A stretch of DNA of 64,000 nt from NCBI GenBank assembly GCA_965644295.1, contig CBFFRP010000291.1, positions 1-64,000 on the forward strand, in the 5' to 3' direction. Of this stretch, positions 1 to 64,000 are shown in pieces. Numbering within the stretch: the stretch's first letter is position 1; the number at the start of each line of letters is the position of its first letter. The DNA comes from Paraphysomonas bandaiensis (lineage: Eukaryota > Protista > Chrysophyceae). The notes below the pieces were generated by a model. That model worked only from the letters and a program-made list of their open reading frames with translations, had not been told where the DNA came from and did no database searches. Position numbers and translations under genes: made by a program.

Positions 1-92
1 ATTATTTATTATAATCCTTCTCTGTGTGCTGCTCTCCAGTATTTGCTGGTAGACATCTTATACAACTGGGCAGCATGATAAGTAGAACCCGA

Positions 93-815
93 TCAAAGAT
101 CATCAATAGGATCTGTGTCTCCCTGGTCCTCTTGTTCTCGCACAAGCATTCGCACATCCCCTTTCTCGTTTCCTAGTTTCCTCTGGTACCAAGGAACACT
201 CTCTTTCGGAGTCCTTTGTTGAGGCCAAGGCGAAGTCCTAGTAGGCATTTCCTTAATTCCAAACCTGGCATTCATAGCTCGAAGTGTCTCTTTAAGAATC
301 TCCTTATCATGAGAAAATTTGCAACTCTTGTCCTTGCACCCACCCTCTACATTCATTTCCTTAAAGCATGGACTCTTCTTGTAAACTTCTGTAGCCATCA
401 CATCCTCATTCACACTCTTAAGGTCATCATCCTTTGCATCATTGTTACTTTCCTTAGTCTGTTTCTCATTCTCATCCGAATCATCTTCCTCCATCATAGC
501 CAATATTGCAGCATTCAATTGAGGCTTTGTTTGGAAATTAAACCTGCCCTTGAATTGTTGATACTTCTCAGAAAGCTCCCTTGTTACTCTTAGATGTTCG
601 AAAAACTCCTCGAAGAATGATTCCACTGAGTTGAAATTCTCTGTTCTCAATAATCTCTTACTGGTATCTCTCATACAAGGTGGTATCAAACTCATCCAGA
701 CTTCCAGTGACCCACCTCGTTTGGTGGTAGTTAGAGGTATACTCAAAGTCAAGTGATTTACTTTTGCTGCATCCACCAAGAAGTCGTATCTCTGAATAAA
801 CTTAGTTTCGAGCAC
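93..815 (-). mobile_element. Gag-like ORF fragment with CCCH zinc finger, probable LTR-retrotransposon remnant
   Basis: Intronless 240-aa ORF lacking an ATG start, with CFKEMNVEGGCKDKSCKFSH (C-x9-C-x4-C-x3-H) after an acidic linker. No Pol domains visible inside the window. Confidence 0.45.
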
Positions 816-1030
816 TGCTATACATAGTGGGGTAATAAACTAAGAACTTTGATAGCTCATTGACCTATTCAATTACTATTGTTACTTGCAGCTGACAGAA
901 AACCTTAAGGAAAACTTTCTCAGATATAGAAACTCAACTTATTCTGTACCAAAACACTTGCTGACAGAAACAACTTCAAAATGGCATGCGCCTGTGTTCT
1001 ACTCGCCATGGAGCACCTATGAGAAACAAA

Positions 1031-4000
1031 CTAGGTCTCCGAATCCGCACGATCAGCAAATATTCTTGGTAAAATGCACATCGACATTAACTCTTGGAAA
1101 AGGAGTTTCCCAGCGTAAGGAATGTGAACCTGGCTAAATCGAGTGTTGTTTCCGCAGTATCCGCAGTGAAATGTTTGCTTACGAAGGTTAGCCACGGCCA
1201 TGATACCACAGTTATCGCAGACATGGACTCGATAAGGATCGCTATTACCAAAGAGTCTATCTCTCAGGAAGTTGGCAGCACCGTGCGATATGAGACAATC
1301 ACGCTCCATTTCACCCATACGAAGTCCTCCCCCCCTTGCTCTACCCTCTAAGGGCTGCCGGGTTAACATCGTCACTGGACCACGGGCACGAGCGTGAATT
1401 TTGTCGTCCACTAAGTGCTTTAAACGCTGATAAAAAGTTGGTCCAAGAAAAATCAATGACTCCAACGGGCGACCAGTGTGACCGTTGTAGAGACACTCAT
1501 TTCCGTGTCTCTGATATCCAAGTCCATGCATGAGCCTACTTATATCCTCCACGTTGGTATCATCCATGAAAGGCGTAGCATCACCCTCCTGTCCCAATAG
1601 ACTCGCCACCTTACTAAGAAGACACTCGACTAAGTGTCCCACTGTCATTCGTGACGGAATAGCATGGGGATTTACTACAATATCTGGGCTGATACCTTCG
1701 CAGGTGAAAGGCATGTCTTCCATACGGTACGTCATACCCACAGTACCTTTCTGTCCGTGCCGAGAAGCGAATTTGTCTCCTACTTGTGGGACACGCAAGT
1801 TGCGGATTCTGACTTTACAGAGCTTGTTGCCCTCCTTATCGGTCGTAAGCATGACACGGTCCACATAACCAGACTCATTGCTGCGCATACATACGCTTTC
1901 ATCTCTGCGGGATCGCGTGGTGGACGATCCATCCGGATTAATCATATCCACGGCGACAGTCTTTCCTATAAGAACGTCATCGGGACTAATGCGAACACCA
2001 GGCTCGACGATTCCGTCAGGTCCGAGTTTTTCGTAAGACCCATGCTTTAGGCCAAGGCAATTAGAGCGAGACGGTATCTCGAAGCAGTCCTGATAAAAGG
2101 GATCACGTTGTCGAGACGCTTTATTGAGCTCTGCAACACCATTATAGCATCTGAAAAATGAAGACCTAAAGAGGCCACGGTCGATGGAAGATTGATTAAC
2201 TATTAAGGAATCCTCCTGATTGTACCCTGTATAAAAAGTCATATACACATACTATATGCTGCACATCTAGCAAATTCACAACATTGCATTACCATCCCAA
2301 CTTACCTGTGTAACAGGCAATGCCAACAATGCAATTGATGCCACTGGGAAGCTCTCTGTGTCAATCACGTTAGCGACAAATAGAAAAAGGTAGTAACCAT
2401 GAAAGAGGACAAATTAACAGTACTCACTTGAACTTGAGATACTCCATAGATCGAGTAGTTGCGAGAGGTTTCTGTGGGTAGTGGAGCACGTGGGCCATGG
2501 TGTCCATTCTCACCTATCAGCGCACGACATATCAGCGCAATTATGAGGACATATTTCTAAATACCTGGAAGTTGGAGCTGTATATACCCATGGCCTGCTT
2601 ACCCATAGCACTTTGGTAGGTGTTTCTGGGGCTCTGGTTGTGATCGGGAAATGGAATGATGGATGCGCAAATACCGAGGATCATAGATGGATGCACTTCG
2701 CAATGAGTATATGTGGTGGAGTAAAGGTCCTGTGGGGGGAGTGCAAGATCAGAAGGTTTCATGGCAACCATTGCTGTTTCCTCCTCCTCGGAGTCAAGTA
2801 GCTCAATCATTCCACTCAACAGCAACTGCTCCCATCCCATTTCTGAATCTTGTTTCAGCATGCGGATAATATGTCTCTTTTTGACTACCAGCTTTTGGTC
2901 CTCTCCAACTATTAAAAGTGGACGACATATACGGCCATATTCCGTGTATATACGCACCTCACGACTCTTTATGTCCCACACAACAGACACCTGTGTATCG
3001 ATATCCACTCTTCTACGGCAATGGCGTAGCTTTTTCACCAGACTCTCTGCGTCACGATGTACACCAACCCAGTTGCCGTTTACAAAAATTTTGGTAGTGC
3101 GAGGATCGGCAATATCTCGGCAGGATATTTCCTCAAGATTCTCTGTACTCCACTCCATGAGGAATGCAATCATATGACCAGTATCAGCACCCACTGATAT
3201 TACCGCCATTAGGGCTAAATTTTTCACCAGACCCACAGCATGTCCTTCTGGCGTCTCTGCGGGACAAATCATTCCCCAGTGGGTGCAGTGAAGCATGCGT
3301 GGCTTGGCGAGCTTTCCTTCCTTCGCAAGGGGAGCATTACATCGTCGCAAATGGGAGAGCGCAGAGGCATAAGTGAGCCGATTTAACACCTGTGATACAC
3401 CAGCCCTCGAAGCATCCCTCTTGTCACCCCAGTTTCCTGTAGCAAGGGAATATTTGAGCCCATCAGATATAGTTTTGGCATTGATAGCCTTCTCCAGATT
3501 GAATTCCTTGCCCGACTCCACACATTTTTTCAGATAACGCTGTACATTCTTAGTCAGTTTCTTAAACAGAATTCGGAAAAGACTTCCCAGCAGAGGACCC
3601 GCTAAATCGAGTCGCTTCTTACCAAGGTGGTCCCTATCATCCTCGTGCAGCCGACCAAGAGAACACATTAGAATCTTGTGAACGATATAGCCTAAAAAGA
3701 ATGCCTTCTTGGTTTCATTGTGCTCCTCGACACCCACATGTGGAAGCATCTCCTTCTGAAGGATGTCCCTCGCGTATTGCACTCGCTCACGCCGGCCAAC
3801 ATTTATGGCAGTACCTCGCTTTCCGATATAATCCAAAGCAACAGTCTGGTTTTGAATGGGGCTGGCCTCGTCCAATGACGGACGGAACCTACTCATCATG
3901 TCCTCATCTGAAAAGTCGTATACGATGTGCTCAATGATTTCCCTGTCGCCTACGAAACCCAGTGCTCGGAACACGATAACAACAGGTATATCCGTGCGCA

Positions 4001-4884
4001 CGTAAGGTATAGTTGACCTCAACTGGTGCCCATCCACTGTACCCTTTGTGCCTTTGCCATACATCTGGAGGTAGATGGTCGATGTTGGTCGCGATCCACG
4101 TGCAACGTGTGACCTGGTCTCACACACCCACTGGTACTTGTGTGGCTGCTGCTTCTGGAACACGTACACGTGGTTGTTCGACATCCGCTCCTGAGCGATT
4201 ATAACCTTCTCCGAGCCGTTTATGATGAAATAACCCCCCTGATCGAACACACATTCCCCTACCAGCGTGAGATCCCTGTCTGATATGCCTGTCAGCCGAC
4301 AGTGCTTCGTGCGAACCATGATCGGTACATAACCAATAAATACATATTCGTGCAACTGACATCTCACTAAGCTACTTTCACCCTCAATGATGTTGCGGTC
4401 ATCGTCTATTGCATATTGCTTGCTTTCGATAAAGACATACATCGCCGCGTGATACGTCAGCGAGCGGAGTCTAGCCTCATGTGGGTACAAATCACGACTC
4501 TCCTCATCAGTCTCAACATATCTCGGAGGAATAATGTAGACTTGTTTAAACTTCACTACATAACAATACTATATGCCAGTAAGCACACAAGAGGGACAGA
4601 ATGTATGAGTGTGTTACCTTCTCAACAATCTCTCCAGGAACGAACTGATCCTCTGGGATAACTTTAATTTCTCCAGCATCATCAACTAACTCCTGAATGC
4701 TATTCTCCATAAAGACATCAAATGAATCCAACTGTTGCCTCACAAGCCCCTTTGTTTCAAAGTATTTATCGATGATAACCCACGCGTCCTCTTGAGTTAT
4801 TTCTTCCTCCAATGAGTCGAAATCTGCCATACCAGCTCCAGATTGCTCTGCATCCATCACGGAAGGAGAGAAGAGATCGTCCAT
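1031..4884 (-). CDS. RPB2: DNA-directed RNA polymerase II second largest subunit (multi-exon)
   Basis: Motifs [97 protein letters not shown] and the C-terminal Zn cysteines. First intron 4569-4617; small exons between 2250 and 2540. Confidence 0.98.
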
Positions 4885-5316
4885 TGGGGGTGTTTACTAT
4901 GACGCAGATGTTGACAGGGAATGTGAGGAGTTGGAGTTGATTTAGTGTGTATATGTATACAATCCCAGTCACTGTGTGAGCGAGACCTGGTGTATGTATA
5001 TGTATACAGTGGTATGGTATGCTCACGTATGCATGCATGTCCGCATATTCCTCTGCATAGAACTATAGGACTCCTCTACAGGTACTACAGCTGCAGTATG
5101 TCGATATCCAGATATACAAACTCCAAGCATCAACAGCAGTACAGTACTCTGTACAGTGCAGTACAGTGTATCCTATATACAGTACATCAGAGTGCAAAGC
5201 GACGACTGTAATACAGCCCGTACTACAGGATGTACCGGTATATGGAGGTGGAGGTGCATATATATGTAGGTACACTATGAGATTTCAGTGTACTCAATCA
5301 AATAAGAATCTAAATG

Positions 5317-5960
5317 GATGTCACTCTATTCGACTCTAGGTGATTGCACTATCAACAGCGGTGTATCCCTCACTGGAATACTATGCTCCGTCACATATCA
5401 TACTCAGCAATGTACTGAGCAGTACGTATAAATGAACTGTAGTTAGAGTCGTTAGTTCTTATAGAACGATCTAGCAATTGATCAAGTGGAAGAAGTCTAA
5501 GCTCTTTAGTTAAGGGGGAGACTATGGTACACCTGTGAAAGTCGGATTGTACTGATAACCATAGCCCGCTTATACTGGCTAATATATCCCATTAGATAAA
5601 CCATGTGTACACACAAGGTAACATTTCAGACGCCTAGATGTCACTCTATTCGACTCTAGGTGATTGCACTATCAACAGCGGTGTATCCCTCACTGGAATA
5701 CTATGCTCCGTCACATATCATACTCAGCAATGTACTGAGCAGTACGTATAAATGAACTGTAGTTAGAGTCGTTAGTTCTTATAGAACGATCTAGCAATTG
5801 ATCAAGTGGAAGAAGTCTAAGCTCTTTAGTTAAGGGGGAGACTATGGTACACCTGTGAAAGTCGGATTGTACTGATAACCATAGCCCGCTTATACTGGCT
5901 AATATATCCCATTAGATAAACCATGTGTACACACAAGGTAACATTTCAGACGCCTAGATG
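5317..5960. repeat. Exact tandem duplication, 320-bp unit x2
   Basis: Sequence from 5321 (tcactctattcgactctagg...) recurs identically from 5641. Confidence 0.95.
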
Positions 5961-6682
5961 TTTGAGACTTATCTTTTAATCTTTCTCTCACTATCACTTG
6001 TAAATTACATGTCTGTTGAACAGTGAGAGTAAGGCCCATATAAATTAATATGTTAATCCAGCTGTCGATAAATCAATAGTTGGTTTCGAGTATTATGAGC
6101 GTAAGCGCTTTGTACATTTGTCTTTCAGTGTGTAGATAGCCAATGTGTCGTGCATCCTGTATCGTTTTTATCTTCGTTGTCATACACAGGATTGTAACTC
6201 AAGATTGCTGATTGCCTTATGCATGACGTGATACAATGCTGAAGAAATTGAACGGCGATTACATAATAGTATGTCTCAGTAGTAACCTATATGAGTATAA
6301 TTTCGTTATGTGAATGCAGTAAACTTTCGGCACAGTAAAACATAATAAATAGAAAACTTGCGCATGGAAGTTTCGTTTGTTACGAAAAGAGTAGAAGATA
6401 GTGATTTTAACGCCTTTCTGGATCTAGTATCTAGTGATATCCCCGACCACCCATATTTCGTATACTACCTAAATTTATCTGCTAGGTATTGCTGTTTTTA
6501 ATAGAATATATATCACTTTTTTAAACTTGTGGTTGAATTAAAAGATATTCCCCTTGATTTCATTTAAGGAATGAAGATACTACAGTAACTTCTAGACTAA
6601 ATAACTACACGTAAAACGCCAGCATTGCATATTTCTACAGCAGAATTAGAGTGGTCATATTTCGTTTACAGGAATAAGGCAA

Positions 6683-8835
6683 TTAGGACTTCTTGGCCTG
6701 GAGCTCTTCTCGAAGCTGCTTGTACCTACTGATACAATCTTTCCTTGTTTTCCCAGTGACTTCTGCAGCAATGCTATTCCAGCGTTCAACTTTATCCATT
6801 GATGCCGGATACTTCTTCAGACCCTGTTCGAGTTGTTGCTGTTGATCCTGTGTCCATACCAGGGGGTCTGAATCAACCGGAGATGGTGTGGCAACCTTCT
6901 GTGAAACCTTGGTCTGGCCCGCAGTAGTAACTGGAACTTTAGCCTTCACGGTACTTCCATTAGTTTTTTCGCTTGATGTTCCCGGCACAGTGGGTGCTGG
7001 TTTTCGTGTTGCTGCGATGCCACCACTCTCTTTCATTGCAGCAAGATGCTCCATTGCATTATGAGCGGCTTTCATACACTCATCCTTTGTGAATGGTGTT
7101 TCTGGATTCCAATAATAGTTGAGATTACAGTCGTGAAAAGTTATAATTACTTCTGTACCTGGTTTCAATATATCATTCATGTAGTTGCAGACAGCTACCC
7201 ATCGTTGGCGCATTCCTCCCGGAAATTTACCAATTGCTTTCGAGAGAGTCGATAAATCGTCCCTACTCCTACACACCGCATATGTATAATCACAAACACT
7301 GTAACATGTTTCAAGATGATCTCTTACCATTCACGATCCAGCCCTTTCTTTTTGAGCTCAGCCGCACTTGCCCGATCGGCCTCCTCCTTGCGTCGCCTCT
7401 CCCGTGCTGCCTCTTCCTCGGCTGCAGCTGCAGCCATTGCTTTTTTTGTTTCCTCCAGTTTACCCAACACGCTTGACAAGTCTTGCTTAAGCAATGAGGA
7501 ATCTTTCAGTGCAGCTGCACCACCAATGCTGTCATTGAGGTCACTCAGGTCAGCTGCCTCCAGTTTACTACATAGGATCTCTACGTCCTCCTCGCTTATT
7601 CCCTCCGCACCGGTTTCAGACACTGCTCGAATCAATTTTCTAAACACGTTCCTTATCTTTCCAGCAGCCTTCTTCTTGGCTTCCCATTCTGCTTTGAGCT
7701 CCTTCTGGCGTTGCCGCTCTTCTTCCTCTTTTCTTGCTTCTTCAGCCCGTGCCTCAGCTTCTCTACGCGCGGCTTCCTCCGCTTCCCGTTCTCTCGCCTC
7801 ACGCGCGGCCTGCTTTTCCTGTCGCACTCTCTCCTTCTCCTGCAACAATCGTGGGTCATACTCCATCGCCCTCATAACCAATTCGTTTATACGAGCCATC
7901 TCCTTTTTCTTGAGTTTCTTGGCCCCTCTCTCATTCTCTTTCACCATCCATCGCTTTTCCTCACGACTTGTGGCACTATCAGGATCATGCTCTGCTGCTA
8001 CGTTCGTAAAATCACGCCATGAATCAAACTTTACCCAATAGTCATAAAATCGATTAACCTGTACAGAACAATATATATCACCACCTACTCAGCTTATCCA
8101 CACACCACTCACGTTATCAATAGAAGTTTCTGCGTCGCCAATTTTGGGAACTGGTTTTTTTGAAGCGAATCTTGCATTTCGCTTGAAAACAGGTTCGAAG
8201 AGAGATAAAAAAGCGTCGAGCCCCTCAGCAGAAGCTTCTTTTGCCTGCGCCTCTGTCGGTATACTGTCATCGAAATCTAGCTGGGAGTCATAAGCTCGGC
8301 GCTTGACTTCATTACTTAGTGTATTTTGCGCCTCCTGAATTTTTAAGAACACCGCTCTTGCATCTTCCTCACATGCAGCAACATTCTGCTGTTTGTCAGG
8401 ATGATACAGCAATACAGCTTTATGGTATGCTTTCTTGATAGTGTCACTGTCAACAGACTCTGCCCATTCTCCCAGTCCCAATACATCATACAAGCTAAAC
8501 GAATCTAAGGTGTCCACAGTAATATTTGTCGGTATAACACTGCAAAAGGAGTTAAGTTGCACATCTCATGCACAGATAATCCATACATTTTATCAGCTGG
8601 AAATTCGTCATTATCATCACCCTCTTGAGACCTGCAACACTAACAGTAAGACTCACACAGCATACACATCATACACATACTTCATATCATTGGGATCATT
8701 TCCCTTTAACCTCCTGATGCCTTTGAAATACCCTGAGCCATATGGCAGAACATTAAATCGAAGATTCACAGCTGGTAGACGCTTCAGTGGCTCAGTATTC
8801 CCTTCACTAGATGAAATGGAAAGGACTAGTGACAT
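6683..8835 (-). CDS. DNAJC2: DnaJ homolog subfamily C member 2 (zuotin/MPP11-like; J domain, ZHD, SANT/Myb domains), multi-exon
   Basis: J domain (LYDVLGL...YHPDK...AQNTLSNEVKRRAYDS), FEPVFKRNARFASKKPVPKIGD, charged coiled coil, two SANT repeats (FPGGMRQRW; WTQDQQQQLEQGLKKYP...ERWNSIA...KTRKDCISRYK). Start codon choice (8835) is tentative. Confidence 0.92.
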
Positions 8836-9014
8836 GTTCTTCAAATGTTTGCTATGAGATATAGTAGAATAGGAATTAAGAGTACAATGCAATGGGTTTA
8901 ATGCGGACTCCATGCCATTCCAACATCCCCCTGCCCTTATATGACCCTTTTCCTAGCCATTCGTATAATTTGGCACTATTCGGACTAGAAATCCCAAAAA
9001 ACCTAATTTCTTAT

Positions 9015-9672
9015 ATACAAACATACATACATACATACATACATACATACATACATACATACATACATACATACATACATACATACATACATTCATAAAT
9101 ACATACATACATACATACATACATACATACATACATACATACATACATACATACATACATACATACATACATACATACATACATACATACATACATACAT
9201 ACATACATACATACATACATACATACATACATACATACATACATACATACATACATACATACATACATACATACATTCATACATTCATACATACATACAT
9301 ACATACATACATACATACATACATACATACATACATACATACATACATACATACATACATACATACATACATACATACATACATACATACATACATACAT
9401 ACATACATACATACATACATACATACATACATACATACATACATACATACATACATACATACATACATACATACATACATACATACATACATACATACAT
9501 ACATACATACATACATACATACATACATACATACATACATACATACATACATACATACATACATACATACATACATACATACATACATACATACATACAT
9601 ACATACATACATACATACATACATACATACATACATACATACATACATACATACATACATACATACATACAT
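9015..9672. repeat. (TACA)n tetranucleotide microsatellite, ~650 bp
   Basis: Nearly uninterrupted acat/taca run between the divergent DNAJC2 and AP3B starts. Confidence 0.99.
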
Positions 9673-9796
9673 AATCTCACTTCGGGTCCACTTTTTCTCT
9701 GCAGGTTCATTGGCTCGTATGTATGTATGTACGTGTGGATGATTGTTATAGTGTGGCAGTGTGCAGATATATACCATTCGGGTGAATTACATTAAA

Positions 9797-12700
9797 ATGG
9801 AAAGCTTCCTACGTGAAGGAGTGGATTTGAAGGGCATTTCCGCCCATGCAATTGGAGGCGATGGTCACTACTTTGACGACACGGATTCTCCCGTTAAACT
9901 AAGGAGTTATCTGGACTCTATGAAGGTACATATATATCACCTAATAACACACATCATCCCTATATTCTCACCCCTCTATTACACTATGGGCAATCAGGAA
10001 ACAGAGAAGTTGAAAGGAATGAAGTGGCTGCTGGCAATGCTCTCACAGGGAAGAAATATCTCTGAGTTTTTTCCAGATGTTGTTAAGAATGTAGTGGCGA
10101 AGAGCGTTGAGGTCAAGAAGATGGTTTATATATACTTAGTTCATTATGCTGATTTCGATAAGCGTTGTCGGGAAATTGCTCTCTTGTCTATAAACTCTTT
10201 TCAAAAGGATTTGGCAGGAAGTAATCAACTGATTCGTGGTTTGGCCCTACGAGTTATGACATCTATTCGCGTGCCAGATATCATTCAAATTCAATTATTG
10301 GCAGTCAGAAAATGTTCTGTAGATAACTCTCCGTATGTACGCAAATGTGCAGCAATTGCACTTCCCAAGATATACTCATTGGATTCGAGTCAATTGGAAC
10401 ATTTGGAAGAAATTCTGCTGAAGTTATTGCAAGATGCATCGACCATGGTGTTGGGCAGCTCCATTGCTGCATTCAACGAGATATGTCCCAATAACTTCAG
10501 GATTATTCATAAATCGTATCGGAAGCTTTGTCATTTATTGGCAGATTTAGACGAGTGGACACAGGTGCTCTATGATTTGCCCGTTCTACTTTATACATTC
10601 TAAGCAATTTATCTAGGTATCTGTGCTGGATATGATGACCAGATATGCCCGGAACCAGTTCACAGATCCTTCCCCTGGACGGGCCGCTGCTGCGCGGCAA
10701 CACGCAAAAAATAGATCTACTTCAGCCTCAAAGGTGCGTCATCTATGTCATTGTCTTGATTTATTGTACGTATTGCCGGAGGTGCTAGTCATATAATTGT
10801 GAGGCTGATAACGGTATACACAGGGGAAACTGTCTGCATTCACGACAGTACGCAGACGAGTGGTCAAAAAGGCTTTTTATAGCGATGAAGAAGATGAAAG
10901 CGACGAGGAGGTACGAGTATCGATGCTCTCTTTTACCATTTCTGAGTTATATGCAGGTTGTTATATTGCCCTCAGAACAAGATACACGAGCAGAACGGGG
11001 CTCCGTATTCACAGGTAGTGGGATATTTGAATACGCTAATGTTTCATCGTAACAATGATGGTAATGTGTACAGGAGGAGATGCAGATATTGAGGGGGACG
11101 TTGACCCTGATCACCGCCTGTTACTCAGGTCAACTCTCCCCTTGTTGAAGAGTCGCAACTCTGGTGTAGTTCTCGGTGTTTGTTCTTTGCACTATTACTG
11201 CGGGTCCCGCAGCTCATCCACCGCAACCCAAATGGGGAAAGCGTTAGTCCGGATTCTTAAGAACAGTCGTGAGATACAATACGTCGTTCTAACTAGTATT
11301 ATTACTATGGCTGAAGTAAGTTTCGGTGGAAATTAAGTGTGTGATCATAGCACACAACTGATTTATCATATAAAATTATGTAGGAACAACCAGGAATGTT
11401 TCTCCCGTATATTCAGGATTTTTTTGTCAAGGCAACCGACCCTATTTTTAACAGGTTCTCTCGTCCGCTATTGTATAGAGGTGTATATTTGATATTCTCT
11501 GATGTAGGTTGCTTAAGTTGGATGTGCTTGCAGCATTGACGACCAAAGATAACGCGGAGTTGGTACTACGGGAGCTTCAAACATATGTACGACATAGCAA
11601 CACGTCATTTGTGTGCGCCACTATCCGCGCTGTCGGTCGAGTTGCAGATGCTGCTCCTAGTTTCGCGGCCACTTGTATGGAGGGTCTCATGCACCTGATC
11701 GTGTGTTCTGATAAACCAGAAGTGCAGGGAGAGGCTGTTGTCACTCTCCGACAACTGCTGCAACAAAGTGGGCCAACTAAAGCTGCAATTGCAGTTTTAC
11801 ATCGACTGGTTAAAATCCTTCTCTCAGAGTCGGGATTTAGGAATGTTCCTGTTGCTCGGGCTTCAGTGGTGTGGTTGGTGGGGGAGTTCCATGATGTATT
11901 ACGTAAGGTTGCCCCTGATATATTGAGAATTTTAGCAAAAGGTTTTACTGATGAATCAACGGAGGCCAAAACTCAGATTGCTAATTTTGCCCTGAAACTC
12001 AGTCTCCGCTTACCGGATGATGACAATGTACAATCGCTGATGACATATGTACTGGAAATGACAAGATATGATACCGACATCGATTTGAGGGATAGGTACG
12101 TGATGTAGTATATTAGTTCTGAGAATGATATTGCTTAGGTCTCGCTTTATGACTGCTATGATGGGACTTGCTCCATCTTCTGGATCTGGCAATGATGAGG
12201 GAATTAATGAACAGGCCCTGGAGGAGCTCGCCCAACATGCGGAGGGCATTTTGTTGGCTCCAAAATTGCCTCCAATGACTCTCCAGGGGCCTGTTGACAT
12301 AGATGGCCTTCCGCGATTCATTTTAGGATCTTTGAGCTCAATTGTTGGTCACCAGGCATCCGGCTATATGCCGATTGTTCAGTGGCCAGATGTTCAGCCA
12401 GATTCTACTGTTCGCGATGCAGTCACGGACTTTGAATCGAGCCAGACCCTAACACGAAACAAGGCCGAGGCGACGAAACTACATCGCGGGTTCGCTGATA
12501 TTTCCAGCTCAAGTAGTGACTCCGATAGTGATAGGGGCCGCAAACCGAAGGCAGTAACTATGGGTGCAAGAAGAGGAGCTTCCAGCAGTAGTAATAGTGA
12601 CTCTAGCAGTGCCTACGATTCTTCTGACAGTGAATCCGAGAGCGATGAAGATTCCCATTCTTCCAGTGAAGAGAGTGAAGATGATATTCCTGTACCTAAG

Positions 12701-14121
12701 AATAAAGCGACGTCATCTGCGCTATCCGCAGGGACTATAACTCGAATGGGAATTCGAAAGGTGGCAACGGGAATGAGAAAGCCACAACAGTCGTCTCAAG
12801 ACTCAGCTCCTGAGTTGGACATATTCGCTGGCATGTCAGATGGGGCTGTTCCGGAAGGTGGGGTTATTCATTCACGTAGCTCGCTTTTAGATATGTCTCT
12901 TGATGGACTCGGGGAATATGATGCACTGGATGAGACCTCTTCCCCATCGAAACTGCCGGATGATTCTTTCGGTGTCAATGTGAACCAACAGGGTGCCGAT
13001 GTACCAACGCCCCCTACACAGCTGTCTAAAGATATGAATTTCTCGTCTATGTCAACTGTCCAGCCGGACTTTGCGACTCCTCCACCCACCGATGACGCCG
13101 CTATACTCGCGTCTATAATGGAAAGCTTCTCTGTTTCATCTCCAAGCCCTGCTGAACAACATTCTACTGTTTCCCGTTCCCAGCCTATCACTCAAAGAAA
13201 CTTCAGCAATACAGTGGAAGAATTTCTGTCAGTTCCAAAGGTTATATTGCGACCAGAGGTGGCAAGTGGACTCCAGGTATCCATGGTATATCGGCACGGC
13301 GTCAGAGCTACCGTTTTACCTGGTGGTACATGTTTGTTCTTGGAGGTTAAAAACTGTTCGAAGGACTACGCTCTACGGTAAGTGTTAAAATAGCTCTTTT
13401 GGGCGTATCCCTTTAAATTTCTTTGTTGTAGGCGCGTCAAGGTTAATTTCCCCGGAGATATTCGACGGACGCCATTAGAAGATATCCCTCACCTTGCACC
13501 TGATGGCTTAGTGAAACTTCCGGCAGAGATGATTTTACAGCCCTTTATTGGTAATCTCTTGAATAGTTGTAACGATTGTCTTATCTCTTCTTCCACAGGA
13601 AAATCAGTCAAAGTAAACATCACTTGTGATCGTGGTCACTTTATCGGGGAGCTCATGCTAGAACCTTACGAACTACTTCAACCACTTTCTATAACATCCG
13701 CTGAATATGCTTCGATGCGGTCGCGGTTGGGTGGGTTTTGTCATAATACCGCTACTATTCCACTTCCGATAGGGCCGGACACACCTGCTAGTGGTCTAGA
13801 GTCGTGGGTAGAGACAACTATTCGTAGTCGCTTGAATGTCTGCGTAGTTCAGAAAGGAAGCGCAACTGACGAGTGGCAGTTTGTGGGATGTGTTCGGAAA
13901 GAGATGAAGGAGGAGAGAGTGCTTATTAGCCTAACAATTGCAAAGTAAGTTCACTGGGCTATCACAACTTTGAAAATGATTATTCTCTTTGTCACAACAG
14001 GAAAAGTGTGGAGATTCGAATCAATGCAGATGATGCAGTGATGAGTGCTACATTGTTAGATTACCTACGCAAAGCGATTGTTGCCAGTGGTCAATATATT
14101 CCTCAGAGTGCTTCTTTGTAG
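9797..14121 (+). CDS. AP3B: AP-3 adaptor complex beta subunit (multi-exon)
   Basis: Adaptin N-terminal HEAT repeats (FFPDVVKNV, EVKKMVYIYLVHYA, ALLSINSFQKDL, SPYVRKCAAIALPKIYSLD, YRKLCHLLADLDEWTQ), DPDHRLLLRSTLPLLKSRNSGVV, Ser/Asp-rich hinge and C-terminal ear; GT-AG introns. Confidence 0.95.
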
Positions 14122-14829
14122 CAACGTGTATCTATTCATTATATAACGATATAATTTTTTCTGGAATATTTCAACTGGTGTTGTTAGTTTGCATCGGCAG
14201 TTTTTTGTTTTTGGCTATCTTGAAAAACATACATGAAGTATGAAGTATCGTTCCCATTATTGTGGCATGGCTTCTTACCAAATAGAATCTCAATAGAATA
14301 CCTTTAGCACTGCTGTATGCCATACAATGACTACATGAACTTCATGTTTCAATTTCAATTATACTTATACCCTCAATTAGATTCTAGGTAAGCTAGCGCA
14401 GAGCTCAATAATACTACATTATGTTGTTCAATACAATGTTCATCACTATATTATCGTCAGCAACTCTATCGCTATAAATATTACAGTCCTTGTTCTATCA
14501 AATGCTGACTTGGTAGTAGCTAATTCACGTTCTCTAATTGAAAAGAAACCGTACACCCATACACATATAGAATATAGAAGCCACCACTATCTCCACTCTC
14601 CACCATTTAATATGAGTGATGAGGAATAGGTAGAAAATAGTAAAATATAACTAATATTAGTAGTAGAGAGACAATACAGAACACACAAAATCATGGCCAC
14701 TGTAGCTAACCTCCGAATACTACTTCATCCAGTTTTAACACAGTGCGCCTGAATACAAGTATGATGTATTCTGGTACACAGGTTACATCCGAAAATGAAA
14801 GAGTATACTATGGTAATCTATACCGCTGC

Positions 14830-16108
14830 CTACGTATCATAATCTACAGTACCACAATCTGGTTCCGTATAAGTTTTTCCAGATATCCAGCTCGTAAGTT
14901 TCTGGTAATCCTTCTTCCACTCGACCAACACTGAGCGCTGACCAGCAAAAATTATAAGGTTCAGCATGCCCTAAAATATAAAGCCATTATGCCTGCCCAC
15001 TTGTTGTAATTAACATATCTAAACACTTACGTGTATCCGTAGTAGAAATATCCCTAGGATTATCAAAAAGCCAGGTGGATCACTACTAAAACCAAATAGT
15101 TGCCAAAATCGATATATGGATATTGGTAGCCATATTAACTGATACAAAAATCAGTTGGCGAAAATAATAAAATAATAAATTTACCAGTAGAAGCAGGGGA
15201 TAGACGACAAGTCTATTATACATAGCCTTCGCACTTTCTTTCGCAAGCTGGACGCTTTTGGTGTTACGGCGGAGTATGCTTAGTGACATCTTCGCTCTGT
15301 AGCTATTTTGACTAGCAGGTGGTGTGGCTGTTGTTACAGGCTCCGTGTCGACAGAGGTTGAAACACAACGAGATGGTGGGGAGACGGTCATCGCGCCGGA
15401 TGATGCTAATAAGCTCTCGTCGTTAGAACCTTGATAAAAAAATTCCACACTGGCCAACTACACAAAAACATCAGACCCACTCAGAAACATTAACATTAAC
15501 CACCACCTTGTAATACACATCCACAGATGCAATAACTATACCCACCACGACCACCCAGACAGTAACATAATGTATCGTGCGAAGATAACGACCACTGCGG
15601 TTCGTATCTTCAATCCAACACCATCCAGCCCGTGTCTTCCCATAGTCTTCTACTTATACATATATAGTAACATATACAGGGTCAATAGTGCACGGTCACC
15701 TCCCATACCTGTTATAAACGGAATAACTGACAGTGGTATTGACCCAATAAAGCAAAATATACGCATAGTCGGCATATCGTTTTCGGGTTTATAAGATTGC
15801 ATTCGAGAAACTTTCGTTCGCATAAGCTTTAAGAGCATATACGATATACAGCCAGCCCATAGCATACCCGATATAAAGGAATACTCTGATAGAACTGCCT
15901 GAATCATACAAGTTGATATGTACTTAGATGGGAAGCATATGATAGCGATGCTGAGTATGAGTAACGCGAGACTCTGATTGCATATGAGTTTACGGGATAT
16001 CGTCTTCCTCAGTTTCTCGTATCGGTAATATGAAAATATGATAACGATCGCTCCTATGCCGCCAATGTATGCTCCGATGATACTCGCATGATTAGCTGTG
16101 AATCTCAT
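14830..16108 (-). CDS. 7-TM G-protein-coupled receptor, cAMP-receptor-like (CAR/GCR1 class), multi-exon
   Basis: Spliced product has seven hydrophobic segments with class-typical motifs TCMIQA, CWI, RLVVYPLLLLLIWLP and RIHGMLNLIIF; last exon ends ...VDYDT* at 14830. Confidence 0.75.
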
Positions 16109-16667
16109 TGCTAGTAACTGTATGTGTATGTGTATATATAAGTAGGGATATATATGTGTATAGAGGAGAGGGTCTGATAAGGGGGTTAAGGGGTATACAT
16201 ATCAGCGATAAGGTTGATAGATAAGAGGGGCCGGGGAGTGATGAGGATCGGGTTATGTTAGTAGGGCTATCAGAGACCACCTGACTGATAATTATGATGA
16301 TATGGCGATACTACTCGGAGCTGAGGGAGTACCTCAGCACTGCACACACACTAGTACACCTTGCTACAGCAGTACAGCAGTACACATTGATACAGATATA
16401 CAGATACGTACACTGCTACATATATTATGTGCAGCGTACTGCTGCATATGTACTGCCATACAGCAAAAAAACTTCCACACTGTGTGTATACAGCAGTACG
16501 ACATATACGGTATTGTGCTGTACACAAGTACATCTCTATGCATATGCCTGTGTATATATAACTGTATGTATATATAAACACACACAGAGCATAGCACAGC
16601 AGGCAGAACTGTTTGTTAGAAGGGCTGCATTACGTGAATTAAACATCCCTCCCCTCCCAATATCAAC

Positions 16668-18428
16668 ATGGACAATAGCAACCCTCATGTAGTGAATGTG
16701 TATATCCATGATAAAGAGGATGGTCTGCCTGACCCCAAAGACATCGCCTCCAAATACGACATCGACTATAAGGACGTCTACTCTGATGATGACTCACTGG
16801 ATGATACACAGAGAGACACAGACACACACAGAGGGGACTCACAGGAGATCATCGATCATCAGATGCATAATAATCGTGTCGATGAATTAGTATTGAAATT
16901 AGATGCGAAGAACAGAGAGATTGAGAGGCTGTGTGTGCTGTTAGAGGCTGTGTCTGTGGTCCCTGGAGCTGATCCAGGGAAATATATAGACATCATTGAT
17001 AATAAAGGGGATGATACACTTGTGGTATGTACTCTATGTGTGTTATTGTGAATGGAAGGGTTGTTATTTATTAACTACAGGATTATCGTGACACGAAAAT
17101 AGTAACACTTGCAAAGAAGTGTCGAAATTTGACTGTGGCTCTTAATAAGGAACGTGCGGCGTCACGTAACGCCAAAGACAAATTAATTACACTCCAGGAT
17201 GAAGTAGAGAGATTGAAACGTGAGCTGGAGCTGGTGTCGTCCCCTGCGGCAAGGGCTGCCGCAAGAGGTGAGGGTAAGTCTGGTGGTGATCCTGATGTCA
17301 GGGACTTGCGGCGTGAACTCAACCAGGCCAACAAGCAGGTGTGACTTAAACAACATTACTTTTGTAGTGATGTAAGAACTGAGTTCTTAGATGGAAGAAC
17401 TACGACGAAAGGCGCAACAGAGTCAGGATGAAGCGCGAAAGCTATCGAGGGCACTGGCCAAGGAGCTTGGAGAGGGTGTTTCCATTGACCAGGCGGTTGA
17501 TGAAGGATGGAGGGGTCGCGCGCAGCAAATTGTGATGCTCAAGTCTAAGGTGTGGTGTCGTGATTGAAATGGGTGTTGCCATCTGACGCCATTCTGATGT
17601 CGGCACAGATAAAGAGACTTGAGTCCGGAAGAATAAGCGGGGCCGCTTCTCAACGCAGTAGACACAATGACGTAGACGCGAAAGCAGAAGAAGAACTGGT
17701 ATTTGTTAAGCCGTAGCTCGTTTCATTATTTTAAACCTTTGTTCAGTCGAGCATGAGTGCGGAAAGGCAACAGGCTGTGGAGGCACTGACTGAAGATCAC
17801 CAGCGGTACAGTGTTGTCTGTCGTAAGGATGCTGTAACCTTGCCGCAGATTGACAGAAGAATGTGCGCAATTAAATAGCAAACTAGATCGACAAAAAGTT
17901 TGTAAGGTTGCGTTTACTCACTGTTATCTTAAGGTCTCACGTTCTAGGCTCGCGTGCGTGCACTTGAAAGCGATGCGTCAACTCACAAACAACAGCTTAA
18001 GGTACTTCATTCCCTGATGCAGTGCGTAGTGTACTTGTGGAGAATTGACCCACAATCACGCAGGTCTTGGTGGAGAAAGCGGAGAGTGATGACTCACTAA
18101 TAGAGGCATTACAAGAAGAGACACAGACTCTCCGCAAGCAGCTGGACGAGTTGAAGCGCAAGCAGGTACAGCAGTTAAAAAACGCCACCCAGCCCCCGAG
18201 GGCTGTGCGCGCTTCTGGTGGGGGGACGGTAGCTGTGGACTCGTCTGTGGAAGCCACAGAAGCTGAAATTCAGCGTCTCAGGAGACTGTGCAAGCAGCAA
18301 GTAAGTGATTGATTTTTCTCGTGATATGACCTTAAAGTTTATCGGATGTTCAGGCCGCGCAGTTGGAGACTCAGGAGAGTGTCATTCAGCAGTTGCGCTC
18401 TTCAATGTCACGCCCATCGAGAAGTTAA
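16668..18428 (+). CDS. CCDC13: Coiled-coil protein, CCDC13-like (centriolar satellite), multi-exon
   Basis: KIVTLAKKCRNLTVALNKER, LAKELGEGV, GWRGRAQQIVMLKSK and LVEKAESDDSLIEAL match my recollection of the CCDC13 family; about 8 short introns. Confidence 0.75.
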
Positions 18429-18979
18429 CTGTGAACTTTGGATATGTTGTGTACTGATGGAAAGTTAACGTTTAAGACATTGATTATATAAGCAAGTTTT
18501 TGTAATAATTACACACGAAGTCTAGCTACACTATGTCGACATACCAGAGAGCTTTGTGGATAGTTGAAGCGGAAATGTATGCATTGAACATTGAAAATAA
18601 TTGTGTCGAGTTGTTACGTATTTGATGAGTTAACTCAAACAATGCTGAGTCGTCGTTATGTGTGTAATACGTTGTGCCATACTGCGCAGTATATATCGAT
18701 CCTACAGTAGAATTCAACAATGACAAGGGCGTTATTGCACAGTATCCCATTTAGATACTACTGCTCAAAGGTCAGAACTCATCCTTGAATCAAATTACGT
18801 GGGTTTAGTGATGCTGATCCCATAAGATGTTCACGAACTGCGTCGTCCAAACAATGGAGTTGAAAGAGTTATGCTGAATGTAAGAGACAGCTAAAGAATT
18901 TTGAGGAGAAAACAGAAGGTCGGATCAATATGCTACTGCAAAGAAAGAAAGAGAGGCAAATTATGTCGAGCGATGTCTA

Positions 18980-19413
18980 TATATAATGTCTGGTTACTTA
19001 GCAATAGGCATATAAGTGTGAAAACTAAACAGAAATCTATCAAGTACTTGATACTAATATCCAACTATTTGACGCTACGGAGGCAGCTTGTGCGTCGCCA
19101 CTAGCACCAAGGTACGACGACCTCTGCTCGCTGTCCTTGAGGTCAACTAGCCCGGATGCTTGACTTCAGTAGGCATCCCAATACCCCGGGTGCCTTTGAG
19201 GTGAGCCCATACCCGGATGCCTGTTTATTCCTCAAGGCCCAAAGACGTATACGTAAGTGACACTTATTAGTGGGTCTAGTACCACACAAGTATTTGGCTA
19301 TATGTGAGTTAGCAGAAGAATATATGCGGCTCACGTAAGTTTCCCGGAGAAATATCTCCGGTACTTATATCCCAGAGCACCACGAAAAGGTGCGATCCTG
19401 ACTTTGTTGAGGG
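18980..19413 (-). mobile_element. Non-coding retroposon (SINE-like), short form, with 13-bp TSD
   Basis: Starts CCCTCAACAAAG on the minus strand. Direct repeat cgagcgatgtcta at 18967-18979 and 19414-19426. Homologous to the other copies. Confidence 0.85.
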
Positions 19414-19770
19414 CGAGCGATGTCTAACAGAAGATATTTTGAAAGCTCAAGCAAAAGATGGAAAAAAGAAAGTGAATAATACGGTTGAACATGTTGGCTA
19501 ATACGTACATATGGGGTATTTTCAGTTTGAAGCTAAGGCCATAAAGCTGCGCAGTTGAAGAGAGGGATAAAAACAGAAGTTAACGGGAACCAAACAAAAG
19601 AAGCATGAGAAAATAAGCATTTTAAAGTTGCGGATTCGTTGTCGGGAAAAGAAGAGTAGTAGAGACTAGCTGAAAGCGGTATCAGGCAAGTTGGTGCAAA
19701 TGGCGTGCTTTGATCCACCCATTCTATATTGTAGGCTCTGCCACTATATTTGTAGCCAGCAGGTAACAAC

Positions 19771-20776
19771 TTTCTGCCCGCTCATAACCGAATATAAGCG
19801 TCACTTGTATTGACGTCTTTGGACCCTGACGAAGGAACAGACATCCGGGAATAGGCCCACCTGAAGGGTAACCGGGGTATTGGGCTGCCTGTTGAAGTTA
19901 AGCATCAGGGAACAACCCTGAAGTCAGCAGATGTCAGGTATATCAACATTCTGCTTGCTCACTGCATTCGTTTTGAGTGATCGATACTGAGTACTGGTTT
20001 ACATTATATTCGGCACCTGTGTGGCCATTGACCGAGGTAAAGCGTCAAGCTTTCCTCGTGGGTGCATGATGGCAATAATGGCAATATGTGATTAGACCTG
20101 TTATGTCCACAAGTCTACTGCCAAGTCTTGGATTCTCATGACCCAAGTCATTGAGATTATAACAAGGCTCTGGCACTGTTCTCCAAGCACATTTGTGGTG
20201 CTTTTATGCTATTCTTGCTTAGTAGGTTTCATCCGAGCGGTGAAGGCGCACTCTTTCCTACTTGCGTAAAAGTCACTCGGGAGAAGAGTGCAAGGGGAAT
20301 TCATGTGCTGGACGAGTGCACACACTATGGAGGGATGACTTTTTGGAGTCAGCTTGAATTTGTAGCAGATTTCGGTAGACGTCTGTTTCTTGCGTCAGTG
20401 TGTAAAACTGCACCAGTGAGACCGCTTCGTGACCGTGGGAGAACCCGACGCTAGAGCTCCTCTACTCTCCCCTCTAGTTTTTCAAGGACCCTAATGATCT
20501 GCCGCATATACAAGAGACATATATATGCCGAAGACACCAACCGTACGTTGTGTGTGTTAAGACAAGTTGATTGGGCAGGAGCTTATGATCCGGCTTAAAC
20601 ACGCAACGCGTTGTATGCCCATGTTGCGAACTAAATCGTGTTGTATAATTGAGCACTTGTCAGTGCATGCAATAGTAACTAGATAAGAGTCATGTTATGC
20701 TTAGTGTCGCGCGAGTTGTTCGGTCGGTTGCGGCAACGCACAAGCTTGCACTTCTTAATAATCAGGCATTCAGTAT
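19771..20776 (+). mobile_element. Same retroposon family, long form, 5'-truncated
   Basis: Collinear with the reverse complement of 55674-56775 over ~1 kb; ends taataatcaggcattcagta. Confidence 0.85.
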
Positions 20777-21447
20777 AGCACGGTGCCCAGGTATGCACAC
20801 ATAAAACATCCATTACCATCAGCTTGCTTTTTAGACTCATACGGTTGGACCCCTGAATGCTCTCTGGTACTTTGACTCTTTCCTCGTCGCTTCAATTGGG
20901 AAATCTTCATCCAGCAGTTTGACCTCGTTTTTCACACTTGGCATAAAAGCGTACAACCCCTTCATCAGAGGAATTCAAATGCATTTCCTAAGAGAAACTC
21001 TCCATCGACTGTGTGTACAAGCCCTTTGCTTGATCATATATCTGTCATATTGATTATGTAATTCTATGATCTATCACCTTTTAGATACTAATTAGTATAT
21101 AGCTGCTCCAGGTCCTTTCGAGTCTCCAACTTTTTGTCACTTCGTATTTTAGCTATACCTCAGTAGATGATTCTACGAGCTCCGCCATTTTTTGAATAAT
21201 CCCACAGGTAAAGTTTGAATGATGCTAACTGCTTGTTTAGTTCGACGAGCTCATATTGAGCTCGTCGAACTGTTCGAAACCTTTAAGAGTTAGCCTGTTC
21301 AAGTACCAACATTTCTTTATCAGGATCATCTTTTATTAGAGAAGAAGCATATCCTTCTCGCGAATTAGAGAGCCCCAGCTACAAGTTGAACCGCCTCAAA
21401 AAATATGGAGCAAATGTACGTAGCTTTTCTCTCAAACTATTTTTCCA

Positions 21448-21961
21448 CCCTCAACAAAGAGTCGGACTCGCACCTTTTCGTGGTGTTCTGGGGGATAAGT
21501 ACCGCAGAGATTCTCTCTGGAAAACTAACGTGAGCCGCAAACATAGTCAGCAGATATTCTTCTGCCCACTCATAGCCGAATGCTTGTGTGGTACAAGGAC
21601 ACCAATAAGTGTCACTTGTGTAGACGTCTTTGGGCCCTGACGAATAAACAGACATCCGGGAATGGGCCTACCTCAAGGGCATCCGGGACAGGGCCCACCT
21701 GAAGGGTAACCGGGGTATTGGGCTGCCTGCTGAAGTCAAGCATCCGGAGTGTTCACCTTAAGAACTCAGAGCGGAAGTGGTCGTACCATGGTGCTTGCGG
21801 CGACGCACAAGCAGCTTCCGTAGCGTTAAATAGTAGGATAAAAAAAAGTGTGGACTGATTAGTTACAGGTAGAGGTCTAACTACTAAGACATTCATCCAG
21901 CTACTAAGTTGGTGTAGGTTTTTAACGCCTATTGCTAATAGTAGGACTTTCAATATATATC
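21448..21961 (+). mobile_element. Same retroposon family, short form, with 9-bp TSD
   Basis: Starts CCCTCAACAAAG; atttttcca at 21439-21447 and 21962-21970. Confidence 0.85.
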
Positions 21962-22982
21962 ATTTTTCCAGATCTTCTGTGTACTTGTTTCGGACAACTT
22001 TTGGAGCGTTCTTGTCAGCGGGTCTCAGCGGACGTTCCTCCAGGCCCAGGTGATTTTGATATTTTCGCACCGAGCGTACCTGCAATCTCTTTGTCCAGTT
22101 TACCACGAAAATTGATCGATCATCGGAAGCTCTTTCCAGTCCGAGTTGGAACTACCATCCGCTATCATGTCAAGATTTGACTTTTTACGGATGTTCTAAT
22201 CTACATACACTGAACGTGATATATACACTCAAACTCATGCCTCAACTATAAATTACAATCAATATTTCTTATCATTCTTTGTCATTCGCCTGAGCCTGGT
22301 AACCGTTAATGGTAATGCATTACAATTGCCGGGAACTGGACTACAACTAATGGGCCATTAATGGTTACAAGGCCCTGATCAACTATCAATCATTTTCATA
22401 CGATCTTAGATAGTCACAATCTTATACGGTCAATATAATCAGTTTCACTGCTATGATTGCTATCATGAAAAAGTTGTCATATTACAGTTTTAACCACTTT
22501 AGTATTCTTCGAGTAACGGTCATAATTCAATTAACTTTGAACTACAGCTTGTAATAGCTTACACATGCATGTATAAGAGTAAGAATTATATCCTTGGCTA
22601 CATTCCGGTACCGAAGTCTTGCGTAGAGGTAAAGCAGATACAAGATACATACTAGAATACTGAAGAATCCCGCAGGATTGTCTTGTTTTATAGTGTATAT
22701 GAAACTAGAATAAGTAGAGGCAATGAACAGGCTATATACATAATATAAAATATATTTAAAATATAATTCATATAAACCTTTGTCAATTGATACACAAAAT
22801 AAACAGAGTCGTAATGCGTAATGCACGCTAACGGGACAAAGCAGGATATTAATGTAACTTGTCGACATGAAATATAAAATATATCTACGTCAGAAAAAAA
22901 TGGAAGACAAGTTCGACGAAGGTTTCAAGAAATGCTTGCCCTATTAATAAAGCCGATAGTACCTATTTTTCTTGTCATCATT

Positions 22983-25900
22983 CTATTTCGCCTTGTCATT
23001 ACGCTTGCGATTGCTTAGTCGACCTTGTAATCGTAGTTTTGCAACATCGTGACGGGTAGCCATAGACATGCGATGGCGCGTTGTATTGACAGTTAACTTC
23101 TTCACTAAATCTTTACTTGTCATACTTGCACCTCGTGTTTCAGTCGAAGAATATTTTTCTTCCGTGTCTGTCACTTTATCCTTTTTATTCTGAAGTCTCT
23201 GCTCCAGCCTACTCCGCGCATCACTCTCACGGAATTTCATTGATACATCCTTCCCCGCCAATCCCATCGCAAACTTCTTCTTGGCATCTAAAACACTCTC
23301 GGCTTCTTCATCAATACTCTTTTGTGACCTAACCACAACGACAGGCCGAAAGCTATCCCCAGTGAATATTCTTCTCGGGGAGGGGGGAAGTATATTAACC
23401 TTCATATCGAAGTCATCACCATCATCTATATCCGAACTTAATCCAGCCGAACCATCTGATACCGCTTCGCTGTCCATTTCAATTGTATATTCCGAATTTA
23501 ATGTATTATCGGGAACGTTACTAAGTATACCGAGTGGTCTTTTAGCAGCAATACTCAAGTACTCATTTCCTGTATCTGTACAGGCAGATAAATTGCTCAC
23601 TTTAGTATCCTGCTCGGTAGCGCATTCTACCACAACATCAGATTGTTCGCTTCCAGGCTGTGAAATTTCAAATATTTGTGGCGCTATCATATTATCACGA
23701 GGTAAGCCAAAGCGTTTGCTCATTCTTGCTAATCGTGTCGCTTTGCGTAATTGGCGGCGTTCAGCCCCATGTGCTCCTGCACTACTACCTTCAACTTCCT
23801 CTCCACTAGAACTACTCAACTCGAACAACTTGTCCATCATACCATCTGCTTTCAGCTTTGCTGCCAACTTAGGAAGCTTTCTTGGTGTGGCTGCTCCATC
23901 TGACTGCTCAACCTCTTCGTCAGACAGGGCACCAAGAGTAACGTCATGCTCAATAACCATGCGCTTCATGTAGCTAACAACTTCATCCTCCGGTCGATGT
24001 ACATTGGGTAGAGATCGATCTCCGCTTCTACGCACAGCATTTGTTCCCGACTTTGGGGATTCGCTAGAGTCGTCGCCGTCGCTACTGGTGCTGCTTAAGT
24101 CATAAAGTTTCTCCAGCATACCATTCGTTCGTAATTTGGAGGCCAAATGTAAGCCCTGTCTATCACTCTCCGCCCTGTCAAGCTCATCATCAAACTCACC
24201 CAGGACTTCCCCAAGTTCCACCTCATTCTCTCGCACCATCCGCTTCATATACCCCACAACCTCACTCTCCGGCCGGCCTTTTTGCCTGCGCTGACGAAAG
24301 TTTCGAATGACCTTACGAGCTCCCATTGTAGCCGCCAGTGAAGGGCCTTGTATTGAGCTATCTCCCACTACAGACTTTTTGTCCATATGCCTTCCCAATC
24401 TCGTCATACGAGCAGCCCGATAAGTTCGTCTATGCTCGCGGTGTTGTTTCGCTTCTTCTCCATCGTCCTCTCCACTGCTGCTCAACTCAAAAAGTTTGTC
24501 CATCATTCCTTTCTTCTTTAACAAAGCAGCAAGCTTTGTCGATTCCTGGGTCTCGTCATTATCGAAGTCGTCAGAGGTAGCTCCGAAAAGAGCTTGGCCT
24601 TCCTGTACCATGTGGCCCATATACCCCACAATCTCTTCCTCCGGCCGATGCCGACGTTTAGTATCGGTGTCTTCCTCTGAAGAAAATCTTTCCAGAGAGT
24701 GAATTGACTGACTATCCAAATCACTGTTTTCTAGGGTGACTTTGTTGTCAGATGACAGAGTTCCCTCCTTGCGTTCATCCTTATCGTCATCACTGAGATC
24801 CAAGTCTCTCAACCTATCCATCATTCCTAATGACTGCAGTATCGCTCGTAACTTCGGTTGTTTCCTTCGTTCCTGAGCATCGTTGTCATACTCGTCGCCA
24901 GACAACTGTCCGAATCCGGTATCATGTTCTCCAACCATTTTCTGCATCGCGATCACAATGTCACGGGCCCTTTGCTCCTCAAAATTGAATTCATCGGTAT
25001 CCGCAGCGACTGGACTCATGTCCTTCTCAAGATCGCTGCAACTTCTCAAGAGCCTCCGCTTTCCATCAGGCAGTGCGAAGTCACCGTCAATAGACACAAA
25101 TGGGGGCCTGCAGCGAGATAGTCTTTGGTCCTGGTACCACTTACCCTCAATTTGTTCGGCTTGTAATCGATGCGCTCTGTCAATCGCTCTGTAGTTGTAA
25201 TACACGATTGGACCAAATATAGCAATAGCTATAAGCAGTGGTACTACAACATAACCAGGGTTCGTTTCAAACAGAACTACATGAAGCAACCCAATGTAAC
25301 CAAACAGGCTCCAGTTTACTAAACTGAAAAACATTTGTTCCATTGGTGCCGGTAGATTCATCAATAATCCGAACATAAATAGCAGTAATACCGACATACT
25401 ATTGATAAACGCTGTCACTCTCAGCTTTCCTCGGTAAGTATTGGCTGTGCTCTTGTCACGTCTGTACGTGCGTTTCGGAAGTGGTGTCCGAAATCCCATC
25501 ACAACACCACTTTCAAAGAGATGCGGAAAGCCTCGAGCAACACGAGTCGAAACAAAGAGGTAATCACAAGCATTGAACTGACCATCGTCATCTTTGCTCG
25601 GCTCCTTAGAATCCTGATTGACTAGTTTCGCTTTATAATTTTCAACAGCATAAACTACATTACGCTTGATGCGACTCACTTCTGAAAATATAAGAGAGGG
25701 TATAATCATCTGTGAGATTACCATACATGCTGTGCTGACAATAACAACCTCAAAAAATAACCACAGCAGGAATGACTGTAACCACGCATTCTGACGATTT
25801 TCGGATTGATTTAAGGCGAATAAAAATACATAAAAGAGAAGTGCCATGTTAAATAGGATAATAAACGCCCACCCCATGAACTTCACGTATGCACTGACAG

Positions 25901-28900
25901 TTTTAACCTGTCCACTTCCATTACCTATACCCTTTCTCTCAACTATTTTACCCTTGGCGCCAAGTAGCAAATCCTGCTGAAACAGGAAAAGAATACGGCG
26001 ACCTCGTGCTTCATCAGATAGCATTGACATAGTTTGGATCTCTTTGACCACAGTTTCTCTAACAGATCGAATATCTGATAGCAATGGGCCCATTACACTT
26101 TTATTAGCTGCCATGAGGCTTCTCATTCGGCCAGTTGTACTAACGGGAACATCATCCATTTGTAGCAACTCTTTGGCCATTGATACATCGATTCCCCAAG
26201 CCATATCGAATTCTCGAAGTTGTTTTGGAGATAAACTAGCCCTATATTTGTCAATTTTGCTAATCATATCTATCAGTTCGTCACGAGGACTAACACCCAA
26301 CCCACCCGCTATAGTAGCTCGCTTCGAGATTTTGTCTTCCGAATTCTTTACACCAACTTGATTGTTCCGAAATTTGTTGCTAAACATAGCCATCCGTTTT
26401 GGTGCTTGAACCCCCTGTGTCCCTTGATGACGGCTGACATCACTATTTATCGGCACTACAGCTGATTCGTTCGAATTCTCCGTTGGCTTTGCCAGTATTT
26501 CAATTATGACGATCTCCAGAACAACGACTAGAGGAAGGCTCAACATAGCACACACAACAGCAACTATAAATATGGCTTGAGTACTGTCACTTGGTTCACG
26601 GAAATGGCAAGTTGAAGCCTCCGAATCAAAGTAGCACTTACTTTCGTGAGACGAAAAAGGTGACCGCTCTTCCAAGCACTCATTCTTGTTATCAATGCCT
26701 TTACAAGACCCATCATCAGGGTTCACAAGATTGTACAGCAACGCATTAAAAAACATGGTGGATATTACAGCACATACAAGAGAGAGAGCCCTCAGTACAC
26801 GAGGAAACTCCGGTGTGTAGTGGTACACCAAGCTGACCCAACGGTGGGACTGTTTCAGTTCTCGGATAAACACAGACACGAATGGCTCATTACGGAAAAT
26901 AGCAGGAAATATGGACTCTACAATTTCAACCTTGTCCTTTGCAGCTGGAGCGTTTAGTGGTCGCGCTGCACGGCCGTGAATATTCTGAGCTGCATTTTTC
27001 TTTATTTCCTCTTTCTTACTTACTTCATCATCTGCTTTATCACTGTAAAAAACCCCACAACACCCAAAGCATGCTATAAAACCCAGAGTCACGACCACTT
27101 TCCAACTACGAGTCACATCGCCCACAGTCAAATCACCTGCCGACCGCCACGTGGTCACAAAATCGTCCAGCACAAATTCTGTCATCGCAACGAATTGTGC
27201 GTTCACATACTCGGATCCACCAGAGGATGGCGGTGAACCAGAATTTGCAGCACCAGAAGGACAGATACAATTGACAGAAGTCAGAGACGACGATGCTATG
27301 TCCACTTCACAACTGCTGTCGACTACATCAACACCCACTACTCTGTTACATACAGGAACTAAGGTAGTCTTTGGGCAATGTATTTCAAATATTCCAGTGA
27401 CATTTTCGCAAACAAAAGTGTAATTTGATCCGTCCGGGCAATGATACACCTCACTCGTCTGAAATTTATCCTTCGTACAGACCGCCTCAATGATGGATTC
27501 GTTAAAGACAACTCCATAATCAACTGGCACTATGTTTTGAAGGGAAATATTCAATATTGACGAACTGTTTGTTCTATTCGTCTCCGAACTTGCACTTATA
27601 ATTGACAAGGGGTTGGCTGACAAACCTGGCGTTAAAGTGTCATACATTGCAGCATCAAACGATACCAAACAGTAGCCGCTTGTACTTGGTGCGATTGACG
27701 ACACATAAGAAGTTTCTTTTGATGCCAACAACTCTGCCGATGTTTGGGGTATTGAAAGCGTAAAATTATCAGATGAGTCCACTAATATTGCAGATATCCT
27801 TATCTTAGACTTCAGGGACTGGAACGTATACTCTCCCAATATCATGTCGCTTGAAATAACACCACAGAACTTTTCAAGCATATTAGACAACGATGTAATT
27901 ATGCCCGTTTTGTATTCTGTAGTTAGTACAGGGAAGTCATAAAAGTCTTGAAATCGGCTCACAGCATCAATGGCATTCAGTACTGCTTCAAGACCTTCCA
28001 CTGAAATGTCAACGTCAGATGCCGAGTCTAATATCACATGTATGGCTGACACTGCACAGTCTGCACCTCTCGAGCTCAGCTTAGTTGGGTCTATAGAAAG
28101 CGTACGCAATACTGCAATCCAGGACTGAATAGCTGATAGAGTGGCATCCTGCAATTGAGACAAGGTCTGCAATGCACACAGTATTGTTTCCTGGAGGCCA
28201 GTTTTATAAGCCATTTCTACTTCATCAATGGAGCAATCTGCACCGTAGTACCCCGGATCGCACACACATATTGCACTGCATGATGGCTCAGACAGAAGAC
28301 AAGAGTCTACCTCAAGACCTAGAGCCGTAACAACATATTGACATGTGCCCTTGTCCGAACACGAATTCACACACTGCTTCGAAACTGGGACACATATCTC
28401 CTGTTGACATTCCATAAATGGAAGACATGATTCATCCGTTGAACAAATATCTCCTTCGTGAACATCCTGATCAACCACACACATGCTGTTGTGATGACCG
28501 TACACTCCAATAAACTCATCTGATACACATGGTCCACAAGTGTGGGCTGTGGTTGAACAGGCCTGCCGATTCAATTGAGTACAATTCGGGGCACTAGCGC
28601 ATACCACAGCACTGGACACAGATGCATAGACTGATATTGCATTCTCTAGAGCATCCACATCATCCAGCATAATCAGCGTCTCAAATGTCTTCGTAACGTT
28701 GTCGACAGATACGGGCTCCATAGAGGGGTTAACAGTTACACTATACTCTCCTGTGCTATATGAGTCAAGCGAATCATAGGTCTGTAAACTGCATTTTAAT
28801 TCGTTATCCTTCGTGTCGGAGCCTCTTGGTAATATTGTTGTGGCGGACGCCTCTTCAGATTTGGAACCTACGACATGAATAGTGTTCTCAGGTGTCAAAT

Positions 28901-31900
28901 ATCCAAAGCGATATGTCAATGGGAGGTCAACATCGCTCCATAATGAGGCCGTAAACACAAAGTTATCCTTCAACTCTGTGCCAACCGAAGGGGAAACAGA
29001 AAAGGAGCCAGGCCTAGGAGGAGAATTGGTCAAAACACGAATAGATGAAGACGTTGTGTCTCCAGATCCATAAGTAAACGATAGTTTAAATATATACACA
29101 ATATTTCCAGAGAGACTGTTTGCTGAAATAGCCAGGTTTGAGGGAAAATTCACTGCTTCATTTGGAATGCTATAACGTGTAGGGGATGTCGTCGAAACTT
29201 TTAATGTATTAATACTTTCGTCATTTACCAGCCATTGTGCCAGTCCAGAGAAAGTACTAGTTATAGATGCCAAAACCTTCAGCTTAGTCGCAGGATTCAC
29301 TACACCCACGATGGGACTAACAGACACTATGGGAACTCCTGAACTAACTGTGGTTATCTTTATGGTTGTTTCATCAGACCGTAACCCACTGCTATCTGTG
29401 ACTGTCAGAGTTATGTAAAACAGTGTATTGATAGCTGTGATGAACGGTGGCCTAACTGACGCCAAGGCAGCATTTACTGATGATGGGTCGCTGTAATTGA
29501 ACACAGAGCTGCCACAAGGTACAAACACCGACCCAGGTGCGAGCGACACACAGCTCCAGTGGTAATGAATACTGCCAGATTCATCCAGCACATCGGGATC
29601 TTGACTTTCAGATGCATTCAGCACTAAGCTCTTCCCGATTTCCACAGCTCCTTCCAAGCCGCCAGAAAGAACAGCATTCAATGTAGATGGAAGAACTTCA
29701 ACTAGAATAGATTTCCTTCCTGCTTCCACGCCTAACGAATTCCTTATCACCACAGTAATTTCAACGCTCATCCCAACAGCAAGGGAATACGCTGGTAACA
29801 AAAACTTATTCGGTGACTTGGATGTGGAAACCATATTCGGCATCACCTCTCGCGATTTAGTATTCAAAACTGTCCATTCATACGTGGGCTTATAAAGAGT
29901 CAAAAATTCTGCAGACGTCTTATACAAGCAGGCATCATAAAACACTGACGCATAAACACTCAGAGTTTGATACCGACGCATAGTTCGTGACCTCGGACCC
30001 ACAATGCTGACGGACGGTGGGGCCGATCGCGCCACTTCGATTCGGTGTGTATCCGAGCCACATCTGCCCAGAAAGTTGCACAATGTGATCTCTATAGTGT
30101 ACACATTACTAGCTTTCAACAGTCCTATAGGTATAGCAGACGGTGGGTTCATGATGTATGAGGAGTTGAAAAAGAAGTTGATAGCATCAACATCAGCTGT
30201 CGTGCTACGTGCAGTGATACTGACTGTGGACCACGCACGCCCACCTGCACCAGTGGAAGACGTAAGATCAAGTGTGAACAGTGAACAATTACTGATTTTG
30301 GAAGGAGCAGTGACAACTACTTTAGGATAACCAGTAACAGCAGAAGTCACTGGTGTTGAACTGGGTGGTGAATGCTCCAGTGATGAGCAAATTGTGGTAT
30401 CGGCGTAAATGCATCTCCCTGTAATCACATTCGGCTGAATAGACACAATGTCACCAACGGTCAATGTGCTCAATGGACCGAGGGATATAGAAAGGCGGTA
30501 AGAGTTTTCCCAACTACAAGACGCCGATGACGCATGACTGAAGCTTAGAACTTGGTCGCAGGAAAAAGAAGTATCAATAAGGTCGCCTTTATTAGTCGGC
30601 GATGTAAACTTGACCAACAACAGTGATCCATCAGACACGAATCGCGCGTAACTGATAATGGGTGCAGGAGGGAGGTGGTATACGGGTAGCACATGAACAT
30701 TCTTACCGGACGGAAACGTGACCGCATATTCTTCACCAGATGATCCACTCAAAGTAATATTGAATTCATAGTTACCTTCCACATCAGCTACAAACATAAT
30801 AGTCTTTTCGAGCTCCGACAAACTCGAATTGGCTGTGTACTTTATTTCACTCGGAGTCAAAGCACTAGATGCGTTGAATGTTTGTAACCGACGATCATCG
30901 GAAGTATTGGTAAAGTTGGAGCCCATGTAAAAAGCGGACACAGTAACAGTCACATCTTGTGACGGAGGTGATTGTAATGATATAGTCATCACATCCGTCA
31001 CTTCACCAGCACCCGGCATGTAATCACTAACTACATCAGCTTCCAACCGGCGACAACATGGCATATTAACCCGTACTAAAGTGCTTCTAATATTAGCTTC
31101 GGACATCGCATCTCCATTGTAGGAAAATGTCGCGCAATATACGTGAACCTGGGCACCAGGAGGTACACCGTTGATACTTACGCTCGCCATACCGGATTGT
31201 GTGTGGGAAATAAAGCCATTCTGTCTAATAGACCACTGCGAGATGTACTCCGTCGACGATAATGCAGCACAATATACAATCCCATCCTCAGATAGCGTAA
31301 CATCTACCTTTAAAGAGTCCTCAGATGATATCGTGACATCCATTGTTAATATATTGGGGGCCAAGTCCCAATATATCTCTGCACTAGGATACTGACTAGG
31401 TGTGGCAGATGGTATCGAAGTAGGCAGCGTAGAGGGCACGCTGGATGGAATATATGACGGATAAGAAGAGGGTTCACATGAGGGAACGCTAGTGGGGAGT
31501 AATGTCGGATTGCCGCTCGGGGCATTGCTTGGACAGCCGCTAGGCTGTGAAGACGGGATCTCAGTTGGTGCTGTTGATGGTTGTGAAGTAGGCTTACTGG
31601 AAGGCTCACTGCTAGGTTCATATGATGGAGATGTTGAGGGAAATGATGTGGGTTCTCCAGATGGCAGACACGAAGGTATGCTGCTGGGCAGTCCAGTCGG
31701 TTGGGTGGAAGGGATAGTCGTCGGTAAAGCTGTGGGAAATGAGCTCGGTTTCGACGTAGGTTCATGCGATGGGCTTGCACTTGGAAAACTAGATGGTGAA
31801 CTCGACGGGACTCCCGTTGGGTACGATGTAGGTACACAAGATGGCTGACTGGTAGGTGAGTCCGAAGGCTGACCTGTGGGTATACTTGTTGGGTATGACG

Positions 31901-33980
31901 TGGGTTGCCTAGAAGGATCTCCTGTTGGTAGCCCAGATGGCCGATATGTGGGTACAGCAGTTGGGAATGAAGTAGGCAGCGAAGATGGCTGCTTCGTAGG
32001 AACACTGGTTGGGCATGTAGTGGGTTGCCCAGATGGTTCACCAGAAGGTACACTGGTTGGGTATGATGTGGGCTGCCCAGATGGTTCACTAGTTGGAGTA
32101 CTGGATGGAGGCGATGTAGGTAACCCAGATGGTTCACCAGTAGGTACACTGGTTGGGTATGACGTAGGTTGCCCAGATGGTTCACCAGTAGGTTCACCGG
32201 TTGGGTATGACGTAGGTTGCCCAGACGGTTCACCAGTAGGAACACTGGACGGAAGCGATGTAGGTAATCCAGATGGTTCACCAGTAGGTTCATCGGTTGG
32301 GTATGACGTAGGTTGCCCAGATGGATAGGACGAAGGCTGCCCAGATGGTTCACCAGAAGGTACACTGGTTGGGTATGACGTAGGTTGCCCAGATGGTTCA
32401 CCAGTAGGTTCACCGGTTGGGTATGACGTAGGTTGCCCAGACGGTTCACCAGTAGGAACACTGGACGGAAGCGATGTAGGTAATCCAGATGGTTCACCAG
32501 TAGGTTCATCGGTTGGGTATGACGTAGGTTGCCCAGATGGATAGGACGAAGGTTGCCCAGATGGCTGACCAGTGGGTCTACCAATTGGGAAAGAAGTAGG
32601 TTGCCCTGTAGGTATACCGGATGGCAATGAGCTAGGCACCCCACTTGGTTCACCAGATGGTTCTCCTGATGGCTGGCTAGTTGGCCATCCACTCGGTTGA
32701 CTTGTGGGCTCACCTGTCGGCTCTGGTGTTGGAAGACTAGTTGGTAATAAGCTAGGCACCCCACTTGGTTCACCAGATGGTTCTCCTGATGGCTGGCTAG
32801 TTGGCCACCCACTCGGTTGACTTGTAGGCTCACCTGTCGGCTCTGACGTTGGAAGACTAGTTGGTAATAAGCTAGGCACCCCACTTGGTTCACCAGATGG
32901 TTCTCCTGATGGCTGGCTAGTTGGCCACCCACTCGGTTGACTTGTAGGCTCACCTGTCGGCTCTGATGTTGGAAGGCTAATTGGTAATAAGCTAGGCACC
33001 CCACTTGGTTCACCAGATGGTTCTCCTGATGGCTGGCTAGTTGGCCATCCACTCGGTTGACTTGTAGGCTCACCTGTCGGCTCTGATGTTGGAAGACTAG
33101 TTGGTAATAAGCTAGGCACCCCACTTGGTTCACCAGATGGTTCTCCTGATGGCTGGCTAGTTGGCCATCCACTCGGTTGACTTGTAGGCTCACCTGTCGG
33201 CTCTGATGTTGGAAGACTAGTTGGTAATAAGCTAGGCACCCCACTTGGTTCACCAGATGGTTCTCCTGATGGCTGGCTAGTTGGCCATCCACTCGGTTGA
33301 CTTGTAGGCTCACCTGTTGGCTCTGACGTTGGAAGACAAGTTGGCAATAAGCTAGGCACCCCACTTGGTTCACTAGTAGGTTTTACTGAAGGTTCCGATG
33401 TCGGATCTCCAGTCGGGTTATTTGTTGGATGAGTGGTGGGAACAGAAGACGGATGGACATCGTTCGCTTCACACAAGTAAGCGTACTCTAAAGGACATCG
33501 GCGATCCCACCAATAGTGATTCCAGCCACTAAGGGAATCCAATACAGCACAATCTTCTTCTTGTGTAATTGCGTCATCGTCAAAATAGTATCCGTTGTTA
33601 GGTTGGTCCTCTCCCCACCTCGTGTATGTGGAAGACTTGTCTTCTACCCATATCCAATTACCCTCGTCATTGTAATCAGTGTAACCAATCCATATGGGAT
33701 AATAACCAGAATACGCGGCAGCGATAGCACTATTTAGAGACCGTGATGTAATCGTGACTAAATAAGACCCATCCGCTTCACATGCATCTCTCGCGTCAGC
33801 CCAGTTTAAGCTACTCGTGAAAAGTCTCAAGCAAGTGCCACCAACGACAGAATAATGAGGTGGACAAGATATATCCAGCGTTCTTATCGACAGTGATCGC
33901 GTTGTATTTTGGCTATGTGGTAGGGCACAAACGAGTGTCGTATACAGAGAAATGAATATAATGAGGTTAATAGCATTCAT
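22983..33980 (-). CDS. Giant polycystin-1/REJ-like membrane receptor A: signal peptide, C-type lectin head, PT/PS stalk, REJ region, EGF-like, GPS-like, ~8 TM, long acidic tail (3665 aa, intronless)
   Basis: CTL motifs (WADARDACEADGSYLVTI, WIGYTD, WGEDQPNN, EDCA), P-x-x-x repeats, REJ-like LVLNASESQDPD / YHWSC / NSPPRPGSFSVSP / WSDVDLPLTYRF, EGF CVCDPGYYGADC, PKD1-like HRWVSL...PRVLRALSL...MFFNALLY. Confidence 0.85.
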   Translation of the reverse strand: MNAINLIIFISLYTTLVCALPHSQNTTRSLSIRTLDISCPPHYSVVGGTCLRLFTSSLNWADARDACEADGSYLVTITSRSLNSAIAAAYSGYYPIWIGYTDYNDEGNWIWVEDKSSTYTRWGEDQPNNGYYFDDDAITQEEDCAVLDSLSGWNHYWWDRRCPLEYAYLCEANDVHPSSVPTTHPTNNPTGDPTSEPSVKPTSEPSGVPSLLPTCLPTSEPTGEPTSQPSGWPTSQPSGEPSGEPSGVPSLLPTSLPTSEPTGEPTSQPSGWPTSQPSGEPSGEPSGVPSLLPTSLPTSEPTGEPTSQPSGWPTSQPSGEPSGEPSGVPSLLPISLPTSEPTGEPTSQPSGWPTSQPSGEPSGEPSGVPSLLPTSLPTSEPTGEPTSQPSGWPTSQPSGEPSGEPSGVPSLLPTSLPTPEPTGEPTSQPSGWPTSQPSGEPSGEPSGVPSSLPSGIPTGQPTSFPIGRPTGQPSGQPSSYPSGQPTSYPTDEPTGEPSGLPTSLPSSVPTGEPSGQPTSYPTGEPTGEPSGQPTSYPTSVPSGEPSGQPSSYPSGQPTSYPTDEPTGEPSGLPTSLPSSVPTGEPSGQPTSYPTGEPTGEPSGQPTSYPTSVPTGEPSGLPTSPPSSTPTSEPSGQPTSYPTSVPSGEPSGQPTTCPTSVPTKQPSSLPTSFPTAVPTYRPSGLPTGDPSRQPTSYPTSIPTGQPSDSPTSQPSCVPTSYPTGVPSSSPSSFPSASPSHEPTSKPSSFPTALPTTIPSTQPTGLPSSIPSCLPSGEPTSFPSTSPSYEPSSEPSSKPTSQPSTAPTEIPSSQPSGCPSNAPSGNPTLLPTSVPSCEPSSYPSYIPSSVPSTLPTSIPSATPSQYPSAEIYWDLAPNILTMDVTISSEDSLKVDVTLSEDGIVYCAALSSTEYISQWSIRQNGFISHTQSGMASVSINGVPPGAQVHVYCATFSYNGDAMSEANIRSTLVRVNMPCCRRLEADVVSDYMPGAGEVTDVMTISLQSPPSQDVTVTVSAFYMGSNFTNTSDDRRLQTFNASSALTPSEIKYTANSSLSELEKTIMFVADVEGNYEFNITLSGSSGEEYAVTFPSGKNVHVLPVYHLPPAPIISYARFVSDGSLLLVKFTSPTNKGDLIDTSFSCDQVLSFSHASSASCSWENSYRLSISLGPLSTLTVGDIVSIQPNVITGRCIYADTTICSSLEHSPPSSTPVTSAVTGYPKVVVTAPSKISNCSLFTLDLTSSTGAGGRAWSTVSITARSTTADVDAINFFFNSSYIMNPPSAIPIGLLKASNVYTIEITLCNFLGRCGSDTHRIEVARSAPPSVSIVGPRSRTMRRYQTLSVYASVFYDACLYKTSAEFLTLYKPTYEWTVLNTKSREVMPNMVSTSKSPNKFLLPAYSLAVGMSVEITVVIRNSLGVEAGRKSILVEVLPSTLNAVLSGGLEGAVEIGKSLVLNASESQDPDVLDESGSIHYHWSCVSLAPGSVFVPCGSSVFNYSDPSSVNAALASVRPPFITAINTLFYITLTVTDSSGLRSDETTIKITTVSSGVPIVSVSPIVGVVNPATKLKVLASITSTFSGLAQWLVNDESINTLKVSTTSPTRYSIPNEAVNFPSNLAISANSLSGNIVYIFKLSFTYGSGDTTSSSIRVLTNSPPRPGSFSVSPSVGTELKDNFVFTASLWSDVDLPLTYRFGYLTPENTIHVVGSKSEEASATTILPRGSDTKDNELKCSLQTYDSLDSYSTGEYSVTVNPSMEPVSVDNVTKTFETLIMLDDVDALENAISVYASVSSAVVCASAPNCTQLNRQACSTTAHTCGPCVSDEFIGVYGHHNSMCVVDQDVHEGDICSTDESCLPFMECQQEICVPVSKQCVNSCSDKGTCQYVVTALGLEVDSCLLSEPSCSAICVCDPGYYGADCSIDEVEMAYKTGLQETILCALQTLSQLQDATLSAIQSWIAVLRTLSIDPTKLSSRGADCAVSAIHVILDSASDVDISVEGLEAVLNAIDAVSRFQDFYDFPVLTTEYKTGIITSLSNMLEKFCGVISSDMILGEYTFQSLKSKIRISAILVDSSDNFTLSIPQTSAELLASKETSYVSSIAPSTSGYCLVSFDAAMYDTLTPGLSANPLSIISASSETNRTNSSSILNISLQNIVPVDYGVVFNESIIEAVCTKDKFQTSEVYHCPDGSNYTFVCENVTGIFEIHCPKTTLVPVCNRVVGVDVVDSSCEVDIASSSLTSVNCICPSGAANSGSPPSSGGSEYVNAQFVAMTEFVLDDFVTTWRSAGDLTVGDVTRSWKVVVTLGFIACFGCCGVFYSDKADDEVSKKEEIKKNAAQNIHGRAARPLNAPAAKDKVEIVESIFPAIFRNEPFVSVFIRELKQSHRWVSLVYHYTPEFPRVLRALSLVCAVISTMFFNALLYNLVNPDDGSCKGIDNKNECLEERSPFSSHESKCYFDSEASTCHFREPSDSTQAIFIVAVVCAMLSLPLVVVLEIVIIEILAKPTENSNESAVVPINSDVSRHQGTQGVQAPKRMAMFSNKFRNNQVGVKNSEDKISKRATIAGGLGVSPRDELIDMISKIDKYRASLSPKQLREFDMAWGIDVSMAKELLQMDDVPVSTTGRMRSLMAANKSVMGPLLSDIRSVRETVVKEIQTMSMLSDEARGRRILFLFQQDLLLGAKGKIVERKGIGNGSGQVKTVSAYVKFMGWAFIILFNMALLFYVFLFALNQSENRQNAWLQSFLLWLFFEVVIVSTACMVISQMIIPSLIFSEVSRIKRNVVYAVENYKAKLVNQDSKEPSKDDDGQFNACDYLFVSTRVARGFPHLFESGVVMGFRTPLPKRTYRRDKSTANTYRGKLRVTAFINSMSVLLLFMFGLLMNLPAPMEQMFFSLVNWSLFGYIGLLHVVLFETNPGYVVVPLLIAIAIFGPIVYYNYRAIDRAHRLQAEQIEGKWYQDQRLSRCRPPFVSIDGDFALPDGKRRLLRSCSDLEKDMSPVAADTDEFNFEEQRARDIVIAMQKMVGEHDTGFGQLSGDEYDNDAQERRKQPKLRAILQSLGMMDRLRDLDLSDDDKDERKEGTLSSDNKVTLENSDLDSQSIHSLERFSSEEDTDTKRRHRPEEEIVGYMGHMVQEGQALFGATSDDFDNDETQESTKLAALLKKKGMMDKLFELSSSGEDDGEEAKQHREHRRTYRAARMTRLGRHMDKKSVVGDSSIQGPSLAATMGARKVIRNFRQRRQKGRPESEVVGYMKRMVRENEVELGEVLGEFDDELDRAESDRQGLHLASKLRTNGMLEKLYDLSSTSSDGDDSSESPKSGTNAVRRSGDRSLPNVHRPEDEVVSYMKRMVIEHDVTLGALSDEEVEQSDGAATPRKLPKLAAKLKADGMMDKLFELSSSSGEEVEGSSAGAHGAERRQLRKATRLARMSKRFGLPRDNMIAPQIFEISQPGSEQSDVVVECATEQDTKVSNLSACTDTGNEYLSIAAKRPLGILSNVPDNTLNSEYTIEMDSEAVSDGSAGLSSDIDDGDDFDMKVNILPPSPRRIFTGDSFRPVVVVRSQKSIDEEAESVLDAKKKFAMGLAGKDVSMKFRESDARSRLEQRLQNKKDKVTDTEEKYSSTETRGASMTSKDLVKKLTVNTTRHRMSMATRHDVAKLRLQGRLSNRKRNDKAK
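32631..33373 (-). repeat. Coding minisatellite, 120-bp (40-aa) unit x6, in the stalk of receptor A
   Basis: ccacttggttcaccagatgg recurs at 32641, 32761, 32881, 33001, 33121 and 33241. Confidence 0.95.
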
Positions 33981-34804
33981 CTGATATATATAGACTGATA
34001 TATAACCACAACAGAGTAATAAGAGGAATAACGCCTATGCTATACACAGCTATGCACTCTCCTCGACGGACAATTCAGTACAAACTGTACCATAAGATGA
34101 TACAGTAACCACTCTGATCAGAATTAAACACAGGCAGTATTAGAGATATGTAATTACCAATAGTATATATATACCCTCATAGACGAGAGACCGACACCAT
34201 CTACTGTGTGTGTATCTGCATATCGTCATCTTTTGGTATACAAACTGTCGTACTTTAGTAGGAATTCCAATCCACACTCTACCATACCATACCATACCAT
34301 TCCACGGCATACGCACTCAGAGTACAGTACGAAGTACCCGTTAACTGGGTTACCACCCCGTCAAAGTTCAACAAAAAGAATTTTAGAAAGGGAAGAAAAA
34401 ACAATGTGTCATTTTCAGTCTAATGTGGTCTTACAGTTAGTACGAGTAGCGAAATATCATATATTTTCGGGTTTACATTCATAGAAAATTGTAGTTTTTA
34501 GACATCTGTCGTGGAAATTAATATAGTTTTTATGACAAGAATATTTTTTCATATGTAATTTACTGCAGTGGTTAGAGGCGATGGCTGATATATGGTATGT
34601 AACATATAGATGTGAGTCAGATCGATAAGTGTTGTCTTAAAGCTCTGAATGACACCTGTATTGATATTGTTATAGCCTATCGCGAAACTGAAACAATGCC
34701 CTTATGGTACTAACCCTTACAATAGCCTCCTATAGCTAACTAAGCCTATAAACTGTTCATACCTTTAGTTCTATATTATTATTGTATACTTTCGAGGATT
34801 CACT
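33981..34804. promoter_or_regulatory. Putative shared bidirectional promoter of the two receptor genes
   Basis: 824-bp spacer between divergent ATGs (33980 minus, 34805 plus), containing TACAG/ATACC-rich tracts like other 5' regions in the window. Confidence 0.55.
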
Positions 34805-37800
34805 ATGAAATATACAATAGCGATCTTATTTATTTTGTTGGGACAGTATAATATTTTAGTATTATCCCAGTCGTGTACGGAAAATACTGTGACGACGATA
34901 GCAGGGGACGGTAGCGACTCTTATGTCGATGGGGTGGGTACTAATGCCAGATTCAAGACATTGGCTGGTGCCAAAGTATCATCTGATGGGAGTTTTGCTT
35001 TACTCTGTGACGAAAATGCGGATGTAGTCCGGCACGTCTCACTGGCGACATCGGTTGTGTCCACACTTGCTGGTGGGTCACATTCTGGTTATTTAGACGG
35101 GACTGGTACAAATGCCAGATTTGACACTCCATCTGCTTTAGCAATATCTAGTGACATGTCGTTCGCACTAATTGCTGATAGAACTACTAATAGGGTGCGC
35201 AAGATTATTATATCGACCAAATTGGTTAGTGTTCTAAGTGGAAGTGGGTCAGCCGGAGTCGTAGATGGAACTGGAACTGGTGCACAACATGACAGGCCTC
35301 AGGGGATCGCAATATCTAGCGATGATGTATTCGCACTTGTCGTGGGAGACAATGATGTGTTGCGACATATCGTTATTTCCACTGGAGTTGTTACAACAGT
35401 TGCAGGAACAACCGCGTCTGGGACTAGTAATGGTGTGTATTGTTCGATTGTTTATATGCTGCCAATGTTTAATGTGTGTTATTTGTAGGTGTGGGTACCA
35501 ATGCGCGCTTCAATGACCCCTATGGCGTCACCTTATCCCCCGACGACACGTACGCTCTTATTGCGGACACTGACAACCACCGTATTCGAAAGGTTGTTTT
35601 AACATCGAAGGTGGTGACTACAATAGCAGGTAGCAGTAGCGGAGATTTAGGGGGCGTTGGGACCAATGCTCGATTCCATCAACCACATGGCATTGCCATT
35701 GACCCCTCAGGAACCTACGCTTTGATAACGGACACCAACAACCATAAGATTAAAAAGATTATACTTACCTCTTCTGTGGTATCGACTTACGCAGGATCCG
35801 GCACGTCCACATATGCTGATGGTTCCTTGTTGTCAGCGAGTTTTGATGAACCGTGGGGGATCGGACTATCCAGTGGTGGCCTTTTTGCTTTAATCGCAGA
35901 TAGTAAAAACAGACGACTGAGGATGATTACCATAGCATGTCCATCGCCCACATCAACTCCGACGGCGTCCCCTACGTACGCTCCTTCATCGATTCCTACG
36001 AGTTTCCCGACCTTTACACCAACTGTGTCGCCCACTAGAATACCAACTTCCGCACCTACTACGGCTCCCACACTTTCGCCTACGGGATGCCCGACACATA
36101 CCCCCACGTCCATTCCAACCAGTGTTCCGACGGGTAAGCCTTCTACGTTCCCCACATCGGCACCATCTGGGCAACCCACATCGTGTCCGTCAAATGTGCC
36201 TACGGGTGAACCATCTGGGTTACCTACCTCGCCTCCATCCAATACCCCCACTGGTGAACCATCTGGGCAACCTACGTCATACCCAACCAGTGAACCTACT
36301 GGTGAACCATCTGGGCAACCTACGTCATACCCAACCAGTGTACCTACTGGTGAACCATCTGGGTTACCTACATCGCTTCCCTCCAATACACCTACTGGTG
36401 AACCATCTGGGCAACCTACTTTATCTCCGACAGGTGTACCTACTGGTGAACCATCTGGGTTACCTACATCGTATCCAAGTAGTACACCTACAGGTAAACC
36501 ATCTGGGCAACCTACATCGCTTCCCTCCAGTGTACCTACTGGTGAACCATCTGGGCAACCTACGTCATACCCAACCGGTGAACCTACTGGTGAACCATCT
36601 GGGTTACCTACATCGCTTCCGTCCAGTATACCTACTGGTGAACCATCTGGGCAACCTACGTCATACCCAACCAGTGAACCTACTGGTGAACCATCTGGGC
36701 AACCTACATCGCTTCCGTCCAGTATACCTACTGGTGAACCGTCTGGGCAACCTACGTCATACCCAACCGGTGTACCTACTGGTGAACCATCTGGGCAACC
36801 TACGTCATACCCAACCAGTGTACCTTCTGGTGAACCATCTGGGTTACCTACATCGCTTCCGTCCAGTGTACCTACTGGTGAACCGTCTGGGCAACCTACG
36901 TCATACCCAACCGGTGAACCTACTGGTGAACCATCTGGGCAACCCACGTCATACCCAACCGGTGTACCTACTAGTGAACCATCTGGGCAACCTACGTCAT
37001 ACCCAACCGGTGAACCTACTGGTGAACCATCTGGGCAACCTACGTCATACCCGTCCACTGTACCTACTGGTGAACCGTCTGGGCAACCTACGTCATACCC
37101 AACCGGTGAACCTACTGGTGAACCATCTGGATTACCTACATCGCTTCCGTCCAGTGTACCTACTGGTGAACCGTCTGGGCAACCTACGTCATACCCAACC
37201 GGTGAACCTACTGGTGAACCATCTGGATTACCTACATCGCTTCCGTCCAGTGTACCTACTGGTGAACCGTCTGGGCAACCTACGTCATACCCAACCAGTG
37301 TACCTACTGGTGAACCATCTGGGCAACCCACATCATACCCAACCAGTGTACCTTCTGGTGAACCATCTGGGCAGCCCACTACATGCCCAACCAGTGTTCC
37401 TACGAAGCAGCCATCTTCGCTACCTACTTCATTCCCAACTGCTGTACCCACATATCGGCCATCTGGGCTACCAACAGGAGATCCTTCTACGCAACCCACG
37501 TCATACCCAACAAGTATACCCACAGGTCAGCCTTCGGACTCACCTACCAGTCAGCCATCTTGTGTACCTACATCGTACCCAACGGGAGTCCCGTCGAGTT
37601 CACCATCTAGTTTTCCAAGTGCAAGCCCATCGCATGAACCTACGTCGAAACCGAGCTCATTTCCCACAGCTTTACCGACGACTATCCCTTCCACCCAACC
37701 GACTGGACTGCCCAGCAGCATACCTTCGTGTCTGCCATCTGGAGAACCCACATCATTTCCCTCAACATCTCCATCATATGAACCTAGCAGTGAGCCTTCC

Positions 37801-40800
37801 AGTAAGCCTACTTCACAACCATCAACAGCACCAACTGAGATCCCGTCTTCACAGCCTAGCGGCTGTCCAAGCAATGCCCCGAGCGGCAATCCGACATTAC
37901 TCCCCACTAGCGTTCCCTCATGTGAACCCTCTTCTTATCCGTCATATATTCCATCCAGCGTGCCCTCTACGCTGCCTACTTCGATACCATCTGCCACACC
38001 TAGTCAGTATCCTAGTGCAGAGATATATTGGGACTTGGCCCCCAATATATTAACAATGGATGTCACGATATCATCTGAGGACTCTTTAAAGGTAGATGTT
38101 ACGCTATCTGAGGATGGGATTGTATATTGTGCTGCATTATCGTCGACGGAGTACATCTCGCAGTGGTCTATTAGACAGAATGGCTTTATTTCCCACTCAC
38201 AATCCGGTATGGCGAGCGTAAGTATCAACGGTGTACCTCCTGGTGCCCAGGTTCACGTATATTGCGCGACATTTTCCTACAATGGAGATGCGATGTCCGA
38301 AGCTAATATTAGAAGCACTTTAGTACGGGTTAATATGCCATGTTGTCGCCGGTTGGAAGCTGATGTAGTTAGTGATTACATGCCGGGTGCTGGTGAAGTG
38401 ACGGATGTGATGACTATATCATTACAATCACCTCCGTCACAAGATGTGACTGTTACTGTGTCCGCTTTTTACTTGGGCTCCAACTTTACCAATACTTCCG
38501 ATGATCGTCGATTACAAACATTCAACGCATCTAGTGCTTTGACTCCGAGTGAAATAAAGTACACAGCCAATTCGAGTTTGTCGGAGCTCGAAAAGACTAT
38601 TATGTTTGTAGCTGATGTGGAAGGTAACTATGAATTCAATATTACTTTGAGTGGATCATCTGGTGAAGAATATGCGGTCACGTTTCCGTCCGGTAAGAAT
38701 GTTCATGTGCTACCCGTATACCACCTCCCTCCTGCACCCATTATCAGTTACGCGCGATTCGTGTCTGATGGATCACTATTGTTGGTCAAGTTTACATCGC
38801 CGACTAATAAAGGCGACCTTATTGATACTTCTTTTTCCTGCGACCAAGTTCTAAGCTTCAGTCATGCGTCATCGGCGTCTTGTAGTTGGGAAAACTCTTA
38901 CCGCCTTTCTATATCCCTCGGTCCATTGAGCACATTGACCGTTGGTGACATTGTGTCTATTCAGCCGAATGTGATTACAGGGAGATGCATTTACGCCGAT
39001 ACCACAATTTGCTCATCACTGGAGCATTCACCACCCAGTTCAACACCAGTGACTTCTGCTGTTACTGGTTATCCTAAAGTAGTTGTCACTGCTCCTTCCA
39101 AAATCAGTAATTGTTCACTGTTCACACTTGATCTTACGTCTTCCACTGGTGCAGGTGGGCGTGCGTGGTCCACAGTCAGTATCACTGCACGTAGCACGAC
39201 AGCTGATGTTGATGCTATCAACTTCTTTTTCAACTCCTCATACATCATGAACCCACCGTCTGCTATACCTATAGGACTGTTGAAAGCTAGTAATGTGTAC
39301 ACTATAGAGATCACATTGTGCAACTTTCTGGGCAGATGTGGCTCGGATACACACCGAATCGAAGTGGCGCGATCGGCCCCACCGTCCGTCAGCATTGTGG
39401 GTCCGAGGTCACGAACTATGCGTCGGTATCAAACTCTGAGTGTTCATGCGTCAGTGTTTTATGATGCCTGCTTGTATAAGACGTCTGCAGAATTTTTGAC
39501 TCTTTATAAGCCCACGTATGAATGGACAGTTTTGAATACTAAATCGCGAGAGGTGATGCCGAATATGGTTTCCACATCCAAGTCACCGAATAAGTTTTTG
39601 TTACCAGCGTATTCCCTTGCTGTTGGGATGAGCGTTGAAATTACTGTGGTGATAAGGAATTCGTTAGGCGTGGAAGCAGGAAGGAAATCTATTCTAGTTG
39701 AAGTTCTTCCATCTACATTGAATGCTGTTCTCTCTGGCGGCTTGGAAGGAGCTGTGGAAATCGGGAAGAGCTTAGTGCTGAATGCATCTGAAAGTCAAGA
39801 TCCAGATGTGCTGGATGAATCTGAATCCAGCGGCAGAATTCATTACCACTGGAGCTGTGTGTCGCTCGTACCTGGGTCGGAGTTTGTACCTTGTGGCAGC
39901 TCTGTGTTCAATTACAGTGAGCCATCATCAGTAAATGCTGCCTTGGCGTCAGTTAGGCCACCGTTCATCACAGCTATCAATACACTGTTTTACATAACTC
40001 TGACAGTCACAGATAGCAGTGGGTTACGGTCTGATGAAACAACCATAAAGATAACCACAGTTAGTTCAGGAGTTCCCATAGTGTCTGTTAGTCCCATCGT
40101 GGGTGTAGTGAATCCTGCGACTAAGCTGAAGGTTTTGGCATCTATAACTAGTACTTTCTCTGGACTGGCACAATGGCTGGTAAATGACGAAAGTATTAAT
40201 ACATTAAAAGTTTCGACGACATCCCCTACACGTTATAGCATTCCAAATGAAGCAGTGAATTTTCCCTCAAACCTGGCTATTTCAGCAAACAGTCTCTCTG
40301 GAAATGTTGCATATATATTTAAACTGTCGTTTACTTATGGATCTGGAGACACAACGTCTTCAACTATACGTGTTTTGACCAATTCTCCTCCTAGGCCTGG
40401 CTCCTTTTCTGTTTCCCCTTCGGTTGGCACAGAGTTGAAGGATAACTTTGTGTTTACGGCCTCATTATGGAGTGATGTTGACCTCCCATTGACATATCGC
40501 TTTGGATATTTGACACCTGAGAACACTATTCATGTCGTAGGTTCCAAATCTGAGGAGGCCTCCGCCACAACAATATTACCAAGAGGCTCCGACACGAAGG
40601 ATAACGAATTAAAATGCAGTTTACAGACCTATGATTCGCTTGACTCATATAGCACAGGAGAGTATAGTGTAACTGTTAACCCCTCTATGGTGCCCATATC
40701 TGTCGACAACGTTTCGAATACATTTGAGACGCTGATTATGCTGGATGATGTGGATGCTCTAGAGAATGCAATATCAGTCTATGCATCTGTGTCCAGTGCT

Positions 40801-43800
40801 GTGGTATGCGCTAGTGCCCCGAATTGTACTCAATTGAATCGGCAGGCCTGCTCAACCACAGCCCACACTTGTGGACCATGTGTATCAGATGAGTTTATTG
40901 GAGTGTACGGTCATCACAACAGCATGTGTGTGGTTGATCAGGATGTTCACGAAGGAGATATTTGTTCAACGGATGAATCATGTCTTCCATTTATGGAATG
41001 TCAACAGGAGATATGTGTCCCAGTTTCGAAGCAGTGTGTGAATTCGTGTTCGGACAAGGGCACATGTAAATATGTTGTTACGGCTCTAGGACTTGAGGTA
41101 GACTCTTGTCTTCTGTCTGAGCCATCATGCAGTGCAATATGTGTGTGCGATCCGGGGTACTACGGTGCAGATTGCTCCATTGATGAAGTAGAAATGGCTT
41201 ATAAAACTGGCCTCCAGGAAACAATACTGTGTGCATTGCAGACCTTGTCTCAATTGCAGGATGCCACTCTATCAGCTATTCAGTCCTGGATTGCAGTATT
41301 GCGTACGCTTTCTATAGACCCAACTAAGCTGAGCTCGAGAGGTTCAGACTGTGCAGTGTCAGCCATACATGTGATATTAGACTCGGCATCTGACGTTGAC
41401 ATTTCAGTGGAAGGTCTTGAAGCAGTACTGAATGCCATTGATGCTGTGAGCCGATTTCAAGACTTTTATGACTTCCCTGTACTAACTACAGAATACAAAA
41501 CGGACATAATTACATCGTTGTCTAATATGCTTGAAAAGTTCTGTGGTGTTATTTCAAGCGACATGATATTGGGAGAGTATACGTTCCAGTCCCTGAAGTC
41601 TAAGATAAGGATATCTGCAATATTAGTGGACTCATCTGATAATTTTACGCTTTCAATACCCCAAACATCGGCAGAGTTGTTGGCATCAAAAGAAACTTCT
41701 TATGTGTCGTCAATCGCACCAAGTACAAGCGGCTACTGTTTGGTATCGTTTGATGCTGCAATGTATGACACTTTAACGCCAGGTTTGTCAGCCAACCCCT
41801 TGTCAATTATAAGTGCAAGTTCGGAGACGAGTAGAACAAACAGTTCGTCAATATTAAATATTTCCCTTCAAAACATAGTGCCAGTTGATTATGGAGTTGT
41901 CTTTAACGAGTCCGTCATTGAGGCGGTCTGCACGAAGGATAAATTTCAGACGAGTGAGGTGTATCATTGCCCGGACGGATCAAATTACACGTTTGTTTGT
42001 GAAAATGTCACTGGAATATTTGAAATACATTGCCCAAAGACTACCTTAGTTCCTGTATGTAACAGAGTAGTGGGTGTTGATGTAGTCGACAGCAGTTGTG
42101 TAGTGGACATAGCATCGTCGTCTCTGACTTCTGTCAATTGTATCTGTCCTTCTGGTGCTGCAAATTCTGGTTCACCGCCATCCTCTGGTGGATCCGAGTA
42201 TGTGAACGCACAATTCGTTGCGATGACAGAATTTGTGCTGGACGATTTTGTGACCACGTGGCGGTCGGCAGGTGATTTGACTGTGGGCGATGTGACTCGT
42301 AGTTGGAAAGTGGTCGTGACTCTGGGTTTTATAGCATGCTTTGGGTGTTGTGGGGTTTTTTACAGTGATAAAGCAGATGATGAAGTAAGTAAGAAAGAGG
42401 AAATAAAGAAAAATGCAGCTCAGAATATTCACGGCCGTGCAGCGCGGCCAAGTAACGCTCCACCTACAAAGGACAAGGTTGAGATCGTAGAGTCCATATT
42501 TCCTGCTATTTTCCGTAATGAGCCATTCGTGTCTGTGTTTATCCGAGAACTGAAACAGTCCCACCGTTGGGTCAGCTTGGTGTACCACTACACACCGGAG
42601 TTTCCTCGTGTACTGAGGGCTCTCTCTCTTGTATGTGCTGTAATATCCACCATGTTTTTTAATGCGTTGCTGTACAATCTTGTGAACCCTGATGATGGGT
42701 CTTGTAAAGGCATTGATAACAAGAATGAGTGCTTGGAAGAGCGGTCACCTTTTTCGTCTCACGAAAGTAAGTGCTACTTTGATTCGGAGGCTTCAACTTG
42801 CCATTTCCGTGAACCAAGTGACAGTACTCAAGCCATATTTATAGTTGCTGTTGTGTGTGCTATGTTGAGCCTTCCTCTAGTCGTTGTTCTGGAGATCGTC
42901 ATAATTGAAATACTGGCAAAGCCAACGGAGAATTCGAACGAATCAGCTGTAGTGCCGATAAATAGTGATGTCAGCCGTCATCAAGGGACACAGGGGGTTC
43001 AAGCACCAAAACGGATGGCTATGTTTAGCAACAAATTTCGGAACAATCAAGTTGGTGTAAAGAATTCGGAAGACAAAATCTCGAAGCGAGCTACTATAGC
43101 GGGTGGGTTGGGTGTTAGTCCTCGTGACGAACTGATAGATATGATTAGCAAAATTGACAAATATAGGGCTAGTTTATCTCCAAAACAACTTCGAGAATTC
43201 GATATGGCTTGGGGAATCGATGTATCAATGGCTAAAGAGTTGCTACAAATGGATGATGTTCCCGTGAGTACAACTGGCCGAATGAGAAGCCTCATGGCAG
43301 CTAATAAAAGTGTGATGGGTCCATTGCTATCAGATATTCGATCTGTTAGAGAAACTGTGGCCAAAGAGATTCAGACTATGTCAATGTTATCTGATGAAGC
43401 ACGAGGTCGCCGTATTCTTTTCCTGTTTCAGCAGGATTTGCTACTTGGCGCCAAGGGTAAAATAGTTGAGAGAAAGGGTATAGGTAATGGAAGTGGACAG
43501 GTTAAAACTGTCAGTGCATACGTGAAGTTCATGGGGTGGGCGTTTATTATCCTATTTAACATGGCACTTCTCTTTTATGTATTTTTATTCGCCTTAAATC
43601 AATCCGAAAATCGTCAGAATGCGTGGTTACAGTCATTCCTGCTGTGGTTATTTTTTGAGGTTGTTATTGTCAGCACAGCATGTATGGTAATCTCACAGAT
43701 GATTATACCCTCTCTTATATTTTCAGAAGTGAGTCGCATCAAGCGTAATGTAGTTTATGCTATTGAAAATTATAAAGCGAAACTAGTCAATCAGGATCCT

Positions 43801-46428
43801 AAGGAGCCGAGCAAAGATGACGATGGTCAGTTCAATGCTTGTGATTACCTCTTTGTTTCGACTCGTGTTGCTCGAGGCTTTCCGCATCTCTTTGAAAGTG
43901 GTGTTGTGATGGGATTTCGGACACCTCTTCCGAAACGCACGTACAGACGTGACAAGAGCACAGCCAATACTTACCGAGGAAAGCTGAGAGTGACAGCGTT
44001 TATCAATAGTATGTCGGTATTACTGCTATTTATGTTCGGATTATTGATGAATCTACCGGCACCAATGGAACAAATGTTTTTCAGTTTAGTAAACTGGAGC
44101 CTGTTTGGTTACATTGGGTTGCTTCATGTAGTTCTGTTTGAAACGAGCCCTGGTTATGTTGTAGTACCACTGCTTATAGCTATTGCTATATTTGGTCCAA
44201 TCGTGTATTACAACTACAGAGCGATTGACAGAGCGCATCGATTACAAGCCGAACAAATTGAGGGTAAGTGGTACCAGGACCGAAGACTATCTCGCTGCAG
44301 GCCCCCATTTGTAACTCTTTCTGAATGTGGTCCAGCTGGTGGTAATGGGAAGCTCTTACGAAGTGTGAGTGATGCTGAGAGAGAAATGAGTCCAGTCGCT
44401 GCGGATACCGATGAATTCAATTTTGAGGAGCAAAGGGCCCGTGACATTGTGATCGCGATGCAGAAAATGGTTGGAGAACATGATACCGGATTCGGACAGT
44501 TGTCTGGCGACGAGTATGACAACGATGCTCAGGAACGAAGAAAACAACCGAAGTTACGAGCGATACTGAAGTCATTAGGAATGATGGATAGGTTGAGAGA
44601 CTTGGATCTCAGTGATGACGATAAGGATGAACGCAAGGAGGGAACTCTGTCATCTGACAACAAAGTCACCCTAGAAAACAGTGATTTGGATAGTCAGTCA
44701 ATTCACTCTCTGGAAAGATTTTCTTCAGAGGAAGACATCGATATTAAACGCCGGCATCGGCCGGAGGAAGAGATTGTGGGGTATATGGGCCACATGGTAC
44801 AGGAAGGCCAAGCTCTTTTCGGAGCTACCTCTGACGACTTCGATAATGACGAGACCCAGGAATCGACAAAGCTTGCTGCTTTGTTAAAGAAGAAAGGAAT
44901 GATGGACAAACTTTTTGAGTTGAGCAGCAGTGGAGAGGATGATGGAGAAGAAGCGAAACAACACCGCGAGCATAGACGAACTTATCGGGCTGCTCGTATG
45001 ACGAGATTGGGAAGGCATATGGACAAAAAGTCTGTAGTGGGAGATAGCTCAATACAAGGCCCTTCACTGGCGGCTACAATGGGAGCTCGTAAGGTCATTC
45101 GAAACTTTCGTCAGCGCAGGCAAAAAGGCCGGCCGGAGAGTGAGGTTGTGGGGTATATGAAGCGGATGGTGCGAGAGAATGAGGTGGAACTTGGGGAAGT
45201 CCTGGGTGAGTTTACTGATAAGCTTGACAGGGCGGAGAGTGATAGACAGGGCTTACATTTGGCCTCCAAATTACGAACGAATGGTATGTTGGAGAAACTT
45301 TATGACTTAAGTAGCACCAGTAGTGACGGCAGCGACTCTAGCGAAGCCCCAGAGTTGGAAACAAATGCTGTGAGTAGAGGCGAAGATCGATCTCTACCCA
45401 ATGTACATCGACCGGAGGATGAAGATGTTAGCTACATGAAGCGCATGGTTATTGAGCATGACGTTACTCTTGGTGCCCTGTCTGGCGAAGAGGATGAGCA
45501 GTCAGGTGGAGCAGCCACACCAAGAAAGCTTCCTAAGTTGGCAGCAAAGCTGAAAGCAGATGGTATGATGGACAAGTTGTTCGAGTTGAGTAGTTCTAGT
45601 GGAGAGGAAGTTGAAGGTCGTAGTGCAGGAGCAAATAGGGCTGAACGCCGCCGATTACGTAAAGCGACACGATTGGCAAAGAATAATTCTAAATTTCCAT
45701 CTTCAAAAGATAAAGAGTCTTTGCTGAGAGAGTCAGCTGTATATTCTGCAAGTGGTAGTAAGGTCGGTATGATTCAAGCATTGGACCAGGCTCCAAGTTC
45801 TATCTCAGGTGATGATTCCGATGTTGCCATTACTATTAGGGAGCCAGATAACCACCAATGGGGTGGTCAACGGGTAGTTGGGGTAGATGGCGGCCCGCTT
45901 ATCATTAATACATTGGAGCGAATTGGAGAAGGTAGTGCTGAAGAAGGTTACGGCGAGTTCACCGGTATCCCAGATTCCAACAACACGATAGATGTTGACA
46001 GCGAAGCAACATCCGAAAGCAGCTCCCACAATTCAGAAATCAACAATGAAGTTACTTGTACGTCCGAGGTCAAGCCTAACAATAAGTTGCGTTCGCAGAA
46101 GAGTATTGATAGAGATGATGTTGTAGCCGCAAAGAAGAAGTTTGCCATGGGCTTGGCGGGGAAGGATGTATCAATGAAGTTCCGTGAGAGTGATGCGCGA
46201 AGTAGACTGGAACAGAGACTTCAGAATAAGAAGGGCAAAAATGCAAACACTGCAGAGAATTTATCGACTGAGACACGAGGTGCAAGTATGACAAGTAAAG
46301 ATTTAGTGAAGAAGTTAACCGTCAACACCACACGCCATCGCATGTCCATGACTACTCGACATGACGCTGCGAAATTGCGTTTACAGGATCGACTGAACGA
46401 TCGTAAGCGCGAAGTAAATATGAAATGA
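34805..46428 (+). CDS. Giant polycystin-1/REJ-like membrane receptor B: signal peptide, NHL-repeat beta-propeller head, PT/PS stalk, body as in receptor A (~3855 aa; one intron 35433-35488)
   Basis: NHL repeats (DGVGTNARF, FNDPYGVTLSPDDTYALIADTDNHRIRKV, FHQPHGIAIDPSGTYALITDTNNHKIKK). A 56-nt GT-AG intron joins the 227-aa and 3650-aa ORFs in frame. The rest is near-identical to receptor A. Confidence 0.85.
36200..37380 (+). repeat. Coding minisatellite, 48-bp (16-aa, PTGEPSGQPTSYPTSV-type) unit, roughly 24 copies, in the stalk of receptor B
   Basis: cctactggtgaaccatctgggcaacctacgtcatacccaacc recurs with 48-bp period. Confidence 0.92.
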
Positions 46429-48594
46429 TGCAACTAACATGTCAAAGACAATTAGCCTGTATTATACACATTACTCAGAAGCAAATAGTTGCTGTAATAT
46501 CATCACTACTTATACATATGTCGTTTATAGTCGCGGTGTATCAGCCGAGGCATAGACATTGATGGCATACACACGAGATTCTTATCATCGAAATAATAAA
46601 ATAATACCTGCTATCTTTTTCCTATTATGAAGAGGTACTACTTATCCAAAAAAAAACTTCTACAACAACTATTATATCGTAGTACCTAGAGTAAAGATAT
46701 TGTAAATCGACCAAACAAGCATGTTAATACACTACTACAAGAACCCCTCTGTGACCATGTGATGCTCAATTGCAAAATCACTGGTAGAATATTTAACATG
46801 GAAGTAAGAGTTGTGTTCTTTCTTTATATTCTTAGGTTTTACTATATTTAAGTAAAAGTTATTACACTATTCTGTGTGTATTACAATGGAAGCGAGCAAA
46901 CAAAAGTAGTTAATATATATTATTAGAAGTAACGTATAGAAGTACATGCAACTTACTAGAGTAAGAACGAATCTGCTCCTATACTACCACTAGCAATTAA
47001 TTGGCTGTATTAGAATATGGATCTTATTCTAGTATATTCAGGATGTCACTTGAAGATAATGTACGAGAATACAGTGATATATATATAGTGATGTACAAGT
47101 GCTCTGATGATATTGAGAAACTGAAATAGTTTGATCTTTCAAGATATGTTTAGTAACGAGAGGTTTACATATGTAGGAGATTATGCGTGGAACAAAATGA
47201 GTTTGTGTTGTTTATCATAACTTCGTGTAAACGATATTAATAAATCTCTCTAGTCTAACGATAAATTCTCTCTGAGATCTAGTTATAAATGAGCAATTTC
47301 CAACAGGCTGGCTGAAACCTATAGGTACTAGTAACAGGTATCAAACCATTTATCTGTTGGCTGTTACCATAGAACTTGGATTATTAATAACGCCGTCCTG
47401 TTAAACTAATAAAAAGGAACTACCCAATGAATATTCAGTTGGAAGAGGCTATTATATATGTGTAGATAATTATTAGAGTGAAACTGGGTTTTGAGAAGAT
47501 TGACGAAGCCGTCGCAAATATTATTGGGATTAGTTGTTGACTGGAGAACACTATTTCGTTGGCTGTTTGGACAAAAAGGAGTTGTTGCGCAACAAGTGTT
47601 GCTATGCTGTGGAGTCCAAGACAAATATTCCGACATTGATTTACAGCAGAGAATTAAGTGAAGCCTAATATTTGATGAATTACAGTTAATGAGATTGGGA
47701 TTCAGTTGTGTTGAATATATTTTTGTGGTGACAACATTGCTTGCAACGGCTAGATTAATTGAACAGTTATGAGGGCACCATGTAGCTTTAATACTGCTAA
47801 TAACAACTATACTTGTGACTTTTTCTTTATCTTTAACCTCTCAGATACAAATTACAGTAAAATAGTAACTCAATACTTATATATGAAACCTGGTGAAATT
47901 GCTTTACCAGGTTTCCGTATTACCTCGACTTAGTAGGTAATATATGCAAGCCCCATAATTCAACCTAGTTGTAACAAAAACTATTGCAACTGAGGGGTAC
48001 TCCGACTTCGCAGATGATCTTGTCCAACTATGCACCAAACTGTGTAAGAGTAGACTATCACCCACTAAGCTAAAGAACATCAACATAGGGAGGTTACTGC
48101 ATAATATATGATTAAAAGGTATATTACGAAAATTGTGCACTAATCTTGATGTTGGAGTCTTGTGATTAATCTTAAGTGAATCGTAGGGGTGATTTTGTTT
48201 AATTTAGAAAAGCTTAATCGTCGTCTGTAAACTTTTGCAACCGAGTGGATAAGAACAGCTTGATCAGGAAGGTGTTCAGGTACAATTTGCTAATGTGATT
48301 CGGGAATATTGTTCAAAAAGTAGATTTCCTTACATGCAGAAGTCTGGATTCAGCGCGTTATGGAATAAGAACTGAACCACACTGAAAAAGCACAGGTGCG
48401 ATGGTTTTTGGTAAATAATGTACCTGCAGGTGAAGGTGAATTTGATGAAGAGAAAGTAGATAATAAAAATACGAGGCCATTTGTTTACTTAAAGACAATC
48501 AACATCACCAGCAGAAAGTACGCACCAAACTGACAACACAATGTCGTTGTATAAAGTATTTTCGTAGCTGCCCACTCTCTAACTACTACGTGTA

Positions 48595-49095
48595 CCCTCG
48601 CAAGTTTTCGAGGTATTCTGGAGAATAAGAAGCGGAAATATTCTCGGAGAAACTAAGGTGAGACCCATATGTAGTCAGCAGATAATTTCTGCCCACTCAT
48701 AGCCAAAAATGCTTGTGGTACAAGGGGCACTCACATAAGTGTCACTTGTGTAGTCGTCTTTGGGCCTAGACGAAAAAGCAGGCATCCGGAAATGGGACCA
48801 CCTCAAGGGCATCCGGGGTATTGGGGCGCGTGCTGAAGTCAAAAATCCGGGCTGTTCAACTGAAGGACTTAAAAGTCCTGAATTTAATAGATGTCAGATG
48901 TCAGGCATATCAGCATTCTGCTTGCTCACTGCGTTTACTTCGATTAATAGAGCGAAAGTGGTTGCATCTTGGTGCTTGCGGTGACGCACACGCAGTTTTC
49001 GTAGCGTTAAATTGTAGGATATCAGGGTGAAATGCTAGTTAGTTAAATATTAGTTCTAACTCGTACACGCCAATTGCTAATAATAAGCCATTCAC
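48595..49095 (+). mobile_element. Same retroposon family, degenerate intermediate form
   Basis: Shares the head (gtcagcagata...tctgcccactcatagcc...gtcacttgtgtag...ggcatccgg) and the short-type tail (gcttgcggtgacgcac...gtagcgttaaat...attgctaataataagccattcact). Confidence 0.8.
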
Positions 49096-49103
49096 TGCTA
49101 ACG

Positions 49104-49215
49104 AGATAGACTCTTAAATACGCTGACTTTAATCTATCAATAGGACCATCTATGTGTTATAGATAGACTCTTAAATACGCTGACTTTAATCTATCAATAG
49201 GACCATCTATGTGTT
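49104..49215. repeat. Tandem duplication, 55-bp unit x2 (period 57)
   Basis: agatagactcttaaatacgctgactttaatctatcaataggaccatctatgtgtt occurs at 49104 and 49161. Confidence 0.9.
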
Positions 49216-50056
49216 TTTTCTAAGTAGGTTCTATTCGTTAATCTATTAGTTTAAACGGTGAACATTATATCCCCACAACTGCGTAATGTTTACTTTTTTT
49301 GGGATTGAAGTTTAGAATTACTCAGCTATAACAGATTATTAGGCATAGTAAATCAAACAGATTTAGTCTTGTAGCATGAGTGATAACACAGTATTAATCA
49401 CACATCACAATTAATCGTAGTGCTACAGACCATATCAGTCCTTACCTCCTCCAGTCGGGTATCTGCTATATTATAGACGGATGGATATATGCATAAGTGT
49501 TCAGTCTGTGAATACCACTTTAAAGGATCCCTAGTGGTCTCTTATGGGACAAACACACCGAGCAAGTGCAATGTGTTAACGTATGATAGGCTTACATGTG
49601 CAGTTTGTTGCATGCCAACACACACGGCGCTGGGTGGGATACTCCAGTAACTGTCTAAGAGTCATGTGGGGTTCGTATTGCTCGAGTTGTTATGTGGCTG
49701 ATAACTGCTTCAGCTTTCATAATGATTGTTCCCAGTTGCATCTATTGGAAGCATATATATATATATAGATGTGTGTGCTGCACAGCTTAAGTCTACACAC
49801 TGTGTATATGTATGTGTCCATATGACCAGTCTATTTTATACTTAAAAATATGGATTTTTAGTGAAAATTCACACTTTTATTCCTAGTACTCCAAACTCTG
49901 TATATGAATTCTAGAGTAGATTGTCGCATCCGAAGGGTTTAAAACTGGAGTTTATGTTCTAGATTATACTACTGTACACAGCAGTAGGAGATCGTCAAGT
50001 GGAAATCCTCCTATAGATACATACAGGAGGATATATACACACACTGACGCACACAT

Positions 50057-50736
50057 ATGACGGCAGCAGTGAAGCGTATATGTCTCCTATTCTATACATT
50101 ATCCAACTATGAACCACGACCCTGTTTATATGACTGTATGAGGTAATGAAGTGGGCACAAAGTATGGATGATATTTATAAGTTTAATCCTCTGTGTCGAC
50201 GTAGCGCTCTGTGCTATCATGTGGTGTTTCATTACTCCATTGAAATACAAATCAATCATCTAATATTCTTACATACATATATTCTTGGGTTATTTATGGT
50301 AGCCTGTTGTGGTGGTTTCATAGCTGTACTTGGTGTGATGTTTCCTTTGGTTATTTATTCACTCATTGTAATTAGACCGTTAGTCTGCTTCATTATGTAC
50401 GTTACATGGTTATGTGGCTTGGCTATTTTGGGTTATATACTTGATGATATCCTGCGTGATGTATTTTTATTGAACTCATGGCAACTACTCTTATCTGGAG
50501 TTGGGGTTGTTCTAATAAGCTTTGCCTGTCAGCTTCTAGGGCATTATTATCATGAAGAATATGCAGCACCGCCAAATCTTATTCATGGATTCATTGCGGC
50601 GCCTATTCTAGAGTACCAGCTGTTGTTGATGAGAGTTGGTTTAGCAGATCAGAATATGCTTGCCAGCATTGTTGTGGAAGCTACATCGCAGCGATCACGT
50701 TTATCACAGAAAATGAGTACAGTTGTAGACAGGTAG
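50057..50736 (+). CDS. Mpo1/DUF962-like membrane protein
   Basis: Hydrophobic helices with His motifs YHVVFH...INHLIF and QLLGHYYHEEYAAP. Probable intron 50143-50203 links to an ATG at 50057. Confidence 0.6.
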
Positions 50737-52458
50737 TTATTACTAGATTACTTCATTCATTACATCATTGTATTGATTCCGTTAAATTTATGTTCTTCGC
50801 TTCAGTAGTGCATTCTGCTATTCGAGATAATAAAAAATAAGTGCATTATTGGGCGAAGAGAATCATTTGAATATACGGAAGACGCATTGCAGCGAGCTCT
50901 GGGAGGAATATCATTATGCGCATACATCATTCTATGTTTAGTTAAGATATGCGATATATTTGAATGACTTAGAACTATAAACTATGGGATTTGTCTCGTC
51001 AAGACAATAAATGCTTCGAACAAGTCAATTCTAGTTAACAAACTATTCACGAATTGATCGCATATGATGCGTACCTAATACAGGATAATGAGGACACAGA
51101 AACATAGCTTAAATAGAGTACTCAACAACTATGGCACAGGGGAATATAGAATGAAGATAGATGGTATCGTTATGTCAACTGTCCAAGTAAGTCGGTAGTA
51201 TCAGCTGTTGACATTTGACCCGTAGAAATATGTAAAAGAGTTCTGAAACATCACATTCGTCATGATTAGAATGTGTTAGATAATATACTTGAATTGTGAT
51301 AGTCATTTCTCGTCATTCCCTACATCTGTCAATTAATAATTAACGGTCTTAGATTGTCGCGACGTTACATAGTCACAGTATGTCAGTTTATCCAGTATGT
51401 TATATGTTATATATATTTCGTATTTCATACATTTCATTAAAGGCATATAATACTGTCCTTAACTACAGTATTATTCAACAGCGGTTATATTTCAAAACTA
51501 TTGAACTACAACAATTAACCACTTATCCATAAGCAACACTCAACCCATTGTCTCTATTCAATGCTGCTAGTTACTCCTTCATACCTGGAGATATAATTAC
51601 TCAACCAAGAAAGTGGACAAACTAGTGAATGACTCCAACATTTTCAACATCACTATTTCGCTGTTCTACATAATATAGACATATTTTCTCTAATTACGTC
51701 CTTCGAACTTTGAAAGTGGAACTCCGATTTTATCCTTCAAAATAATAACCAATAAGAGAATGATAATAATTACATGTGGAAGCAGCGTTAACAGCACTGA
51801 ATATTCCTCGACACCCCAAGAAACTAAAGCATACATCACCAGCTATGTAACTGTAACTTCGTCGAGAGCTCCCTTCCCACAGTCCATCTATATATATGTA
51901 TATCCAGCTGACATGACATATGAAGAGCATAACACTCCTCGTATTCGGAATCTATTCATCTCATTGTTGTAATAATTGTCCAGCATATACTGATGCTAAT
52001 CCTTGAGACACATCGTTCATACTCTGTTAGTCATACAGACAGACATACACAGTCGTTGAGCCCCCGTATTCGTCTCACTATATCATCTTAACGGCTCATA
52101 CATCTCTCTTGCTCCGTTCAGTGCCTCTAAACATCATCTCATAGGGGGGTACACCTCATTGGTAATGACCATGAGCAGGGAGTCATGCCACTGATGCTAT
52201 AAGATCCAGTATACATACATGTGTGTGTTATGTGGAGATCAGCCATATCCACCATATCATGAAGACTACATCCATTATACACTACGGTATTCTGGGAACA
52301 CATGACCCTGCTATACCATACCATGCCAGTGGTGTGTTGTATACAGCATATACACACACTATATAATAGAATGCTGTGTGCCGTACCTTCCTACTGCTGC
52401 ACTATGTACATATAGAGACCTACGGTATTATATGGTACAGAGTACCACAGCAGCACAT

Positions 52459-52493
<35 letters not shown>

Positions 52494-52541
52494 GACATAC
52501 ACAACATCACTCTGCTGACTTCCATCGAGTGATATAATAGT

Positions 52542-54024
52542 ATGTTTGCTTCACGAAGATTAGGGTTAAGCCTGGCAGGTGCTCGTAGGCTCCCAAAGAT
52601 CGCCTATACCTACAATGCCCCAAGATATTTCGCCAGTTTCAGTATTCTAGATGGTAGGAGATGCGACTGTTATCTTAATATCTCATGTGCTAATCAATAA
52701 AATCAAGTTGATGATGCGGAAATATGGCCTCGATCTCATACGAATTATATCTTAAATATATGTGCGAAGGTTTGTTATTGTTTGTATGTATGGCTCATAG
52801 GGGTCCTTATGATGGATGGATGTATATACAGGGGGAGGTTATGGTTATTGAGAGATTGGGGCAGCTTCATAAAGTTCAAACGGGTGGATTCTTTTTTGCG
52901 ATTCCCTTTATTGACAATATTCGTTTTTGCATTGATATGAGAGAGAGATCCTTGAGTGTGGAGCCACAGTCGTGTATCACGAAGGACAATGTTCACGTTC
53001 AAGTGAGTGGCAACCTCTACTGCCAGTTCACTGACCCTGAAAAAGCTGCTTATGGAGCCAAAAATCCATTATATGCGGTAAGAAAATAAACGTATTGTCC
53101 AGTTCATTTGTCATTTCTGTTGGCAGGTGAAGCAGCATGCACAATCATCGATGCGAGCAGCAATAGGTATACTCATCATTGCGTCCCCCAATCAAATTTT
53201 GTGACATGTCATCTGTAGGCGAACTAGAACTAGACCAGATACTGCACGACCGTGTCCATCTTAATCACTCAATTCGAAGCACAGTGCAGGTATGTGTATC
53301 CACCGGTGTGTAGAGTGGACACACTACCTATGGATTAAATATGTTTCTTGTAATGCGTGCTATACAGGAGGCAGCAGTTAACTGGGGCATGGAGATCAAA
53401 CGATATGAAATTACTGAGGTAATGCCCGATGCCCACATTATAGATGCAATGGACAAGCAAGCCGCCGCAGAGAGAGAGCGCAGGAAAGCGGTGTGTATTT
53501 ACACTTTTTCTTTAGCATGAGTACGTAATACCGGTGCATAGGTACTTGAAGCAGAAGGAAGGAAGCGCACGCTTGAGCTTGAGTCAGAGGGTCGGAAGAT
53601 TCAGATGTCAAACGAGAGTGAAGGTCATCTGATCAAGGTTAAGAATGAGGCGGAGGCACAGAAGGAGAAGCTCATCAGAGAGGCCGAAGGAGAGGCCCAT
53701 GCTATCCGGCAGAAAGCCTTAGCACAAGCCCAAGCTATTCTTGAGGTGGCTGATGCGCTCACAAAAGGAGGTGCCACTGAGAGGGCTGCACAGATGAATA
53801 TCGCCAGAGAGGTAAGGTGTCCTCGCGGAAATGCTCTGATACCTACATATGAATTTGTTTAACATCCTTCTGTACAGTATATTTCTATGTATGCGGATAT
53901 TGGACAGAAGAGCAACACTATGATATTTTCAGACAGACCAGCTGATGTAAACGCGCTTTTGGCTCAGGCTTCGGCAGTTTTAAATTCCCAGAAGAACGGT
54001 GGAGATAGCTCTAATAACAACTAG
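52542..54024 (+). CDS. STOML2: Stomatin-like protein 2 (SPFH/Band 7), probably mitochondrial, multi-exon
   Basis: Arg-rich presequence MFASRRLGLSLAGARRL; VIERLG...FAIPFIDNIR, QSCITKDNVHVQVSG, AQSSMRAAIGELELD, WGMEIKRYEI, MDKQAAAERERR. Confidence 0.88.
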
Positions 54025-54157
54025 ATTGGCTAGATCTTTAGAGTTGACACCACACTCTTCGGACGAGTAATAAAAAGTGTTTGCATTTTGAACAATACAG
54101 TTTAAGAACAAGCATTGAGGGGAATATATGTTTTAGTTATGTTGTAATCTTAGAAGT

Positions 54158-54750
54158 AGTGAATGTCTTATTATTAGCAATAGGCGTTTAAGAGTCAATA
54201 CTTAACTCTGATATCCTACTATTTAACGCTACGAAATCTGCTTGTGCGTCACCGCAAGCATCAAGGTGCAGCCACTTCACACACACACAACATATTATTT
54301 ATTTTTTATATAATTTTAAAGCCCTGTTTACAGAGGGCGTAATATGAAACGAAAGCGAAATGTTAGATGAAAAGAAAGAAGATTGATTTTTTTCGTCGTC
54401 GTTGTGAGTATTGTGTAGGTCTTTCGCTCTATCACCCAAAGCAAACGCAGTGAGCAAGCAGAATGTTGATATACCTGACATCTGCTGACTTCAGGATTAT
54501 TGAGTTCTTCAGGTGAACTGCCCGGATGCTTGACTTCAGCGGGCAGCCCAATACCCCGGATGCCTGTTTATTCGTCAAGGCCCAAAGACTTCTACACAAG
54601 TGACACTTATATGAGCGTCCCTAGTACCACACAAGCATTAGGCTATGAGGGGGCAGAACTATATTTGCTGACTATATACGCGGCTCACGTTAGTTTCCTG
54701 GAAAAGTATCTCCGGTACTAATCCCCAGAATATCACGTCTTTGTTGAGGG
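54158..54750 (-). mobile_element. Same retroposon family, intermediate form with a ~140-bp internal insertion
   Basis: Starts CCCTCAACAAAG at 54750; head and short-type tail are present; unrelated sequence at ~54279-54420. Confidence 0.8.
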
Positions 54751-54924
54751 ATAATATTAATATTATTGGAAACCATCATAGCACCTGATATCAGTTAGAT
54801 TGAAGTCATATACATTTTGATAAAAATGTTTCTTGATAAAAAGTAAAGAATACCAGAATGTAGAAACTACTAAAGGCGTTTAATTTACAAAGTAGAAATC
54901 GTATATCCTTGATAGAGTAAATGT

Positions 54925-55015
54925 CTGTTTATTTAGCAATAGACGTTCAAGAGTCAGATCCGATTTAACGCTACGAGATTGCTCATATGTCGCCGCAAGC
55001 ACCAAGGTGCGACCA
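54925..55015 (-). mobile_element. 3'-tail-only fragment of the retroposon family
   Basis: Reverse complement reads gcaccttggtgcttgcggcgac...cgtagcgttaaatc...cgtctattgctaaat. Confidence 0.65.
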
Positions 55016-55129
55016 TTATTCTCGCTATATTCATAGATGTTTACGTAGTTATACAACGTACAGCATGACAAGTGAAAGCAGTGATCTAAGTCTACTACCA
55101 CACTGGAACGCTTAAGATTACACATACAT

Positions 55130-55400
55130 TTGGTGCAATTTCCATCAGAGACTGCCTTATGTGCCTCACGGCAGGTACCAGGAGAAACAGCAATATACCC
55201 TTCTGAGTTTGGCAATGCTGCTCGGCATACAGGTAGATTCTCCAGAAGGTTCTCCTGATGGTAGACACGTTGGGGAACTACTCGGGGAAGTAGGGTAGCT
55301 GCTTGGTACACTATTCGGGGAAGTAGGGTAGCTGCTTGGTACACTATTCGGGGAAGTAGGGTTGCTACTGCATTCTGGAGAAACTACCTTCCCTTGGTAG
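55130..55400 (-). pseudogene. Relic of a PT/PS-stalk surface-protein gene
   Basis: Minus strand translates to ECSSNPTSPNSVPSSYPTSPNSVPSSYPTSPSSSPTCLPSGEPSGESTCMPSS, followed in another frame by a Cys-containing piece (CREAHKAVSDGNCTKC). No start or signal peptide. Confidence 0.55.
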
Positions 55401-57040
55401 TGGTATATAGTGAGATGGTGTGTAGTGGTATATAGTGGGATGGTATTTGGGTGTATATAGTGAAATGGTATAGTGGTATAATATAGTGAGGTGGTATATA
55501 GTGATGTATAGTGAGATAGTATATGGGTGTATAGTGAGATAGTATAGTGATGTATAGTTAGATGGTATAGTGGTATATAGTGGTATATAGTGAGATGGTA
55601 TAGTGAGTGGTATAGTATAGTGAGATGTGGTATAGTGATGCATAGTAATATGCTATATGGGTGTTTAGAGTGATATTGAAAATCTGATTATTAAGAAGCG
55701 CAAGCTTGTGCGTTGCCGCGACCAACCTAACAACTCGCGCGACACTATGCATAACATGACTCTCATCTAGTTACTATTGCATGCACCGACAAGTGCTCAA
55801 CTATACAACACGATTTAGTTAGCTACATGGGCATACGACGAGTTGCGTGTTTAAGCCGGATCATACGCTCCTGCCCAATCTACTTGTCCTAACACAAACA
55901 ACTTGCGGTCGGTGTCTTCGGCATATGTCTCCTGTATATGCGGCAGATCTTTAGGGCCCTCTTCAAGGTGGTGTTCACAGCAGCAGGTAGTCTGGAAGGG
56001 AGAATAAAGTAGCTATAGCGCCGGGTCCTCCCACGGTCACGAAGCGGTCTCACTGGTGCAATTTTGCACACTGACGCATGAAACAGACATCTACCAAAAT
56101 CTGTTACAAATTCAAGCTGACTCCAATGTCTTCCCTCCATTGTGTGCACTCGTCCAGCACATGCATCCACCTTGCACTCTTCTCCCGAGTGACTTACACT
56201 AGTATAGGAAACCGTGCACCTTCCCCGCTCGGATGAAAACCTACTAAGCAAGAATAACATAAAAGCACCACAAATGTACCTGACACTGCTTGGAGAACAG
56301 TGCCAGAGCCTTGATATAATCTCAATGACCTGGGTCAGGAGAAACCAAGACTAGGCAGTAGACGTGTGAGAAGACATGACAGGTCTAATCACATCATTGC
56401 CATTGCCATGCATCCATGAGGAAAGTTTGACGCATTACCTCGGTCATTGGCCGGCCACACAGATACCGAATAATGTGAACTCATACTCAGCATCAATCAC
56501 TCAAAGCAAACGCAGGGAGCAAGCAGAATGTTGATATACCTGACATCTGCTGACTTCAGGTGTTTTGAGTTCTTAAGGTGAACATCCCGGATGCTTAACT
56601 TCAGCAGGCAGCCCAATACCCCGGTTACCCTTCTGGTGGGCCCTGTCCCGGATGCCCTTGAGGTGGGCCCATTCCCGGATGCCTGTTTATTCGTCAGGGC
56701 CCAAAGACGTCTACACAAGTGACACTTATTAGTGTCCCTTGTACCACACAAGCATTTGGCTATGAGTGGGCAGAACAATATATCTGCTGACTATATAATA
56801 TGCGGCTCACGTTAGTTTCCCGGAGAAATATCTCCGGTACTTATCCCCCAGAACACCACGAAAAGGTGCGAGTCCGACTTTGTTGAGGGTGTTTAGAGTG
56901 AGATGGTATGTGGGTGTATTTGAGATGGTATAGTGTAGTGTTTAGTGAGATGGTAAAGTGGTGTATAGTGAGATGATGGTATAGTGGTGTTTAGTGAGAT
57001 GATAAAGTAGTGGTGTATAGTGATATGGTTATAGTTCATA
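55399..57040. repeat. Degenerate GT-rich simple repeat (gtggtatatagtgagatg-like), split by the retroposon insertion
   Basis: Same motif at 55399-55673 and 56890-57040, on both sides of the element. Confidence 0.8.
55674..56889 (-). mobile_element. Same retroposon family, full-length long form (~1.2 kb) with 12-bp TSD
   Basis: Starts CCCTCAACAAAG at 56889; tgtttagagtga at 55662-55673 and 56890-56901; no RT or transposase ORF. Confidence 0.88.
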
Positions 57041-57694
57041 CTTGTGAACTGTATAATGTAATGTATATGTATGTGTAGTCGGTGCCTTTTATATCTGTAA
57101 AACTGAAGTAATATGGAAGAAATTAGTAAAACATATTATAGATAATACTTTTCACACTGTTATTATCTTCATAGTAACTTATTGTGCATAGTTATACCCT
57201 TTTCCAACCATCATCGAAAAAGTTCACCAGGGTTTATACATTTCACCAGGTTTTGGTATTACCTCGACTTTAGGCGTTGTGCCAAGTGGCTCGGAGGTAT
57301 TATGTGGATGAATGTCTCTTGAAAAATGTTTTGATCTACTGTGGACTGTGGAGAAGCGTCAGACTTTTGCTGTCTTAGCCAGTAGCAGAGAACACATGAA
57401 AGAAAAGGGACATTTGGACACTAGTGGGTATATCTCTGCTACAAGTGTTGAATTACGTAATGTAAAATACTTTTGGTTTCTATTAACACTCTCGAGTATC
57501 GGAATCAAAGACGAGCAGCACCAAACGGAAGCATTTTAGTTAAATACAAGACGATATTTTCAATGCAGACATCAGACATAGGTACATAGGACATAGTTAG
57601 TTTCTTCATTATGATCAAGATGCTATTTTCAGATGGTGGAAGGGTAGTGCGGTCATGCGGGGAAAAACATTGCATATAGAGATTAATCAGAGCT

Positions 57695-57954
57695 TACAGT
57701 AAACGAGTTCCATTTCAGGGGAAATATGAGTTTTTCAAATGCTGGATTTATATACTGACAGCATATATTGCTAAGCTAAATTAATTATTGACATGCTGAT
57801 GCAATGCTCTTTGACGAATGAGAATACAGTAAACGAGTTCCATTTCAGGGGAAATATGAGTTTTTCAAATGCTGGATTTATATACTGACAGCATATATTG
57901 CTAAGCTAAATTAATTATTGACATGCTGATGCAATGCTCTTTGACGAATGAGAA
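57695..57954. repeat. Exact tandem duplication, 130-bp unit x2
   Basis: tacagtaaacgagttccatttcagggg...gacgaatgagaa occurs at 57695 and 57825. Confidence 0.93.
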
Positions 57955-58029
57955 GGCTGTATGGAGATAACGACAGCAACACATATATAAACTACAAATA
58001 AAAAACAAAGAATACTGACTGTGCACCAT

Positions 58030-60702
58030 TCACAACATATGACTTTGGCCACTAATCACGCGTTTTCTCAGCATCAAGTTTTCATTTTCCAACTCTTTTA
58101 TACGATTGGACATCATTATCATCAATGCCTCGTTATGCGAACTTTCTTCTGCAGACCCTGCAGTGGTAACCGGATTAAGAGTATCTGACTTCTGAGGGGA
58201 ACTATACACAACGAGGTTGGATACAGATATCTCATGCGAAAGTGATCTCCGTCGAGGCTCGACGGAAGAGTCCTCGCTGCTCTGTTGCTGGTTCGTATCA
58301 GCTGTGTTATATATAGGCTGCGAGTCACCGTACATCCCAAGTGACACCTGTTCATCGGCAATTAATTGCTCTAATATAGTCCATATCCTAAATAAATCAT
58401 TAGCGATTGCTATCACTAAACGAATCACTTACGCAGATTCCAAGGTCAACATGTGCTTTATTCGACGCAAATGCGGCCAAGCTGCACGTCTGCCACGACT
58501 AGCAAATATCATGAGCTGATGGAGAACAAGCACGATGAAGCATGTGGTGTGAAATAAATCAAACGCATATATGGTTGACAGCAATTAACAGCAGTACTAT
58601 GACTGGTGTCACCTTATGTACGATTGCATATCTTTAACAGTCGGGTGCATGATGGCCTTCACACCTAGACTCTCTTCGACTTTCATATCCGGTACAATAG
58701 TCACATCACCATGATACTTCTGTTTGAACAAAGCGCTGATATCATGCCCGTAAAACTTTGGTAAAAGACCCATAGTAGCCAACACGAGAGATCTGAGTTG
58801 TAAAATATAAATCACATAAAGCGCATATACGAATACTACCTATGACGAAGATCCAGATCAATCGCGCTGAGCATTGAACGTACATACATCGAGTCTCTGC
58901 CAATAGTTTTAAGAGTCGACATATAATGGTATCAAACACACACCTAGGAAGAGACCCCGGGATCTTGTGTTCTATGAACGGCAGTACGTGAATGTTAACC
59001 TAGATGTACATTTTTTTGACGCATATAAGATTGCATAAGCACATTCACAACCTGCGAGACAATGAAATTCGAAACAGAGAAGAGAGTACTCATTCTTCTG
59101 AACGGCACATCCGCTTGCACAGACCCATCGATGAAGTCCACACCATCGACCTCAAAAGGAACAATAGAGCCATCTACAGCTTTACAGAGAAGCTTATTGG
59201 CTGCCATAATTCCCGGCCTAGATAGACACCATCAGAACATACCAATCAGCATTCGAACTCACAATACGTACAATGCACATGACGCTGCAACTGCACTGCG
59301 CAATAATACATGTGGAGTGCTCACGTGGTTCAGGAGCAGCTTTCTGGGTCCACTGCTTCCACTTGCAGCAGTAGTAACAGATATACAGACATGTTTATGC
59401 GTGATGGCATAAGCCTGCATTCACTTTTAACTACATACATTTTGCATAATGACATTTATCTCACCTCTTGGAAAGTCACATCACCCCAATAGAACTCACA
59501 TGTACGTTGGTACTCTTTATTATCTACCAGGAACCCGGTCTTGATGAAATTAATCGCTTGTCTCCACAAAGGTGGAAACCAAACAATACCATTTCGCTTC
59601 ATATCACCAGTCCGTTTATAGTCAGTACTTACATCATCCACAAGTACCTAACGGATAATTTTATTGAAATATGCTGCAAATACATATGCAGAAGGATACA
59701 CCAGTCTATATATGAGGGGCAGAAAAGATTTCAAAAAAGCACATCAATTAAATAGGTATACATGGCTCGAATGCTCCTTTGCCACCCACCTCATCCAAAA
59801 GCTGGGCTTCTGTCTTCACAGCGCACATAGCTACCGGAATAGACCCACCTGATGCTCCGGATACAACCCGTATCTACACAAAATTACAAGTCTTGCCAAG
59901 TAAAGCACTTGGCACCTACATGCTTGTAGTTCCCGCTCTCGATGAGGGCCCGTATGACACCCATGTGGTACATTGAGAGTGATCCACCACCACTCAAACA
60001 AAGAGCGGTATGACCTATATTTCTTGAAAGTTTTTGAAAGAATTCAATTTTCTCGTGGTTTGATAACTGATGTTGCTGGAGTGATTGAATGAACTCAAGA
60101 CATTTGATCACTTCCTCGTTAAAATTCTCCACAGAGGTTTTCGTACCCGTTAGACACCTCGCATGGAGCTCATAATTGTCAATCCCAAGGTGATTTCGTT
60201 TCACAATTCCAGGTAATTCATAGAGCAAAGCCTTGAAGTTTTCTTGTTCGCGGTGGTTCCGAAGCTTGTCAGTGGTTGCCACAAGCTTTGATAACTCCTC
60301 CATGTCATCTTGAATGTCTTTCCAATCCAAATTTCCTTCACACTCATCCACAGCAAGTGCACAAGAAAACCATTCACGATATGTAGTTGCTTGTCGCATC
60401 TTTCGTCGCCAATGCATTTCACTTCCAGTATTCGTAATATAACACACCGTCTTAACGATATTAATATAAAACTTTAATATAACTAACACAACCAAATCCA
60501 TCACAATCCTCACTGCTTGATACAACCCAAACAATGACTTGATAATAGCTATAATGAAACTAACTGCCAGCCATACAGCCCACTTCCATACATCTATGAT
60601 GCCGATGCATATGATGACTGACGTTATGCCGAAGATAAGACGACCAGTTGCATCGAGCATCTGCCAGCCATGAAGAAGCATGTTAAGGAATAGAGTGATC
60701 AT
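58030..60702 (-). CDS. Patatin-domain triacylglycerol lipase (SDP1/TGL3-4-5-like), multi-exon
   Basis: N-terminal TM segments, ATTYREW...DECEGNLDWK, TALCLSGGGSLSMYHMGV (oxyanion hole), GASGGS (GxSxG), FIDGSVQADVP (DG motif), FSVSNFIVSQVN, QKYHGDVTIVP. Confidence 0.9.
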
Positions 60703-60817
60703 GGTAAGAATGGGATTTATAAGTGGTATTGTATAGGGGGGTGCATAGGCTGATGTGAGGTGATGGGTAGCTATGGTACTCTATACGCTACCTGCCTGTC
60801 CAACAGAACCAACTCAT

Positions 60818-60909
60818 GTACATACATACATACATACATACATACATACATACATACATACATACATACATACATACATACATACATACATACATACATA
60901 CATACATAC
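60818..60909. repeat. (TACA)n microsatellite
   Basis: About 23 units between the divergent lipase and kinesin starts. Confidence 0.97.
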
Positions 60910-61274
60910 CTGCTGTACCTACCTAGAGTACCTACCTACCTCTCCCAACTGACATGGATGCATACCATACAGCAGTACCCAAGAACTGCTGTACCTACCT
61001 ACCTATACCGTACCTACAGCAGTATGTCAGCATCTTCATCTCGAATTTTTTTGTTTTGTGGTGAGGTATGCATATGCTGCATACATGCATCATCGTATAG
61101 TGCAGTACAGCCCTGCTGTGTGCTGGTGTGTGTGTGTGTTGGGTGTGCATGAGTTGAGTAGACACACTCAAATGTATATTAAACGATCGTCTACATTGCA
61201 CGACTGAATAACTGACACCCTCTGGCTATAAGCCGTATTGAGTTGTTCAATTTTTTCAGTCGTTACCTGTAGAG

Positions 61275-64000
61275 ATGTTACGTCGTGATGCCTCCACAAG
61301 GGAGAATGTTAAAGTTGTGTGTCGTGTGCGACCTGAAATAGCAAACGAAGTAGCAGCAGGAGGGACCACATGCGTTCGTTTAAATGATACAAATATTGAA
61401 GTTAATGTTGATGAAGGAACACATTCCTTTACATTTGATCGAATATTTGGACCGGATTCCAAACAAATGGATGTGTTTGAGTACTGTGCTGTTCCTCTTA
61501 TTAATGATGTGCTCAATGGATACAACGCTACAATATTTGCATGTAATACTCTATAACTGAAAGTTATTAACAATAATTGTGCTGTTTGTAGATGGTCAAA
61601 CATCTTCCGGTAAAACTTTTACAATGGAGGGCAGAGATATTCGCGATCCTTCGGCTAAAGGTATAATTCCTCGTACAGTGGAGGCTCTATTTGCCGGAGT
61701 AACAGAAGCTGATGAGAGCATAGAATTTTGCTTTAAAGCTAGTTATATTGAGATATATTGTGAAAAAGTGAGGGATTTGTTGGACAATCACAGCGTAAAG
61801 ACGAATCTTATGGTTCGAGAAGACAAGCAGAAGGGTATTTATATTGCTGGGGTCACAGAGGAATATGTGACTTCGGAGGATGAATTGTTGGGGATTATGT
61901 CGGCGGGTGCATTAAACCGTGCTGTGGCCGCCACAGGAATGAATGAAGGTTCCAGTAGGTCACACTCTGTCTTCTCCATTACCGTGACACAGCGTGATGT
62001 CAGTAACGCCACTACTAAATCAGGCAAGCTTGTACTAGTAGATTTGGCAGGTAGTGAGACAGTTCGCAAGACTCAGGCTTCGGGGCAGCAACTGGAGGAG
62101 GCCAAGACGATTAACAAATCTCTCTCTGCCCTGGGACAAGTGATATACGCTTTGACAGATGAGAAGACTACCCACGTGCCCTATCGTGACAGCAAGCTGA
62201 CTCGTATCCTTCAGGACAGTTTGGGAGGTAACTCTAAAACAGCGTTAATCATTAACTGCTCCCCTTCGAGCTTCAATGCTACAGAGACGGTCTCGACACT
62301 TCGATTCGGTACTCGAGCAAAGAGTATTACGAATAAGGTGATCAAGAACGAGACGCGTAGTGTGGAAGAGCTCGAGGAGTTACTACTCAAGGCCGAACGC
62401 GCTATCGATGCACAGCAGGCACAGATAATGGCACTCGCTGCTCAGCTACAGGCATATCAGAACGAGCAGGGTGCCCCCCCTGAAGGAAATGTTGCACGTA
62501 TGGAGACCGAGGCAGGGCTCATTGAAAAGTTACAGAGTACAGTACAATCTTTGCAGGTAAATAGAAGGAAACATCTGGGTTTATGTGCCACAAATTTGTG
62601 GATAGAATCGCTCATTCTATTCAGTTATTTATATTTTAATGTAGGCTAATTTCTTGTTTGTAGGCTGAGCTGGACGAGGAGCGTGAGGAATCTGCTCGAA
62701 AGGACAAAGAGAATGAGAAGCTGTCTGAAAAGTTGAGTGAGAAAGAAGCGGTGCTTATCGAGGCTGGAGGATTGATGCAGGATGCACAACACCTCTATGA
62801 AAATGCAAAGAGCAGGTAGCTGATGTACTTCATAGAGTGCTGCCTTCAATCTTCCCGTTCAAAATTAATTTGTTCCAATGATTAGGTGTGAGCAACTTGT
62901 AAGGGAGAAGGCTGATGCTTTTGGGGAAATTGAGAGTCTCAAATCTCAATTGGCAGATGATCGTGCTCGGTCGAATTTCGAAATTCAAGAGTTAGAAGTT
63001 ACCGTTGACACTTACAAAGCAGAGAATGAAAAGCTTCGTCAAGAAATTGCTGATATGAGTGGCGACGACATGCGTAACGAACGAGAGGATCGACTCCGCA
63101 AGGAAAGTGCGAATCAACGTACCGTGGAGGTTGCAACTCCCCCTCCCGTTGAGCGTGAGGCCACACCACCACCACCTCCGGTGCCCGAGAACGCTTCACA
63201 GCAACCCCTTCAGGCCCCACAGCTCAAACCCTACCAGAAGTCCCACAGGTCAGACAAACGCGGATCCGTTTTGGCGAGGGAGTTGGACATCGAGGGCAGG
63301 CATGCAAACACAACTCAAGCTTTAAATGCCCTTACCGACTTAGTGAACTCGATGGACATTCCACGTCAGGATGGGTCAGCCATTCTCCACTGGGCACATG
63401 CTTACGCGGAATCTACAGAGAAGTGGTTCGGCATCGCAGAAGAAAAATTTTCGGCGTTTGAGCGAGGCGGTATGGAGTTGGGTCGTCGCATTAAAGATCT
63501 CGAGGCCCAGCGTACTCGTCTAGAGAAGGACCTCGAAATTCGCACAGAGAAGGTTGTCAAGGGATTGACATTGTTTTGTTTTATCACGTGTGCGTGCAGG
63601 TTATGCAGCAGCAGTTGGAGATGGATATCATCCGCAATGAGTCAAGGTCTACAGCTGCTGCTGAGCTTATGGAGGGCCGCGAGCAGTACCAGAACAAATC
63701 TCTGCAGCAGCGCCTCGAGCAGCTTGTTGCCGTGCATAGACAGCTGCTGCGAAAGTTTGCTTCTCTAGAGCTTGAGAATAGCGAACTCCGAAAGAAGATT
63801 CTCTTGCGAGACGAACGCATCCGGCAGCTGGAGACGAATGCGAAAGGGCTGACTGCCAACTTGCGGCAACAGGCTGAGCGGCACATAACAGAACTCACTA
63901 ACCTAAGGGAGCAGATCCAGGTATGATTTCGCTAGTCGTATTTGTTTGTGGGAGTTGTGTATCTGCTCACTTTTTGATTTTTTACCTTGCATAGGAACTG
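61275..64000 (+). CDS. KHC: Kinesin-1 heavy chain (3' end beyond the window), multi-exon
   Basis: VKVVCRVRP, GYNATIFA/YGQTSSGKTFTMEG, SSRSH, LVDLAGSE, INKSLSALG, HVPYRDSKLTRILQDSLGGNSKT. Tail LEQLVAVHRQLL...RDERIRQLE is typical of kinesin-1. Confidence 0.93.

Follow-up and report, generated by a model that had tools for sequence, protein, structure and literature searches.

Within the window (the 64,000-nucleotide stretch of Paraphysomonas bandaiensis DNA analysed here, contig CBFFRP010000291.1), a head-to-head pair of giant receptor genes, gene A on the minus strand and gene B on the plus strand, combines one nearly identical body with two unrelated heads. The two genes are probably old inverted paralogs in which the body has recently been homogenised by gene conversion and the heads have been left distinct. 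We prefer this reading to a fresh head graft because silent divergence rises steeply along the pair and the differences between A and B are clustered (see below). The gene structures are as follows.

22983 to 33980, minus strand: gene A, a single exon with a 3665-aa ORF (ORF list, translation, Pfam, hydrophobicity scan)
33981 to 34804, no strand: spacer between the start codons, 824 nt, 36% G+C (sequence, composition)
34805 to 35432, plus strand: gene B exon 1, signal peptide and first four NHL blades (ORF, sequence)
35433 to 35488, plus strand: gene B intron, 56 nt, GT..AG (predicted from sequence; spliced contig in run X8)
35489 to 46428, plus strand: gene B exon 2, from the last two NHL blades through the stalk, REJ, GAIN-like domain and TM region to the tail

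Gene A encodes, in order, a signal peptide, a C-type lectin head, a Pro/Thr stalk, a REJ module, a GAIN-like domain, ~8 TM helices and a long cytoplasmic tail; an exact look-up of the protein returned no record. The preliminary description had placed the start of gene B at 35476, having missed exon 1 and the 56-nt intron. With the start corrected to 34805, the spliced frame is free of stops and 3855 aa long. The intron is supported by a 1578-nt contig of run X8, which joins 35431 to 35488 and skips 56 nt with GT..AG ends. Although this run was labelled "probably DNA" by the tool, the spliced contig and an empty intergenic stretch argue for RNA: depth is zero in 34228-34615 in both X8 and X12, and RNA-type contigs extend to 34138 on the gene A side and start from 34643 at the latest on the gene B side. 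Both heads are covered by a metatranscriptome. The 824-nt spacer is probably a divergent promoter region common to A and B.

The claim of unrelated N-termini, a C-type lectin in A and an NHL propeller in B, was borne out by Pfam.

33468 to 33812, minus strand: head A, C-type lectin domain (aa 57-171), Pfam Lectin_C E 6.5e-13
34874 to 35941, plus strand: head B, six-blade NHL beta-propeller, Pfam NHL and TEN_NHL, interrupted by the intron

In a genome scan, PF00059 falls on the coordinates of head A. The usual Ca/sugar-site motifs of C-type lectins are EPN/QPD and WND, and these are partly kept in the translation of head A (QPN ... WWD). Sugar binding is a putative role of this head, and its ligand would probably be a glycan. 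In the spliced translation of B, six repeats of the ...G-x-G-T-N-A-R-F... type can be counted as six blades, and the Pfam NHL match (E 2.3e-8 for the whole protein) improves to 2.6e-13 for the head piece.

Below the heads, both proteins continue into Pro/Thr stalks encoded by tandem arrays, within which the inverted repeat begins.

32622 to 33373, minus strand: stalk array present in A only, made of 6.3 copies of a 120-nt (40-aa) unit that are 97% alike (Tandem Repeats Finder)
31960 to 32606, minus strand: distal stalk of A, an array of 48-nt (16-aa) repeats of the type seen in B
36162 to 37439, plus strand: stalk of B, made of 26.6 copies of a 48-nt unit that are 80% alike (Tandem Repeats Finder)
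23722 to 32540, minus strand: arm A of the inverted repeat, running from the distal stalk through REJ, the GAIN-like domain and the TM region into the tail, most of which it includes
36883 to 45684, plus strand: arm B of the inverted repeat (blastn vs arm A)

The stalk of A is thus a composite of two array types, and that of B has the 48-nt type only; the 120-nt array has no counterpart in B, and no arm alignment reaches it. A single blastn alignment (A 32540-23722 / B 36883-45684) gives 97.7% identity over 8833 columns, confirming the near-identical inverted arms over 8.8 kb with a 99% core. The inverted-repeat search resolved them into segments of 4488 nt (25089-29576/39832-44319, 99%), 2749 nt (29576-32324/37075-39823, 99%) and 1344 nt (23726-25069/44336-45679, 97%). 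Near-identity stood as first described; the stalk-side ends did not, the arms running ~400 nt deeper into the stalk, and the sharing does not extend to the C-terminal tails, which lie outside the near-identical arms. The unique centre of the palindrome spans 32541 to 36882. Identity between A and B steps from 85% to 99% within the 48-nt array, at A ~32324 / B 37075, and together with the repeat arrays this step places the switch from shared to unique sequence inside the Pro/Thr stalk, as had been proposed. Between the arms there are 171 substitutions and three in-frame indels (24, 9 and 3 nt, all multiples of three), and both reading frames are open throughout. Past both stop codons the sequence is unrelated and the palindrome ends, a dispersed short repeat being the sole match there.

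The body carried by the arms consists of the following parts in A, with the corresponding parts of gene B exon 2 at 39505-40752 (REJ), ~41395-42162 (GAIN-like) and ~42304-44217 (TM region).

28707 to 29894, minus strand: REJ domain of A (aa 1363-1758), Pfam REJ E 3.5e-42, genome scan
27246 to 28013, minus strand: predicted GAIN-like domain of A (~aa 1990-2245), AlphaFold model with a helical part followed by a beta sandwich
25191 to 27104, minus strand: membrane region of A (aa 2293-2930), ~8 predicted TM helices (hydrophobicity scan)

The REJ assignment (PF02010) is well past the cut-off in both proteins (E 3.5e-42 in A, 7.9e-43 in B), and the 456 aa preceding the domain in A appear to belong to an extended REJ module, the atlas look-alikes of aa 905-1360 being REJ clusters (score 0.97). 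The GAIN-like domain has eight invariant cysteines and a conserved CxC. The best matches of its model are adhesion-GPCR GAIN domains, with a Foldseek probability of ~1 at weak E-values (0.03-0.1) and a VIA structural match of Z 8.3-10.7. Pfam GPS was absent from A and had 0 hits genome-wide, and no HL/T cleavage motif is visible in the translation. For the membrane region, the isolated top match is polycystin-1 (8z6b_A), at Z 16.3 over 237 residues for the larger model and Z 10.0 over 151 residues (PC1 3246-3610) for a second one, with the next match at Z 5.5; this fold match is confined to the N-terminal TM bundle. Confidence in the structure models is intermediate (pLDDT 62-64), and no solved-structure sequence was matched in a profile search. 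The body is thus polycystin-1-like by its REJ domain and its predicted fold, polycystin-1 being the only clear structural match. Of the polycystin-1-type REJ/GPS/TM body originally suggested, the REJ domain and the TM bundle find support, a GAIN-like fold is predicted, and Pfam detects no GPS.

Polycystin-1 is characterised by a GAIN domain with a GPS autoproteolysis motif just before TM1, a PLAT domain in the first cytoplasmic loop, eleven TM helices, the last six of which are channel-like (PKD_channel / TOP), and a C-terminal coiled coil through which it binds a polycystin-2-type channel. Like the polycystin-1 family (human PKD1/PKDREJ, sea-urchin suREJ), A and B have a large ectodomain with ligand-binding modules, REJ, a juxtamembrane domain predicted to be GAIN-like, and several membrane passes, for which the best fold match is polycystin-1 TM2-5. 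A C-type lectin is also present in the PKD1 and suREJ ectodomains (PMC4700764). On the other hand, A and B are without PLAT, Pfam GPS, an HL/T site and the PKD_channel-like half, and have ~8 rather than 11 TM helices. PLAT had no Pfam match at E<=1, the loop following TM1 is only ~85 aa long, and the genome scan for this domain yielded one weak hit, outside the REJ genes. PKD_channel had no Pfam match in A or B, the channel-like half of polycystin-1 being absent, and ~15 separate PKD_channel genes are found elsewhere in the genome. Further departures from polycystin-1 are the mucin-like Pro/Thr stalk, the NHL and other heads, the repeat-rich tail and the ~85 unicellular paralogs. With adhesion GPCRs the pair shares a modular adhesive ectodomain, a stalk that is often mucin-like, and, by prediction, a juxtamembrane GAIN-like domain; unlike in these receptors, the membrane part matches polycystin-1, and a secretin-like 7TM region was detected neither by the Pfam 7tm families nor by the structural search (best GPCR Z 5.5).

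A and B belong to a family of ~85 giant, mostly intronless REJ genes in this genome, which excludes that only these two copies exist. By head, as assigned in the paralogs from domain coordinates only, at least 11 are lectin-headed, 15 NHL-headed and one headless. The NHL heads were found using B exon 1 as the query, which detected blades in 15 other REJ genes; a 28-position Pfam NHL model used earlier as the genome probe gave 5 hits, missed B itself and was replaced. Outside this locus, paralogs of the A/B body are only 25-36% identical to it. A profile search of public data returned 4922 cluster representatives (50% identity clusters). A PT stalk is present in 20 of 22 long public relatives, and their heads are of at least six types (NHL, LamG, FG-GAP, ALK/LTK-GRD, LRR and lectin). 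A modular architecture of variable head, Pro/Thr stalk and conserved REJ-TM body is thus supported both in the genome and in public data. The locus of one relative, P0004, has no inverted partner.

A near-perfect palindrome could also arise in assembly, through a mis-join in the stalk or by folding two haplotypes of one gene back on each other to create a false second body. In each of the four runs the short-read contigs end within the stalk, no read-level bridge between head and body was seen, and the head-body link rests on the given assembly and the twofold depth; moreover, a diploid organism is conceivable, and its alleles could plausibly differ by 1-2%. We nevertheless consider an artefact very improbable. 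In an independent study, one contig of 2986 nt runs from head A across the spacer to head B, placing both heads head to head, and the depth of the body contig is 154.7 vs 82.9 for the heads; the body-to-head ratio is ~1.9 in X5 and ~1.6 in X1. The 171 substitutions and three in-frame indels leave both frames intact, and the diverged tails and unrelated sequence beyond the stops would be unexpected for two haplotypes of one locus. An "opposite strands" joint in X12 was considered as a rearrangement and rejected, as it is the expected double placement of the arm contig.

The age of the pair can be read outside the arms.

23002 to 23327, minus strand: old, apparently unconverted 3' end of A, 82-84% DNA identity to B 46093-46409 (blastn)

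Between A and B, dS is 0.004 at aa 700-1400, near the stalk, and 0.024-0.032 further out, with one island of 0.16 (aa 2891-2995). It is saturated between the body and the 3' end and reaches 0.73 in the last 100 codons (dN/dS 0.13); the stretch ~23328-23721, between the 3' end of A and its arm, no longer aligns with B. Since the 3' ends stand at 0.73 vs 0.026 for the body, a 28-fold difference, the pair would be far older than the identity of its bodies. The differences are also clustered: 0 of 2000 permutations gave an identical run as long as the observed maximum of 746 nt. That the pair is old throughout and that extreme purifying selection, in place of conversion, keeps the bodies alike is hardly credible: most of the body does have a dN/dS of less than 1 (0.17-0.49), but silent differences escape protein selection and are nonetheless 28 times rarer there than in the last 100 codons, and paralogs with the same body elsewhere have drifted to 25-36% identity. 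Gene conversion, as read from rate heterogeneity between two sequences without a close outgroup or ortholog tree, would account for the gradient as follows. A and B are real and expressed, and belong to a very large family of giant membrane receptors of REJ / GAIN-like / polycystin-1-like type. Their shared 8.8 kb, which begins in the distal stalk and ends in the proximal part of the cytoplasmic tail, has probably been overwritten repeatedly by arm-to-arm conversion. The inner tract limit would lie inside the 48-nt Pro/Thr array, where homology ends, and the outer limit in the tail. The direction was probably from B to A, because the paralog C513 is nearest by path length and the 48-nt array is the only type in B and the distal one in A; the 26 amino-acid differences between A and B, polarised with paralogs, are split 8 vs 9, without asymmetry.

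The preliminary description had favoured stalk repeats as recombination joints that graft heads on a common body. In this form, a recent inverted duplication of B or of its body would have been followed by the joining of a lectin head and stalk through ectopic stalk recombination, with stalks acting as general joints. The heads and bodies of the family, compared as that description had proposed, do have discordant histories. The bodies of A, B, C513 (NHL), C12 and C394 (lectin) form a clade with 99% support, unresolved inside, and those of A and B are 98-99% alike; head A is closest to that of C394 (51%) and head B to that of C513 (49%), and head type is scattered on the body tree (5 changes vs a minimum of 2). 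Bodies with a common ancestor under heads without one imply head or body exchange at some time in the past, as the diverse heads of the family in public data would also suggest, and the junction within the stalk, where A combines two array types, is where a graft would place it. The same boundary recurs in a cluster of four genes on another contig (C475a-d), with bodies 98.2-98.6% identical in DNA: all alignments begin at one point, the stalk base, upstream of which the genes carry unrelated types of stalk repeat. What makes a recent graft at this locus unlikely is the 3'-end dS of 0.73 vs 0.026 in the body, together with the lack in the genome of any near-identical third-party donor: nothing exceeds 51% identity to the lectin head or 120-nt stalk, and the tails match only each other (78-79%) and C394 (33-35%). 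In other paralogs the stalk DNA has only 64-70% identity to that found here, too low for efficient homologous exchange, and a genome-wide common joint is thus unsupported. Modularity, discordant histories and a boundary at the stalk therefore remain from the original proposal; the common joint and the fresh graft do not, and the suggested part in recognising prey, mates or pathogens is a putative one.

The C475a-d cluster replicates the pattern of uniform bodies with differing stalks. A broader scheme of germline diversification, in which gene-specific stalk arrays insulate heads from bodies that conversion keeps uniform within clusters, and occasional breaks in the stalk move head-plus-stalk cassettes from one body to another, giving this unicellular marine protist a combinatorial repertoire of ~85 sensors on a small set of standard polycystin-like transducers, is a rather doubtful extension of it. 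If gene conversion between the old paralogs is accepted, the two receptors may read different ligands through one transduction body. Homogenising the signalling part while the sensor parts stay unrelated would be the reverse of what is seen in the paired immune receptors of animals, and the pair could help to show how modular receptor families retain a shared output as their inputs diversify. Lectin- and propeller-headed members are suggested to report to the same downstream machinery, which would make them first targets in the study of plankton surface sensing.

The palindromes of sex chromosomes have arms >97% identical, a unique spacer and intrachromosomal conversion (review PMC3403216). 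The arms described here resemble them in identity (97.7-99%) and in their clustered differences, and differ in that each arm lies inside a single gene and that the spacer comprises two presumed promoters and two non-homologous 5' coding modules. REJ/polycystin-1 receptors are known chiefly from animal kidney cilia and sperm. Our search of the literature on REJ expansions in algae or protists found nothing relevant except one paper on Ectocarpus, and no paper describing a giant REJ family with interchangeable heads in a protist was found. The Ectocarpus protein Esi0130_0068 is a REJ protein with 6-7 TM helices, encoded by a male-gamete candidate recognition gene under positive selection (PMC4700764). 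Like A and B, it comes from a stramenopile, has a large extracellular N-terminus and has been proposed as a recognition receptor; unlike them, it is only 1427 aa long and has reported GPS and channel hits, and no modular head/stalk series or palindromic pair has been described for it. The locus itself also occurs in related strains or species (organisms B-D), where it is represented by short contigs only.

The repeat search and blastn confirmed that the two divergent receptor genes, A (C-type lectin head) and B (NHL head), form an inverted, near-identical pair as proposed in the preliminary description, and corrected its coordinates.

Gene models and inverted repeats
22983-33980, minus strand: gene A, single open frame, 3665 aa
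34805-35432, plus strand: gene B exon 1, ATG at 34805, 209 codons, signal peptide and NHL blades
35433-35488, plus strand: gene B intron, 56 nt, GT..AG
35489-46428, plus strand: gene B exon 2, following the intron
25089-29576 / 39832-44319: inverted pair 1, 4488 nt, 99% (repeat search)
29576-32324 / 37075-39823: inverted pair 2, 2749 nt, 99% (repeat search)
23726-25069 / 44336-45679: inverted pair 3, 1344 nt, 97% (repeat search)

The three inverted pairs are collinear and are joined by one blastn alignment (A 32540-23722 versus B 36883-45684, 97.7% over 8833 columns). In a global alignment the arms differ in 208 columns, 37 of them gap columns; the indels (24, 9 and 3 nt) are each in frame, with a lone gap column added at the alignment edge, and both long frames are open. 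The window is free of N, and what else it encodes is typical nuclear housekeeping: RNA polymerase Rpb2, adaptin, kinesin and a Myb protein. Three related strains or species (organisms B, C and D) also carry the locus. Outside the palindrome, 1-4 kb past the 3′ ends of A and B, lies a dispersed repeat of ∼250-500 nt (19133-19968, 21467-21840 and 48597-49092; 70-86% alike, mixed orientations), which may be a small mobile element.

The start of gene B had been placed wrongly; exon 1 opens with the ATG at 34805, and the splice junction over the 56-nt intron is contained exactly in a 1578-nt contig of the public sequencing run X8. Spliced B encodes 3855 aa, and an NHL blade motif is made whole across the exon junction. 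In the same run, head A is covered by an 851-nt contig extending to 34138, and depth is absent over 34228-34615. Given the spliced B contig and this gap in depth, X8 behaves as RNA, though it is classed as DNA by an automatic guess. Both heads are also covered in X12, a marine plankton metatranscriptome. The contig coverage in X8 and X12 places 5′ UTRs on both sides of the 824-nt spacer (36% G+C) between A and B, which is probably a divergent promoter. At spacer positions 34373, 34390 and 34495 a minority of contigs of run X1 carry single-base deletions relative to the window, which resemble sequencing error or variation in homopolymer length.

Pfam places a Lectin_C domain in A at aa 57-171 (E 6.5e-13), followed by Pro/Thr (PT) repeats (E 1.4e-99) and a REJ domain at aa 1363-1758 (E 3.5e-42). 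B has PT repeats as well, NHL (E 2.6e-13 on the head piece; six blades in the spliced head) and REJ (E 7.9e-43). The 456 aa N-terminal to REJ show likeness to REJ-module clusters, and aa 2293-2930 of the body contain ∼8 hydrophobic helices. An AlphaFold model of aa 1990-2960 (13 family sequences as input, pLDDT 62) runs from a helical part through a beta sandwich to membrane helices. Its top Foldseek matches are the GAIN domains of latrophilin, GPR56, BAI3 and CD97 (probability ∼1, E 0.03-0.1), and an exhaustive structure search ranks polycystin-1 (8z6b_A) first (Z 16.3), followed by GAIN domains (Z 8.3-10.7). For a second model (aa 2280-2960, pLDDT 63.5) polycystin-1 is the sole clear match (Z 10.0, rmsd 3.2, 151 residues on PC1 3246-3610; runner-up Z 5.5). 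Unlike polycystin-1 itself, the A/B body is missing both the PLAT domain and the 11-TM channel half: Pfam finds no PLAT in A (one weak match elsewhere in the genome), no GPS in A or in the whole genome, and no PKD_channel in A, the genome having ∼15 separate channel genes. The REJ domain and the predicted-fold matches, together with the missing channel half, thus lead us to regard the body as related to, and predicted to work like, the N-terminal two thirds of polycystin-1. Elsewhere in the genome (contig C66:166225-166911, minus strand), a PKD_channel match lies within a 7778-aa open frame, which may be a fuller polycystin-1-like gene retaining the channel half.

Each ectodomain has a signal peptide, and the two combine unlike binding folds with mucin-like stalks. 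Since these unlike heads feed the same REJ/GAIN-like/polycystin-1-like body and tail, we infer that A and B would act as two surface sensors with differing ligands and a single output. A glycan ligand is plausible for the lectin head of A, whose translation still has QPN and WWD where the sugar-site motifs lie. The one lead on function in the literature is that REJ proteins take part in the recognition of gametes in sea urchins and are candidates for this role in the brown alga Ectocarpus (PMC4700764). The cytoplasmic tails (22986-25190, minus strand, and about 44218-46425, plus strand) carry 4-5 copies of a ∼95-aa acidic/basic repeat of the type ...RPE-E-V-YM..MV.E......KLAA.LK..GMMDKL.ELSSS, with no Pfam match.

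Silent divergence between A and B varies strongly along the genes.

Silent divergence (dS) of A versus B, by position in A
aa 700-1400: 0.004
aa 1401-2890: 0.024-0.032
aa 2891-2995: 0.16
aa 3392-3565: saturated (1.47)
last 100 codons: 0.73, with dN/dS 0.13

The differences between the arms are clustered, the longest identical run (746 nt) being matched in 0 of 2000 permutations. The tails of A and B match each other at 78-79% aa, their sole other relative in the genome being a gene on contig C394 (33-35%). The closest genome relative of head A is again C394 (51%) and that of head B is C513 (49%). In the body tree A, B, C513 (NHL), C12 (headless, its signal peptide leading directly into the stalk) and C394 (lectin) form a clade with 99% support; C513 is closest to A/B by path length, the internal branching being unresolved. 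From the heterogeneous dS, the clustered differences and these relatives, we take the A/B duplication to be old, and an internal 8.8-kb segment was probably copied between the genes recently, and probably more than once. Gene conversion between the inverted repeats would be the process homogenising the two bodies. A direction from B to A is hinted at by the closest body paralog being NHL-headed and by the stalk arrays: a 48-nt array is the sole type in B, and in A it comes after an A-only 120-nt array.

A mis-join that created a false palindrome in the assembly is very unlikely. The assembled public (Logan) contigs end within the stalk repeats, and none was seen among them to bridge head and body at read level. 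However, a single 2986-nt contig of run X5, from a different study and strain (10 substitutions and 5 gaps versus the window), covers 33289-36279, that is, the lectin head, spacer, NHL head and beginning of the B stalk. Body depth exceeds head depth both in X5 (154.7 versus 82.9) and in X1 (49.4 versus ∼30), as expected from two near-identical bodies per head pair. Furthermore, both frames are intact despite 171 substituted positions between the arms, and the sequences past the two stop codons are unrelated.

With the bodies homologous and the heads non-homologous, head or body must have been exchanged between genes in the past, as a head graft or as a body overwrite. A recent head graft appears rather improbable beside the old tails and the graded dS, and selection alone as the cause of the likeness between the bodies is barely credible. 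We therefore consider it likely that A and B are an old palindromic paralog pair with conversion-homogenised bodies, belonging to a large polycystin-1-like family that is apparently undescribed to date. The kinds behind the pair, REJ receptors and palindromes with conversion, are known.

A PF02010 scan of the 62.6-Mb genome matched 91 places (∼85 genes), the majority being stop-free open frames of 2000-7800 aa. From their coordinates, at least 11 of these REJ genes have a lectin domain upstream on the same strand, and at least 15 have upstream NHL blades; the remainder have different heads or are headless. A GAIN-TM profile search of public data returned 4922 cluster representatives (1824 at E<=1e-30). 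PT repeats occur in 20 of a set of 22 representatives whose N-termini are long, and the heads in this set include NHL (6), LamG (3), FG-GAP (3), ALK/LTK glycine-rich (2), LRR (1) and C-type lectin (1), with further matches to pentraxin, CBM and ephrin-receptor-like domains. Given this variety, the modular part of the preliminary interpretation (variable head, stalk, common body) is correct and general.

Its other part, the stalk as a common recombination joint, is not supported: between A/B and other paralogs, likeness in the stalk at DNA level is no more than 64-70%. The stalk is accordingly better described as the point where homology, and hence conversion, would end. Each paralog inspected has a stalk repeat unit of its own. 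In A/B the switch from unique to shared sequence falls in the 48-nt array, where identity is 85% in the opening 500 columns and reaches 99% once past A 32324 / B 37075. An independent recurrence of this boundary is found on contig C475, where four genes (L017, L018, L021 and L023; about 66-133 kb) have bodies whose DNA agrees at 98.2-98.6% of positions along 4.9-6.5 kb. Four further genes (C66a/b, C366 and C305; L015, L016, L020 and L022) are 91% identical to them. The body alignments of all eight begin at one common nucleotide at the stalk base, upstream of which the stalk repeat types are unrelated; the N-terminal modules span ∼960 to 3650 aa, and one of the four C475 genes has an NHL head 11 kb upstream.

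Four further head-to-head REJ pairs were noted in the genome: C380:259881-260984(-) / 273291-274391(+), C116:5492(-) / 15193(+), C328:30107(-) / 44334(+) and C169:33491(-) / 48826(+). The C380 pair, with an NHL head on each side and near-equal REJ scores, may form a palindrome whose two heads are of the same type. Tandem REJ matches of equal score at C506:8790-9980 and 22863-24053 (plus strand), in identical 6091-aa open frames, look like either a giant gene that was duplicated very recently or a duplication made in the assembly.

Follow-up and report, generated by a model that had tools for sequence, protein, structure and literature searches.

The closest described counterparts of the locus analysed here are opposed paralogues and inverted repeats of other eukaryotes. 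In humans, the CTRB1-CTRB2 pair is polymorphic for a 16.6-kb inversion (PMC6145291, citing Pang et al.). These genes, like the present ones, are opposed near-identical paralogues with inverted homology inside the genes, and their inversion trades the promoter and the 5' part of the coding region, leaves the ORFs intact and involves no dedicated recombinase. The flip/flop region of Saccharomyces chromosome XIV is flanked by inverted repeats of 4.2 kb that have been homogenised (Salzberg et al. 2022, PMC9731477); homogenisation of the repeats causes recurrent inversion there, about 4% of conversions being crossovers, and the orientation holds steady over laboratory timescales (PMC9731477). The mammalian X-linked FLNA-EMD inversion is a further case (Caceres et al., cited in PMC9731477). 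In the yeast and FLNA-EMD systems, as appears to be the case here, paralogous genes form inverted repeats that are kept alike by conversion, and inversions recur as a by-product when crossovers occur, the orientation serving no known purpose.

The mating-type flip/flop of Ogataea polymorpha and Komagataella is likewise a reversible inversion that relies on homologous recombination of inverted repeats, no site-specific recombinase being known for it; starvation induces the inversion, which brings the MAT genes under centromeric silencing or releases them from it (PMC5720833). Among protists, the genes ves1-alpha and ves1-beta of Babesia bovis form many head-to-head pairs with a short intergenic stretch between them and are shaped by gene conversion (PMC2034396). 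Like the genes studied here they belong to a multigene family of large surface proteins, but the proteins are unrelated, their diversity comes from segmental conversion from donors into one active locus rather than from inversion, and antigenic variation of that kind is not implied for the present locus. In bacterial shufflons and the Rci, Hin/Gin/Cin and phase-variable type I hsdS systems, inversion of coding DNA re-pairs constant and variable parts in frame. Such systems have a dedicated recombinase, short sites, usually several segments, and variable C-termini.

We analysed 64 kb of contig CBFFRP010000291.1 of the marine protist Paraphysomonas bandaiensis (the window). The window begins at base 1 of its contig, and the neighbouring genes in it are RPB2, Myb, adaptin, kinesin and DUF3336. 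At its centre, two genes for giant REJ-domain surface receptors, about 3,650-3,850 aa long and here called L and R, are divergently transcribed from either side of an 824-bp spacer. Their heads are unlike, gene L having a C-type lectin and gene R a six-blade NHL domain. The genes and the spacer are made up as follows.

22983-33980, minus strand: gene L, an intronless ORF of 3,665 aa for a multi-pass REJ receptor (ORF list, translation, Pfam)
33924-33980, minus strand: signal peptide of gene L (hydrophobic N-terminus)
33468-33812, minus strand: C-type lectin domain of gene L, aa 57-171 (Pfam)
32622-33373, minus strand: L-specific PT minisatellite, 120 bp x 6.3, 97% between units (Tandem Repeats Finder)
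33981-34804, no strand: AT-rich divergent intergenic spacer, 824 bp (sequence)
34805-35432, plus strand: gene R exon 1, signal peptide and NHL blades 1-3 (in-phase blade motif)
35433-35488, plus strand: gene R intron, 56 nt, GT..AG, phase 1 (read from sequence)
35489-46428, plus strand: gene R exon 2, NHL blades 4-6, PT stalk, REJ, transmembrane region and tail B (ORF, Pfam)
36162-37439, plus strand: gene R PT minisatellite, 48 bp x 26.6 (Tandem Repeats Finder)

The small intron of gene R is marked by a GTNARF-type blade motif that runs in phase over it; once the two exons are joined, this motif is whole again and the long ORF back in frame. Pfam identifies Lectin_C (6.5e-13), PT (1.4e-99) and REJ (3.5e-42) in gene L, and NHL (4.1e-13), PT and REJ (7.9e-43) in gene R, the REJ domain (PF02010) lying in the ectodomain and scoring far above the cut-off in both. 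The nearest paralogous head to the lectin of gene L within the genome is on contig C394, at 51% aa identity. In the spacer we found no Rfam family and no internal inverted repeat; it is probably a bidirectional promoter region common to L and R.

The overall plan of these proteins resembles that of polycystin-1, PKDREJ and sea-urchin REJ, in which a large REJ ectodomain is likewise followed by several membrane passes. PKD1 and suREJ1 have a C-type lectin head too, as gene L does, and the genes here share with PKDREJ the absence, or near absence, of introns. In a simple hydropathy scan, which does not predict topology, about 7-8 hydrophobic stretches show up at aa 2295-2927, compared with the 11 transmembrane segments of PKD1. 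The present receptors further differ in their NHL-propeller head, long mucin-like PT stalk and repetitive cytoplasmic tail of about 740 aa. Pfam recognises neither PLAT nor GPS nor a polycystin-channel domain in them: searches of the body halves, at E up to 1, gave no match to GPS/GAIN before the first transmembrane segment or to PLAT after it, PKD_channel had no Pfam match, and the receptor had no sequence match in PDB. A stramenopile REJ receptor with 6-7 transmembrane segments is known from Ectocarpus, Esi0130_0068 (PMC4700764).

Behind their unlike heads, the two genes share most of their length as a large inverted repeat.

23722-32540 (core 23726-32324), minus strand: left arm of the inverted repeat (gapped BLAST; ungapped blocks)
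36883-45684 (core 37075-45679), plus strand: right arm of the inverted repeat (gapped BLAST; ungapped blocks)
32325-37074, no strand: unique central cassette of 4,750 bp, containing the two heads, the PT arrays nearest to them and the spacer
22983-23721, minus strand: tail A, beyond the high-identity repeat, about 130 aa with no relation to tail B followed by 114 conserved codons
45685-46428, plus strand: tail B, outside the high-identity repeat (alignment)

Gapped BLAST joins the full arms in one alignment of 8,829 columns at 97.6% identity, and the cores align as three ungapped blocks at 97-99%; the arms thus measure 8.6-8.8 kb, are 97.6-99% identical and lie 4.75 kb apart. They contain the distal PT stalk, REJ, a Cys-rich region, the 7-8 transmembrane segments and most of the cytoplasmic tail. 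Every indel between them is a multiple of three, and the inner edge of the repeat falls within the 48-bp PT minisatellite of gene R. The central cassette, which is the segment that an arm-to-arm crossover would invert, is single copy in the 62.5-Mb assembly. An earlier note on this DNA had described an 824-bp spacer in a core of about 5 kb, flanked by more than 8 kb of inverted near-identity, and both the repeat and the gene models agree with that geometry.

Beyond the arms the two genes diverge sharply, and the same note was right that the tails differ. About 130 aa of tails A and B, a stretch that appears disordered, are unalignable, and the final 114 aa are 78% identical (82% in nucleotides). 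Over these 114 codons, a short stretch for such estimates, dS between L and R is about 0.72 and dN/dS 0.16. Neither gene is disrupted, both are under purifying selection and, judged from the divergence of their 3' ends, the pair is old. No second DNA-level copy of tail A or tail B exists in the genome, and hence there is no source from which either could have been imported.

Within the arms, synonymous divergence is about 27 times lower than in this 3' end, with an overall dS of 0.027 in one haploid assembly, rising from 0.0036 in the proximal part to 0.033 in the middle and 0.042 in the distal part. The 132 differences in 8,234 aligned columns are strongly clustered: per 100 nt, the ratio of variance to mean is 6.0 against an expected 0.97, a value reached in none of 5,000 permutations. 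Identical runs of up to 746 nt alternate with divergent islands in which 13-31% of positions differ locally, near the 18% of the old 3' end.

25020-25126 (partner 44282-44385), no strand: largest divergence island, 33 differences in 107 columns, just past the last transmembrane segment
29487-29595, 26922-26961 and 24022-24116, no strand: further divergence islands (arm alignment)

Because the old 3' end has a dS of 0.72 and the arms one of 0.027, and because the differences are clustered, we infer that the bodies have been homogenised by gene conversion. The contrast in dS and the clustering indicate that homologous exchange between the arms, as the earlier note required, did take place.

A second locus of the same design is present in the genome, on contig C116, with arms at 511-8749 and 21449-13048. 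Over most of a body of about 6.6 kb its two copies are 97-100% identical, with a few divergent islands; its heads differ (NHL plus LRR in one, a domain without assignment in the other), and dS climbs to 0.3-0.5 in its tail. Its bodies share only about 28% aa identity with those of the present locus. In all, at least 91 REJ hits were counted across the genome. Tandem REJ pairs among them give identical scores, which points to conversion or recent duplication across the family and in both orientations; the arms of three further divergent pairs (C380, C328 and C169) are not homogenised.

These results suggest that L and R are old, divergently transcribed paralogues from a very large REJ receptor family, whose bodies are kept alike by repeated, patchy conversion, with inversion as an occasional and passive consequence; we place the probability of this reading at roughly 0.7. 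Conversion between the arms would hold the shared, inverted bodies at 97.6-99.7% identity, its inner limit being set by the non-homologous heads and its outer limit lying about 740 bp short of the stop codons. If the spacer drives both genes, the locus would supply two sensors with one common signalling body. That conversion is ongoing, and the arms in concerted evolution, is suggested by within-genome contrasts of a single assembly, whereas in Saccharomyces and FLNA-EMD concerted evolution is seen across strains and species.

The same patterns might have arisen at a static locus, in which one recent event overwrote one body with the other's and neither exchange nor inversion followed. The event would have been either one long conversion tract that was repaired patchily or a segmental duplication, inverted and in frame, into a paralogue already present. 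One genome cannot tell one event from many; the high-divergence islands could reflect patchy mismatch repair of a single heteroduplex, and the outward gradient the ragged end of a single tract. However, the more than ten-fold gap between proximal (0.0036) and distal (0.042) dS suggests events of different ages, and the same state at the independent locus C116 implies a process that recurs in this genome. In addition, arms of 8.6 kb that are 98-99.7% identical and 4.75 kb apart make a strong recombination substrate (PMC9731477). We therefore regard a static locus as unlikely.

An artefact of assembly or polishing, in which fold-back chimeric reads or mixing of reads between copies created the duplication or its near-identity, appears very unlikely. 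Assemblies are known to be vulnerable at long inverted repeats, consensus polishing of long-read assemblies can overstate identity between repeat copies, and the window opens at the first base of its contig. Against this, the two copies bear different and complete heads with signal peptides, and their 3' ends are different and under purifying selection. The indels respect codons and none of the 132 differences breaks either frame; the structure is asymmetric about its centre, unlike fold-back artefacts; and C116 provides a second locus built in the same way.

Under repeated conversion, some events would be expected to resolve as crossovers, so that the central cassette would flip now and then, each flip yielding intact genes with heads and tails swapped. 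We simulated the inversion at 130 crossover points, and both ORFs stayed open in 130 of 130, the lectin head being paired with tail B and the NHL head with tail A; this bears out the earlier proposal that inversion would preserve both ORFs while re-pairing heads and tails. The further suggestion that four receptors could come from one locus was overstated: only two receptors are available at once, and the distal differences comprise some 67 substitutions among the roughly 2,750 residues that are shared, the stretch of about 130 aa and 21 of the 114 terminal residues. Occasional inversion by crossover is thus, by analogy with the systems above, a plausible and expected by-product that would be harmless to the genes. 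It would constitute a passive structural polymorphism of the CTRB1-CTRB2 or Saccharomyces type rather than a dedicated switch. In CTRB1-CTRB2, where inversion is observed and not inferred as it is here, only signal peptides are traded and the expression ratio is affected; inversion here would move whole ligand-binding domains relative to the tails. In the Saccharomyces and FLNA-EMD cases whole genes lie in the repeats and unrelated genes in the inverted segment, and no chimeric proteins result.

The geometry would also fit exactly a programmed flip-flop, in which recombination between the arms inverts the head cassette at a useful frequency, re-pairing heads with tails, and selection for invertibility holds the arms identical. 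Such a eukaryotic system would have its analogue in the shufflon or in the mating-type flip/flop of Ogataea, and the latter shows that a eukaryotic inversion switch can run on homologous recombination without a dedicated site-specific recombinase (PMC5720833). Two loci of one genome have this design, and identity peaks beside the cassette. Yet the recombinase, short sites, several segments and variable C-termini of the bacterial switches are all absent from the present locus. Pfam detected no recombinase, integrase or transposase domain in ORFs of at least 150 aa across the 64-kb window, as the earlier note had anticipated, and there are no short crossover sites, nor any inverted repeats in the spacer or the heads, the sole inverted homology being the 8.6-kb coding arms. 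Both presumed promoters sit inside the invertible piece and each travels with its own head, so that inversion would leave the expression state unchanged; unlike in Ogataea and Komagataella, induction or a position effect has no support here.

The pay-off of re-pairing is also doubtful, the tails differing mainly in the disordered-looking stretch of about 130 aa and in scattered substitutions. The three divergent REJ pairs whose arms are not homogenised weigh against a programmed design, and the tandem members that look homogenised suggest that arm identity needs no special cause. In the one assembly, searched genome-wide, the second orientation is absent and there is no further copy of the core or the arms; no close relatives were found in protein or metagenome collections. 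With one invertible segment, no recombinase in the window, no short crossover sites and promoters that move with the heads, the shufflon-like action proposed earlier, a programmed switch, is unsupported; nothing demonstrates a purpose-built switch at this locus, and we consider a programmed flip-flop very unlikely. Equally little credence attaches to the broader idea that twin-bodied pairs at two or more loci flip their cassettes in clonal populations as a recombinase-free means of receptor diversification in a eukaryote.

No new mechanism is revealed on the present evidence, since by comparison with described systems both inversions of opposed paralogues in humans and repeat homogenisation in yeast are already documented. 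If repeated conversion is the correct reading, the present locus and C116 would be clean examples of concerted evolution limited to a shared receptor body, with the heads and far C-termini remaining free to diverge. The same reading predicts structural polymorphism, in the form of inversion with re-pairing of heads and tails, which would mislead both short-read assembly and gene modelling in the REJ family. It would also bear on how more than 90 REJ receptors diversified in a phagotrophic stramenopile, which may have proceeded through head swaps on a conserved chassis.

Two giant open reading frames (ORFs) run outward from the centre of this locus. Their receptor bodies form the arms of an inverted repeat, and the two different heads lie together in the core between them. 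Ungapped complementary blocks of 97-99% identity pair 25089-29576 with 39832-44319, 29576-32324 with 37075-39823, and 23726-25069 with 44336-45679; gapped BLAST merges these into one alignment of 23722-32540 with 36883-45684 (8,829 columns, 97.6% identity). The large inverted near-identity that the earlier note had described around the head cassette is therefore real. In a 250-column profile, arm identity is mostly 97-100%, with a few sharp dips. The elements of the locus are:

22983-33980, minus strand: giant ORF of the left gene (3,665 aa), running outward from the centre
32325-37074: unique core between the arms (4,750 bp)
32622-33373: coding PT minisatellite, left gene only (120-bp unit, 6.3 copies, 97% identity)
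33981-34804: intergenic spacer (824 bp, the length first reported)
35476-46428, plus strand: giant ORF of the right gene, running outward from the centre
36162-37439: coding PT minisatellite of the right gene (48-bp unit, 26.6 copies)

The window spans the opening 64 kb of its contig, in an assembly of 62.5 Mb and 669 contigs. Across this assembly the core is single-copy and the arms are present exactly twice, with no alternative orientation or haplotig. The neighbours in the window are ordinary nuclear genes, encoding RNA polymerase II subunit 2, a Myb protein, adaptin, kinesin and a DUF3336 protein.

Both giant ORFs encode PT repeats and a REJ domain (Pfam; REJ E about 1e-42); the left gene is headed by a C-type lectin domain and the right one by NHL repeats. 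The right gene starts with the ATG at 34805 and carries a 56-nt GT..AG intron of phase 1 (35433-35488), seen directly in the DNA. With this intron excised, the propeller-blade motif runs on in phase and six NHL blades follow a signal peptide. The intron falls between blades 3 and 4; the lectin-headed partner is intronless across 11 kb. The exons of the right gene were searched one by one, each as its own query. According to a hydropathy scan, the ectodomain of the left protein is about 2,290 aa long; about 7-8 membrane segments follow within residues 2295-2927, and the cytoplasmic tail behind them measures about 740 aa. Ectocarpus, another stramenopile, is known to have REJ receptors with 6-7 membrane segments (PMC4700764). 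Since the receptor proteins gave no Pfam match to PLAT, GPS or polycystin-channel domains and no sequence match to solved structures in the PDB, membership of the polycystin-1 group beyond the REJ domain found no support, and both products are probably REJ-domain multi-pass receptors rather than polycystin-1 orthologues. In the cytoplasmic tails (23700-25000, minus strand; 44400-45700, plus strand), about five modules, each roughly 100 aa long, follow one another in tandem. Every module opens with a conserved acidic/aromatic segment and closes on a 'GMMDKLFELSSS'-like one, and these modules match no Pfam family.

The apparent age of the two genes differs strongly between their parts. Outside the high-identity repeat, dS over the final 114 codons is 0.72 (dN/dS 0.16), as against 0.027 for the arms overall (0.0036 over the proximal 2.25 kb, 0.033 over the middle part and 0.042 over the distal part). 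By this measure the duplication is old, purifying selection acts on both copies, and the identity of the bodies is secondary. The arms and the conserved 3' end are separated by about 130 aa in which the two tails do not align. One explanation for such divergent tails would be a third-party donor; this was ruled out, as neither tail A (left gene) nor tail B (right gene) has another DNA-level copy elsewhere in the genome; the divergence of the tails therefore arose in place, without import.

The arm differences are clustered: with 132 differences in 8,234 columns, the counts per 100 nt have a variance/mean ratio of 6.0, compared with 0.97 for random placement, and none of 5,000 permutations matched this value. 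The longest identical run between the arms is 746 nt, and four divergent islands show 13-31% local divergence, near the level of the old 3' end (18% of nucleotides). Divergence also climbs outward: it is 0.27% by the heads and 4.3% at the far ends of the arms. Such clustered, patchy differences are the mark that gene conversion between the arms leaves when it is repeated or patchy, in agreement with a separate earlier remark on mosaic divergence. The inner edge of the inverted repeat sits within the 48-bp PT array of the right gene, and the unit lengths of all PT minisatellites are multiples of three. We propose that conversion tracts may begin in these break-prone minisatellites, which would produce the outward gradient. 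Taken together, the contrast in dS, the lack of an outside tail donor and the clustering argue that the arms are recombinationally active, and that exchange between them has occurred.

The earlier note had gone further, suggesting that the core could be inverted like a eukaryotic shufflon, re-pairing heads with tails to give four receptors. The structural part of this idea holds. All arm indels are multiples of three, and when inversion was simulated with 130 crossover points distributed across the arms, both reading frames stayed open in 130 of 130 cases. The products had 3,666-3,669 codons, and 3,641-3,644 codons for exon 2. The C-termini were exchanged between the heads, so that the lectin head carried the one from the right gene and the NHL head the one from the left.

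The regulatory part of the idea goes beyond the evidence. As the note itself had said, no recombinase gene is visible: no recombinase, integrase or transposase domain was found in window ORFs of at least 150 aa (Pfam). Neither were short crossover sites found at the locus, and the spacer contains no Rfam families and no internal inverted repeats that could be short recombination sites. Both promoters would travel with their own heads, and inversion would therefore leave the expression state unchanged. The sequence to be re-paired is also modest, so that the claim of four receptors is too strong: the shared ectodomains differ by 21 substitutions and one 3-aa indel, the membrane regions by 7 substitutions and the parts of the cytoplasmic tails within the repeat by 39, to which the unalignable tail stretch and 21 of the 114 residues at the C-terminal end are added.

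Searches for relatives added little. With the tail region of the full-length protein, a word-index protein search returned one weak match (P0001, 36% over a third of the region); the distal 716 aa as a stand-alone query gave no match in the protein search, nor did tail A among metagenome contigs. These protein and metagenome searches turned up no close relatives or transcripts that phase heads with tails, and the organism and its kin may simply be absent from the collections. Overall, inversion would be harmless and is mechanistically expected at some low rate, and it is very unlikely that the cell actually makes use of cassette flipping.

Known systems fit this picture. The closest precedent is human CTRB1-CTRB2, two 97%-identical genes of opposite transcription in which a polymorphic 16.6-kb inversion swaps promoter, exon 1 and intron 1 and leaves both genes intact (PMC6145291). 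The flip/flop region of Saccharomyces chromosome XIV displays the process proposed here for the arms: its inverted repeats of paralogous genes are continually homogenised, crossovers make up about 4% of conversions, and the region has recurrently re-inverted yet is stable on a laboratory timescale (PMC9731477). Ogataea is a eukaryote able to regulate an inversion of this kind, but there orientation governs silencing (PMC5720833), unlike the present locus, where promoters would move with the heads. Among protist surface proteins, the ves1 family of Babesia includes head-to-head pairs moulded by conversion (PMC2034396).

The two genes belong to a large family, with at least 91 genome matches to REJ over the Pfam cut-off, many of them inside ORFs that run without interruption for 2,000-7,800 aa. 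Across the family the heads behave as modules, with NHL in at least 12 loci and C-type lectin in about 8. The closest lectin head (51% aa) is on contig C394 (about 178-189 kb); C513 (about 1.8-8.7 kb) carries both the most similar membrane body (37%) and the most similar NHL head (48%). The family thus evolves through recombination of modules, and the left gene may be a chimera of two lineages. Apart from the two genes here, a tail end could be recognised only in the C394 lectin-headed gene; its identity, 35% with tail A against 33% with tail B, is uninformative about any past inversion. Two NHL-head regions, C516:29746-30606 and C609:3287-4147, have identical scores in three consecutive matches and may represent a very recent duplicate or an uncollapsed haplotig. 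Tandem REJ genes were found at:

C363, about 346-372 kb
C475, about 65-135 kb
C66, about 250-270 kb

Their membrane parts have identical scores and constant spacing, and their head matches differ. These scores and spacings suggest that homogenisation or recent duplication may be family-wide and independent of orientation, with genes in direct orientation, too, keeping alike bodies under diverged heads.

At least five divergent REJ neighbour pairs occur in the genome, and the sequence of four of them, plus one other locus, was examined. Three (on C380, C328 and C169) had no DNA-level inverted homology; the pair at C380:264351-267458 has NHL heads on both genes, facing each other over a short spacer. 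A second head-to-head REJ pair with the same design as the present locus was found on C116 (511-21449), with the following arms:

511-8749 and 21449-13048: inverted arms (about 8.4 kb)

Its body of roughly 6.6 kb is mostly 97-100% identical with few divergent islands, ORF interruptions lie at matching positions in both copies, and synonymous divergence grows from 0 to 0.3-0.5 in the C-terminal tail. The right head consists of NHL plus leucine-rich repeats, and the left head (about 9202-9822, minus strand) is a domain without family assignment. A common origin of the two head-to-head loci is unsupported, and as their bodies share only about 28% protein identity and NHL heads occur in so many family loci, the two are best taken as independent instances. 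What stands out most in the analysis is this recurrence at two loci of a very large receptor family.
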